Assembly (NCBI GenBank): GCA_043228905.1
Contig: JBHGNT010000016.1
Span: forward strand, 17,670,001-17,734,000
DNA: 64,000 nucleotides
DNA from: Azolla caroliniana
Taxonomy: Eukaryota > Plantae > Polypodiophyta
Direction of reading: 5' to 3'
The notes below the pieces were generated by a model. That model was not told the origin of the DNA. It saw only the letters and a program-made list of their open reading frames with translations, and searched no databases. Both the position numbers and the translations under genes were made by a program. Numbering within the stretch: position 1 is the stretch's first letter; each line of letters begins with the position of its first letter. This document shows positions 1 to 64,000 of the stretch, piece by piece.

Positions 1-58
1 AACAAACAAACAAACAAATAAATAAAGACATGAATAAATAGATAAATAGACAAATAGA

Positions 59-93
<35 letters not shown>

Positions 94-143
94 ATAGATA
101 AATAGACAAATAGATAAATAAATAAATAGATAAATAAATAAAT
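1..143. repeat. (AAAT/AGAT/AAAC)n tetranucleotide microsatellite
   Basis: Direct reading of the sequence. Confidence 0.9.
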
Positions 144-317
144 CGATAAAAACTAAAAAAGATTTATCTGGATTTTCTTGTGGGAAAAAAAAAGGATTTT
201 AATAAATACATAAATGTAAAGCGCGTGCTGAGCTGGCATCGATGGAGCAGCAGCGCCAGCTGGACCCCATCTCTTCTCTCTCTCTCTCTCGCTCTCTCGC
301 CCTCCCCAGCCAGAGCT

Positions 318-566
318 GACGTGTCGCCCTCCCATTCGCCCGAGCCGCTGCCACCTCCCCCGCCGACGTGGCGTGAGTACGGCCCCTCCGTGACGTGGCA
401 CGCTCCCCGAGGGGGGGCCAGCTGGCCGGGGTGGCGCTGCGGGCGTGGCAGAGGCCCGCCGCCAGCTGTCTGTGGCTGGTCCGACGTGGCAGGAGACGTG
501 GGGGTGGCACTGCCGACGTGGCGGTGACGTGGAGGGTGGCGCTGCCGACGTGGCGGTGACGTGGCG
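318..566 (+). promoter_or_regulatory. GC-rich cluster of nine GACGTG (ABRE/G-box-like) cores, three overlapping GCCGAC (DRE-like)
   Basis: GACGTG at about 318, 365, 392, 483, 495, 515, 526, 547 and 558, all in the same orientation, about 1.2 kb upstream of the GT47 ATG. Function is inferred only. Confidence 0.4.
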
Positions 567-659
567 GTCCGACACGGCAGTCGAGTTGGCATCCAGCTGG
601 AGGGGCCATTAACCGTCTCTTCTTCTTCTGCACCGTTCTTCTGCCTGTCTGTCTGTCTG

Positions 660-891
660 TCTGCTTCTGCTTCTGCTTCTTCTTCTTCTTCTTCTTCTTC
701 TTCTTCTTCTTCAAAAATGGTGCAGACAGACGCCTGCAGAAGAACCAAACCCTAGGAAGCGCTCCATGGCTTCTTCCTTCCTCCTTCTTCTCTGAATTCC
801 TTCCTTCCTTCCTTCCTTCCTTCCTTTCTTCTTCTTCTTCTTCTTCTTCTTCTTCTTCTTCATCTTCTTCTTCTTCTTCTTCTTCTTCTTC
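660..891. repeat. (TTC)n/(TTCC)n pyrimidine tracts, probably in the GT47 5' leader region
   Basis: Direct reading; these tracts explain the poly-K/E/S ORFs in the track. Confidence 0.85.
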
Positions 892-1097
892 TGTGCGCTG
901 CCCCTCCTGCGTGGTTCCTTCCTCGGGAACCCCCTCCCCTCCCCTCCATACCCTACCCTAACTCTCCATCTCCTTCTTCCTCTCTCATAACGCGCCTGCA
1001 CGCCGTCAAAAGGATCCATCGATCGATCAGCAGAACTTCCTCTCCCTCCCTTTCTGCTCTGAGAACGCAGCATCCTGCCAAAAACCTCGGAGCTTCC

Positions 1098-1134
<37 letters not shown>

Positions 1135-1738
1135 GCCTAGACTTTTTTTGGTGTATACTGGACTCTTCCAACTAGTAACCTCTAGAAGCTCTTGAAGCTT
1201 CCATCGCCCTACTGTACTCTTTGAACTTTGCGTCTTGCAGGAGCTTGGAAGCTTCCAGTGTCTCTCTGCCATATGTATGTATATACGTACCTGTTGGTGA
1301 AACTGTTTTGGAATATCGACGAAGCTAAGAGAGTGTGAAGAAGAACCTGTTGCTGCATTACTGTAGCAATTGATCGCCATAGCATGCAAAAGCTCGACAG
1401 CTTCCACTATTTCTGTCACATCTCTCTCTCTCCCCTGTATTCTTCTTCCTTCCTTCCTCCCTTTTCTGTGGTACTGAAACATAGGACTAGCTCTTCTCTG
1501 CTTATCTTCCAGGCAGTAGTACCTCGGCAATTGGATACCTTCAACCTCTCATAATTTCTGATATATATATATATATATATATATATCTATATATATCTCC
1601 CTCTCCACTGTGTTTAGCTCACATCTTCACTTTCATCTTTCGTCTGTGGTGCTGATTGCATTAAACGCTGGACTAACAAAGAAATCGTCACCTGCACATG
1701 CACTGTGTGCGAATTCACTGTTTTGAACGGATTTTATC

Positions 1739-2294
1739 ATGAGGATGATTAACACAGAGAGAAATGTTGTACGATCAGGAGGATTTCTCAAAGACAGGCA
1801 AGGTCTAGTGGGAATTATGGATTCTCATGAAATGTCGTTGTCGTCTCCATCCAAATCCTCCAAGCCTTTGATGAACAAATTACAGTCTCGAACTAATGGA
1901 GGAGTCTGTTTATCAGACATCAACACACAGAATTACACTAGGCAGTGCTGGAAATCGTACACTACTCATTATGCGAAAGGAGGTCTTATACTCTCATCGT
2001 TTCTTCTATTTCTTCTTCTCTGTATCATGACACGAAGCACAGATTGGCAACTACCTTGCTTGTACAGTACAAATAGTGAAGCAGTGCAGTTAATTCCTCC
2101 CGTTTTGCAAGCTATAAAACCTCTTGCTCTGCAGGTTTCTGAAGATTCTTCTGATGAATCAAACAGACGACAAAGAAAAAGGCTTCTGGATCGTGAGCAT
2201 GATTTCGTTGCTCGCAAACTCAGTCCCAAGGTGGTGGTGATGGAGGACCAGAGAGACCATTCCCTTCTCAAAACCTCTGTGGCAGACAATGACG
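1739..2294 (+). CDS. IRX7: GT47 exostosin-family glucuronoxylan glycosyltransferase (IRX7/FRA8/F8H-like), exon 1 (cytoplasmic tail, TM anchor, stem)
   Basis: ATG at 1739; hydrophobic segment GGLILSSFLLFLLLCIM; donor G|GTATGC at 2295 is phase 1 and fits exon 2. Confidence 0.75.
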
Positions 2295-2668
2295 GTATGC
2301 CTTATCATTGTTGTTTTCAAACGAATTGTTCCTGTTGATATATACTCAGTTATGATACTTGTCTATTGATCAAATGCTTAGCCAAAACTTGCCGGTTAAT
2401 TATTTTTTCCTTGCAAAATCTGATCGGTTGATTATTACTTTTGCTCATTGCATCATCATGATGTTAACTTTGTTTTTTCAAATATTGCGAGCTGCGTTGG
2501 CTCATCTTGTTTATGTAATCCCCTTCTTAATTTCTTGGAACATCATGATTGAAATCATCTTTCGCTGCACTGCTTTTATATCGATTTCTCAATTACTGGC
2601 AGGGACAAAATGTGTTGCATGAGTTTGTCCTTAATCACTTGCAATTGATTCGTGTTCTCTCTATGCAG

Positions 2669-3054
2669 CTATATTAAGCTCAAACCCTCTCGGATTAACC
2701 AGCAACGTGAAGATCTTTGTTTATGACTTGCCGTCAAGGTTCAATGAAGATTGGCTAACCGACAGTCGATGCGCAAACCATCTATTTGCAGCAGAAGTTG
2801 CGATCCATAAGCGATTACTCAACAGCTCAGTGAGGACATCCAAGCCATCAGAAGCGGATTTCTTCTTCATGCCACTTTACTTATCGTGTAACTTCAATAC
2901 ATCCACTGGGTTTCCATCGTTAGGTCATGCTCGCTCACTGATGCGATCAGCGGTGAAGCTTGTGTCTCATGATTTGCCCTTCTGGAATCGAAGTAAAGGA
3001 AAAGACCACATCTTTGTTGCTACTCATGACTATGGAGCATGCTTCCACACCATG
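2669..3054 (+). CDS. IRX7: GT47 IRX7-like, exon 2
   Basis: Acceptor ATGCAG|; KIFVYDLPSRFNEDWL..RCANHLFAAEVAIH..EADFFFMP..PFWNRSKGKDHIFVATHDYGACFHTM; donor GTAGTT at 3055. Confidence 0.93.
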
Positions 3055-3783
3055 GTAGTTATTTTCCTTACTCCTTATGTTGTTTCCATTGTTGCTCAAT
3101 CTGTTATTAGTGTGCACGTATTGAGAATTCCTATAAGCAACGCAACAGCAAACATATTGGGCGAGATGTGCATGAGCTTTAGGATCACACCATTGTGTTT
3201 ATGTTTTTTCAAATATATCATGCATAATTTGTGGGGATGTCTTATTAACTCTTGTATAATGTATTTATACAATGCTTGACCTTGTATGACCTGGCTTATG
3301 TGTTCCATTATCATTATGCCTAGTTCTGCGCCAGTGTGCATCTGAAGATTAAGGCATTTTGCATTAAGCTGGCTGTTGGAGCCGGTGATAAAATGTGAAA
3401 CCCCATTTTTGGATTCAAACGAAGCCTAGTATTATTCTACGACTTATGGCTTGCATTAAATGTTGCAGATATGTTTAAGCTTCCATAGCTGATGCAGAAG
3501 GGTTTCATGATTGATTGCTAATAAATGTAGAACTGATTAAGTGGAGGAATTTGAGTTTCTATGTTTGGATTTGAAAGTTTTCATGACTGTATTCCAAGTT
3601 TATTGTGGAAGCTGATTGATTGCTAATAAATTTTGAACCGATTAAGAAGAGGAATTTGAGATTCTATATTCGGATTTGAACATTTTCATGACTGAATGCC
3701 AAGTTTAAGTGGAAGATTACCTTGGGTTTCAAAATTGAATGCTTTGGACCTTCAGCTTACTGTTCTGATTATATTGTTCACAG

Positions 3784-4028
3784 GAAGACATGGCTATTGC
3801 AGCAGGGATTCCGAGCTTCCTTCAGAAGTCCATAATTTTGCAGACCTTTGGGCAAACTAATCACCATGTTTGCCAAGCAAATAACTCTATACAAATCCCT
3901 CCGTTTGTGCCTCCTTCTTCAATTGATACAGAATGGCTTCCAGAGAAGCAGCATAGGAATATCTGGGCCTATTTCCGTGGTAAAATTGAACTTCATCCGA
4001 AAAACGTCAGTGGTAGAATTTATAGCAG
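3784..4028 (+). CDS. IRX7: GT47 IRX7-like, exon 3
   Basis: Acceptor CACAG|; EDMAIAAGIPSFLQKSIILQTFG..RNIWAYFRGKIELHPKNVSGRIYS; donor at 4029. Confidence 0.93.
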
Positions 4029-4576
4029 GTGTGTACAGAAGTCAGACTTTCTTTTCTTGATTTAGACAGGTAGAGCTTCTTTTTCGAATCGATGTTTTGA
4101 TGAATGAATTAAAACAATCTTGGCATTAATGAGTGTATCAGAAGGATATTGGCATTTTTTAATGGGTATAAAAAAGATGACGGTATCAATTAATGTAGAA
4201 AGATGTTAGCATGGATGAATTTGCTAGAAATATATTGAAATGGATGAACGTATTAAAAATCTGATGCGATTGACAAATGTATCAGAAAGATGCCTGCATT
4301 GAGGATGTAGTTAAATGTTGTCCTTGATGTCTGAGCTGATGAATGTAATTGAATGATGTCTGGGTTGATGAAAGTATTGGAAACTTGCTTTGAAGGAGTT
4401 TGGGTGAAACTTCTGGCTGAGAATGTTTTGATGAATGAATTCGTGAATATTACTGTCATCGATGAAATGCATTAGAAAGATGTTTCCATGGTTGTCACTG
4501 ATTACAGTACCCATAACATTCTAATGACTACTCTGTTTTGCTGACAATTATTGTTCTTGCTATTTGTTGTCAACAG

Positions 4577-5039
4577 GGGCATTCGATCGACAATATGGCA
4601 AAAATTCCGACACAATCATCGATTTTTTATTGAGAGGACAAGATCACCAGATTATCATGAAGAGTTAAAAAGGTCAACATTTTGCCTGTGCCCTCTTGGA
4701 TGGGCCCCATGGAGTCCTCGAATTGTCGAATCAGTCATTTTTGGATGTGTTCCTGTCATCATTGCAGATAAGATTATACTGCCCTATTCACACATAATAG
4801 ACTGGTCAAAGATTTCCATTAGTGTGGCAGAGAAAGACGTGGGAAAGTTGGGCAAGATTTTGAACAAGATTTCAACCACTAACCTGACTGACATTCAACA
4901 AAACCTATGGAATCTAGAGTATAGAAAAGCTTTGTTGTACATGGATCCCATCACAAAGGGGGATGCGACATGGCAAGTTTTTGAGCTATTGTCTAGAAGG
5001 CTCAACACCAGCAACTCAAATAGATACTTAACTGCTTAA
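4577..5039 (+). CDS. IRX7: GT47 IRX7-like, exon 4 (terminal)
   Basis: Acceptor CAACAG|; RSTFCLCPLGWAPWSPRIVESVIFGCVPVIIAD..GDATWQV; TAA at 5037-5039. Confidence 0.93.
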
Positions 5040-8000
5040 AACAGGATTGATTTCATACAAGATCATTATATACATTCATCCAAATTCTTTCTAAACTCGT
5101 GCTTATTTATCCAAGACAGTAAAGTGAGTAAAACCATTACCATGATCATCCCAGATGGAGCAAACTAGATCAGAAATCCATTGTTACTCGCAAGGAGTTA
5201 GTCAGTCAGTTACATTGCTTTGTTAATAGATAGGTCAGGAATCCATTTTTATCTGATTTTTTTTCCTGGGTGAAGTTAGTGGTGCTATTTTTTGTTGCAT
5301 GATTAGTCTGCAAATAAGAACACATCAAAGAAGCGCTTTTGAGGATGGGCCATGTAAGTGATACATATACATAATATATAAACATTTTGATTAGATACAT
5401 GGAGCCCTTGCTTTGGGAGAGAACACAGTGGCCAAAATTTCTCACTTGTTCTCAAAAACAGTTGAATGTTTAACTGTAAAATTTGTCATCAAAGGCTTCA
5501 TTGAAGTGTTGGCCCACTTGATGAAAATATTTCTAGATCCTTGACTAAGCAAAGGCCATCAAACACTATGAGTGACACACTGTCGCATGGAATGTGCGAT
5601 TTGAATGCACCAAAACAGATTGCTAAAGTAAACTTTGTTCTTTGATACAAGTTTTGCATCAAAGCATCAAAGGTTGGGTTGTGTGATTATAAGAAGGAAG
5701 GTATGAGCAACAGAAGGACAATGTTATCAAATTCCCACATGATCATTGAAGGCCCAATGTGTGTATTTGTGCATTGCCATAGTGTTAATTGTATACATGG
5801 TCAAGTGGAAGATAATGAAAGGGCCAAATGGAAGCTGTTGAATGGTGTTGATATACACCAGTGTAAGTTTTTTTTGATGGTCATCAGTTCATTGATATTA
5901 TTCATGTCTCAATATTGTAACGTGACATGCTTGTAGTTTTTCGTGCACTAATGTGCTTTGTTGTATGTTCAAGGTTCAAGAGTTTGGTCTAAAAATTGTG
6001 TACTTGTATAGATGTTTTGTGGTTGGTTATACTCACACATGGAATGGAACCCTTTTGATAAATCTCTGCTTTTGAAAACACCATCTGACTCGGAAGAAAA
6101 ACATCGGTCATCATCATAACTCGGCTTGAATTCCTTAAAGGACCAAAAAATGATGGCATGGATGCTCGAATCTCATTAAGATTCTAACTAAAATAGCATC
6201 ACTACTTGGTGTAGCTCAATCCAAATGTTTGTTAAGAACAATGACCTCACATTTAGTGGGGGAAATATTTTGTTATAAATATGGAGAGGTAGGGGTATGT
6301 TTAGCATGGCAAAAATAATGATTTCCATGCAAACAAGCCTAACAATCCAAAGGATGAGTGTGGATTGGCATGATTGTTAACGTGACTTGTGCGTATATCA
6401 CTCTATTTACTAGTAATATATGTACATGTACCATGAGGGCTGCAAGTTACAAGTATAAAGATAAATGTGTGCATGGATACACAAAGCTATTGATTAATAT
6501 GAGCATTTTGTGCCACAAATTTGGTTCATGAAGTCAACTTGTGAAGGTTGGTTTGTATATAACGTGTTGTTTTCATTTAAAAAGCAAAAGTGTCAAGACG
6601 CTAGGATGGAAGACCATAGAAATGTGCCTATGAGATAATAAATAAATAGAGCATTTCCATCCTTGTCACAATGAAAAACCTCGAGTGCCTTGAAGGGACC
6701 ATTGTGTGCTACAAGGACACATTGTTTATCTAGTTCTGAGTCGGGGAAGTATAGAGTGGACAATGTAGCTTGTAACTTGTAGTTGTGACTCGTGAGCATT
6801 AGTGCATGTCCATTGCATGATAATCAATGCTCCTCACCTAGAGCTAATCTTAGGTAATGAAATGAAGGAGTTGACCAAGTAACCAGGTTTTAATATATTC
6901 TCTCAAAATTTGTGATTGATACACCAAAAAAGCTATCGAGTACTAGCACTTTTTACATGATGTGAAATTAAAGCACAAACTCTTTTATTTAGCCCATACT
7001 CACTTAGAGAGAATAAATAGCTGTTCTGGCGATAATTGATGAGTGAGTCCAATTTCTCGAAATATCGTGGGATGGCAAGTAAAAAGAGGTCGTATTTTTT
7101 TGATTAAAAGACGCTTAAATTATGACAAGAGGAATATTTCCTTTTATCTCTAATGGAACGGGGTAATCAACTTACATGGGAAGAATGATCACATCACCTT
7201 TTATATGGATGGTGACATTATTTATGGTTTGGTCATGGGCAAGAATAGCATATGACCATTAAATATGCATGCAATTAGACATGGCAACAAAACAATGGTC
7301 ACAAAAGAATCAAAGTAAAGCTAAGAGTATGGGTGGGGAACAAAACAAACCTTGCAATAACATTATTAAGAAGAACGACAAGGCAGTCATAAGTTATACT
7401 TCGTTCAATGAGAGGATTTTTTGTGTGATGAGTGAACAAAATCCGAAGAAACAAATAGGAGATTAGCAAGTAGATCACAAATCACTTGGAAAAGAATATG
7501 TGCTATTTGAACCATATCATATCCAACTATAAGAAGACCTAAGAGTACGATGAATGGTATAACAGTCCCCAACAAGCACCCACATATCGTTGAGGTATGC
7601 CAACGATGCACAACAACTTTGGATTGGAGTTGTCATAGATCTCCATTACAATAGGAAAGACAAAAATGTGTTGATTCCGGTTCAAATTGTCTTGTAAAAT
7701 TTGGTGAATATGAGTGACTAACAACACAAAATCCTATCTTACACATAGTTTCAACTTGATGAATCTCAAGCAAAAGAGACGAGATAGGTTGCAAAAGAAA
7801 TAGATATTTAGTGTCCATGCAATTGCAATACGGGAAGGATGGATGCCAAATTTTGGTGCAAGACAAATCGAGAATTTGAATGACTTCACAAATGATGCAA
7901 AAAGTGTCCACCCACCACAATAAAATAAGGTAGCAGTTGTTAAAATGGATTAAGTATGACAGATTCGAGAAGCTATACCCAAATAGCCAAAAGAACTCGC

Positions 8001-8926
8001 CTTTTGGGCTTTTAAACATTGAGAAAGGCTACAATCTTAGCATAAACACAACATTTTCGCAATAGTAAATTGTAAAATGCTAATGCCCTGAACAAAAGGT
8101 CTCTGTCTTAGCAAATAGATTCGAATTGAACCCAAGGGTCTGCACTGTCCCTTGTTATGTTCAGAAATGAAGAATAAAGGTTAATCGAAAGTAGGAGCTT
8201 ATTGTGATTGTGGGCACCAAAGTAGATTGGCGACAGAACCAAACTAATATACCAATATCATGATCAGAACTTAAAGTATAAAGGTAAAGTGCCAGTAAGA
8301 TCTTGTTGTCATTGTTTGTATGAATCAGCCTTCATAGATATGGTTGTTTCCCTACATCATGGCCATTTTCACATAGCCTGACTAGAATTTCCTATTCAAC
8401 TTCAAAATGGATTTGACTTGGATAACACTGTGACATCCACATGCTTATCCACATGCTTAACACAAAGCGTGTGAAACAATACCAAATAATGGCAAACAAC
8501 ACAGCAAAACAAAATCTGCATTATTTTGCTGTGTATTGTACCAAAACTCAACTGGAAACATATTTTGAGAGATGGGCTTCATGATAACCTTCAAGCAAAC
8601 TATACAACTCAACTAAGGTATATACTCTTCCCTTTATATCCTAGAAGGTATTAATGTAGAATGTAAATCAAGGATACTGGCCGACACAAGACAATGTGTT
8701 TTCAGAATTCACAAATTTAAACAAAATGCCATATGAACATGAGCTACACCCTCTCAAGTATAATACCAAACACCTCACTTTAAGTAAATAATTTTGCAAA
8801 GAAGAAACAACCAACAAACCCAATGCGAATAGTTACACTTAACTTTTCTTTCTTTTCTTGTTTTTGTATTTGATTTACTTTTTCAATTTACAGTTTCTCC
8901 AATTGTTTGTTTTCTACACAAAGCTC

Positions 8927-9183
8927 TCATTTTGAGCTTCCCCCCCCCCCCACTGTTATAAATGCCATGCAGTGGATCTCAAACAAAAAACTGAAGGCAT
9001 AGCCAAAACAGCGTATGTGCACAAAATAAAGGATCCTGCACCAATTTTCAATCTGTTTATTCAAACCCCAATTTCGGGTCCAAATTACTTCTTCATGCAT
9101 TTTGATTGAAATCAAAGCTGGTCTGGTTTTCGGAGTAATTGTTGAAGCAATTTGCATTTTGAATTCATTTTTGAGAAGTAATG
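8927..9183 (-). CDS. Putative exon 2 of the ERD15-like gene (may end earlier at a GTAATT donor near 9088)
   Basis: Acceptor TTTTGTAG| at 9185-9184 is in phase with exon 1 (G+CA=Ala) and continues ALLLKNEFKMQIASTITPK; no family motif recognised. Confidence 0.4.
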
Positions 9184-9670
9184 CTACAAAACCACCATCA
9201 TAAGCCACATGAACCAACTATTAGTACATATTAATTATACAGCAAATACTACAGGCAAAACAAAGAGGTTGCTACTATATAAAGCTACATAAATACTGAT
9301 GACTATTGATAAACCGAGCGGACTATATCCAACATAAAAAACTAAAGATACAACAACATGAAACTGTCAGGCACGTACCATATCATATTAACCTACTAAA
9401 TATCAAGTGACTTCAGATCATTCACCAAACTGTCGGCACTCTCTACCCCATCATCAAGCGCACCTGTCGCAAGCACATTTCAACAACTAAAATCCAATTA
9501 TAAAAGAGTATAAACCCATCATAAAACTGTACACTAATGCAATGGTGAACCTTACGTGTCAAGTTTTAAAAACAAAAGGAAACATGACACTTCCTACACC
9601 AAATGATCAAGCAATATCAATGATTGGACCTTGGATTCAGCATAAAATAGATGCTACATACACCAAGGTT

Positions 9671-9705
<35 letters not shown>

Positions 9706-9816
9706 CTGAGCGACAAAAACACAACACAGTTACTGACTCATACATATCGATGAATGTTAGGAATCATCTACTTATATAAGGCCTTCAATTAACTCCAGAC
9801 AAGGCAACTAAGCAGA

Positions 9817-9975
9817 CACACAAATATATCATTGACATACACACACACATGTATGTATGTATGTATGTATGTATGTATGTATGTGTATATGTATGTATGA
9901 TGTACAAGGCAACTAAGCAGACACACAAATATATCATTGAAATATATATACACACACAGATATGTATGTATGTAT
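9817..9975. repeat. ~86-bp direct duplication with (TATG)n in the ERD15-like intron
   Basis: ACAAGGCAACTAAGCAGACACACAAATATATCATTGA occurs twice. Confidence 0.8.
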
Positions 9976-10025
9976 ATGGTATAGATTAGTCGACCTTCTT
10001 GATAATACATTCTTCAGAATCTGAC

Positions 10026-10329
10026 CTGTAATGCCCTCTTCCAAGGCGGAGCGGATCATTTCCTCGGCTTGATCCATCTCAGCAAGGTCGGCCTGGAGGT
10101 CCAAGAGGTCATCGACGGCATCCAGCTCATCCACGTCATCCAGCAGTACGTCCTCGCCATCGTTCCCGCAGTCGTAGCGGTCGCGGAGCCAATACTCACG
10201 GAATGCGGGGCAGGTGTGGACGAGGCGCCACCACTCGGGCGAGAAATCCTCAGCTTCCAGGAATGCAGCGGGGACGAAGAGGGGGGCGTTAGGGTTCAGG
10301 TATGAGAAGGGTCTACTCTTCACAGCCAT
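10026..10329 (-). CDS. ERD15: ERD15/CID1-like PAM2-motif (PABP-interacting) protein, exon 1
   Basis: [10 protein letters not shown] (PAM2) followed by [18 protein letters not shown] and an acidic region; donor AG|GTCAG at 10025. Confidence 0.85.
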
Positions 10330-11989
10330 GAGGCTATATGTGGCAGATTCTGTACCCGTACCTGTACCTGTATGTGTTTCTTCAACTTCTTCTTCTTCTT
10401 CTGTGTTCTGTTCCTTCTTCTTCTTCGTCTTCTGTGTTCTGTTCCTTCTGCTTCTTCTTCTTCTTCTGTGTTCTGTTCCTTCTTCTTTTTCTTCTTCTTT
10501 TTGATCTTCTTCTTCTTCTTCTTCTTCTTCTCCTTCTTATTTATAGAGAATGCTTTTCACACACTTGGGCGGTTTCACACCTGACCTTCTTCTACTTCCT
10601 CTCAATGTATCAATCAAGACATTCGCTCGGAGGAACAAACTGATCATTGCATACTGCGCGCTACCTGCATACATCGTATCGGGCACGAAATCCTGAGCGA
10701 CACCAGCATATGTGGCCCGGCCCGCCCCCCTACCACACACGCTCTTTTGGAAAAATAAATAAACCGGAGATGAGCTTTACTTAAACGAAGTCCAATGTGT
10801 ATGCGCTTGTGCGAGTCAGTATCGGAGGGGGAAGAGGCCTCTCGTTGAAGGCTCACCCTCGAAGTCGGACGCTAAAGCGCCTCGACAAGGAGTGAACCAT
10901 CTTTGCTTGCTGCACGCACGAATTTGGGGCAATAGTTCTTCATATGGAACAACTCTCGACTTCGCACGATGGCTTGGCCAACCAACTAACACGACCGAAT
11001 GAGTAATATTGACTTCTCGACTTACTTGGTGATTTCCCATGGACCCTCGACTTCACACAATGGTTGACAGACGTGTATTGAATGTGCAAATTGGGGGAAC
11101 ACAATGATCGAAATGGATCAAGAGTCAGAAGATGAGCTTGAGCATCTCTAGGCCAAGCTAAAAGAAACCAATTGATTCGGCCACTAGAATGACAGTCTCT
11201 GCTACGCAACCTTGTTGAACTCATATTGGATCCACATCACCACCATTATCATCATTGCTACCATGTCCAACGTCATCACTACGATACTAGCTAACGGTAC
11301 AGACATAGACCACCTCGTCTATTTGACTACTAGTCTATTGATGATGAGCATTGATGGCCACACAACACTCTATATGTGCTCAACAATTAATCATATCATG
11401 GCTAGAAGCCCTCTCTTTATTTGATCATATCACCATTTAGTAGAATAGAGTGTAATTGCTTGCAAAAGGAATGGCTTATCGATTCTTATTTAGAAAGGAA
11501 AACGTAGATTACCACTTAGTTTAATGTTATTATTTAATTTGGCAAGGGGTGATAGAGTTGGAAAACATGGTGGTTTCACAATCTCAAAGGTCATTGGACT
11601 TTGTTGAGATGCGATTCTTGTTACACATTCGACCTAATTATGGGTTTATTTCATAGAAATGGTAGAGTATAATATTGATGTAGGGCCCCTTAAACTATGA
11701 GGAAGCATGAGCAACCATGTTTGTTTACAAGGGACTATTAATATCTTGTACTAATGCTTTGTGGAATTACTTCAATGGTTATTGTCAAAGGTTAAACAAA
11801 AGCAACATGTAACTAAGTTTGTACTTGGATGGTACTTAGTAATCTTATGATGTTTTTGGCATTCTAAGTTTCCATTTCCAACAATCTATTAGGCAAAGTG
11901 TAGAAAAAGTGTTGGTTCATCTGGTTGAACCGCTCCACGCCTGAAATATATATAAACTTGGATAAATAAAATACTCGGAACTTGATTAT

Positions 11990-13677
11990 ATATATATCCA
12001 AGCTCTTAAGTCTATCAAACAACTTCTCCCTAGGAACTGTGTCAAAGGCTTTGCGGAAGTCCACAAAGCAACGATATAATTTCTTCTTACGAGCCTTCGT
12101 TTGGTCAATTAAGCACCTAAGTGTGAAGATATGGTCAATAGTGGAGAAGGCTTGTCTAAAGCCAGCCTGCTCAGGTGCTCGAAGACTTAATGTTTCCATA
12201 TAATTGCTAAGCACCGCTTCCATTACCACACCATATAGTTTAATGGGCGTATGGCCTATCATAATGGTCCTATATGTATTTGGGTCCATTGGGTCCCCTC
12301 CTTTATGTATAGGGGCCACTATGTTCATGGTCCATTGTGGTGGAAAACCCTCGGCGAGGGTGCGGTTGAAGATTAGAGTGAGAAAGGGGGCTTGGCACTC
12401 TCGAGCATATATGATGTGCTCGGCTCGCAATCCTGTGTGGTCCATGGATTTCCTATGTTGTAATATTTTTATGACCTTCGTGACCCTAGATGTCGTGAAA
12501 AGTGTCCCCATGTTAGGTTGGGGTGTGGAAGGCATTGGGATGGGTGGTTGGTTCGGGACATGGTAGAGTCTCTCGATATATGTGTGCCAAATATTGGGAT
12601 CCTCGATGGGTGTTTGTGGTCACGGTTCCCGTAGTCTCTTCCATGCAAGGGTGCAATCCCTACTCATGAGCATATGGTAGAGTTCTCAATATTGGGATGC
12701 TTCCCAAGCTCGTCTTTTACGACGTGTCATCTTGCGCATCTCTTTTCGAGCTTGTACTGAGGAAATAGTACCACTAAGTCGTGACACTTTAAGTTTTCTA
12801 TACAACTCTCTACAATCCTTGTCATACCACTTGTTCTGTGGCATAGACCCTATTCTACTATGATTGGAGTGTTTCGTGTATGGGAAGCTACTAATTGCTG
12901 CCTAGTGAAGGGTGTGTGCAAGTTTTGTAGTGAGGTTCTCTAAAGGCAAGGAAGAATCAAAAGAGGAGAGATGGACTTGAACATGTCGAGAGTAGATGTC
13001 AGCGAGCTCATGCGTGAAATGTATTATGGTGTGATGGTTTGGTTTACTAAAGTTGGTGGCGTGGGAGGTGTCGCATTTTACTAGGGGCATGGGGCCACCC
13101 GGGAGGAGTTAACCATGTGGGTAGCTTCAGGGCGTCCTATTAGGTAATCAATTGTGTTTTCCCCTCCTCCATGTGGGAAACATGTGAGTGCTTTTGAGCC
13201 CGGCCACTTGGCTAAGCCATTATATATGATCATGTGGTGTCGGCTTCCAAGTTCAAGCAGATGATGGCCAAAGCTTGTGGCGCATGCACCTTGATCCTTT
13301 GATGGACGCGTTATGTCTAAGTCTAAAGGGTCGACATTCACCATTTCGAGGTTTCTATCCATCTGAAATATTGTGCATTGTTGGGATTGGGTTCTTGCAG
13401 TGAAATCTCCTACAAGGAAGACTTCCCCTTGAGAAGAATATTGGATTATGTCATCCGGTAAAGGTTCGTATGGAGAAGGCCCATGCGGCGTTCCTTCATC
13501 AACTATACTCACCTCTCCAGCATATTATACCGGGATCCTTTCGGGGGGAAGTAACACACAACGATAAATATCGCATGGTCCTTGCTAGTGAGGACTTTCA
13601 CCCACATAAAACGGGCTTCTGAGTCTTTCTTTAGTATTTCTATCCTAGTATGTATCTCTCTCCGAAATAGTATCGAA

Positions 13678-13680
<3 letters not shown>
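11990..13680 (-). mobile_element. Truncated, decayed non-LTR retrotransposon (RTE/RTEX-like APE-RT fragment)
   Basis: APE motifs LVGDFTART and TIDYLIG; RT motifs PIHKGGDPMDPNTYRTI, EQAGFR..STIDHIFTL, FVDFRKAFDTVPRE; stops and frameshifts; 5' end abuts the (GA)n tract. Confidence 0.8.

Positions 13681-13748
<68 letters not shown>
13681..13748. repeat. (GA)n microsatellite
   Basis: Direct reading. Confidence 0.95.
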
Positions 13749-13752
<4 letters not shown>

Positions 13753-14024
13753 ATTATTGTCCTTTGAAGATCAAATATGATCTATATAACCAAAAGTGAA
13801 ATGTTTTCACTTTGTATATGTAGAATTTAGTAGTGATACTCATCGTTCAAGACTTTTAATGAACCTTGTAGTCAAGACCACACATTATGATTGTGACGGG
13901 ATTGGATCGACAATATATAGAAAGCATTGTATCAAAATGTGATACTTTGATTCCCAAACTTGTTTAAGACAAAATATGCATAGTTGGGGAGTTTCCTAAT
14001 TTGTTCCTCAATATTTTATTTTAC

Positions 14025-14096
14025 ATCAAAGTGGTTATCAGGCATGATTAGAAATCAATGGATTTGCTCATGTAGGTTTGAATCCTACCATCCACG
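14025..14096 (+). pseudogene. Degenerate tRNA-Ser(AGA) copy lacking the 5' acceptor strand
   Basis: AGTGGTTATCAGGCATGATTAGAAATCA..TAGGTTTGAATCCTACCATCCACG, followed by the same trailer as the other array copies. Confidence 0.8.
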
Positions 14097-14399
14097 AAAA
14101 TGAATGTATAGTGTGTCTAGTCACCATTTATGTCTATTTAACATCCCCAATCTACCTTCAATCACATTTATAAATTTTTATTTCATTTATAATTTTTTAA
14201 GATCATTAAGCTTAATACAAACTAATCAAACAATTTCACACATTATAGTTAAACCATTGTGGGAATAACCATCTATCCTTTTAATGAATTATGTCGAGGC
14301 AACTAAACAATTAGGTACCCGAAAACATCAAAAGACGTTTCGAGAGAAAATTCTCTCCAAATTCAACAAGCAAACGATTTTGCCCAAAATATTATGACG

Positions 14400-14712
14400 G
14401 GTTGTGAGCGTAATGGTATGACCCTACCTGACTGTAAAACTTACCAATCAATAAGGGACGAAAGTCAGCCATAGTGATTGGGGAGTTCCGTGTGGAAGGG
14501 CTCTCGCTCACCGGATGAAAGGTATCTTAGGGATAACAAGCTAATGACTCCCAAGAGCTCTTATCGACGGAGTTGTTTGGCACCTCAATGTCGACTCATC
14601 ATATCTTGGGGTTGAATAAGGTCCCAAGGGTTCGGTTGTTCGTCGATGAAAGTGGTACGTGAGTTGGGTTTAGAACGTTGTGAGACAATTCGGTTCCTAT
14701 CTACCGTTGGTT
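14400..14712 (+). pseudogene. rrn26: NUMT: fragment of mitochondrial large-subunit rRNA (rrn26, domain V)
   Basis: GGGATAACAAGCTAATGACTCCCAAGAGCTCTTATCGACGGAG..GTGGTACGTGAGTTGGGTTTAGAACG..TTCGGTTCCTATCTACCG resembles plant mitochondrial LSU rRNA as I recall it, with many C>T/G>A changes. Confidence 0.8.
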
Positions 14713-14781
14713 TGCCGAGAATTGTGAGAAACTTATCACAACATCTAGTGCTTGTTGTCCATGATTCTAAAACGTCATTAA

Positions 14782-15716
14782 TGTTGCAAACGTGTGATAT
14801 GACGCGAACTCAAGGCTCCTTATGCACAACGCTCGACCACAACCGAGCTTAGGATCATACACAGAAAAACGGGAAATAAAACACGACACAAAGAAGAGGA
14901 AGATACATAGGAGGTTTAGGTGGAAAACCCCAAACTAGGGGGAAAAACCACGGCAGCCCACAGGCTGCAAACTGTCACTATGTAAGAATGTACAATAGTG
15001 AGTTCACTGAGGCAACGACCTCGTGCTCACAGATCTTCGCCACAGACGGCGGTTACAACAGAGGCAACAACCTCTTTCTCTCTCTGTCTCTCTGTACACA
15101 GTTACACGCTCTCTCTATCCTTATTAAAAAAAAAACAAGAATGACAACAACCACATAAAAGTTTGCCCTAAGTCATATTTATACTAATATGACTTTTAGG
15201 CTATTTACAAATATAGCCTCGATGGGCTCTCAGAAACATATTTACGAATATGTCTCTTCGTCTGGTTCTCACTGGGTCTGTACCATCTGGTTCTCCGTAA
15301 CCGGGTACTCCTCATCCGGTCTTCACCGGGTCTGTATCATCCGGCTCTCCGTAGCCGGGTACTCCTCATCCGGTCTTCACCGGGTCTGTATCATCCGGCT
15401 CTTCGTAGCCGGGTACTCCTCATCCGGTCTTCACCGGGTCTGTATCATCCAGCTCTCCGTAGCCGGGTACTCCTCATCCGGTCTTCACCGGGTCTGTATC
15501 ATCCGGCTCTTCGTAGCCGGGTACTCCTCATCCGGTCTTCACCGGGTTTGTATCATCCGGCTCTCCGTAGTTGGGTACTCCTCATCCGGTCTTCACCGGG
15601 TCTGTATCATCTGGCTCTCCGTAGCGGGTACTTCTCTTCCGGTTTCGGCCTTGGCCGAGATTGTTCATCGGCACTGTTCTTCTCCCTTCCCATCCGGAGG
15701 GACCTGTCTCCCAACA
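14782..15716 (-). mobile_element. Solo-LTR-like sequence (copia-type, reversed)
   Basis: TGTTG...CAACA termini; GAGGTTTAGGTGGAAAACCC..AAAAACCACGG motif shared with 30787-31347; no matching TSD seen, so the left end is uncertain. Confidence 0.55.
15270..15630. repeat. 54-bp tandem repeat, about 6.5 copies
   Basis: Unit GGGTACTCCTCATCCGGTCTTCACCGGGTCTGTATCATCCGGCTCTCCGTAGCC. Confidence 0.9.
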
Positions 15717-15852
15717 TGATAGATAAACCTAATATTATTTTTTTACTTTTTAAACCCAAGAATAGAAATAAATAAGTATAAATTTACAAATGTGTACTTA
15801 TGATGTCATATTAGATTTAGATAGACTTTACTTAAAGTATACCTCAGTTTAC

Positions 15853-15884
15853 GTGGATGCGCCAAAGTGGTTATCGGGCATGAC
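15853..15884 (+). pseudogene. 5' half of a tRNA-Ser copy, ending at the left inversion breakpoint
   Basis: GTGGATGCGCCAAAGTGGTTATCGGGCATGAC, then an abrupt switch to a CT-rich tract. Confidence 0.8.
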
Positions 15885-16686
15885 ACTTCTTTTTCTCAAT
15901 TCTTATTGATCCTAATTTGTTTCATTCTTCTTCTTCCATTGCATCTCCTTGATTCTTCTTCTTTTACTCTATGTACTTCCTTTTCATGATGTTTCTTCCT
16001 ACTAATACCCCTTCCCTTCTTCTAATGAGTTCTTAATTCTTATTATTCCATCTACTTCCCCTTCCCCTCTTCATCATCATCTACTTCCTTCTTCTGTTTC
16101 TTTCTTTGTATTTCCTTCTCCTTGCTCCCTCTCCTTTCTGGTTCGTCTTCCTCTACTTCATGCAAAGTTCTAGTCCATGAGAGAAAACAAATTTCATAAT
16201 ATATTTGCGCCTGTAAAGCTCCATAAACTGGATTGCAGCCCCATAAATGCTACTTTCGAGATGATAGTTCCAACTACTTAGCATCCATAAGAGAAAAAAC
16301 TTGCAATTTCAAATTAAAGAAAAGGTTTTTCTAGGGTTGAAATTGTGAAAATCACTCCCATTAGAACAAATTAGATGAAATTTCTGTAAACAAATTAGAA
16401 CAATCTTCAACATATGAAATGCTCAAGTTTTACTAGAGATTAGAACAACGAATACTTTTTGCCACAATAAGTGAGAATAGTCAAGTTCGACAAACAAAAT
16501 TTAAATATGTTTAGCTTCCTCCTGAGTTAAAGTTGTGTTGTAGAAGAAAAAATAGAAGAATGGTTTCTGTGAAACAAGTTTTGCATAAGAAGAAAGAAAA
16601 AATTGGGAAATATTTTTTGAGTGAAAAGCCCTAAGTGCGCACTTCTTCCTTGCGTTCAAAGTGCGCACTTAACTGAACGGTTACTG
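15885..16686 (-). mobile_element. Left part of a non-autonomous Tc1/mariner-pogo-like element (MITE) split by the inversion
   Basis: Minus-strand TIR CAGTAACCGTTCAGTTAAGTGCGCAC preceded by TA (16687-16688); partner TIR ends at 42186. Confidence 0.7.
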
Positions 16687-19624
16687 TATAAGTAGGATGT
16701 AACGCTTGGAAAAACAAATGAGATTGATAATAACATGCAATTGACTTTAAATATCCAAAAGTTCCTCATCTAATGGTGCATGTATCAATAATGCATTACT
16801 CCTGGAGAGAACTTGTGAGAATTGTCGAAGAAGACCTCTTCTTCGTTGTGCATTAGTTACTCCATACATACAATGAATGATCTTAACGTTTCGTAATGTG
16901 ATATCCCATGCTTTAACTCCTTTAAGATTCACTTCTTGTGAATTTTTTTCCAAAATTTGCTCCATGAGAGAGTCAAAGTGAGGTTGAAGCAAGAGAGACG
17001 AGTTAAAGCGTAATGGAGGCTTTCCAAGTAAAGACTTATACATGTCAATTGCATGACTACAAACCTCCAAACAAATAGGAAAGTGATCTGAAGTTCCGAC
17101 ATATTGTAAAACTGTCATACGAAGTGATGTCGGTAAAAAATAATCATTGTGCATCACTTACATTCTATCTAACCGACTCCATGTTTGTCTATGTTGAGCG
17201 GATTGGAAAGTAAAACCTGGATCATTCCCATGCAACCATGTCCAAACATCCAACTTTAGAACCTCCATAGCCAATGAATCCCAAGCAAGTTGCTCAGGAT
17301 CATCCATGATTGAATGTTTAGACGTAGATTGAGATGTATCAACACACATGTTAAAATCACCCATAAGTAATCTTGGATGACCGACACATAGGGTTTGACG
17401 GAGTGAGCCCCATAATGCAATACGTTGGGTGGCTTGGTTAGGGGCATAAATCCCAACCACCCACACAACCTCGCCAAAAAAAGTGATTTCTAGAACCAAA
17501 AACTGACCATAAGGATCATTATGCACCACATGAGGATAATATTTATCCCCCACGATTAATACCACACATGAATAATTATTATTAAGATCTCCTGCATAGA
17601 ATGATGAATATCCATGCAAATGAATTGTGGATACTGCTAACTCATGACACTTATGCTCAACTGCACATAATACATCCCATTCTTTACTTAGCAAGGTTTT
17701 CCATAATATATACTTCTTATGAGGAGAACATGCCCCTCTCACATTCCATGTGACCATTTTCATTCAATCAACAATGTTATGGGTGCACTTGCTCCTTCAG
17801 AGTAATAGATGTCATGAAACTAGTCAAAGCATGTTCTAATGCTGCATATGGATTTTCATGCACCACATCCTTAGGGCCGTCTATCGAATTTTTTTGTTTA
17901 GGTTCTCCCGCTTGACGAAAACCTCGAGAATTCGATGAATTTACAACCCATCCCAATGAATCAAATTGAAGGTGAAGGGGTAATCCCTTATCCCTAAATT
18001 GTCTTTGCCAAGGAACTTTTCGAGGACCCTCCCTAGTTCCTCAATTACCTTTCGAAGTAGTCTCACGAGTAGTGGGCAAATTATTATGTTGCATATTCAT
18101 TGATTTCCCCTTCGACTTGCCCTTAACCTGATGCCAATCCTTTTCAACAACAACATCACTACTAGTTCTATCAAATGGTTTCCCCCCCTTATCTATAACA
18201 ATCAAACTTTGTTTTTCCATATCTATAGATTGAGCTTCCTTATTCTTAGGGCCCAAACCTTGACGTGAAACCTCGTAATAACCCGCTCTAGATGATGTTC
18301 CTTCATCCATAACAACCACAATATCTGACACACCAACATCTCTCCCAACTCCTTCCTTACCATTCCCTTCATTAGGAACCTCTATAGTTGAAGGATAATG
18401 ACGATGACATTCCGCCATAAAGTGACCCCATTCACCACATCCAAAACAATGACCTGCAATTGTCTCCCACTTCAATTTAAAACAAAGTCTTTTCATTCCA
18501 GGAGTGTTCATACGCACCCATCCTGGCCTCTTACGACTTGTATCCCATAACACACAAAATCTACACTTATTTGTAGCATTTGCATGTGGAGATACCAACG
18601 CTTTACCCATTTCACTCATCAACTCTGGTAAAAGTGGCCATAAAAAAGAATGCTTACAATCCACTATTACCCAAATGGGGCATTCTTGTTTTAACAAAGC
18701 ATGATAGTCCACAAAGGGGGACCATTGCATTACATGTACCAATTGTTTATAAAAAAACACACGAACTTTAGCCAACAATACACTTCGATGTTTCGGTGAA
18801 CGGAACACTACATCATAAAACCCTCGTGGTCCTGCATATATATTTTCAACACAATTTGGTGACTTGATTGTTTTCAACCATTGTTTAATCCAATTAATGT
18901 ATGGGAGTTTCCCGGTAAAAAACAATATAACCGCACAATTATAGAATACATCAAAAGATTGCAACACTACCTTAACATCAACTTCTACATCATGCAAATC
19001 CTCCTCAGTGCATTCTTTCGCGACATTTTCATTTTCTTTCACAATATCAGACAACAAGATATTGACAATTCCCCATAAATTATCCCAATTACAATGATCC
19101 TTGTCAACCTCATCTGCATGGATTACTTCGGCCTTTTTTTTGTTTTTTTCTCATACATTTCCTCAATACCCTTAAACCTCTTAGAGCTTCCAATGTCTTC
19201 CCTTTCACAATTACAATCAACCATCACATTACTCTTTTTTGGATCAATTGTTTCCATATCAATGTCCCCCACAATTTGAGAGGAATTCATGTTCATATCC
19301 ATTATTCTTAATGTGATAGTGATCCGGGATAAAAACAATTTTCCATGAACAAGAAAGATAACTGGAACTCACCCAGTTGAAGAGATCGAAGATAATGAAT
19401 ACAATAGAAGACCCACAATGTGTGTTGAGTATGTAGATGGCAACAACACAAGATTCCTTATTTCTATCGCTGCGTCTCACACAGACTATCAAATTTAACT
19501 TGCTATATCTCGTTACGAAGCTCTAATCGAGGGCTTTCTAACGCATGTCTTTATGCTCAATTCCGTTATTGATAGAGAGCGCAACATAAAAACAATTTCC
19601 TTTCTTCTTCCCCTCTCCACTTTT

Positions 19625-19625
<1 letters not shown>
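16687..19625 (-). mobile_element. L1-type LINE-A, 5' half (5' UTR, ORF1 with CCHC knuckle, APE endonuclease)
   Basis: ORF1 18041-19057 with CFGCGEWGHFMAEC; ORF2 start MKMVTWNVRG, IYAPN, MGDFN, SRLDR, SDHFPI; (CT)n tract lies immediately upstream. Confidence 0.9.

Positions 19626-19692
<67 letters not shown>
19626..19692. repeat. (CT)n microsatellite, i.e. (AG)n on the LINE-A strand
   Basis: Direct reading. Confidence 0.95.
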
Positions 19693-19701
<9 letters not shown>

Positions 19702-20899
19702 TCAAAAAAATAGTTGATCTTTGAAATACAATTAGTAAACTTATCGTTCATAGACGTGCTTCATGTGATCATAATATAGTCTACATGGTTAATATGAGAG
19801 TCATGGTGGTAAGTACTAAAGCATTGTCAAATTGAAACATCAACAACACATTGTATTATTAATTGTAATGGTTCATGTCTTCAAACATCTGGGAATGGAC
19901 ATACGTTGTCAAGATACTAGTAACAACTGTCTAACTTGGAGAATGGAAGGTACTATGAAATGGAGAACATGTGCCACAATCCCAAAACCAAAAGATGGGA
20001 AATTAGAGCAATATTATTATTGTGTATGTGTTGCGATTTCTGCTATATCCATTTCAGCTTTGGGGAGGTAGTATTTCAATAATCTAATGGAATGAAATGG
20101 TGAGTATACAAGGGAAATTTCTATACCATCATTTGGGGGTTAAGAGATCAACTCCGCGTTCCATCATGATTCTAGAAATGAGAAGGTCGCCAAGAGAGTT
20201 TTATGTCATTCAAAGAGTTTACAAATACATATTGAAAGCAATGACAAAGCCTCATAGAGGTTTCATGGGAAATTAGATAGTAGCCATAAAAATCCACAAA
20301 CAAAAATTTCTTTCATTTAGTGGGGCTTCCAACATGGTTTGAATTTTGACATGTTAATGGATATTTGGATATGCAATAGAGGACAGAAAGGAACATGAGA
20401 AGACAAGCCCGTGTTTTACTTGGTTGCATTGTAAGCCCTCCACATGAAATGGAGAACAAGCTAGCATAAATCTAAAGTTTTGAGAATTATTGCCAATATC
20501 ATGTTTGTTGTCTTCAAGATCAATTCCTTTCGATTTTTGTCTTTTTATGTTTCATTTCCTTTGCCTAGTGGGAAGTTATTATATTACCAACGTAAGGATT
20601 TGGATTTAAGGCCTAATCTTCACTCTGCTTTATTGGACCATATATTTTTCCTAATTTAGGAGATGTTACTATAAAATGTAGGGGTTGAAGTATATTTCAA
20701 GGTTTGCAAAGCAGCAGAGCGGCGTGCCAGTCCCTGGTGGAGGTCTGCGGTGTGGGCATCTCACCAAGAGGCCCGACACATGAGGTTTGACCCGCGCCAG
20801 TAGGCAGCGGAAATGGAGCCGGAGTAGTAGAAACGTGGGGGTCCAGAAGCCTCCCACTGCTCATTTCGACACAGACGCCTCTCCTCCCCGTCGCTACTG

Positions 20900-21362
20900 A
20901 ATCACCCTCCTCCAGTTCGAGGAGTCAATCATTTAGGGTTTCCCCTCACCCCACTATTCGAGGAGTGACCTCCCCCCCAATTCGAGGAGTGGGACAAACA
21001 TCCACCCCACCCACACTTTGAGGAGTGGGACACCCACTCCCCCCCTATTTCGATAGAACCCACCAACCACAGTTCACGGAGTTGGGCCCCCACTCCTGTA
21101 TTTCGATAGGTCGAGCGTTAGGGTTTCGAGTAGTCGTTTGGTGCGGCCTATGCGGCCACCATTTTGTAATCGTTCATTTCGTTTTAATACATCTTGTTGT
21201 TCATCTTGTCTCCATCTCCCTCTTGTTCGATCTAGTCTCTTGTTCATTCTTCTTCTTCTTGAGCAAAGCTTCCATTCCCTGTCTGATTCCTTCTCCTCCA
21301 CTCCTTAGTCCAAGACCCCCGTGGTCCCGCCCTTCTCCACGCACGCGCGTAGCAACGCGACA
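20900..21362 (+). mobile_element. 3' portion of a gypsy-family LTR inserted at the start of LINE-B ORF1
   Basis: Ends in AAGACCCCCGTGGTCCCGCCCTTCTCCACGCACGCGCGTAGCAACGCGACA, the same terminal cassette as the LTRs ending at 45576, 51777 and 52620; left end not resolved. Confidence 0.6.
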
Positions 21363-23454
21363 GCGCCTTGAGAGAATAGCGGTCATATGCCGCGTGATGG
21401 GATCACGACCAAACAGAGGGTTGTTGCGAGATATGTTGCAAGCTAAATTTCATTCACAACTACGTGGTATAAAAGAAGTCCAACCGCTTGGTAAAGGCTT
21501 CTATCAAATCATACTAGAAGACAAGGATTCTACAACGAACCTCATAGCACTTTCCCCCTACCAGGTCTGAAATACATGGTTGTTCATGCGTAAATGGACA
21601 CATGGTTTTAACCTAGAGAAAGCCACACAACAGGATGATTCCATGAAAAAGGTAACAATGTTGTTTCCTGGACCATCCTTAGAATACAACATGTTACTTC
21701 CTACTATTGACAACTCCTTTGGTATGATGCTGGATGTGGAACTAATGCTAGTAGACAGGCTAAAGAAGCACCTAGGCCCCTCTATCCGCCTCTTGGTGCA
21801 GGACATCAATAAACTTCCCTCCAAGATCCTCATTCCCGGGAAAAACGGAATGCGGATTGAACAACGCATAGAAGTGATTGGCGCACCGGGGCAATGTTTT
21901 GCATGCAAAAAACTTGGTCATTTAAAAAAGAACTGCCCCACAAGACGTATTAAAGATCCTACAAAGGAGAATCTGGAAGGTCAGGACACCATAAGACATC
22001 AGAAGCCTCCCCCACCACGACCCGACAAGGCTGTGATGGAATGGTGAGTGGTGGAAAAAACCCATGTCCTTCGAAAAACATCATCGGCACAAAATCCTCC
22101 ATCGCCTATGAGCCCCAATCGTTTTGATCTACTATAAGAGCTCCCCCCCACAGACGAGCATTCCCCTAGTTCTTTCTTAAGCCCCAAGGAACGGCCTAAG
22201 GTGACACCAAGCACACAAGAGAAAGTTCTCGTTAAAGCTTACAAAACAGGGAAGTGCAGACGAATAAGTCATGTAAAGACCTTAATAAGGAGCTTGAGTG
22301 GAACAGCACCCAATGCAGAAGCAACAAACCAAGGCAGAAATGTGAATGTCATGCCTCAAATCATAATCATCCCGAACACAAATGAGTGTGCTTCCTCTAG
22401 CCAAGACCTTGAACCACACCCACAAAACGCCTTGAAATGGCTAGGTATAGGGCTCAAGACAATGGAAAAAATAAGGGTACATGTATCAACAGTACACAAT
22501 AACGAAGCTCCGACGACCTCAATCTCCTTTCCACTCTTGCTTCTGACTTAGGAAGATTGATCGAAATCCAAGATTAAAGATACGTTATGTAGCCAAGCAG
22601 CGTGCTTTGTAGCACAAATAAGAGATGAAGAGCTCATGAACGAACTAAAGCAACATTGGCATAACACTGAATTCTGGTGCACCATGGATGAAGAGGACCC
22701 TCATCTTTGCCACATCCACCTGCGGACTATCATAGACACCCAACTAACTCCAAGCTTTGTCTATTTCTATGAGAAGCATGAAGGGGCGATTGAAGCTCAC
22801 AGGATAGCCCACAAACTCCACTCATGGATGTGGATCACTATTCCATCCCTGGAAATGACTGGATGTCTAAATGGTGAGTGCTCCCCACTCACGACCTGCT
22901 GTACAAAGCACCAAGAACAACTGACAATCTCCCACCCCATTCCATGAGTATGAAGATTATAACATGGAATGTGCAAGGTCTCAGAAGTAGACTAGACCAG
23001 CAAAATAGATGGAAACTGAGAAGGGATCTTGAAGGATATTTACTAGGGAGTGTTGCTGACATCATCATGTTGCAAGAACACCACCTTGATAGCACACAAT
23101 TAAAGGAAGTTGGAGACCTTCTACCAGGATCATGGCGAATGATTTGGGAGCCAACAATTGGGGAGGATGGAAATCATGGTGGTATTTGCACTTTGATTCG
23201 AGAACATCTAGCCCCCGGGGGCTTCACTGTCAAAACTTGTATGATAGCACGTGAGTTCATCAAAAGGGGTTTAAATTAGCCATTGAGGTATAGAATGTAT
23301 ATATATAAGGGTATTAATAAATATTTGAAATATATTTTTACATAAGGGTATTATCAATTATGCTAGAAAAAAATTTACATAAGCCCATGAAATATTAGAT
23401 ATTTTAATGAGATAGTAAAGAATTATTATGCAAACAATACTCGAATTTGGAGTA

Positions 23455-23704
23455 GCATATATACATGTATTCTTTCATACATACATACATACATATGAAT
23501 TCATGCATATATACCTACATTCAAACATTACATCTATGAATATGTACATACATACATTACACCAATTTATACATGCATACTGACTAAACATAAATATATG
23601 TACAAATATATATTACCATGTGTAAATGTTTACATACACATACATAAATGCATTGCATATTACATATATAAATACATGCATACATATATACAATATAATC
23701 AGCC

Positions 23705-23780
<76 letters not shown>

Positions 23781-26152
23781 GTGCGTATACTACACATTCT
23801 TACAAACATATTTTATAGAGTACATATTATACACATATATCATTATACACACAATTATATGCAACTACATATATGTATACATACATACCAAACACAAAAA
23901 ATATACATAAATAAATAAATTACGTATTATATATACATACACATACACATACAAATTAATACATAAGATTACATATTATATGTATTACAAATTTCCACAC
24001 GTACAAAGTTACATATATTATATTATATATATGTATATATACATACACGCACATGCACACACACACACACACACACACACATAAATAAATTAGATATTAC
24101 ATATCATATAATCCATACATATTAACAATAAACAAATTTACATACACATACATACATACATTACATATATACATATATTACATATGCACATACATATTCC
24201 ACACATCACCATATATATAGATTATACGAAACCATGCAAACTACATTACTTACATATATACACACACATTAGATATATGTATACTTACACATACATCAGA
24301 TATATACATGCATATTACATACATACATCCATATACGAGCCATACACATACTAAACATGAAAATATCCCGAAAATATACATACATAAATACATTACATAT
24401 ATACACATACATACATTCATACATGTACATACATATCACCATATACACACATATATACACATACATACATTAAATATATGCATACATATTACAAACACAC
24501 ATCCATGCACATTGCCTCATGTACATTGACATATGCATATATGCAGTGCACACACCCACACACATCCATGCACATTGACTCGTGTACATTGACATATGCA
24601 CATATGCACACACATACAGACATTACATATGTAAATACATATTCCATATATATGCATACAATATACATACACACACATTGGATATATGTATACTTTTACA
24701 CATACATTGGACATATGCATATATATTATGTGTATATTGCAAACATACATCCTTATATGAGCCATACACATACTAAACACGAAAATACCCTGAAATTATA
24801 CATGCATAAATACATTACAAATTACATATATACACATACGTACATGTACATGTACATACATATATTCATTTATCCATTGCTACATTTATATACGTACATA
24901 TGCCTACAATGTTACACATATAAATTTTACAAACATAGATCCATACACATATATACATACATTATATACATGCATACACATACATACATTGCATATGTAT
25001 ATTACATACACATACATACATACATTACATATGTACATAGATATCATCACATATGCACACACACACACACATGGTCATACACACTATAAAAGTACATATA
25101 TACATACATTAGATGTATATATATACATAGATATCATGCACATATTACAATCACACATCCATACACATTGAATTGTGTACATTGACATATGTATATATGC
25201 ATACACATATGTACATTCGTACATGGACATATATGTATTCATTCATACATACATACACGTTCCATATATTAGATATATACACATATGTACATTCATACAT
25301 GTACATATATATATTCATACATACACTAAATAGTACATATATACATACATATAGATATTATGCACATATTGCAATCACACATAGATACATACATACCATA
25401 TGCATATATGCATGCACATATGTACATTAGTACATGGACATACATATATTCATTTATACATTGCTACATATACATGCATACACATACATTAGATATTTAC
25501 ATAGATATTATGCACATGTTACAATCACACATCCATACACATTGAATCATGTGCATTGACATATGCATATACACATACATACACACATACGAACATACAT
25601 ACATTACATATGCATACACACATGTACATTCGCTTATGGACATACATATATTCATTCATACATTGCTACACGCATATACGCACATATGGCTACAATGACA
25701 CACGTATAAATTTTACAAACATACATCATTCCCTGAAAATATGCATAGACAAATACATGTTATAAATCCGTACAATGTTACACATATATACATACACATG
25801 CCTTCCATGGTGATACATGTATAAATGTTACAAACTTACATCCATCCATCTGTACATACATACATACATACATACATACATACATACATACATACATACA
25901 TACATACATACATACATAAACGCAAGCACAAAACACATACCTCACATACTCACATGCCATACACACGATACAATATGTACATACATACACACATGCCATA
26001 CATACAATATACACAATACAATACAATATGTACACACACACACACACACACACAAAAGACATCTGCATATACACACCTACACATGCACATATATACAACA
26101 CACACACACACACACACATAACAAATACATACATGTACATATAATACATACA
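23455..26152. repeat. 2.7-kb degenerate (TACA/TA/CA/GT)n low-complexity tract with internal duplications
   Basis: Direct reading; (GT)n at 23708-23783 and (TACA)n at 25853-25917. Confidence 0.9.
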
Positions 26153-27220
26153 ATCGACGCTAATTGTTTGAAAAAACGAGGGAAGATTACAAATTTACAT
26201 ATGTACATACGTGTGTTATGTTTTTGCAGAAAGTTAAGGGGAGAGAGAGAGAGAGGGAAATCATGAAGCGATTGAGAAGGGATGGACACAACGCGGCCAT
26301 GGCAAATCGAGATGGAGCCATGGGGGTGGCCTACCAGCAGGTGACTATGAGTATATCAATGTGATTGTGAGTATATCTATGTAGTGATCCGTCTTGCCAT
26401 CTTGAAACAGATTGCCCGAACACCTGAAACAGATTGTCAAGACCGTGTGCGCATCTGCGAAGAGGTCATTGAAAGATCAGGGCACCCACCTCCTCCCGCA
26501 TCACGCCCAAAAGCTCAAAAGACGATCTCTTAGGGCTCGGACTAGGGTTAGGGTTCATTCACGCGCAGGCCGATCTCCAGGCCGATCTCCAACCCGTTGC
26601 GATGAAGCAAGAAATGGATATCTCCTTCTTTAAGGCTCAGGCTCGAGCAGCCGCCACGATGTTGTCTTCATGTGCGTTTGCGGCCACTGTATCGACAAAG
26701 ACTGGTTTCGATCGAGACCCACAAGCAGCTGCCATGGAGGCAGCTTTATACGGCCCCAAGACTGCCGATGCGCTCGGGAAAGTGTCATCGCGTTCGGGCC
26801 TCTCGGTGGCCCTCAAGCTGCAGAATTCGGGAGTAGTGTTTCAGTCTTGATACGATTGCTAATACTATGGTTGGGAAGTATTAGAAAATGGATCCAGTTC
26901 ATCTGGCCATGATTAGGGTAAATCCAACCAAAGCCATGTGGTTCAACAATCACCATCCCATCATGGATATGTATGATAGAGAGTTTTTTGTATCGTATTT
27001 TTGGTTGTACAAAAGAGGAACCAGCCCTAGGCCTAGCCCTAACTTGATCTCTCTCCATCCCCACCCCTGTTAGGGGAAAATAGAGACCTGCATTTTTGGT
27101 TTTGTGAAGAGAACTTTTTCCTTGTCTTCCATAGTGAGTAAAAAAGATTGGCCACATATGGAATGCTTTTGCTTCTTGTTTTTTGTAGCAAGCGTTTTTT
27201 GGGTGAGTAATTAAGGATAT

Positions 27221-27251
<31 letters not shown>

Positions 27252-27703
27252 AGAAAACAGATTGACTGAGACGAGGCAGCAGAAAGAAGAAGAATGGAAG
27301 AAGCAGGATAGAGATGGAGCCCGAGGACAAAGGAGGGATATGGTATGGCCAAGTTTTTACCTGGTCTATTTCTCTTTTGGCTCACGTTGGAGAAAGAGGC
27401 ACAATCTTGACTTTAACTTGGTCTATTTCTCTTTTGGCCAAGTGCGTTGATTGCTTGTAAATTTAGATGTTGCTTTAATTTTACTTTTTGGTTTCAAATC
27501 TCTACTGGACGAATTAATTGTGCTATTTCTTTTGTTCAAATTCTCCTAATGATTTGTATGCCACAATGGGATTCTAAGTTGTTGCTTTCTCCTCTTCTTA
27601 AGTTTTGTACTAATGCTGGTAACTCAATTTCCATGTTTCAATGGATCTCAATTTACGGCTGGTTTGGTCTATTCAATGTTGACACTAAATCTTTTATCAT
27701 TAG

Positions 27704-28121
27704 GTGTGTCATTTCATCATGCACTATTTGCACCTAGCCTTTCATCGTATAGTAATGTGACTATTGACTTGAACTCTCCCAAAAGCAACGATAAAGAGGA
27801 CTTGTCATGGCAGCTTGCAATACAAAAAGTGTGGGAAAATCTTATCCAAGCACAAAGAGAAGGTAGATTTGGACTAAGAAATACAAATGTATTGTATATG
27901 AACACATTTGTTTAAGAAGCGTCACCTCTGCTATAACAACAGGAAATCTTGTTATAACTCAGCAAACATTACGTCCTAAAGACATCCTTTCTAGGCATGA
28001 GGCATTGAAGAAAGAAAATGATCTCTTTGGTGGACTGCCAAGTAGTGTGTTGCCTTCATTGCCAATTTTCCTTGACCTTCTCTATCAATATGTTCGAGAA
28101 CATTTGGGACTTCAGCTACAG
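27704..28121 (+). pseudogene. FPGS: Captured folylpolyglutamate synthase fragment (exons 27704-27862 and 27943-28121)
   Basis: GVSFHHALFAPSLSSY..DLSWQLAIQKVWENL and SSVLPSLPIFLDLLYQYVREHLGLQLQ resemble consecutive C-terminal exons of plant FPGS; AG/GT borders are in phase; no N-terminal part and no terminal VLVTGSLHLVG exon seen. Confidence 0.75.
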
Positions 28122-30786
28122 GTTTTCTCTAATTTCCTCTAGTGTAGTTGGCTTAGTGTTCAATTTATTATCTGACAAATTGTTTGACCTAGAATTTGAC
28201 TTATTTTTCATGAAATTTAGGTGGAAGATGTGATTTGGAAATGCCATCAATGGTATATATTAGATATTTTATGATACCAACCAATGGATTAGTCTAGAAG
28301 ATCTGGGAGCATAGATGAATAGGTGTTTGAAGTGGACACCCTTCATTATGAGATTAATAGCTGAAATCCTCAAAGTAGAGGAGTATATCATCAATGGCCG
28401 AAGTGTTGGTAGAATATGTATGGATATTAGCGATGGATGCAAAATTCTGGATCATAGAGAAAACATTGAAATTTGATCCATCAAGTCATTTGTAACATCT
28501 TCTGCTCCGTTACATGGCATAATTATAAAGACACAATGGAAAGTGTAAGAAGTCAAATTACTCTGACAAGAAAAAAGTTAGAACATAATCAGTGTTAGTG
28601 GTCTTAAATTTCAATGATGGTTTAGGTCAAATCCATATCCTATGTTCTAGTAAAGCTTAATTATTCTCATTTATAGTTTGTATTAAACTGAGAGTGGGTG
28701 GTAAGTTTCAGAAAGGACTTTTCCTCAAATGAAACTTTTCTAAAGATAAATTAGGAATGTTCCAATGAAATGTTAACCTTCAGTATTTGTTCTGGGGATC
28801 TTAAACGTGTTTTTCAGCATTGTGTATTGAGATTCTCCATCATTCTTAGTCTGAAACTCTTTTCTTTGTTGCATATATAGATGTGGAAAGATGCCTAGGT
28901 TGGAATTTCAGTTTGTAAGCATAATTATCTTTCAGTTTCATGATAAGGTTGTAAGCGTACAAGAATTACTCTACTGTTGACAAAGGTTCCCCTTATTGGA
29001 TTTTATAGATGGGTTTCCAAAGTGTGGATCTACCTCCAATCCTAAGCACATGATCTTTGTTCACAAGAGCGATTCCATAAGACATGCAAAACATGACATT
29101 TGTCATACTCTGTCAAACCTCATTGGCATTTATAACAGGTATTGTTAGACTATTTTAATTGCTTTAGTAATACATTTTTTGCATATTTAAAATTTCACAA
29201 GTCCGCCCATAGATACTCCAATCTTCTATCTTGCAGTCCAACAATGGACCTTGGAAAATTGAATGTAGCAATGCCCAAACCAGAAAAGTAGTGGCACTGA
29301 TACTAAGGTTTGAGACGCCATATCGAACCATACATTAGTGATTTTGGCGACACTAAGATGTGAAGCCTAATGACTTGATGTGCCCTTACAAATTGCCATT
29401 TTTAAGCGAAGAAAAGCTTGATTTTTTAGCAGGTATTTTTGAAAAGAAAAAGGGCATTGTTCATCTATCCAAATGTTTTATTTGTTTGATTATGAACAAT
29501 GATATGTAGAAGGAATGTTACAATCCTAAAGTTCACATATTATTACTAGGGAAGTACAGATGACATCATCAATAAAGAGAGAGCGGCTTCAAAACAAATT
29601 GTGAAAAAGTATTTTCCACAAATTCAAAATTCCCAAACTCTTCAAATGAGTTCTTGTTTGAACAAACCATTGGGCTCATCAAATATATCAAAAGATGTAG
29701 AACAGATTTTGCCACAAAGAAGATTACGTTCCACATATTGCTCAGAGTCCTCAAAGTCTTCATATTAGCTCTGCTTTGGTACCACAATTGGGCTCATCCA
29801 ATGTTGGAAGATGCAGAACACATTTTGAAATATCAATCCTATATTAAGGCAAGGATATATGAAAACTTTATAGCACCTATTTTCCCTTCATCATGTTGGC
29901 AAACATACAATGGAAGGGTTGTCAGAAGAGACAATTAATCATACCATGCAATAAGTTTCAGAGGTTCACCATGAATATATATTAAGTACGAGGAAATCTA
30001 TTGTTAATTATATATTTCAGATTTCGGCATTGTCTATCCTGATTTAATTATCTTAAAAGCATTTCTATTATATTATAAATCGTTAAGGCAATGTCAAGAC
30101 TCGATTCTAAAAGAGTAATTTCCTACCCACAATGGGATAAGTTAGGGCAAGATAGACTTGGACTTACAAATATAGAAAAGGTCCTTTAAGTAATAACATC
30201 ATATTTTGCAAGATCCCACATGATCTAGATTTTAATACCAAAGTGGTGAGTTGTTTTCTTGAATGCACATGGGGGCAATGTTAAGATCATTGAACATACT
30301 ACAACCATTAACTTTAGAGGTTGCATATGCATAATACATAGATACATACACACATGCCATAGATCCAAGATATATAACGGATACAATAGAATAAATACGT
30401 AAATAAACATGGAATATAATATAATACATACATTCAATATAATACATACATATGAACATATGCAATACAACACAATATGTACATATACACACATGTATAA
30501 ACCATAAATGTGTCTTACGTAAGGGCATTTAAAATGAGTTGTTGCCAAAATATATATTGACACTAAGGGGTATTTTTATTAACCATTTTTTTATAAAAGG
30601 GTATCTAAAATAGCAAAAACCATACGTATAAGGGGTTTATAAAAGATGTCATGAACGCACGTGATACAACCTCTTTATATATAGTGGAGCCCCCGGGATC
30701 TAGCCCAAGGCTTAATACACCAAGAATCACTTATACCTGGTAGGGCACATTTTTGCACGTTGGCCATCCAAGGGCAACGATGGAAT

Positions 30787-31347
30787 TGTTGAGAAATTGT
30801 TGCGGAATATAAATCACAGTAAACGGATTACGCGTTGAAATACAAATTGCAGAAATACAGAAAGACAAGATGAACAGAAGTATACACAGAGGTTTACGTG
30901 GAAACCCTAAAACGGGAAAAAACCACGGGAACAGATTCTTCACTATACAAAATAGTGGATATAGAATAGTGAGAAGATTACAACACTCTCTCACGAGTGC
31001 ATCAGCCGCACAGGGCTCTTCGTGTCTGCTGTTACACACACATCTATGGCGCGTCTCTACCTTCCTCTCACACACTCACTCTCACCCTCTCTCGCTTTCT
31101 GTACACACTATTCTAACACAACTAAAAGTTTTCCCTAGTTGCATATATACTTATGCAACTTTCTGGTTATTTACATACGTGGCTCACATGGGGCTCACAT
31201 CTAGACTATTTACAATTATAGTCTCTCGAGTTGGCTATGTACACGATTCCGGTTCCTCATCAACTCGGCTCTTGTTTTCCGACTCTTCGACTGTCGGCTT
31301 TCCAAACAGTCGGATCATCCTCCCACTGGAGAGACATACACCCAATA
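30787..31347 (-). mobile_element. Solo LTR (copia-type, reversed) inside the LINE-B endonuclease
   Basis: TGTTG...CAATA termini; TSD GGAAT/GGAAC; removal restores RWNYMNVYAPN. Confidence 0.8.
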
Positions 31348-34300
31348 GGAACTACATGAATGTTTATGCTCCAAATAGTAGAACAAAAAGAGCAACATTC
31401 TGGGACTGCATCCGCCTACAAGTAGTGGGTGCGGAAGAGTGGTGCATTGGAGGGGATTTTAATATGATCGAATCCATTCACGATAGCTCCAACAACAACC
31501 CCATAGTTCTACAAGGAAGGGAACGTAAACAATGGGAGAAGCTATGTGTCCACCTTAACCTGCGAGACATCTGGCATTCTGCCAACTTCCAACAGAAAAG
31601 GGATTCTCTCCTATTCTCCCGATCAGACGGGCGGAATAGTGGACCCACCTTATCTCGCATTGACCGCATTTATGTGGGGGAGGCTCTAGAAGCGAAGGGA
31701 GGGTGGTGTCGCATAACTCCAGGCACGACTTTCTCTGACCATTACTTGATAGCTGGTCATTTTCAATTGCACCGAAAATGGGGCCCATTCCAGACTCGCA
31801 TCCCACACACTATTTACACACTTATAGATGTGAAGGACCAACTATCCAGCCAATGGTCATTACCTGTCAATGGCTCATCAGCATCAGACAAACTTTTAGC
31901 TAAATTAACAAGAGCTTCTACTCTCCTACATGAGATTGTCAAGACCAGAAGCAAGGATGCTTAGGAGAAGTGACAGAGGACAAAACGGGGATTAATAGCC
32001 TTACAACGACTCCAATAGAGATACTCGTCCTGTATTTGGATCGTAGGACAAGTCGCCACGGCCAAACAGGAACTTAGCATGGCGGAAAAGGAAATATATG
32101 ACATGGAGTTTCATGGAAGCATGGCGCGATGGATTCGAGTAGGGGACAAAACCACAAAGGAATTCTTCCGCTCCAAAGGCCCGAGGCATGCTAGAACTGT
32201 GATGCACAACCTCAACCGAGACGATGGAACAACCACTGAGGATGGCGACGAAATGAGGAATATTGCCACAAAATATTATAGCCGCCTACTTACCGAAGAC
32301 ATTATAGCTACAGGGGAAGACATAAGAGAAGATATTATCCTCCAAAGCATACCCGAGAAAGTCACGCCGGAAATGAATACCTGGCTCGTGCGTCCCCTAT
32401 CAATCATCGAGATATGGGAGGCCGTCATTGATTTAGATGTCGATAGCTGCCCCGGAATCGACGGTCTCACCCCGCACTTTTTCACATGCCTTTGGGGCAC
32501 TATTAAAGAAGACCTCCTCTAGGCATATGAGGAGATCATCACCTCTGGAAGCATTCCGGAGGAATTTGGACAGGGGATGATACATCTCATTCCTAAAAGT
32601 GGTGGGAATACCAACGACATTAGCAAGTGGCGGCCCATTACTCTTCTCAATACTGTCTATAAGTTGCTCGCAAAAATCATGGCACGCGGTTTAACTCCAC
32701 TTCTCCCTCAACTCATTCATCCATCCTAGACAGGTTTCATTAGAAATCGGAGCATCCTAGACAACCTCTTCTCATTCTGGGAAGCAGTAGCCTTTGCCAA
32801 GCGTACCAACAACAAGGTAGCAGTGGTGCTACTAGATTTTGAGAAAGCATATGACGGGGTATGCTGGAACTTTCTAGAAAGTGTGATGAGGAAACTCGGC
32901 TTTCAAAAGACATGGATCAAAGGCATTGCAAGATTTTATAGGAATGGTAGTAGTTGCGTTTCGTTGGCAGGTGAAAGGGGCCCCTTTTCCGAATATCCCA
33001 ATTTGTACGGCAGGGATGCCCACTAGCTCCATCCTTATTTCTATTATACGCTGAAGCACTCTCTTGCTTTCTCAACTCGCAGCATCTCAACCTACGTGGT
33101 CTTCCCGTACCTCATTCTCACCAAAGCATCATGGATATAGAATTTGCAGATGACACAACAGTCTACCTGCAAGGGAACTTGGAAAACCTCCAAAAGCTAG
33201 AAAGTGGGCTAGCTGTATTTTGCAAGAGATCCAACGCCATGATCAATTGGCACAAATCCTGCGCAATATGGCTCTCTCAAGAAACACATCCGGCGTGGCA
33301 CCCACACCCCGCTTTCAAATGGATCAATCAAGGAGCTAACACCAAATATTTGGGTTTCCAAATTGGTTTCAACATACCGTCGGAGACTATGATTGCACCC
33401 GTTATCCATTCCATTCGACAAAAGTTGATACATTGGAGCTCGAAAAAATTGTCGTTAGCGGGTCGCATCATAGTGGCAAATTAGGTACTACTCGCAACAA
33501 CATGGTACAATCTATCATGCTGGACAATCTGCAAGGAAAGTATACATCAGATTCAACGATTGGTCCGCAATTACATTTGGTCTGGTAAGGAAGACCATGT
33601 AGCTTGCGCCAAGGTGGCGTGGCCTATACTCATAGCGCCTTAGTCGAGAGGGGAATTGGGTCTTATTGATCCCCTTTCACAATCAAAAGCCTTACTTGCC
33701 AAATTTGTGGTGCGGGACTCCAACCATGAAATGATTGTTGGAAAATGCTATTGAGGTTATGTTTCGCTTACTTTAGGCCATGAAAAGGGGTCAACTGGGC
33801 CCCCCAAACGGGATGGATTCTAAACATGGATCTCAAACCTAGTTTCTCCCGCCAATTGGAGGATAGATTCAGTGCATCCATATGGAAGGCATGGTGTGAC
33901 ATTCGTCGAGGGCTCAAGTGTGATCAACTGAGATCCAAACCTGCCTGGCTCAATCAACATATCCTATGGAACCCATGTCTCAAGGATGCATCTAATCAAC
34001 TACTGGGATCATGTAAGGGGTTGTCATGGGGATACATTGCAGAAGGTCTAGGAAAAAGTATAGAATGTTGGCGACGGTTTATGTCAATGCCACTACAAGA
34101 TCAAGCGAACATACTCCATGGAATCAGGGGCGGATGGACTATGAGATCGGAAATCATTAACGCTCTACTGATTAGGGAATCTGCTACTCAAAGGACGACA
34201 ATGGAGAAATGGATAGGCCATGAGGAGGAGGGATCTTTGATCCCGAGAGGTAGGGGACCACCAGACAGACTCGAAGGCTCTGAATTGCGAGACACTGAGA

Positions 34301-35685
34301 CACCAACACAGAATAACGCAATTTGAGTACTTGCGTATACTGGTCATAAATGGATTGTAGATCCTGATCCGATCAACGTACAACCCGATTGGCATATATG
34401 TACTCATGAAAACACATGGCTACATAAGGTCAGTTGGGACCCTTTGCAATGGACATGGTGTGATCCCTACGCGGGGCAAGGAAGCAAACCCATCTCTTTC
34501 TTCCAATTCACAACTAGATTGGGTCGCCACATTCTAGTTGCTCAAGCTGCCCGAGAACCGGCTACTGTGAAGGTTTGGCACACATTTCAAGTTCCTTCCA
34601 CAATAATCACCAAGTTTTAGCAGGAAATCTGGAAACAACAACACGCGAGGCGAATTACCACGTTCCAATGGCTATTAATACATAAATCCCTACCGGTGGG
34701 AGATGGCAACGTGGGAACCTTAGCTCTCCTAATTGTGTAGAGTGCCCACATGCAGTAGAATCCATACGACACGCTCTGTGGGACTGCCCAACGTCCCATA
34801 GAATATGGCCGGGGGTTGGCCGCTTGTTGCAATTATGCCAGGTGCAAGGCTCAATCAAGTGGGGAAATATATGTTGGCTATCATGGCAGGTTGCAATTGG
34901 TGGATACGAGCATCAGGAGGAGGGGATGACTTTGGTGATAAAAGCACAAGAGGTCCTTTTCTCCTCCAGCAGCAATGTCCACTCCATTCCTCTTAATGCC
35001 AAATCTCAAGAGGTGTTGGAATTGGTCAACCCAATAACCCTTTGGATTCTATGGAAACAACCAAACCACACATCCAACAAGGTTACTGCAAGAGATATGG
35101 GGTGAAATTGTAGCCACTCTGAAGAGCCAATATGATGACCTTAAGGGCGGCTCCGAGGGAGTTGAAAGACAACGAATAGCCTTCATCCAACAATGATCGT
35201 CCTCTCCCTTTCTTGAGTTCGTGGGCATCCACATAAGATAGAACTATCGCGTCCCTTTAGGGATTTGTACATAATCGTCTCATTTGTAAAATTTTATAAC
35301 TAATGGAAGGAGTTTTGTTTTGGAAAAAAAAGAAGAAAAAGAAAATAAAAATAAAAATGTAGGGGTTGAACACAAGTCCTTTTGATTTGCACTTAACGAC
35401 CTTATAGTTTAAGGCACAACTGTTTATCTCTCTCATTTTGAGGAATCAAAAAGGGAAACTTCCAACATTATTTTTGTTTTGAAATCAAACATCATCTAAT
35501 AAGGCTAAGTTGCTTGTCTTCCAAAATGGTTTACCTCTAACGTGTCAAATTGTTTGATTGATTTATATGAAACTCGATGATGTTAAACAATTATATGGAA
35601 ATATAAATTTATGAATGTAATTGATGATACATTGGAGATGTTAAACAGACATAAATGGCCAGTAGACACATCGTACATTTATTTT

Positions 35686-35766
35686 CGTGGATAGTAGGAT
35701 TCAAACCTACGCGAGCGAACCCACATGATTTCTAGTCATGCCAGATAACCACTCTAACACATGCAC
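35686..35766 (-). pseudogene. Degenerate tRNA-Ser(AGA) copy
   Basis: Full-length alignment to 41472-41552, with mismatches in the stems and T-loop. Confidence 0.85.
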
Positions 35767-36491
35767 ATGAACTTTGACCACTTTGTTTTAAAATCAAATA
35801 TCATCTATAATGCTAAAAAGGTTGTCTCCCCTACAATGGTTTAACTATAATCTGTGAAATTATTTGATTGGTTTATATGAAGCTCACTAATGTTAAACAA
35901 CAATAAATGAAATAAAAATTTATAAATGTGATTGAAGATAGATTGGGGACGTTAAATAGACATAAATGGCAACTAAACTCACTATACATTCATTTTCATG
36001 GTTTAACTATAATCTGTGAAATTATTTGATTGGTTAATATGAACAGGGCCTAAAATTGACGGGTTAGTCTTAAAGTTTTTTGACGGGCATTTTTTAAAGA
36101 TGTATGTCATATGACAGAAGATTGCAAAAACTTAACATGTCATTTGACATACAGATTTTAGACATGAAAAGCTCTATGTAATGTTACATTGTTATATATT
36201 TTATTGCTATAGAAAGTACACAAATGAACATAACTACCTCACAAAGATAATGAAATACGTAAAATAAATATCATGTTTATGTTTTAAAGCCAAAGCACAA
36301 GCAAGATATTTATCAATAATCATAATCTATTCTTGCAAAGTGGATACAATAAGCATAAAAAAACATATAAATTGAATACTTAATCATCATATATTCCTTA
36401 AAGCCCAAAAAGGTACAAAAATGCTTATCATACCGTACAAAAATGCTTATCATACCGTAGCTCATCATACTAAGCATTGTGCGTTATGTGT

Positions 36492-38690
36492 CTATTTCAA
36501 TGGTACCATCCTTCTCTCTTTCTCTTCAAACCAAAGGTTAAATATATCCCTCCAACAAATGTTTGATATGTCTTGAGCATTTAAGGATATAAACATCAAA
36601 GCATCTAACGTTTCCAAAGATAAACCATTTCTAATATCATTTTTTATGATATTTTGACGTGAAAAGCCTCGTTCACATGCCGCGGTACTAATAGGAATAG
36701 TCATACATATTTGCCACAATTGCATCATACCCGGAAATAATTGCCACCAAGATTGTGCTTTGCGACAAATATCCCATGCATCGTGCATTGCTCTTCCTTT
36801 CGCAATTCTTACAAGCATATCAACAAAATCTTCTCGTTCATTTAAGCATCTTTTCATGTCAACAATTTGGTTGTCAATATTAAACTTCCCAATAAGTTTG
36901 TGCAACCATTCATTCGTCTTTTTCTCTCTTTCATTTTCCTCAATGGGATATAAAGATGGATTAAACAACTTGACAGCATTGAAAAATATGACATCTGGGA
37001 AACGATTGTTTAAGGCATCAATAACATGTTGGACAAAGGTTTTTCCAATGCTAATGCATTCATCCAAACCACCATTTTCCACATTACCATGAAACATATT
37101 CAAGTTAAAATCACTATTTTCATTCTCACTATCAGAACCACTTATTTGTCCTCTTGATCGTTTTGCTACCTTCTTTGGGTTTGGAATTGGTATAAACTTT
37201 AATGGATGTGAATGAGTAACATTATCACATCCAATATATATGAGCATGCCACCTTTCACATTAGATAGAAAGTTTGTAAGCAACATAGACCCGGTACCAA
37301 ATGTCTCACAAGATAAATAACGTCTTCGAAGTTTCTCATGGATGATATCCAAGTGAACACCAAGCATAGTTACATCCATTAATTCCCTTTGGAACACCTC
37401 ATTTAATTTATTCAATTCCACAAGAATATCTGCCAATAGATGTAACATAAATTGCACTTGAAATATAGTGGCATACTCGTACCATTTTTTCTCATGTTTT
37501 TGCCATTGTTCTAAAATGGCGGGCATAAGTGTAACTAGCCTCTCCATTACTTGGCCTCGAGATAACCATCTTATGAAGTGAATTTGAAGCACTTTCAAAT
37601 CACCCTTACTATGTTGTTTCATTATTTCTTTTAGCTCATTGTGTCTATTGGTCGACTTTCCCAACCAAGAGTATACTTTATTTGCAAATGAATCAAGGAA
37701 GCTAAAAACATGTGCATGAGACATTATATATGCATCTTTTATGGCAAGTGCTTCACGATGTGCAATGCAATGCACTCCCAAAATATTAGGCATTGTGGCT
37801 TGAAACTTAGAAATTGCACCATTCTTCTTCCCTACCATAGATGATGCCCCATCACTTGCAAAAGCCACAAGTTTTTTTAAATTTAAATTGCTCTCTAATA
37901 TGAAAGCATTGATAGAATTGTAGATAGCTTCCGCTCTCGCATTTTCCACCGAAAGAAGTCGCACAAATTTACAATGTGGCTCTCCTTTGCCACCTTCACT
38001 TAAGTACAAGATATAGATAATCAAGTGCTTTTCCAATGTGCGAACTGTGCTTTCATCAATCAAGATAGAGAAAAATGGACTTCCACGAATTTCATCATAC
38101 AAGTGATTCCTTGTGTGGTTCTTAATGGCCATTAAGAATTCCCTTGCAGAAATAGCATTAGCATAAGCACCATATTCATTTGAGGCAGGGGCATTTGGAG
38201 TACCAAGTTCTCTTTGTAATTGAACTTGTTTTGCATATTTCTCTAACGGAATATCATTGCAAGCATAAAAATGGACCAACTTCATACATAAAACTATCCT
38301 CTGATATTCTGAATGCATCATTTCTGAAATTTTTTCATCCATTGGGCCTTTCACATTTGCATTTCTATTTTGTATCTTTGCATAATGCATAGCACTTGCT
38401 ATTATGTGGTCGGATGATTTTGAATGTTCATTTAGTGAAGACAATTGTAGGCTTTGGGATCCACCATCCGTAAAAACATTGTTTTTTCTAGCATCTTCGC
38501 ACCAAATGCATTTTATTTTATCTTCACCTAGTAAGGACTTTGTCACATATGCCCATGGGTGGAGCAAAGTCCACTGGTTTCGCCACTTTCTTTTTTGTTT
38601 ATTGGAAGAGGATCTAAGCTCATTTGTGTTTGTAATAGCCTCTTCCTCATTATTGGGAGCATCATTAATATGTGGCCCCTTGCTAAACAT
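36492..38690 (-). CDS. hAT transposase (ZNF862-like, with hATC dimerisation domain); N-terminus probably extends to 38733 plus an upstream exon
   Basis: Uninterrupted 732-aa ORF: Zn-finger-like CIWC..H..S..H, IDEST, ASDGASSM, HCIAH, RWLS, TIPISTAACERGFS..RNGLSLETLDALM. Confidence 0.92.
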   Translation of the reverse strand: MFSKGPHINDAPNNEEEAITNTNELRSSSNKQKRKWRNQWTLLHPWAYVTKSLLGEDKIKCIWCEDARKNNVFTDGGSQSLQLSSLNEHSKSSDHIIASAMHYAKIQNRNANVKGPMDEKISEMMHSEYQRIVLCMKLVHFYACNDIPLEKYAKQVQLQRELGTPNAPASNEYGAYANAISAREFLMAIKNHTRNHLYDEIRGSPFFSILIDESTVRTLEKHLIIYILYLSEGGKGEPHCKFVRLLSVENARAEAIYNSINAFILESNLNLKKLVAFASDGASSMVGKKNGAISKFQATMPNILGVHCIAHREALAIKDAYIMSHAHVFSFLDSFANKVYSWLGKSTNRHNELKEIMKQHSKGDLKVLQIHFIRWLSRGQVMERLVTLMPAILEQWQKHEKKWYEYATIFQVQFMLHLLADILVELNKLNEVFQRELMDVTMLGVHLDIIHEKLRRRYLSCETFGTGSMLLTNFLSNVKGGMLIYIGCDNVTHSHPLKFIPIPNPKKVAKRSRGQISGSDSENENSDFNLNMFHGNVENGGLDECISIGKTFVQHVIDALNNRFPDVIFFNAVKLFNPSLYPIEENEREKKTNEWLHKLIGKFNIDNQIVDMKRCLNEREDFVDMLVRIAKGRAMHDAWDICRKAQSWWQLFPGMMQLWQICMTIPISTAACERGFSRQNIIKNDIRNGLSLETLDALMFISLNAQDISNICWRDIFNLWFEEKERRMVPLK

Positions 38691-38769
38691 GCTCTTTATA
38701 GACTGTTGTTGTGCTTTGTCCTTTGTTTTCCCCCTTAAAAATATTCAAATAATAGACATCTAAAAATTT

Positions 38770-40680
38770 ACTAAAAGTATTTCATTTCAATATAATACAA
38801 ACAATCAAGTTATTGTTTAGGTAATACAAAAACTATATTGTATAATATTACATAATGTGATAGATGGTAACTTACATATTTAAAATGTTGAAGCTTGAGC
38901 CTAGCCTTGAAGGATGTCTTCTTCTATTGTTGCTGCAGAATAACTACATATAAAATCAATCATTTTTAAGTGGATTGTGGAACAATAACTTGTTACCCTA
39001 GTAGTACTCACTCACCTTTTTTTTTTCTTTCCAAAAAACACTCACATATTTTCTATGCTAATAAGTTATTACTAACCTTAATTTTTTAATAAAGCATAGA
39101 TGATAGTAATGACTTAACAATAATAGAAACAATGGTAAGTAAAAGTTTTAGTTTTAACTTAAAACCTATGTACTAAAAGTATTTCATTTCAATATAATAT
39201 AAACAGTTAAGTTATTGCTTAGATAATACAAAACCTATATTGTATTATATTACATAATGTGATAGATGGTAACTTACATATTTAAAATGTTAAAGTTGGA
39301 TGGATGTATCATGTATTCTTTTATTGTTGTTGCTGAACAACTATATGTAAAATCAATCATTTTCAAGTGAAACAATAACTTGCTACCCTAATAGAAGTAC
39401 TTACTCACCTATTTTCTATATCAATAAGTTATTACTAAGTTCTAACCTTAGTTTTTTAATAAAGCATAGATGATAGTTATAACTTATTAGTAATAACTTA
39501 ATAATTATAAAAAGGATGGCTAGTAAAAGTTTTAGTTTTAACTTAAAACTTTTGTACTAAAAGTATTTCATTTCAATATAATACAAACAACCAAGTTATT
39601 AAGTAATACAAAAACTATATTGTATAAAATTAAATAATGTGATAGATGGTAACTTACCTATTTAAAATGTTGAAGCTTGAGCCTAGCCTTGAAGGATGTC
39701 TTCTTCTATTGTTGCTGCAGAACAACTACATATAAAATCAATAATTTTTAAGTGGAACAATAGCTTACTACCCTAATAGAAGTACTTACTCACTTATTTT
39801 CTATACTAATAAGTTATTACTAACCTTAATTTCTTCATAAAGCATAGATGATAGTTATTAGTAATAACTTAATAACTATAAAAAGAATGGTAACTGTTAA
39901 AAGTTTTAATTTTAACTTAAAACTTGTGTATTAAAACTATTTCATTTCAATATAATACAAACAGCCAAGTTATTGTTTAAATAATACAAAAACTATATTG
40001 TATAATATTACATAATGTAATAGATGGTAACTTGCCTATTTGAAATGTTGAAGCTTGAGCCTAGCCTTGAAGGATGTCTTCTTCTATTGTTGCTGTAGAA
40101 ATACATATGAAATCAATAATTTTTAAGTGAAACAATAGCTTGCTACCCTAATAGAAGTACTTACTCACTTATTTTCTATACTAATAAGTTATTACTAACC
40201 TTAATTTCTTCATAAAGCATAGATGATAGTTATTAGTAATAACTTAATAACTATAAAAAGGATGGTAACTATTAAAAGTTTTAATTTTAACTTAAAACTT
40301 GTGTATTAAAAGTATTTCATTTCAATATAATACAATCAGGCAAGTTATTGCTTAAGTAATACAAAAACTATATTGTATAATATTACATAATGTAATAGAT
40401 GGTAACTTACCTATTTAAAATGTTGAAGCTTAAGCCTAGCCTTGAAGGGTGTCTTCTTCTATTGTTGCTGCAGAAAAACTACATATGAAATCAATAATTT
40501 TTAAGTGGACTGTGGAAGAATAGCTTGCTACCCTAATAGAAGTACTCACCTTTGTTCTGTACTAATAAGTTATTATTAACCTTAATTTTTTAATAAAGCA
40601 TAGATAATAGTAAAATGTAATAACTTATAACTATAAGTATAAAAAGATGGTTAGTAAAATTTTTAGTTTTAAATTAAAAC
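38770..40680. repeat. AT-rich ~375-395-bp tandem repeat, five copies, inside the hAT leader
   Basis: Recurring AAAAGTATTTCATTTCAATATAATACAA..GATGGTAACTTAC..AAGCTTGAGCCTAGCCTTGAAGG. Confidence 0.9.
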
Positions 40681-41105
40681 TTAAATTAAACCTAGAGTCT
40701 AGACTCTACACTCTAGTATATTAGAATTTAAAGTATTTTTTTTTCGAAAAAAAAAGTATATTAGAGTATTTAATAAATGACTAATGTTATTGTTAAAATT
40801 TTAAATCGATTTGAGAATTTATATCATAAATCATGATTCATCATTACAATTTACAACTTACAATTTATATTTTTTATTTTAAGTGTGTTTTTAAAAAACA
40901 TATAAGATATATATATATATATATATATATATACTAGTAACTAAATACATATATATAAACTTAGAAGTTATAATATTGTCATATTAATATATATTAGACT
41001 AGACTCTTAATTCTAGGACCTAGTATATTACACACTTTATACTAGTAACTTAGTAAGTTGTAACTACATACTACACACATAGTTATAACTTATAACTTAT
41101 TAGTT

Positions 41106-41170
<65 letters not shown>

Positions 41171-41471
41171 GACATGGAAATTAGAATTTTAGCATGTCAT
41201 TTGACATGGATAATTTTTAGTGGCCTTTCATATGAAAAGGAAAATTTTATACTTTATATGTCATTTGACGGACATTTTTATTAGATGTATGTTTTTGACG
41301 GGCAAAATGGCCTTTGACGGGCATTACACCCGTCAAATTTTTGCCCTGAATATGAAGCTCACTGATGTTAAACAACAATAAATGAAATAAAAATTTATAA
41401 ATGTGATGGAAGATAGATTGGGAACGTTAAATAGACATAAATGGCAACTAAACTCATTATACATTCATTTT

Positions 41472-41552
41472 CGTGGATGGTAGGATTCGAACCTACGCGG
41501 GCAAACCCACATGATTTCTAGTCATGCCCGATAACCACTCCGGCACATCCAC
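41472..41552 (-). tRNA. tRNA-Ser(AGA), intact cloverleaf
   Basis: Acceptor stem GTGGATG/CATCCAC, D stem CCG/CGG, anticodon stem CATGA/TCATG with loop CT-AGA-AA, variable arm GGG-TTTG-CCC, T arm GTAGG-TTCGAAT-CCTAC, discriminator G. Confidence 0.93.
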
Positions 41553-41774
41553 ATAAACTTTTAGCAATGAAAAAATAAAAACTTCCAGAGATCAAATATG
41601 GCTAAGACGCTTGCTGTCCACAATGATTTTTACTATAATGTGTGAAATTATTTGATTGATTTATACCAATCTCGATTATGTTAAACAATTGTAGATGAAA
41701 GATAAATTTATCAATGTGATTTATCAATGTGATAGACATAAATGGCCTCTAGGCACATTAGATACATTCATTTT

Positions 41775-41810
41775 CGTGGATGGTATGATTCAAACCTATG
41801 CAAGCAAACC
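41775..41810 (-). pseudogene. 3' half of a tRNA-Ser copy, ending at the right inversion breakpoint
   Basis: Minus strand GGTTTGCTTGCATAGGTTTGAATCATACCATCCACG; complements the 5' half at 15853-15884. Confidence 0.8.
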
Positions 41811-42186
41811 TGTAGAGGAAAGAATAAGGAAAAGAAGGAAGAAGAATAAGAATTATAAGAAGAATAAGAAGAAGCATCAATAACAATAACAAGAAGCAAT
41901 AGAAAGAGTATTCAGGTAGGGAAGCACTAGGAGGGAGGGGATGAATATGAATAAATTATATCACTCAATGTGAAATTTGCTAATTGGCATACATACCATA
42001 CCATTCAACGTGTAATAATCTGATTTTATTGTTTTTTTAATGTTTGAACATAGTTTCAATTTGGTTAGATGTAATTTTATCATGAAACAATGTAACTTTT
42101 TTTATCTTGATTTTGACCTCTATAAAATGCGCACTTAATTAGAATGGCACACTTAAGTGGGCACGCAGTTAACCGAATGGTTACTG
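41811..42186 (+). mobile_element. Right part of the split Tc1/mariner-pogo-like MITE
   Basis: Purine-rich tract, then TIR CGCAGTTAACCGAATGGTTACTG followed by TA. Confidence 0.7.
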
Positions 42187-44490
42187 TACTTGATCTAATG
42201 TGGTGCATGTGAAGCAAGGAGATGAATGGATAGTGGATCCTACTACAATAATTGACATATGTGTTCATTACTTTAAGGAATTGATTGGCCCACAATTGTT
42301 AAGGAAAAATGAGGTGAGTAGAGCATGTCATGAGTTTTATGATGTGGTTGGATGTATTGTGCATGACCTCATTAGTCATGAACTGGATGAGGATTTCATT
42401 GAGGATGAGGTGGACACAGTTTTAAGGCATCTTCCTAGTGGTAAGAGCCCCGGTTGGGATGGCTTGACAAATGAAGTTTTTAAGAGATATTCGAACATTT
42501 TAAAGGGGCCCTTAACTTTGATGTTTCAACATTCTTGGGATTCAGGTCGTATGCCTCAAGCTTGGAAGGTTGGTCTAATTAAATTAGTTTCAAAGGTGGC
42601 ATCTCCAGAGTCATTTCATCAATGGAGACCTATTTCTTTGATGGGGGGTTGTATAAGATATTTACAAAGGTCTTGGCAAATAGATTACAAAAGTATTTGT
42701 CAAAGTTGATACATCCCGCCCAATATGGTTTTATTGCATGTAGGAATATATTGCATAATGTGTTGAACGTTCAAATGGCCATGGATTATGCTCGAAACAC
42801 TCATCAAGAATTGATTATGGTGCAATTAGATTTGGAGAAAGCTTATGATCATGTTAATTGGTCCGTTGTTTCTTGGTTAATGCATACAATGGGTTTTGGA
42901 CCTCGTATGTCTCGCCTCATATTTTTATTAGGACAAGATGCGATGTCTTGAGTAATGCTTAATGGGGGAGTTACATCAGACATTGCCCTCACAAGATCCG
43001 TTCGTCAAGGATGCCCTATTAATCCATTGTTGTTTGCTATTGTTACTCATCCCTTGTTAGTGACGTTATCCAGGCTTGCAACAAATGGTGATATTGTGGG
43101 TCTACACCTTCCGTTTGGAGGGCAACTAATAGCACAAGCTTTGGCTGATATTCTTTTATGTTTCTACAAGCCACAAGAGAGAATCTTGAGAAGGGGATGC
43201 TTGTATGGAACCAATTTGCATTGGCTTCCGAATTACATATTCATTGGAGGAATTCGAGTCTCATATCATGTACTAAAAGGGATTTGGAATGTTTAGTATG
43301 GCAAGGATCCATGGTGAAGAAAAGCTCTATTTTTCGACACTTGGGCTATCCATTAGGAATGAATGTTACAAATGGTCAATTGATTGAATGGATTTCTAGT
43401 AAGTTGAGGGATAAGTTCATGTATTGGAAGTCACAATCTTGGCCATTTCATGTACTCTTGAAGGTATTATGGGACCCATGATTTTATATTACTTGCCATT
43501 GTTGCCATGGACAAAGAAGGCTTTGCATTCTATTTTGCAACCTCTTCAATATTTGTTGTGGAAGAAGAGGGATAAGATGGGAATCACTTGGATTGCATGG
43601 AATCATCTAGCAACCCCTAAGCGCTTGGGGGGAGCCGGAACATTGAACTTATCTAAGCATATCATGGCTCGTAGATTTTCATTATTACATTACATGTGTT
43701 CAAACTCACAACCATGGATATCTTTCGTTCAATATTTCATTGAGAACAAGGGTTTAACACATGGGAGGACAACAATTAAGGCTTCATGGTGGCAATTACT
43801 GAATGGATGTATTTCACTTAGGATTCCAAGCTCTACATGTGTTCAACACTTGGTTACCTTATGGCAAGAAGCACTCTTGTTATGTGTATGGAAACCATCA
43901 TCTAGTAGAGAGCATTGTAATTTTTTGCAAAAGGAGTTGCTTGTGTCTTCTCGGTTATTATGTTGGCCAGGAAAGGAGGGATTGTGCTCTCAATTTAATT
44001 GTTTGTTTCGTTTGGGGGTCAAAGAGGTGGGAGATATTTTTGAGGCTCCATATCAAAGAATTTTGGAGTTTATTGAAGTGCGGCAATAATTACATATTCC
44101 GCCTAATTATGGGTTTATTTGGCAACATCTACAAAATATCGCATTGATGCAAGGTCCCTTACCTCTAAAAACAGGAGAACAACCATGGATTGATTGGTGT
44201 TTAAAGGGTCAAACGTCATTGTTACAAGTGACTACTAATCTTTTGTATCATTGCTCTGATGACTCTCTTGGATGGTTATCATCTAAGGCTTAAGAAGAAT
44301 GGAGATTACACAAATCTGATAATGGGTGGTGGCAGATCTTACAATGTAGTTGACATTCTAAATTTCTACTTGTAGCAAAGGTCTTCATTTGGAGAGTTTT
44401 GATTGGAGGATTGCCTTTGGGATTAGCTCTAAAGCGTCGTGGATTAACAACGGGTACTTGTTTCTTTTGCACTGTTCAAATGGAAGATAG

Positions 44491-44845
44491 TGTCACAGAC
44501 ATGACAACAATTATGTCAAGATTCGAACTCTTGACTTCTTGTATTATAGTCAAGTGTTATATTGTCACCAACACATCCAAGTACATGGTCGTGTTATGTA
44601 TATCTTCGTAGGATTATCTATTTCAAGTTCTAGGAGTTTTTAGAAAGTTCTAGAGGGTTCTAGAATATTCTCTCGAATATTCTCCAATATATTCTAATGC
44701 ATGTACTTGGACTCACAATATAAATACTTGTAACCTCCTTGGTCCCTTTCTAGGGATTCAACACCAGTCATTGACACATCAATCTAACATTCTCGTTTCG
44801 CCCCATCACGTATGCTCTATCCGAGTCCACAGTTGGTGTGTTCGT
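44491..44845. mobile_element. ~360-bp solo LTR (its last 4 bases displaced to 52625-52628 by the gypsy insertion)
   Basis: TGTCAC...GTGACA termini; 5-bp TSD GATAG at 44486-44490 and 52629-52633. Confidence 0.75.
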
Positions 44846-45580
44846 TGTCGTGAAGAATTTCGGCCAGAGGCGGAAATCGGGAAATGTTGGCTACATCGGC
44901 GGGGTGCAGCAGGTAGTCACCCTTGTACATTTAGTTCGAATAACGAGGGCGCATTTATGGCGCCGAACAGTAGTTAAGTCGGGGTTATCCCACATTGTAA
45001 CGCATCCCTCTCCTTGTTCTATAAAAGGAAGGGAGCGCCCCTTTACGAAGGGGTTGCCCGTTTTGTATTAGTAGGGTATACCGTTAGATGGAGAGAAGTT
45101 CTCTCTTCCTCTCTCTCTCTTGTTTTAGGGTTTCTTCTTCTTCTCCTCCTCTGCTTCTTCTTCGTCACTCTATGAGTCTAGGTTGATACCTGCAGGTGCG
45201 GTATCTGCCCTGTCTGTTGTGCAAGACCCCGCTCGGCGCGACGAGCCCGTGAGCTCCCCGACCGACAGCTTGGCAGTAGACGACTGTTGTATCTTGCTTC
45301 TTGTAAATATACCTATGGAAGATTCTGCGTTTTTGGTGTCTGTGTGGGTGTTTTAGTGTTTCCTTACTTTTGTTTCTGTACATAAGCGTGAGTGGGGTCG
45401 GCACTGTGTGTGTGCGTGTGTCGGCCAAGGGTGCGCGCGTGTTCTTCTCTCCCTCCTTTTGGGTTGTTTTCGGCGTCCCGGAAATGGTGAATCACGACTT
45501 CCTACGCTCCGTCACTCCCTAGTCCAAGACCCCCGTGGTCCCGCCCTTCTACACGCATGCGCGAAACTTCGCGACATCTT

Positions 45581-45598
45581 TGGTGAACCCGACGTGAA
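45581..45598 (+). other. Primer-binding site complementary to cytosolic tRNA-Trp
   Basis: TGGTGAACCCGACGTGAA is the reverse complement of the plant tRNA-Trp 3' end (..TTCACGTCGGGTTCACCA) as I recall it. Confidence 0.75.
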
Positions 45599-48500
45599 AG
45601 GGCGACAAAGGAGTCAAAAGATGAGGGGATCGGAGCTAGCAGAGGCGATGGCAGTAGCCGTCGACCGGCTGGTAAGCGCTCGTGAGGGGACGGGTACCCT
45701 CGACAGAGCCATTGAATCGATTGTCGGCACTATAGGCCGGTTCGGAGGGAAAGACACCACAAGTTATTTGGAGGCTTACCGGGCCGAAATGATCATGAGG
45801 GATATCCCGATGAACATGCGGCTGTCCGGATTCCCTCAGATGGTGACGTCGGGCATCCACGCGGAGGTGCTCGAGGTGCTGGCCAGATGCCAGACTTGGG
45901 AGGAGTTCGAGTTGCGGCTCCTCGAGAAGTACGGGTTTGACGGCTCGCTTTGGCTATCGAGGCGGGACTTCATGGAGTGGGTGGAAAGCCCCGAAAAAGG
46001 GAGGAACACGTCGGTGCTCCTCCAGGAGTTCGAAAAACGGTTCGCACGACTGTCGAGGCTGGACCGGACGGTGCTTGAAACGAGTCGAGTACTACTGTTT
46101 GTCAAGTCGGTGGACGCGCTCGACAGGGAAAAGGTGGGTCCCCTATTGGAAACGGACGAACGGCTCACGGTAGACTGGGCCATGGTAAAACGGGTCTGCA
46201 ACCGTTTCGACAAACGACGCGATTGGAGCGACGGAAGCTTGTCGGGGTCAGGCCGGTCCCGAGGAGGAGGCTCGAGGAGCCGGTATCGGTGCCGGTCGGT
46301 AGGAAGGAAGAGACCCGAATCCAGCCAGAGTCGAGGTCGGCATCGAGGGACGTGGTCAGAGGCCCATCCGGAGGAGCTGACACAGATGGTGCGCGACCTG
46401 CAGATCGCACAGGCTCGGAGAGACAGCGGCAAACAACCTCACGACCGGAGGCCGCCGGCTGGGCAGCGGTGCATGTGGTGTGACGCGATCGGTCACATTA
46501 GGAAGGATTGCGCGGATTTCGCCGACGCGCTCAGGACCAACGGGGTGTACCTCTGGAACGGGCGGGTGCACACGAGCGAGACCCGGAGAGCCCTAGAACT
46601 AAAGACGGGGCACGGCGGAATGAAGAGGTTGATGGAAGAGGCCGTGGCACGGCACGTTGAAGCCGTTAACTACTCAGTGTCAGCGGGAATTCGGGTCAGG
46701 GGTGATGAGACCCGGAAGGTGAAGAACTCCGGATTCTGGCCGCTAGTGCTAGAAGGCCTCTCCGGAGTTCGGCTGAAGAAGGAAGAGGCGGACCGCGGGG
46801 AGCAGAGGGTCCAGGAGGTCACCGGTTGGGACGATCCGGTCGAAGAGAAAACGGGCTTCATAGAAGCTGCTTGCCAGAACTACGAGGTTCTGGTGGAGGA
46901 CAAACGGGCAGGAAAGGCCGGAGGGGTCGGTCCCCCGCAGAGGTATGAGACCCGGTTCCGACCGAAACCAACCGGTGCCGGCAACCCAGGCACGCCGGAC
47001 AGAAAGAAGTAGGCGGGGTTTCGGTTGAGCACCGAAATCGAAAGGACCACAGACCTGCAAAAGGTCCTAGAGGAACATATCCTCGATAGTAAAGTGGAGC
47101 TGTCGTTGCAGGAGGTGCTGGGAATCACCAAGGGTGAGTTCCACAACTCCATCGTAGACTTGGTGAAGCAGAAGAGGCTCTCGACGGAGCCGGAACTGGA
47201 GAAGTTGGTGGAGGTGCGGACCACGCATTTGGAAGACGCGGCCCTAGAAGACGAGTTGGTGGGAAGCCACTACACGAAGCCGCATTGGGCCAGGGCAACT
47301 ACGGAAACCCCTGTACGGATCGGCAACGTTCCGGAACCGGTGGTGGCGTTGGTAGACCATGGATCCGAAATCAACCTGATGTCCATGGATTTCTACAAGA
47401 TGGGTAAATGGCCGATCAACACCAAGCACGGCTGGAAAATATGGGCAGCGACGCACGCCACAAAAGAACTACATGGGGCCTGTCCGAACGTGCAGGTGAA
47501 AATCGGCGATGTCGAGATCGACCAGCACTTCTTCGTGCAGGAGACGTCCTCGCATCCGGTTATACTAGGAGAGCCATACATCACGGCGGCACGGATGGAG
47601 ACCAAGGTGTTGGACAACGGTTTGGCCTATGCAAGAGTCAAGAGCCAGGACGGGCGTCACTCGGTCTAGTTCCTGACAGTGCGACCAAACCATGAGCGTA
47701 ACCGCGAGGCCCTCGGCGGCGAAACTCGAGGGGATTTTTGAAGAGGGCTATCAAGGCGTGGGGCCGCGATAGTCCGGACACCCGAGAAGAACCCCACAAA
47801 TATACAGTACGGAAGAAGACCTGTACCATAGGTAGGAAATTTTGGTTCTCCGACAACGGAGGTTGTACTATGGCCGACGTTAGCGGCCGGGAAAGGAAGC
47901 GAGCAAAGGAGCGGCTCAGGACATGCGGAGTCCTCTCCCCCGACGAAGAGATCAGTGGCGCCATGGAGGCGGTCTCTTTTGACGACACCTTGGGTGAGTT
48001 GCGAAAGGTGGTCGGTGAAGACCTTAGAGAAGACCGGACCGTTCCGGTAGGTTCGATGGGAATGTATGAAGTCATTGCGGACTTCGGGGAGAGGATCAGG
48101 TCGGATTGGACGGCCCGCGTGGATACAAAGTACAAGACTGTGGAGCGGAAGGTGAGGCCAATCGCGGCACCCTTGCTGGAGGGCAGCGAGGAGCGGATAA
48201 AAGGGGTCGCGTCGGACCCGCGTTTACAGAATCCGGCTGGCATAGGGCACCGGTTCACCGACATAACGCTACGGGAGCTCAAGGTTGGTGGGAGTGGCTT
48301 TCTACTGCCGGCGGAGGAGAACAGGTTTTGGAGAATGCTCGGGAGGCATGGGAAAGCCTTCGCGTTCTCGCCAGAGGAGATCGGGTGCGTGGACCCGACG
48401 ATCGTCGAACCGATGGTGATCTTCACGGTACCGCATGTACCGTGGAATCTCAAACCAATTCCGGTGCCGAGAGCTCACATCCCGAAGTTGATGGAGCTTC

Positions 48501-51037
48501 TAAAGCAAAAGGTGGATATGGGCATCCTCGAACTGTCGAGTGCCCCATATTCGAATCGGTGGTACACGGTGCCAAAGAAGAACGGCACGCTGCGCTTCAT
48601 TCAGGACCTGCAACCGGTCAACAGGGTGACCATCCGTAATGCAGGAATCGGACCGACCATAGACGAGTTCGCGGAGGCCTTCGCTGGAAGGTCGATCTAT
48701 TCGGTCGGTGACTTATACTCGGGGTACGACCAGTTCCAGCTAGCCATGGAGAGCAGGGATATCACAACGATGCGAACTTCTCTCGACCTGGTACGAATGT
48801 GTACCCTACCACAAGGCGGGACAAATTCGGTGGCACATATGGTGAACGCAATGAACAAGGTGCTCAGGGACTGCATCCCGGACATCACCATGCCATTCTT
48901 GGACGACATCCCGATAAAGGGGTGTCATGTGGATGACGCGGACGAGACTGTCGGGCCAGACAGATGCCGGAGGTTCGTTGTGAACCACATCAACGACTGC
49001 GAGAAGGTGCTGCAGAAGCTCGAAAACGCACAACTCACCTTCTCCGGAGAAAAATCGGCATTCAGGCAGTCAGAGATCTTGGTGGTCGGACACCTGTGCG
49101 GGCCCTACGGTAGGAAACCGTCTCCGGCAAAGGTGGAGGCCATCTCAACGATGAGGGACGATTGCGGGTCGGTCACGGAGGTCCGCAGATTCTTGGGAGC
49201 ATGCGCATTCTACCACATCTGGATTCCGCACTACGTGCATGTTGCGGAGCCTCTCTACGGGCTATTGAAGAAAGGGCGCGGGTTCGAGTCGAGGACGGAG
49301 CACACGGAGTCGGTCCGGAGACTAAAGGAGGCGCTTACGGTAGCGTTGGCCCTCCGTAAAGCGGTTTACGGCAAGGGCGTCCCCATTTGCGTGATGGTGG
49401 ACACGAGCCCGACCGGGATCGGGTGGGTAATCAGTCAGGAGGACAAGGATGGCGTACGATTTCCGATCCGGTTCGGGGCGAAGGTATTGAGCGAGCGGCA
49501 GTAGGGATACGCCCAAGTTAAGCGCGAGCTTTGGGGTATCGTATCGGCAGTCAAGGCCGACAAGGACTATCTGATCGGGACGGAGGTAATCATCGAGACG
49601 GATTGCCTGCTGATACTCGGCATGGTTTTCGGATGCGCGACGCCGGACCTAGCAATGCTCCGGTGGATAGCGTACATTAAGTCCCTGAACCCGGAGATAC
49701 GGCACATCTCCGGAAAGGATAACGCCATGGCTGACATGCTTTCGAGAGCGAGGTTCAACGAAGAAGGCGGCATGGTTTTGGATGACGAAGAAGTCGGTGA
49801 GGACTTCTTCGGGTCGGCTAATGTGACGACGAAGAAAGGGGACACTCCGGCGCTTAATGAACTTGACGAAAGCAGGTATGACGGGGAGTGGCTCCAAATC
49901 AGGAGGTTCCTACGGACGATGACGCCGGACACAGCATGGACGAGAGAAGAGGCGAGCCGGGTACGGAAGAAGGCGTACCGATTCTTCCTGCGGGAGAGTG
50001 CATATGGAGGTACACAAAGAAGAGAAACGGCATCCCGCTCCGAGTAGTGACAAAGAAAGAAGAACAGGAGGAACTACTAGCGGCATTTCACGAGAGTCCC
50101 TGGGCCGGACACCGCGGAACGTGGGCCACGTTCGAGAAGCTGAAGGAGAAGTACTGGTGGTCGGGGCTGTACCGGGACGTGCATCGGTTCGTAACGACTT
50201 GTGAAAGCTATCAGATGCACTCCGTAGTCCGACATCGGGACGAGCTACACCCGACTTACCCGCCTGCGGTCCATTTCAAGTGGATGGTGGACTTGGTGAC
50301 GATGTCGATGGGAGTAGGATAGATGCGATACATGGTGCTTGCGCAGGAAGACTTAACGAACCAAGTGGAAGGCCGCGCACTGCAGAACAAGACAACCGCG
50401 GCGGTATGCCGGTTCCTGATCAAAGAGGTAGTGTGTCGGTACGGGTGCATCGGCAGGATGGTGGCGGACCGGGGAGAGCTGGATGCGAGGGAGGCTGAGG
50501 AGCTGTTCGACCGGCTAGGGGTCAAACTCTCCCTCACTACGGCGTACAATCCGGAGGCGAACAGAAAGGTAGAACGTGGGCACGGGCTGATCGTAAAGGC
50601 GTTGGTGCGTGCATGCGAAGGGCAGGTCGGGAATTGGCCGCGGCTCCTTCCTTACGCACTATGGGCAGACCGAACTACGCACAGTTCGGTGACATGGTTT
50701 ATGCCGGCAGAGCTGATGTACGGACAGAAGCCGATCAGGCCGGTGAAACAGACGGTTTCTTCATGGGCGGCGGTAGATTGGAAGGACGAAATGAGGCGGG
50801 AGGAGTTGCTGGCGGCGCGGATTCGGCAACTCGAGCGGAGGCCGGAGGACGTGAAACAGGCGAAGGAAAAGCTGCGAGCAGCAAGGGAACGGAACAAGAC
50901 CCGGTTCAACCGGACGCACCGGTTGCGACCAAAGAAGATCGAGGAAGGCGATTGGGTCTTGGTATACGACAGCAGACTCGACAATCAGCACAAGGCAGTG
51001 CGAAAGTTCGCTAGGAGATGGTTCAGGCCCTACACAG

Positions 51038-51777
51038 TGTTGTGAAGAAAACCGGCCATAGGCGGAATCGAAGAAAAGGCGCATGAACCGGCTCTTACAC
51101 GGGTGGACTCGAGGATTGATATATTGTACATAATTCGTAATTAAGGCGACTGGTGTAAATACTAGGTAGTGCACATTTATTAGGGGATTTTGTGCGTATC
51201 TCTGTCGACAGGGACAGGGAATAAAGCAATTTGGCTAAGGAAAAGGGGGGCACCCCCTTTTAGGGAACTATTTAAGGAGAGAGAGGAGGAAGGAACAGGG
51301 ATCGCGCGCTAGGGAGGACGAAGTGCTGTTGCAGATCTGGGTGCCAAGCTCTCTCTTCTCCTCCGGTCGTCGGTCTCTGTGGGTCGGAATCTCGTTGCCT
51401 CTACTTCGTGGACAGCCCGTGCGCTTCCAGCAGAGCCCCCCCCCCCCCCCCCTCTTTTTGTTTTGTTTCTAAGAGTCGAGCGAGTGCTGTCTGTGTGTGT
51501 GAGTAGGATCCCTGAGTTGGGTCCATCGCCGCATAGTCGGTTGTAACTGTCAGAGTCGTATTCTCTTGTATCCTCTTGTTATTGTATCCTCTTGTTATTG
51601 TATTCTCATGTTATTGTATTCTCTTGTCGTTGTAAACTTTTGTTATTGAAATCGAGTATTACGGTCTATATCTCTCCTTCTCGCTTCGCGTATCTACAAG
51701 TCTCTCTCTCTCTCTCCTCGGTTCAAGACCCCCGTGGTCCCACCCCTTTCTACACACACACGCGTAACAACGCGACA
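51038..51777 (+). mobile_element. Nested solo LTR of the same family inside the integrase C-terminus
   Basis: TGTTGTG...CGCGACA termini; TSD ACAG/ACGG; removal restores RPYTVTSANDNGTYHLAELDG; alignable with the 3' LTR. Confidence 0.85.
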
Positions 51778-52519
51778 ACGGTGACGAGCGCGAACGACAA
51801 CGGCACGTACCACCTCGCGGAACTCGACGGGACACGGTTAGCGGTGCCGGTGGCCGGGAAGCGGATCAAAGCGTTCAAGAAGCGGTTCGAAGACGAGCCA
51901 GAGCCTGCGAGCGGGAGCGACAACGACGTTCAGTTTGGGCCTGGCGGAGAATCGGAGAACGACGAGTGAAGCCAGTTTTCTTCGGTATCTACCTATCTCT
52001 GGCGCATGCCGGTGGATGTGCGGTTTGGTGGGGGTGGATGTCGGGAAGAAAACTGGGCATAGGCGGAATCGAAGAAAGGGCGCATAAACCGGCTCTTGCA
52101 CGGATGGGCGCATGAATTGATATTTTGATATTTTGTACATGATTCATAAATGGATCGGCTGATGTAAATACTAAGTAGTACACATTTATTAGGGGATTGT
52201 GCGTATCTTTGTCAGAAGAGATAGGGAATAAAGCGATTTGACTAAGGAGAAAGGGACCCCCCTCTTTGGGAACTATTTAAGGAGAGGAGAGAAGGGAGAG
52301 AAAGGATAACGCGTTAAGGAGGACGAGGTGCTGCAGGACCGAGGGCCGAAGTCTCTCTCCCCCCCTCCGACCGTCATTCTCTGTGGGTGCTAGGAGTTCG
52401 ACGCCTCTGCTTCGTGGGTAGCCCGTGCGCTGCCAGTAGAGGCTTTTCCTTCTGCGTTTCTCTAGGTCCAGTGTTTTCCGTCCATGTGCGTGAGTAGGGT
52501 CCCCGTGTTGGGCCTATCG

Positions 52520-52550
<31 letters not shown>

Positions 52551-53117
52551 TCTCTCGCTCCTCGGTCAAAGACCCCCGTGATTCCGACCCTTCTACACGC
52601 ACACGCGTAACAACGCGACACCGTGACAGATAGTATTCATCGACTTATACAATGTCTGATTGCTTGTTAGATTTGGAGTTACATTTCTCAAATTTGGCAA
52701 GTTAGATCACGGTGTTATTTGACACCTAGAAAGTGGGTGTTTGCACAATTTACACAAGTTGACCCAAAATCAAGGATGGAGATCGTTTTTCTATTTTTGA
52801 GATATTGGGGATTGCATCATAATTGGAATATGCGCAACGCTTTTGTATTCGATGGTAGACATGGAGTGAAAGTATATCTACGAAAGTTGAAGGGAGTACT
52901 AATGTGGCAATTTTCTTTATTGGAGCAAGTGGAAATTCTTTACTCGGTGGAGTGTTTGTCTTGCATATTGGCAATTCAACATGTTCCACTACCCATGTAG
53001 TGTAGTTAGTGGGTGACCATACTTCACTATCGCACCCATTGTAAGTAGTGTTTTTTACACACATTTATTAATATAATTGTTTGTTTTCACAAAAGAGAGA
53101 GAGAGAGAGAGAGAGAG

Positions 53118-54854
53118 AAGCACGACAATTATTACATATTTCGCCTAATTATGGGTTTATTTGGCAACAACTACAAAATATTCCATTGATGCAAGGTCCC
53201 TTACCTCTACAAACAGGAGAACAACCGTGGATTGATTAGTGTTTAAAGGGTCAAACATCATTGTTACAAGTGACTACTAATCTTTTGTATCATTACTCTG
53301 ATGACTCTCTTGGATGGTTATCATCTAAGGCTGAAGAAGAATGGAGAATACACAAATTTGATAATGGGTGGTGGCAGATCTTACAACGTAGTTGGCATTC
53401 TAAATTGCCACGTGTAGCAAAGGTCTTCATTTGGAAAGTTTTGATTGGAGGATTGCCTTTGGGATTAGCTCTAAAGTGTCGTGGACTAGCAATGGGTAGT
53501 TGTTTTTTTGCACTGTTCAAATGGAAGATAGTACTCATCGATTTATACAATGTTCGATTGCTTGTCGGATTAGGAGATACATTTCTCAAATTTGGCAAGT
53601 CTTATCATGGTATTATTTGACACCTAGACAATGGGGTTGACCCAAAATCAAAGATGGATTTCAAAGATCATTTTTCTATTTCTGAGATATTGGGGATTGC
53701 ATCATAATTGGAATATGCGCAACGCTTTTGTATTCGATGGTAGACATGGAGTGAAAGCATATCTACGAAAGTTGAAGAGAGTACTAATGTGGCAATTTTC
53801 TTTATTGGAGCAAGTGGAAATTCTTTCCTCAGTGGAGTGTTCGTCTTGCATATTGGCAATTCAACATGTTCCACTACCCATGTAGTGTAGTTAGTGGGTG
53901 ACCATACTTCATTGTCGCACCCATTGTAAGTAGTGTTTTTTACACACATTTATTAATATAATTGTTTGTTTTCACAAAAGAGAGAGAGAGAGAGAGAGAG
54001 AAGCACGACAATTATTACATATTTCGCCTAATTATGGGTTTATTTGGCAACAACTACAAAATATTCCATTGATGCAAGGTCCCTTACCTCTACAAACAGG
54101 AGAACAACCGTGGATTGATTAGTGTTTAAAGGGTCAAACATCATTGTTACAAGTGACTACTAATCTTTTGTATCATTACTCTGATGACTCTCTTGGATGG
54201 TTATCATCTAAGGCTGAAGAAGAATAGAGAATACACAAATTTGATAATGGGTGGTGGCAGATCTCACAACGTAGTTGGCATTCTAAATTGCCACGTGTAG
54301 CAAAGGTCTTCATTTGGAAAGTTTTGATTGGAGGATTGCCTTTGGGATTAGCTCTAAAGTGTCGTGGACTAGCAATGGGTAGTTGTTTTTTTGCACTGTT
54401 CAAATGGAAGATAGTACTCATCGATTTATACAATGTTCGATTGCTTGTCGGATTAGGAGATACATTTCTCAAATTTGGCAAGTCTTATCATGGTATTATT
54501 TGACACCTAGACAATGGGGTTGACCCAAAATCAAAGATGGATTTCAAAGATCGTTTTTCTATTTCTGAGATATTGGGGATTGCATCATAATTGGAATATG
54601 TGCAACGCTTTTGTATTCGATGGTAGACATGGAGTGAAAGCATATCTACGAAAGTTGAAGAGAGTACTAATGTGGCAATTTTCTTTATTGGAGCAAGTGG
54701 AAATTCTTTCCTCGGTGGAGTGTTCGTCTTGCATATTGGCAATTCAACATGTTCCACTACCCATGTAGTGTAGTTAGTGGGTGACCATACTTCATTGTCG
54801 CACCCATTGTAAGTAGTGTTTTTTACACACATTTATTAATATAATTGTTTGTTT

Positions 54855-54900
<46 letters not shown>
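53118..54900 (+). mobile_element. Two near-identical 883-bp 5'-truncated LINE-A-family 3' ends in tandem, each ending in (GA)n
   Basis: Units start AAGCACGACAATTATTAC at 53118 and 54001; homologous to 44075-44490 plus 52634-53094, without the LTR insertion. Confidence 0.9.
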
Positions 54901-54904
<4 letters not shown>

Positions 54905-55041
54905 ATTATCGTCTTCGGAGGTCAAATATTACCTATGAGACCAAAAATATTACATTTCACGTGATACGTGTGAAAGTGAATAGTGACTCTTGACGTTCAA
55001 GAACTTTACCAATGAATGTTGCAATCGAGAGTGCACATTGT

Positions 55042-55043
<2 letters not shown>

Positions 55044-55134
<91 letters not shown>

Positions 55135-55151
55135 GTGTGTGTGCGTGTGTG

Positions 55152-55224
<73 letters not shown>

Positions 55225-55232
55225 GTGTGTGT
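55044..55232. repeat. (GT)n microsatellite, about 190 bp
   Basis: Direct reading. Confidence 0.95.
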
Positions 55233-55729
55233 AGCTAATGTGTAGGAAGTCTAATTTCTTTTAATAATAAATAAGTTTGTTTTCTAATATGTTGAAACCT
55301 TTAGTCTTCCTTTTGAACATATGGGCACAATTTTTTCAAGTAATTGTAGAAAGAAGATTGCATTCAAAATGTCTATTGATTGTATAGCACACTAATATTT
55401 GAATGTAAATTGCAAAGACATCATTACGCAACTAGTTATAGAGCCTAACAATTCAAGTATGTCACCTAGATTGCTAAAAGAAAATTTGATAGATTTTATT
55501 ACTTTACGCTTGACAAATAGAGACGAGGAGATTCATACACAATATATATTGATCTTATACAATGTGTTTGGTAGCATGGCCTAGAGTAATGAAATTTGGT
55601 AGCATGGCCTAGGGTAAGGAGTAAAGTTTGAAGAATGCAACATTGGTTAGGGATTTTTAAGGGACTTAGTTGAGAGGGTTAGCCATAACTGAAACATTGA
55701 ACTTAGGGGGATGATAAAACTAGTTTATT

Positions 55730-56236
55730 CTAGGGGATAGCACCATATATAAAGGGATTGAGCAAACCACTCACGGCATGTATAACAAAGAAATCATCAC
55801 GATAAACATCAGGCATTAGCACCTCCATTTCATCAAGAGCAAGCCTTTGTTGGTGATCAGTTTCTCCTCGTGCACTTGTGACAATGATATTTCTTCCTGG
55901 AAGAAGTGTAGGTAACTTGTAACCAACCGGCAAACATGTTAGGTTTTGATATGGCATACGTTGAGGCACAACATGGTATTGGATTAGCTCCCTTGTCGTA
56001 ATGAGTTTAGCAATGATGGAAGCATCCATGGGAACAAATAAGGTGAACTCAATGCCAATCTTTTCTGGAAACTTAAGTAGTTGTGTAATTAAATATGGTT
56101 CGACATTGTTGAATCCCGCATTATGGAGGGAAAGAATTATATTAGTGGTATTTGGATGATGTAAGTATCTTCCTTCAATGAGAGGAAATATGAGTAAAAC
56201 GACTATGATAAGTAAATTGGATTCCACCATTTCCAT
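55730..56236 (-). CDS. Secreted single-FAS1 (fasciclin) domain protein, intronless
   Basis: Signal-peptide-like N-terminus; H1 FTLFVPMD, YHVVPQR, LPTLLPG, H2 FVIHAVSGLL. Confidence 0.85.
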   Translation of the reverse strand: MEMVESNLLIIVVLLIFPLIEGRYLHHPNTTNIILSLHNAGFNNVEPYLITQLLKFPEKIGIEFTLFVPMDASIIAKLITTRELIQYHVVPQRMPYQNLTCLPVGYKLPTLLPGRNIIVTSARGETDHQQRLALDEMEVLMPDVYRDDFFVIHAVSGLLNPFIYGAIP

Positions 56237-59200
56237 TCAAATGTATAGTCTTTTGGGAAATATTGATTTTAGGAGCTCTAAAGACATACCAATGCATATA
56301 ACTTACAAAATTGTTATGCATGTCAGATGCCGTCTAAAATAAAAATGAGTCAGTCCCGCTTTTTAAAGGCTTACGCAAGAACATTACTAGCATTGTTTAT
56401 AGCCACCAATCTTTAGAAAGAAAGGTCGATGTGTCTTTGGCTGATAATTTCTAACAGGCATTGTGAAGATCATGTGGTCATTGAAATTGCCCGCAACCTT
56501 CTCTTTTTAACTTATTGTGAAGAAGATGTACATGAATCACACATGTAATCAACAACACTTGGGAAATAATGAGTTGAACAAGGTGGATAGTTACACCCAA
56601 GTCTCAACAATAACATTTAAATATGATCATGTCTAGAGATCTTTGTGTTTCCCATATCGTAGTTAGTTTTTCAAAGATATTTAACCTTGAGTCAAATCTT
56701 GTGCATAAAGTTACTTTCAAACGCAAAATGCATATTGTACCTAATACCTATGTGTATGTATGGATATGGTGCATGAAACACATATGTGCAACATCCGTTG
56801 AAATGTACTCTGATATAGCTAACTTCCATGTGACTATGGGCCAATCTGAGTTTTGTATATTTGCATTTACATTGCGAGGATATAATTTAGGTGTGTATTA
56901 TGAGTTAAAACCATTATACTTGTGGCCAATGAGCCGACATGCACAATTCATATGTTTGTTAGCATTACATTTTAAATTCTCTTGTGATGTGTATGTATGA
57001 TTCCAAATGACAACATGGGGATTTGAACCCCTTCCAAAAACAATTCGAGCATCTTAGAGGGGTTGGCTTTGTGAATTTGGGATTTGCTTTTTAATTCCAA
57101 CTCATAAGTTGGGAGTTCAACATCCAACATTGCAAAGAGAAATTGGCACCCCCCTCATTACCAATTTTATTGCTAGAGACTTGAGCCCACACCATAATGT
57201 TACAATCTCTATTATACCTCCAAACCAAATGAGCCTATAAAAGAGTTCCAATTGGAACATTTAAATCTTTCTTATAAGGTATGAAAGAAAATGATTTGAT
57301 GTTGCACTTTAGCATGTAATCTTTGGTTCATAATAAAACAATAATCAATCCAATTCTCTCGGTTTCTCCTATATATCTTCTATGTTTCACAATGGTGGTA
57401 GCATGTTCCGTCTTGAGTTGAGTCATTTTTTGGAGTGACTATTATCATCACCATCATCAAGCGAAACGGTTTTGTGTTGAATCCAACTTGAATACATATT
57501 CCCGTAGCTCATATATAGTTTAAATTGCATTTTAGAGTCAAAGAGTGAGTAGGAAGTGGCAAGTTGACTAGTTGGTATATATGTAAGCTAAGAACTAGTT
57601 TATGTGAAATTTGACAGAGATGTTACCAAAAACATATTTCACATGACTTGTGTTGGAATTTTAGTAAGAGTAGATGTTTCTCGAGAATGCTAGACTTTCA
57701 AACATGCATCAAGATTTCAAGTAGCTCTACAGATGACCTACCTTGAAAACGAGCAATCTCCAATTGTTCTTCCATTTTCATAGATTGAATGGGGATAGTG
57801 CATCTTGGTAAGACCTACATATGTTCAGAAATCTTCAACATGCTACATCCATGAAAGTCAAATGTATCTTTATTGTTCTTGAATTAAGTAGATGCAATTG
57901 ATTTATCACCCCAATGTGAACTAGTTGGAACCTTGCAATAAGACCTTGAAAGAACCTTTGTTTGGCCTTAAGCATAGTGATTACACCATGTATCCAAATG
58001 ACTTTACCATGGTATCTTTTAAGTTATTCATTCCCCCATCATGCACATTACCTCCTTAATCAAGTTGGAAATTCTAAGACATAAATAATATTAGAGCTTA
58101 TGTTCTACTTATCCTCAACTTTCTCATGGGAGTTGTGTAGCAATTATTTCTCTATAGATATCCTTAAGTTTTTGTCATCTGAAAATGAGGAGATAGACAT
58201 TCTTCCTTATTTAAAAGAGCATTTTTGGAAAACTCTTTTTTTCGAAAGACGTATATGGCTTTTCTCCACATATGTGCATGTGAAGGAGCATGGATGCATT
58301 CATCAAATTGAACTACTTAGCATGTCACAACATTAGAAACATGTCAATCTTGGACATAATAAAATTTTGTTAAAAAGGGGAATTAGGCCCATCTTGGTGA
58401 AGTTTTACCGAACCAAATGGAAAAAAGATGGTTTGAACCGAGAGATCGTTTATGGTTGTGATTTGTTACCTATATTTTTCAAATTTTACAATACTTTCTA
58501 GTTCATCTAATAATCGTATTTGTCCGCAATGTGGTAGGAACAATGTCCACACAAATCTTTACATACTTGGTTACCATCACTTTAACCACACAATGTACTA
58601 GGATCACACAAATTTCAAGCATATTTGTCTACAACATGTTTAGGTATAAGATTTTATTGTTATATAAAGCATCATAGAGCTAGAAAACTTTCTAACATTA
58701 TCCCATTATCTATTGTTTTATGTCCTAAGTCCCAAACCCCCTATTGAATTGTTTGCTTTCTTTCCTCCATTTTACGGAAAATAAAATTTCACTTTTTTGA
58801 AATGACACAAACTTTTCTTATCCTTGACATCATCACTATATTGTTCAATCTAAAACCTACCACTAGGATTGAAGTGGTTAAACTCAAACTTCAATTTATG
58901 TCGTGCTTTAGGTTTATGGGGAACTCAAAAGGATTTCCATGTTTTAGACTTTATTTTGGTTTTGGGTAGCTACATTGATCAGTTATCACTTATGTCTTCT
59001 CACGTTAATCTTTATTGATATATGGCAATGTGTCGAGAAGTGAAAATTTTAATGCATGAACTTTTGAACTTTCTAGCTTTGCAAACATCCATTAAGACAT
59101 GGGCATTCAACGTTTACCATAGTCATCGTAAATTGTCTACACATATACTCAAGCATTATCCATAGAGTTTGGAGATGTAGAGATTGTATTGCCATTCTCA

Positions 59201-59559
59201 TAATTGATGTTTTCAAATTATACATTTATGAATAGCATTGAAATATCCATATGTGAAACAATCTCAACATTCCATAAACGCTTAAGCACTCATGAAATAA
59301 AAACACTCTGCATAGACTCATCATTTTGATTTCTAACAATTACAACATTGCCAAACTTTACAATACACCAAATGCCAAAGAAAGAACATGTTTGCAATGA
59401 ACAAACCTGAATAAAGATCATGATTTGTAAACTCCTACACAATGTTTTGTGAAACAATCAATCACTCCGATATTTGATGTGAATAGGCAAGTATTAACAT
59501 GCTGGGTAGTTGGACTGCCTTATTCCTTGCATTATTCCTCGTTGAGTAATTGTATGTCC

Positions 59560-60010
59560 TTGAAAATGAATTCCATTGAACTTTATAAAATGCAATTTCA
59601 TCTACCCAAGTAGTTGTTGACTCATTGACATATTACCACTTCACAAAGAACTACTAGCAAACACTGTAACTTGTTCATTGCCCTAGTACATCTAGCATAT
59701 GTTCCTGTTCAAGCAATAAATTCTAATTCAAGAACATTATCCAGTGACTGGCAAATGGGGTTGGACTCAATACATTAACATGGAAGGACCAAACCCAGTA
59801 AAAACATGTTTTTCACTATTATACCCAATCCTAAGAGAGCAGGAATGCTGTAAATTTGTTTGGTATCAACATATGCACGATGCATATTTTCCAATATCTG
59901 ATTGACATGTCCAGTTTGCTCATCTGTTGCAAGATGATACAGCGTATATAGCCGGTCAGTTTTGATCATGATCTGATAAAATTGCTTATCTTAATAAAGT
60001 CTCTCCACTA
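59560..60010 (-). mobile_element. Old Ty3/gypsy integrase relic
   Basis: TLYHLATDEQTGHVNQILENMHRAYV resembles the integrase core [26 protein letters not shown]. Confidence 0.55.
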
Positions 60011-60498
60011 TTATACCCAATTAGAGCCCCGGCTTCTATTATTGTTAGCAGTCCAACAAGCAACTGCATTGATACAAAGTTAGCCATCTCGCAACACAAG
60101 AAAAACCCATGTGTCAATTGTGAACTCTTATGGACATCTCAGTTTACCGACCAAAATGTCAAAAGTAATTTGTTTATAGATGGGTAAAGAAAATTTTCTA
60201 GCCAACTCTTGAAGGTTACAATTTTCATCACAATTGGAAAATCAATCAAAGATTTAATCCAAAATAAACTTCTAACCGAGCTTGGAATAACTACAGTTTC
60301 ATTGATTAACTGAGTCCACCAATTTAACACAAGCTGCAAGGTTCAAGCTCCTCCGAAACTGATATCTCGAGCAACTCGTGGTAGAAAGCTCAGAACTGTA
60401 TAGACATCATCACTCCCTCCTTGATGAATGAATGGGACATAACTGACTTTTTTTCCAAAATATATATTAGATCATTTAACAAAATCATAGAATCTGAA

Positions 60499-60582
60499 CT
60501 ATGACTTGGGGATTGTTACATTCAATATTTTGATATCCTGGTATGGTTTATCATTTTTGTCAGTCTTTGCCGCTTCAATACC
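60499..60582 (-). CDS. CYP71: CYP71 (WD40-cyclophilin, PPWD1-like), terminal exon
   Basis: Acceptor TTTGCAG|; GIEAAKTDKNDKPYQDIKILNVTIPKS*. Confidence 0.88.
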   Translation of the reverse strand, partial: GIEAAKTDKNDKPYQDIKILNVTIPKS

Positions 60583-60783
60583 CTGCAAACATGGATTGCC
60601 CATGAAGTTACTAGCAATGACAAATTCTTCCACTATGTTTTCAAGAAATCTAGATAAAGCTCATGATCAATAAAGTTTGGAATTGCATCCAGTGAAAAGG
60701 GTGAATTAGTTTATGTTTAGAACAACAATCCAAGGAAAATTCTGCAAGTAGTTTATAACAATGATTGCTTGACTGATCGTTAC

Positions 60784-60937
60784 CTGCACCACATCCATGC
60801 CTTTCACCACACGCCCAAACACAGTGTGTTTGTTGTCGAGCCAGGGAGTGGCAACTGTGGTTATGAAGAACTGTGAACCATTTGTATTTGGACCCGCATT
60901 TGCCATTGAAAGTGTGAATGGACGATCGTGCCTTAAA
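60784..60937 (-). CDS. CYP71: CYP71, penultimate exon; no upstream exons found in the window
   Basis: [51 protein letters not shown] with AG/GT borders. Confidence 0.9.
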
Positions 60938-60999
60938 CTGTTCAAGAGATGAAGAACAACAAAAGTTAATTATTACACCCTTTGCCTCACAAAATAATG

Positions 61000-62800
61000 T
61001 ACAAGGTTTACCCTTTAAGTAGCAAGTCCAAAGTGTTTGACAAAATTAAAAATTCTCAGCATTGGTTGAAAATCAGATTGATAAGCCACTGAAGTGTCTT
61101 TTCTCTGATGATGATGGGGAATATGTATCCAAGGCCTTTCAGGTATTTTGTCACAGCAAAGGGATAAAGGGGGAGCTCACCACCCCTCATAATCCACCCC
61201 AAAATGTTGTTGCATATTGTAGGAATCAGAATATACAAGACAAGGTTCGTACTATGTTGTCTTATGCTGCATTTATCCCATGGTTTTTGGGCAGAGGCTG
61301 TTATGACACCTGTTAACTTGATTAATAGGTCACTATACAGGTCTTTGGGGCAAGGAAGCGTGGATGGGCAAGCCACGTTCAAATGCTCACTTGAAAGTAT
61401 TTGGCTACGAGGCTTTTGTGCACATTCGTAAAGATGCGCACAGCAAACTTGAGCCAAATGCATGTAAATATATTTTCCAAGGATATGGTGACAAGGGTGA
61501 AATGGGGTATAGATTGTTCTATCCCATGAAAGGAAAATAATATGCAGCAACGATTTTATCTTCCATGAAAATCACATGCATAAATAGCCTGTAAAGACTG
61601 AGGATGTAGGGTTAACTGAAGCAAAGTCTTCATGGTCGCTTTGATAGGAAGGATCTTGGTGATGCCAATCACATTCTTTGCATGCAAATACTCAGAAATT
61701 GGTCAAAAGGATTACCCTTTTTATCTGTTCTTCAAGGTTTTGCAGCACTTCAATATGGAGGGGGGTACAATTATGGTTACATTGCCTCCATATGTGAAAC
61801 TTGGTGCAGAAGACAACCCTACATCTAATGATGAAAAGGTTGAAATGGCCAAGACTCCATATACTTCAGCTGTTGGCAGTTTGATGTATGCTATAGTTGC
61901 TACATGTCTTCCCATTAGTTTTGCAGTGGGAGTGGTTAGCAGTTACATGGCAAACCCTGGAAAAAAACATTAGGAAGCAGTGAAAGGCATTATGAGATAC
62001 CTCAAAGGCAGAAAGGGTTTGTGCATTTGCTTTTGAAAGCAGAAGGCATCTGTCATAGGGTTTACGGATGCAGACTATGCGGATCATACGGACTGCAGAA
62101 ACTCCACTTTTGGCTGTGTTTACCTACACAAGAGTAGTAGTCTCTTGGATCTCCGGGCTACAGAAGTGCGTTGCATTGTCTACTACAGAGGCAGAGTATG
62201 TGGCTGCCACCGAGGCATGCAAAGAGGCTTTATGGATTTCACATCTGCTGGGAGGATCTTGTCATTACAGAGTTACCTGTTCTTCATTGTGACAGTCAGA
62301 GTGCTATCATGCTAGCATGGAATCCTGTCTTTCATGCACATACAGGTGAAGTATCACTTCATCAGAGATCCAATTGAAAGAAAGAGCATTGAGTTTGTCA
62401 AAGTCATGCAGATGATAATCCTGCAGATCTTGTCACAACTGGTTTTCCAGCAGAGTGGTTTTTCATTGCCAAAAAATGATGGAAGTTGAATAGATATATA
62501 TGTACTTCAGCTTTGTACATACTTATAATTAATTGATCCTTTCTCCTCTCAAGGCACATTGCCTTAAGGTGGGAGGTTGTTGGGATAAAGGGCATCGTTC
62601 CTTTTATTCGTGCACGGGTGTGAATACACCCTTACCACACTTAACTTTCATTTTATATATATATATAACCTAAAATGGAACAGAACCATATTGTTCCCTA
62701 AAAACAAAGCCCCCGTTTTCTTCTGCTGCTTCCTCTGATTGCGATTCCATCACTCCCTTCAGGGTTCATTTTGTATTTCCAGACCAATAATGAGTAAACC
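61000..62800 (+). mobile_element. Internally deleted Ty1/copia remnant (INT, RT end, RNase H, PPT, 3' LTR from 62578) in the CYP71 intron
   Basis: LFSDDDGEY, TTPHNPPQN, FWAEAV, PYTSAVGSLMYA, VALSTTEAEYVAA, CDSQSAI; PPT AAGGTGGGAGG then TGTTGGG; right end approximate. Confidence 0.85.
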
Positions 62801-63319
62801 TCCCTTCTGACATGGAAAAGCTACTATACACTACACCACTTGAGCGAGATTGTCAATAAAAATGCCATTTCCAGCCCAACGACAGTTCAGAACCAGTCAC
62901 CTCAGTTGGGTGAGACATGGCTCGCATATGAAGAAGTGAAAAGGAGGGAGTGTATAAATGATAGCTGACCACTAATGAAAGATGACCAGTAGACCAATGG
63001 CTGAGATTTTGGCTGATTGAAGCTAAATTTAGGACTCTGGTTGTAGAGCTGTGTCCGCCAGAAAGCCGAGATATCTACATCACTAGAAGGACAATAACCA
63101 ACTGAAACCTTCTTGAACATCACATTGGGATGAGAAGTTGACAGCAAAAAAATTGAGGGGATTTTTTTTACCGACTAACAAAGGTAAAGGTCTTTGCCAC
63201 ACCCAAGTCCTGGGACTTTGTCTCACTTAACCTCAAAGTTCCAATCTGATCATACACTGTTGTGAAGTATTTACTTCATGAATAGAAATTCTAATTAAAA
63301 GAACAAATGCTTGACTTGC

Positions 63320-64000
63320 TGTTGGGAATAAAGGGCCATCGTGCCTTTTATTAGCACAAGTGTGAACGCACTCGTAGCACACTTTTGAGTTGTATATACA
63401 TAATATCTAAAAACCAAAAAAGAGGTACACTCTTTTGTACCCAAGACAGCGTGCATCTCTCTCTCTCACTCAGACTCTCTCCCTCTCTGTTTTTGACCTA
63501 AACCCTAATCCTCGTGCTGCCTTGAAACTGGTATCAGAGCCAAGGTTTAGGGTTTTATGCAGAGAATAGATTAGGGTTTTCTACAGAGCAGAGATTAGGT
63601 TTTTCTACAGAGCAGAGATTAGGGTTTTCTGCAAACCAGAGATTAGGGTTTCTGCAGAGCAGGTCACGTTTTTCTGCAGTGCAGGTTTGGTCCTCCGTTT
63701 GGGCTAAAATCATGACTAGCAGCAGTGAAAGTAGCCACCTTATGCACATCAAGAAGCTTGAGGGTGCACATAACTTTGCGGTTTGGAAAAAGTAGTGCTA
63801 CAACATCCTGCTGCAAAAGAAGCATGCAAAGCATATAAAAGTCAAAGGGGTAAAGCCTATAGATATGGACGAAGATGATTGGCAAGAGTTGAATGAGCTT
63901 GCACGCTCGACTATTGAGTTGTCGATTTCTAATGCCTTGCTTTTTAATATCAAAGGTTTGGACTCCGCCTATTCTATATGGATTAGACTAGAGGAACTGT
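63320..64000 (+). mobile_element. 5' end of a second Ty1/copia element (short LTR ~63320-63526, tRNA-iMet PBS, gag start)
   Basis: TGTTGGGAATAAAGGGCCATCG is similar to the LTR at 62578; PBS TGGTATCAGAGC at 63529-63540; gag-like NFAVWK..WQELNELARSTIEL. Confidence 0.8.

What the first reader, a model, noticed from the sequence alone, without database searches (positions are those of the whole stretch)
15885..41810. Cryptic ~26-kb inversion reconstructed from three split features
Seen: (a) the tRNA-Ser 5' half on + ends at 15884 and the 3' half on - ends at 41810, with only ~13 nt around the anticodon missing; (b) a purine-rich tract and its two TIRs (ending 16686 and 42186, each ..GGTTACTG|TA) lie in direct orientation but form one TA-flanked ~1.2-kb MITE after flipping; (c) the LINE-A 5' half (-) and 3' half (+) join in frame across the TA duplication as FFQALHPTY-T*SNVVHVKQGDEWIVDP. 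The breakpoints share no evident homology, so non-homologous end joining is inferred rather than ectopic recombination.
Basis: partly seen in the sequence, partly recalled or inferred. Interest (0 to 1): 0.8.

Follow-up and report, generated by a model that had tools for sequence, protein, structure and literature searches.

The report
Old inversion splitting tRNA and transposon
A 26,000-base stretch of a plant chromosome is flipped, cutting one tRNA gene copy and one small transposon in two; it likely arose by ordinary rejoining of two DNA breaks and holds almost nothing but mobile elements, so it is a clean but ordinary inversion.

Summary
The inversion is real: 15884/5-41810/1, about 25.9 kb. 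All 10 of 29 other element loci that carry both junction-proximal parts join them in the flipped order, 8 base to base. Nineteen of 19 LINE relatives run through the site with one TA, where the window has two. The tRNA-Ser(AGA) halves lack positions 33-45. A new fourth line: the flip puts all four local tRNA-Ser copies head to tail, as in the genome's other arrays. Both junctions are unique in the assembly. The right junction is bridged by single contigs in three samples from three studies, the left in one. No unflipped allele was seen. The junctions show 1 nt of microhomology, 0-1 nt of filler, a 12-13 nt loss, no duplication and no shared homology. That fits cut-and-paste end joining of two breaks; ectopic recombination and alternative transposition fail their tests. 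One correction: the three features mark only two breakpoints, because the LINE is parted only through the element inside it. No host protein gene was found within the block. This is a new member of a well-known kind; the one open angle is whether the small tRNA array is a fragile site.

The parts
15884..41811 (.). Inverted block, 25,926-25,928 bp (base 15884 and base 41811 are ambiguous)
15853..15884 (+). 5' part (positions 1-32) of split tRNA-Ser(AGA) copy b; left breakpoint
   Evidence: junction unique, bridged by an X1 contig
41775..41810 (-). 3' part (positions 46-81) of split tRNA-Ser(AGA) copy b, followed by its array flank
   Evidence: junction unique, bridged in X1, X2, X4
15884..16686 (+). 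803-bp part of the 1.18-kb non-autonomous TIR element, TIR at right end, TA at 16687-16688
41812..42186 (-). 375-bp other part of the same element, TIR at right end, TA at 42187-42188
16687..19690 (-). LINE-A 5' part (ORF1-like frame, endonuclease domain)
   Evidence: Pfam PF03372
42187..44490 (+). LINE-A 3' part (RT domain); continues at 52629-55049 beyond an 8.1-kb insertion
   Evidence: Pfam PF00078
14030..14096 (+). Decayed tRNA-Ser copy a, outside the inversion; marks the array's earlier orientation
41472..41552 (-). Intact tRNA-Ser(AGA) copy c (1 difference in 81 from the common copy)
35686..35766 (-). Decayed tRNA-Ser(AGA) copy d (8 differences in 81)
36044..41348 (-). Passenger: hAT transposon with TIRs, 8-bp TSD and an open 750-aa frame; ends 462 bp from the right breakpoint
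23214..30697 (.). Passenger: young 7.5-kb TIR element with 8-bp TSD, inside LINE-B
20710..35300 (+). Passenger: decayed LINE-B (approximate limits), interrupted
   Evidence: Pfam zf-CCHC, PF03372, PF00078
14280..15838 (.). Mosaic organelle-derived insert between tRNA copies a and b, ending 14 nt before copy b; holds a 917-bp LTR-like insertion at 14800-15716

Best explanation
The block 15884/5-41810/1 is a single inversion that cut one tRNA-Ser(AGA) copy and one 1.18-kb TA-flanked transposon sitting in a LINE, and it likely formed when two double-strand breaks 26 kb apart were rejoined crosswise by non-homologous end joining. The break in the transposon was rejoined with no loss; the break in the tRNA lost 12-13 nt. 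One junction has a single shared base, the other 0-1 added base. Order of events: LINE insertion, then transposon insertion into its TA, then the inversion (shown by nesting), before the sampled genotypes diverged (inferred). It is probably neutral: the block holds transposons and spare tRNA copies, an intact copy survives beside it, and the cut copy may already have been decaying.
For: Flipped-order adjacency in 10 of 10 element copies that carry both parts. Continuity in 19 of 19 LINE relatives with one TA against two here. All four local tRNA copies become head to tail, as in 3 of 3 hits on C7 and 54 of 54 on three C4 stretches. Both junctions unique among 9 and 13 scored matches; no N in the window. 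Right junction bridged by one contig each in X1, X2 and X4, each with 1-3 substitutions of its own; left junction bridged in X1 with 0 differences. No homology between the broken features above shuffles and no duplication at the junctions. This matches the cut-and-paste end-joining class in PMC7584159 and the two-break route in PMC10893937 (passages).
Against: The repair pathway cannot be read directly from an old junction; a replication template switch can leave the same scar. The left junction was seen bridged in only 1 of 4 runs in a truncated table. No long reads were laid, and no genome with the unflipped order was found, so polarity rests on the split features. The two tRNA parts could come from neighbouring array copies, making the loss larger than 13 nt.
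Confidence: 0.8

Rival explanations
1. A replication fork stalled at the tRNA array and switched template twice (FoSTeS/MMBIR-like, or polymerase-theta end joining), copying 26 kb backwards.
For: One break lies in a tRNA gene, and tRNA genes correlate with breakpoints in yeast (PMC2817429 passages). The 12-13 nt loss is one-sided. The array carries other scars nearby.
Against: Only 1 nt of microhomology at one junction and none at the other; no templated insert or copy-number change; the transposon is rejoined to the base.
Confidence: 0.11
2. Same inversion, but the 5' and 3' tRNA parts come from two different array copies and one or more ~300-bp units were deleted at the break.
For: Units are tandem and alike, so halves cannot be assigned by sequence.
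Against: The parts do not overlap and abut within 13 nt; a small loss is the simpler account.
Confidence: 0.05
3. A transposase made the inversion by alternative transposition (the nearby hAT or the TA-element's own transposase).
For: An hAT with an open transposase frame ends 462 bp from the right break.
Against: Such inversions have element ends and a matching target duplication exactly at the junctions (PMC8225341 passages). Here neither junction is at a TIR (375 and 803 bp inside the element), there is no duplication, and the hAT keeps its own matched 8-bp TSD.
Confidence: 0.02
4. Ectopic recombination between inverted repeats.
For: Inverted tRNA-array repeats now lie across the block.
Against: Those repeats were direct before the flip and are a result of it. 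The broken features share no more than a chance 7-mer.
Confidence: 0.01
5. Assembly error.
For: Repeat-rich region; no long reads examined.
Against: No N gaps; junction-spanning contigs from three samples of three studies at the right junction and one at the left.
Confidence: 0.01

Closest known systems
Cut-and-paste (blunt) NHEJ inversions, as classed for Drosophila (PMC7584159, passages read) and engineered in plants by two breaks (PMC10893937, passages read)
   Same: Two reciprocal junctions, no flanking homology, no duplication, small deletion at a junction.
   Different: Found without a second genome, from split repeats; small (26 kb) and without a recognised host protein gene.
Staggered-break inversions with inverted duplications (PMC7584159, passages read)
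   Same: No pre-existing homology needed.
   Different: No duplication here beyond one ambiguous base.
Ac/Ds reversed-ends alternative transposition inversions in maize (PMC8225341, passages read)
   Same: An hAT element lies near one end.
   Different: Junctions are not at element ends and carry no 8-bp duplication.
tRNA-associated rearrangement breakpoints in yeasts (PMC2817429, passages read)
   Same: One breakpoint lies in a tRNA gene cluster.
   Different: One plant nuclear case, cutting inside the gene at the anticodon loop; no enrichment was tested.
Tc1/mariner-type non-autonomous elements (Stowaway-like MITEs); family features recalled, not from a call
   Same: TA target duplication, TIRs, no coding frame, many copies.
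   Different: 1.0-1.5 kb, larger than typical MITEs; its ends start CAGT and not with the recalled Stowaway motif; no partner transposase was sought.

Membership tests
Single balanced inversion | Two reciprocal junctions that restore both broken features when flipped | tested here: met
Single balanced inversion | Junctions exist in DNA independent of the assembly | tested here: met
   right: 3 of 4 runs; left: 1 of 4 runs in the rows shown
Single balanced inversion | Unflipped allele seen in a relative | tested here: inconclusive
   No loose end at 41810 pointing to an intact copy b in the rows shown; contigs drop rare variants; no relative genome is held
Cut-and-paste NHEJ inversion | No extended homology between breakpoint regions | tested here: met
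   longest shared word 7 nt, shuffle level
Cut-and-paste NHEJ inversion | 0-few nt microhomology, small indel, no duplication | tested here: met
   1-nt microhomology, 0-1 nt filler, 12-13 nt loss
Cut-and-paste NHEJ inversion | Dependence on Ku/Ligase IV | not testable with these tools
   historical event
Staggered-break inversion | Inverted duplications at the junctions | tested here: not met
Alternative transposition inversion | Element end and target duplication at the junction | tested here: not met
NAHR inversion | Inverted repeats at both breakpoints before the event | tested here: not met
Tc1/mariner-type non-autonomous element | TA duplication and TIRs | tested here: met
   LINE relatives have one TA, the window two; TIRs
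Tc1/mariner-type non-autonomous element | Autonomous partner with a DD34-39D/E transposase sharing the TIR | not tested
   not searched
Functional split or permuted tRNA | Both parts together hold the whole tRNA including the anticodon, and are conserved | tested here: not met
   anticodon lost; 9 differences in 68 nt

The most novel reading that the evidence does not exclude
The small tRNA-Ser array is a fragile site of a plant nuclear genome. About 1.3 kb of ancestral sequence carries four separate scars: a mosaic organelle insert 14 nt before copy b, an inversion break at copy b's anticodon loop, a 162-bp duplication ending at a tRNA 3' end, and an hAT insertion. Clashes between Pol III transcription and replication would then seed plant inversions as they appear to in yeast, and split repeats would let such events be counted from one assembly.
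Probability: 0.15. Interest if true: 0.5.

Novelty: new member of a known kind. Interest (0 to 1): 0.22.

Why it matters
As one event it matters little: small end-joining inversions are common in plants and no host gene was found in this one. It is a base-exact natural junction pair with a known order of events. It also shows that inversions shared by all sampled genotypes, which comparisons within a species would miss, can be recovered from one assembly using split repeats. It would matter more if tRNA arrays proved to be enriched at such breaks in plants.

Tried and rejected
Search for a duplicated region with the older order: the C7 tRNA-Ser array shares flanks at 70-80%, but none of four window host peptides matched in 140 kb around it, and the PAM2 gene's paralogues lie on C4, C1 and C18. 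A possible host gene at 26.3-30.7 kb was rejected: it is part of a 7.5-kb element with 97-99% copies on four other chromosomes. A hairpin-cleavage model for the tRNA break was not supported: the anticodon region folds weakly as DNA (17 of 200 shuffles fold as well). X5 had no cover of the unique side of the right junction. In one search, X2, X4 and X11 showed no bridging piece in the listed rows, but repeats swamped the table, so this says nothing either way. A LINE-A target duplication was not identified, since both ends lie in microsatellites. Three look-ups of earlier findings returned nothing. Paper searches for a plant nuclear inversion cutting a tRNA gene returned 1, 0, 0 and 2 papers, none on topic; this is a limited library and no proof of absence. 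No supplements were read.

Full report
Setting. The window lies on a 19-Mb contig of a 523-Mb genome. It is a land-plant nuclear genome: it has a GT47 gene and a fasciclin gene, and an insert matching a 149.7-kb contig whose inverted repeat looks like a plastid genome (the plastid and mitochondrial labels are my inference). The window has no N.

The transposon. A search with the TIR end at 16560-16700 gave 164 candidates, 40 scored, and 29 loci besides the window's own. Ten of the 29 carry both junction-proximal parts. In all ten the part matching 41812 onward lies reversed and directly before the part matching 15884 onward. Eight show no gap at all; in two the alignment starts 4-5 locus bases away, and direct inspection shows continuity. 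The other 19 lack this internal region and say nothing on the junction. The nine intact copies measured are 1.0-1.5 kb with TIRs; most are flanked by TA. The window copy is 803+375 bp and lost nothing at the break. TA duplication and CAGT ends suggest the Tc1/mariner group (recalled); no partner transposase was sought.

The LINE. A search with 16687-17300 gave 430 candidates, 40 scored; I fetched the best 19 other loci. All 19 continue from the 16687 side into the 42187 side at about 90-95% identity, with one TA where the window has two. Five 10-kb stretches are collinear in the flipped order, and two of them show the LINE resuming at 52629 after a later 8.1-kb insertion. The LINE was therefore not cut by the inversion: it was parted because the transposon inside it was cut.

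The tRNA. Against the commonest intact copy, 15853-15884 covers positions 1-32 and 41775-41810 covers 46-81. The loss takes the anticodon and the 3' side of its stem. Base 15884 is C in both tRNA and transposon. Base 41811 is not transposon; it is filler or a G-to-A change of position 45, so the loss is 12 or 13 nt. The copy belongs to a small array with shared 3' flanks: a at 14030 (+), b split, c at 41472-41552 (-), d at 35686-35766 (-). The flip makes all four head to tail. The other arrays examined have a single orientation: 3 of 3 hits on C7 and 54 of 54 on three C4 stretches.

Not an assembly error. Each junction occurs once among 9 and 13 scored matches. Fourteen public runs hold part of the left stretch; I laid 4 on each junction, 5 different runs in all. 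At the right junction single contigs run from about 41540 to 41884 in X1, X2 and X4, three samples of three studies, one under a different organism label. They have 3, 1 and 2 substitutions and small gaps, none at the junction. X5 has no cover of the unique side. At the left junction an X1 contig spans 15756-15938 with no difference; the table was cut and dominated by repeats, so the other three runs are undecided. No sign of an unflipped allele appeared, but contigs drop rare variants. No long reads were examined.

Mechanism. Shown: reciprocal junctions, 1-nt microhomology at one, 0-1 nt filler at the other, 12-13 nt lost on the tRNA side, none on the transposon side, and no duplication. Within 150 nt of the breaks the two features share at most 7 nt, a level reached by 160-178 of 200 shuffles. 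Inferred: two breaks joined crosswise by end joining. This is the cut-and-paste class described in PMC7584159 (passages), and PMC10893937 says two breaks repaired by classical NHEJ give inversions often with junction deletions (passages). Alternative transposition needs element ends and a target duplication at the junctions (PMC8225341, passages). Neither is present, and the hAT 462 bp away keeps its own matched TSD. A template switch cannot be excluded from one junction pair.

Timing and effect. Nesting gives LINE, then transposon, then inversion. LINE-A differs from the majority base of its relatives at 3.2-4.0% of sites, which roughly caps the age. The samples differ by 1-3 substitutions in about 335 nt, and all three share the junction. 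The split tRNA has 9 differences in 68 nt against about 4 expected at the LINE's rate (P about 0.02-0.04). This is a weak, after-the-fact hint that it was decaying before the break. Copy c is intact and C4 holds dozens more. The block consists of the transposon part, LINE-A, LINE-B, a 7.5-kb TIR element, an hAT and tRNA copies. I found no host protein gene, though 19700-20700 matched only old repeats in part and was not fully explained.

The more novel reading. About 1.3 kb of ancestral array carries four scars: an organelle mosaic ending 14 nt before copy b, the inversion break, a 162-bp duplication and the hAT. In yeasts tRNA genes correlate with breakpoints (PMC2817429, passages). Against this, LINE-A also collected two insertions, a tandem repeat and a deletion, the cut copy may have been silent, and I ran no genome-wide test. 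I put it at 0.15. Four searches found no report of a plant nuclear inversion cutting a tRNA gene; the library is partial.

Verdict. Observation confirmed and interpretation supported. It is a new member of a known kind, with interest 0.22.

Noticed in passing
window 36044-41348: hAT transposon with TIRs, perfect 8-bp TSD and an open 750-aa frame (PF05699, PF25431). A twin on C8 differs at 5 of 4260 bases, so the family was recently active. It carries a five-copy ~380-bp internal tandem repeat at 38766-40683.
   Followed up: partly
window 23214-30697: 7.5-kb element with 15-bp TIRs starting CCCGGGGG, an 8-bp TSD and a long CA/TA-rich interior. Four copies elsewhere are 97-99% identical over the part searched. 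The three frames scanned had no Pfam match; the superfamily is unassigned.
   Followed up: partly
window 14280-15838: Mosaic organelle insert: two plastid-like pieces from distant places around a mitochondrion-like large-subunit rRNA piece, 91-94% identical to the sources, later split by a 917-bp LTR-like insertion (14800-15716, 5-bp TSD) that holds a 54-bp tandem repeat.
   Followed up: partly
G000:C4:4.398-4.433 Mb (L140-L142): Large one-orientation tandem cluster of tRNA-Ser(AGA) genes: 54 hits, 34 near full length, in 30 kb examined.
   Followed up: partly
window 44491-52628: 8.1-kb LTR-type element (RT and RNase H domains) with a 5-bp TSD inserted in LINE-A; the LINE's 3' end beyond it (52629-54886) is repeated in 883-bp tandem units.
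   Followed up: no
window 35836-35997: 162-bp tandem duplication of the tRNA flank, ending where the tRNA 3' end would begin.
   Followed up: partly
L066 (G000:C16:18832480-18836072): A LINE-A relative with an internal tandem duplication of about 330 bp covering the same site.
   Followed up: no
window 41839-41847: Nine bases in the GAA tract present in the window are absent from the bridging contigs of all three samples: a private insertion or an assembly slip.
   Followed up: no

Follow-up and report, generated by a model that had tools for sequence, protein, structure and literature searches.

A Ty3/gypsy insertion in Azolla caroliniana with unrelated LTRs at its two ends and a likely origin in strand transfer between RNAs

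A Ty3/gypsy retrotransposon of Azolla caroliniana carries long terminal repeats (LTRs) of two different families at its two ends. The element spans positions 44846-52620 of the window, by which we mean the whole 64,000-nucleotide stretch of DNA that was analyzed, and it is a hybrid of two families. Its anatomy, the interval in which the families join and the flanks of its single site can be read directly from the DNA, and, with this element included, the arrangement is present in three independent cases. The mismatch of the LTRs is real and recurs at about 1%; the mechanism proposed below is likely.

Results

The LTRs of the window element are homologous only at their ends

The reverse transcriptase (RT), RNase H and integrase domains follow one another in the Ty3/gypsy order by Pfam, and gag and protease were assigned by position and motif, with no firm Pfam match (Table 1). 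The element also has a primer-binding site (PBS) after the 5' LTR, a polypurine tract before the 3' LTR, TG..CA ends and a target site duplication (TSD). Two homologous LTRs, which also characterize Ty3/gypsy elements, were not found, the score of the LTR cores being at shuffle level. The family letters A, B, C and B2 are labels coined in this analysis. The inserts neighbouring the element are presumably of the copia and RTE types.

Table 1. Features of the window element and its insertion site
Feature	Position	Strand	Basis
Left GATAG, 5-bp TSD copy of the host solo LTR in a LINE remnant	44486-44490	+	Sequence; empty site in LINE repeats
Host solo LTR, unrelated family, left part	44491-44845	+	Genome family; ends of other copies
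Left TSD copy TCGT	44842-44845	+	Host family has CCGT at the same place
5' LTR, type A, subfamily A1, 731 bp	44846-45576	+	93-94% to other A1 LTRs; A is a gag-only non-autonomous family
A-to-B switch interval	45570-45602	+	A-type up to 8 nt before LTR end; PBS followed directly by B-type spacing and gag
PBS complementary to tRNA-Trp(CCA)	45581-45598	+	Genomic tRNA-Trp genes end in its complement
B-type gag and protease region, stop at 47010-47012	45621-47669	+	ORFs; nearest copies bear B LTRs
B-type pol (RT, RNase H, integrase) with stops and frameshifts	47702-51037	+	Pfam RVT_1, RT_RNaseH, Integrase_H2C2, rve
Nested solo LTR, type B of another subclade, 740 bp, within integrase	51038-51777	+	TSD ACAG/ACGG
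Integrase C-terminal remainder, no chromodomain match	51778-51969	+	ORFs; Pfam
Polypurine tract	52027-52038	+	Sequence; identical in 126 B and 453 A/C 3' junctions
3' LTR, type B, 582 bp	52039-52620	+	B-type up to about 7-8 nt from end
Right TSD copy CCGT and last host LTR bases	52621-52628	+	Sequence; ends of other host-family copies
Right GATAG, TSD copy of the host LTR	52629-52633	+	Sequence; LINE empty site

The original prediction gave LTR lengths of 731 bp and 582 bp and a nested LTR at 51038, and re-measurement bore these values out. It had further described the two LTRs as alike only at their start and end. Consistent with this description, the homology common to both comprises about 30 nt at the start, of which the first 12 nt are near-identical, and 55-62 nt at the end; when these ends were trimmed, the 5' and 3' cores gave a local score of 32, compared with a mean of 20 and a maximum of 35 in 200 shuffles. 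A collinear alignment of the two LTRs, named beforehand as the observation that would speak against the mismatch, was sought, and nothing aligned past the conserved ends. The 3' LTR aligned instead with the nested LTR, as had been claimed, the two cores reaching a local score of 322 with 77% identity over about 400 nt.

The 5' LTR belongs to a gag-only family and the rest to an autonomous family

Both LTR types have large families in the 523-Mb genome. We retrieved 20 of the 39 copies closest in gag and 19 of the 39 closest at the integrase end, together with one B/B pair, and 20 of 40 matches to the A LTR. Among the 20 fetched gag copies, the 5' partner was a B LTR in 14, a B-type LTR end in 4, where the remainder had been displaced by other insertions, and a C-type LTR, which is related to A, in 2. 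A B LTR followed the integrase end in all 20 fetched copies. The insides bounded by A or C LTRs were 3.3-4.6 kb long; those between two A or two C LTRs matched the gag of the window element alone (33-43%), and not its protease, RT or integrase, in 8 of 8 complete cases and in 2 partial A1 cases. On the basis of these neighbours of gag and integrase and of the A/C insides, the 5' LTR is assigned to a gag-only family, and the inside and 3' LTR to the autonomous B family. Which LTR type gag and pol normally accompany, a check proposed with the prediction, is thus settled as B, A LTRs flanking a gag-only family without pol.

An autonomous lineage bearing A LTRs at both ends was considered as a candidate and was not found at tract-side junctions, where 0 of 126 B insides ended in an A or C LTR.

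TR-GAG elements have LTRs, a PBS, a tract and gag without pol, a definition that the A and C families match. A gag-like ORF, PBS, tract and TSD, with no pol, were present in 8 of 8 complete insides of these donor families, whose resemblance to TR-GAG elements is one of structure. The name is applied to non-autonomous elements in passages of PMC13570524.

The PBS, tract, LTR ends and NCGN target are common to the A/C and B families. Together with the hybrids, these shared signals suggest that A elements depend on B and may be mobilised in trans. Terminal branch lengths were similar for the A LTR, gag, pol and the B LTR (0.02-0.06, in star-like and poorly resolved trees), which fits parents that were active together.

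The element occupies a single insertion site

The TSD copies of the window element, TCGT and CCGT, differ by one mismatch. In the host LTR family, 12 of 16 extended copies have a single 4-mer at the insertion place (7 CCGT, 3 CTGT and 2 CCAT), and the change to TCGT in the left copy would fit CpG-type decay. Among 19 ordinary elements, 12 had a perfect TSD and 7 a TSD with one mismatch. The flanks of these families read xCGx in 85% of cases on the left (n = 78) and in 78% on the right (n = 74). When left and right flanks were paired at random, 10% of the pairs matched exactly and 43% within one base. Because the families target NCGN and 43% of random flank pairs match equally well, a one-mismatch TSD is weak evidence alone, and the TSD match was discarded as proof of a single insertion.

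The flanks are decisive. The host solo LTR and the LINE are continuous on both sides of the element; the host LTR is itself bounded by a perfect GATAG duplication in the LINE, and the LINE empty site recurs at about 53530 and 54415. Thus, the element sits in one insertion site, as originally claimed, by virtue of flank continuity and not of the TSD that had been cited alongside it.

The families switch at the PBS

The 5' LTR can be typed as A from nt 13 until 8 nt short of its end, and B-type bases follow the PBS, so that the switch is confined to a roughly 32-nt interval around the PBS. All of the inside, from the PBS as far as the polypurine tract, is B-type. The outer ends are family-pure in the window element and in a second hybrid, on contig C21 (A from nt 13, B to 8 nt before the end), and in a third, on contig C9, the starts diverge at nt 8; genomic routes would have anchors of 7-12 nt. 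The structure shows the marks of plus-strand transfer, namely a breakpoint at the PBS, a whole donor LTR at the 5' end, and an inside and 3' LTR from one parent.

Identity between the families is also highest in the PBS interval, so any homologous exchange would favour the PBS.

Hybrids recur at PBS junctions and were not found at the tract

Pattern searches of the genome, in the direction of the survey that had been suggested, led to two further complete hybrids of this make with perfect TSDs and continuous flanks, both on contigs other than that of the window element. The hybrid at C21:10074026-10092330 has an A1 5' LTR, a B inside, a B 3' LTR and the TSD CCGG/CCGG, and its flanks are contiguous in a third copy of its host. 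Since its 3' LTR and that of the window element are 80% alike and fall in different subclades, the event is independent of the one in the window; that the two are copies of one hybrid is excluded on the same grounds. At C9:2401263-2414095, a C-type 5' LTR stands on another autonomous subfamily with the TSD TCGT/TCGT, and the flanks read as one RT frame. The LTR cores of the C21 and C9 elements scored 33 and 24, compared with shuffle maxima of 27 and 28 and with over 1000 for ordinary pairs.

Exact-pattern searches, whose counts are lower bounds, detected at least 262 junctions of a B end, PBS and B gag and at least 603 A-end junctions. Patterns joining an A end to B gag gave 2 strict and 19 loose matches, of which 3 were real; among the remaining loose matches, 16 of 16 newly fetched were point mutants or other subfamilies. 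The PBS junctions of this B family therefore switch family in 3 of 265 cases. Tract-side switches numbered 0 of 579 (126 B/B and 453 A/A junctions) in either direction. The difference between 5 of about 870 at the PBS and 0 of 579 at the tract (p about 0.08) is not significant alone.

A junction of an A- or C-type LTR with autonomous gag was seen 6 times without an upstream B remnant (the window, C21 and C9 elements, L012, L014 and L117) and once with one (L132). The far end of L012 was not found in the 20 kb fetched. L014 consists of a C LTR, B inside, B LTR, partial PBS, C remnant and C LTR, with a two-mismatch TSD. In L132, on contig C4, an A-type LTR lies within the end of a B 5' LTR and is followed directly by the PBS and B gag, with the TSD CCGG/CCGG; the C4 matches proved to be nested (L131/L132). 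Nested insertions into CG-rich LTR ends were also present at L044, L051 and L119.

The reciprocal pattern had 6 matches, all of which were fetched. L119 and L117 contain real junctions whose far ends lack a TSD or are not resolved, and the other 4 were other families or could not be resolved. The reciprocal candidate L119/L127 has a B 5' LTR, an A inside and an A 3' LTR 20 kb away, with no TSD (CCGT/TCAG). In L117, reciprocal junctions face each other, possibly as the result of an inversion at the PBS block. The pattern for a second autonomous subfamily gave 8 matches: L117, L136 and six more at five loci, in which the last 75 nt of B2 LTRs are C-type, at both ends wherever both were seen. At L136/L143, a 72-nt C-type end is present on one LTR only and the TSD is intact, which indicates that short exchanges in the end block happen.

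Intermolecular plus-strand transfer is the probable origin of the hybrids

We propose that the window element arose by intermolecular second (plus) strand transfer and was already hybrid when it inserted, an explanation that we consider probable. A and B RNAs would have been packaged in one particle and both primed. With no homology between the LTR bodies, each RNA would have undergone its first transfer on itself. The A plus-strand strong-stop DNA, a whole LTR with the PBS, would then have annealed to the PBS copy that ends the B minus strand, and extension would have produced a linear DNA of A LTR, B inside and B LTR. The B integrase, which would accept the hybrid because its outer ends are conserved, would have inserted it and left the 4-bp NCGN duplication. 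A complete LTR including U3 exists only in DNA, and a simple minus-strand jump onto A RNA therefore cannot supply the 5' LTR of the window element. As described in passages of PMC6894440, plus-strand strong-stop DNA is one whole LTR with the PBS and transfers by PBS homology alone; the U5/gag breakpoint is named as the signature of intermolecular second transfer in those of PMC5651808.

Plus-strand transfer between co-packaged subfamilies had been put forward in the original prediction. The B inside beginning at the PBS, the switch within about 32 nt, the pure outer ends and the independent cases support the transfer. The partners had to be revised, however, from sister subfamilies to an autonomous family paired with gag-only non-autonomous families.

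The same structure could be reached in the genome if an A element inserted into a B 5' LTR and two deletions followed, one between the PBS blocks and one between the LTR starts. L132 shows part of this route, being the state after the first two steps and one deletion short of the window structure with the TSD CCGG/CCGG, and CG-rich LTR ends do take nested insertions (L044, L051, L119 and L132); the stepwise route therefore stands as a rival, albeit an unlikely one. Its final crossover would have to fall three times in the initial 12 nt, or 7 nt for the C9 element, whereas the longer homology of the end block should favour the other outcome, as in L136. Further, clean junctions outnumber L132-type intermediates by 6 to 1 in the sample.

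A crossover at the PBS between finished extrachromosomal A and B cDNAs before integration, or the supply of the A LTR by a read-through transcript, would likewise produce a single TSD and pure ends. Passages of PMC5668417 raise the possibility that extrachromosomal DNAs rarely recombine with one another, and the structure of L014 is explained equally well by a one-LTR circle that crossed over at the PBS and by two jumps. However, such crossovers should also act at the tract block, which offers about 40 nt in addition to the LTR start and at which 0 of 579 junctions are switched, and they would be expected anywhere in the roughly 100-nt end block and not just in its last 32 nt. We regard this origin as quite unlikely.

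Gene conversion after insertion, anchored in the conserved ends, was the other explanation offered in the original prediction. It would have exchanged an entire LTR, or else the 3' LTR together with the inside, and the present data disfavour it. Although the 72-nt replacement on one side of L136/L143, inside an intact TSD, is an exchange of this kind, the outer anchor in the hybrids would be 7-12 nt and hundreds of fully homologous B LTRs, the element's own included, would have been better donors, making such conversion improbable. Finally, it is hardly credible that the structure is a misassembly, or that A and B insertions at the same base of two host copies were joined by a crossover at the PBS: the junction word of roughly 30 nt occurs at about 5800 places, the NCGN preference raises the odds of a shared site and no read spans the window element (longest listed piece 96 nt, too short to bear on the assembly; 4 of 16 public runs, best share 0.32), but a single misjoin would interrupt the flanks, whose continuity holds in all three cases, the nearest copies are at most 95% alike, and the C21 and C9 elements lie in host internal regions without a twin LTR.

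Discussion

Recombination of co-packaged RNAs, three-LTR complexes and helper/dependent chimeras are already known, and the passages that describe them give identical outer LTRs or no structure. In HIV-1, intermolecular second strand transfer was inferred from next-generation recombinants of homologous LTRs, according to passages of Cappy et al. (2017, PMC5651808). The HIV-1 case in that source resembles the window element in the switch at the PBS, the U5/gag breakpoint and the need of such a transfer for both RNAs to be primed, and its passages report no U5/gag breakpoint in 27 proviruses. Unlike in these passages, the presumed first-generation product stands in the Azolla genome and its LTRs are non-homologous. 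Template-switch insertions of the Triticeae (passages of Sabot and Schulman, 2007, PMC1950507) are likewise co-packaged hybrids with one TSD, and L014 has a similar three-LTR build. As described there, their outer LTRs are near-identical and the switch lies at R, whereas the LTRs of the window element are unrelated.

In soybean, an exchange of LTRs between autonomous elements and their non-autonomous partners was reportedly described by Du et al. in 2010, the swapped elements having the same LTR at both ends. In rice, chimeras of Dasheng and RIRE2 represent exchange between an autonomous and a non-autonomous family (passages of PMC5473765). As far as these descriptions go, soybean and rice swapping resembles the present case in that an autonomous family exchanges with a dependent one. 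A swap of the soybean type, with both LTRs from the partner, differs from what was found here, where the 3' LTR is B and 0 of 126 B insides end in an A or C LTR.

Recombination of co-packaged plant retrotransposon RNAs also occurs in Onsen (passages of Sanchez et al., 2017, PMC5668417, and of Drost and Sanchez, 2019, PMC6894440). The Onsen recombinants in these passages arise within one family and have two identical LTRs, and PMC6894440, in the part concerned, draws the second transfer inside one minus strand. Phygy, a non-chromovirus Ty3/gypsy lineage, shares the NCGN target, compactness and absence of a chromodomain match with the window element (passages of Neumann et al., 2019, PMC6317226). 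The xCGx preference of the flanks (85% on the left, 78% on the right), the 4-bp TSD and a short inside nearly filled by the polyprotein (coding 45621-51969 of 45577-52038, no chromodomain match) agree with the Phygy description, and the likeness is one of features. The passages on Phygy in PMC6317226 contain neither gag-only partners nor hybrids, and a Trp primer tRNA, to which the PBS of the window element corresponds, is listed there for non-chromoviruses generally. Full-text searches turned up no account of a plant insertion in one site that combines unrelated LTRs through a junction at the PBS; Du 2010, Lauermann and Boeke 1997 and Jiang 2002 may bear on the point.

If such insertions arise as proposed, the rule that both LTRs are identical at insertion, which LTR finders and LTR dating assume, would not always hold. 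Annotation would split hybrids of this kind into a solo LTR and a truncated element, and hybrids between closer subfamilies would, by implication, be dated too old. Because the LTR bodies of the parents lack homology, this genome allows the rate and position of intermolecular second transfers to be counted. The hybrids would also be physical evidence that non-autonomous RNAs share the particle of their helper and that both are copied, which is usually only assumed. On balance, we think that about 1% of the autonomous insertions of this gypsy lineage integrated with unrelated LTRs through transfer between autonomous and gag-only RNAs. LTR finders would miss these insertions, which would then record heterodimer packaging and double priming as fossils in the genome; through them, the promoters and LTR ends of parasites may reach their helpers.

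Loci of mixed type

L014 and L117/L123/L129 combined sequences of the gag-only, non-autonomous C type with those of the autonomous gypsy types B or B2. In the three-LTR element L014, the outer LTRs were 94% alike, and the B LTR was followed by 10 nt of the tRNA-Trp primer-binding site (PBS). At L117/L123/L129, one junction of the pair joined a C LTR to B2 gag and the other a B2 LTR to C gag; an inversion at the PBS block is a possible origin of these facing junctions.

Matches to the tRNA-Trp 3' end were clustered in three genomic regions at a spacing of roughly 0.9-1.2 kb, and these clusters are likely tandem tRNA gene arrays.

Coordinates of repeats, ORFs, loci of mixed type and tRNA-Trp matches
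Feature	Location	Strand	Details
Dinucleotide-rich tract	window 23456-26150		long, degenerate
Tandem array	window 38766-40682		~390-bp units
Broken LINE ORF2	window 42194-44089		RVT_1 match
LINE fragment in tandem repeat	window 52628-54886		unit ~883 bp
ORF	window 55733-56236	-	168 aa, fasciclin domain
L014, three-LTR element	G000:C14:12230482-12238726		outer LTRs C type, inside B
L117/L123/L129	G000:C1:8765600-8782000		facing reciprocal junctions within a B2 LTR
tRNA-Trp 3'-end match cluster	G000:C8:17796786-17823371		
tRNA-Trp 3'-end match cluster	G000:C16:4989495-5105657		
tRNA-Trp 3'-end match cluster	G000:C5:10105608-10112201		

LINE sequences

The tandem LINE units of the window were 90-96% alike, and the same ~883-bp unit also bordered, on its left side, the solo LTR that hosts the hybrid element. 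Elsewhere, three B 5' LTRs (L003:8900, L005:8880 and L019:8900) were each interrupted at their microsatellite, and in all three the inserted sequence was the 3' tail of one LINE-like element, which we take to be an RTE. These shared insertion sites suggest that the element targets microsatellites.

C2-type LTR ends on autonomous elements

The window itself carries the 3' portion of a C2-type LTR (21117-21362; 94% to the C2 reference). In a small autonomous lineage (L135, L137, L139, L140 and L141/L146), the last ~75 nt of the LTRs were 92-96% identical to the end of the non-autonomous C2 LTR, and this end was present on both LTRs wherever both were visible. The lineage may have captured its LTR end from the dependent family and later propagated it.
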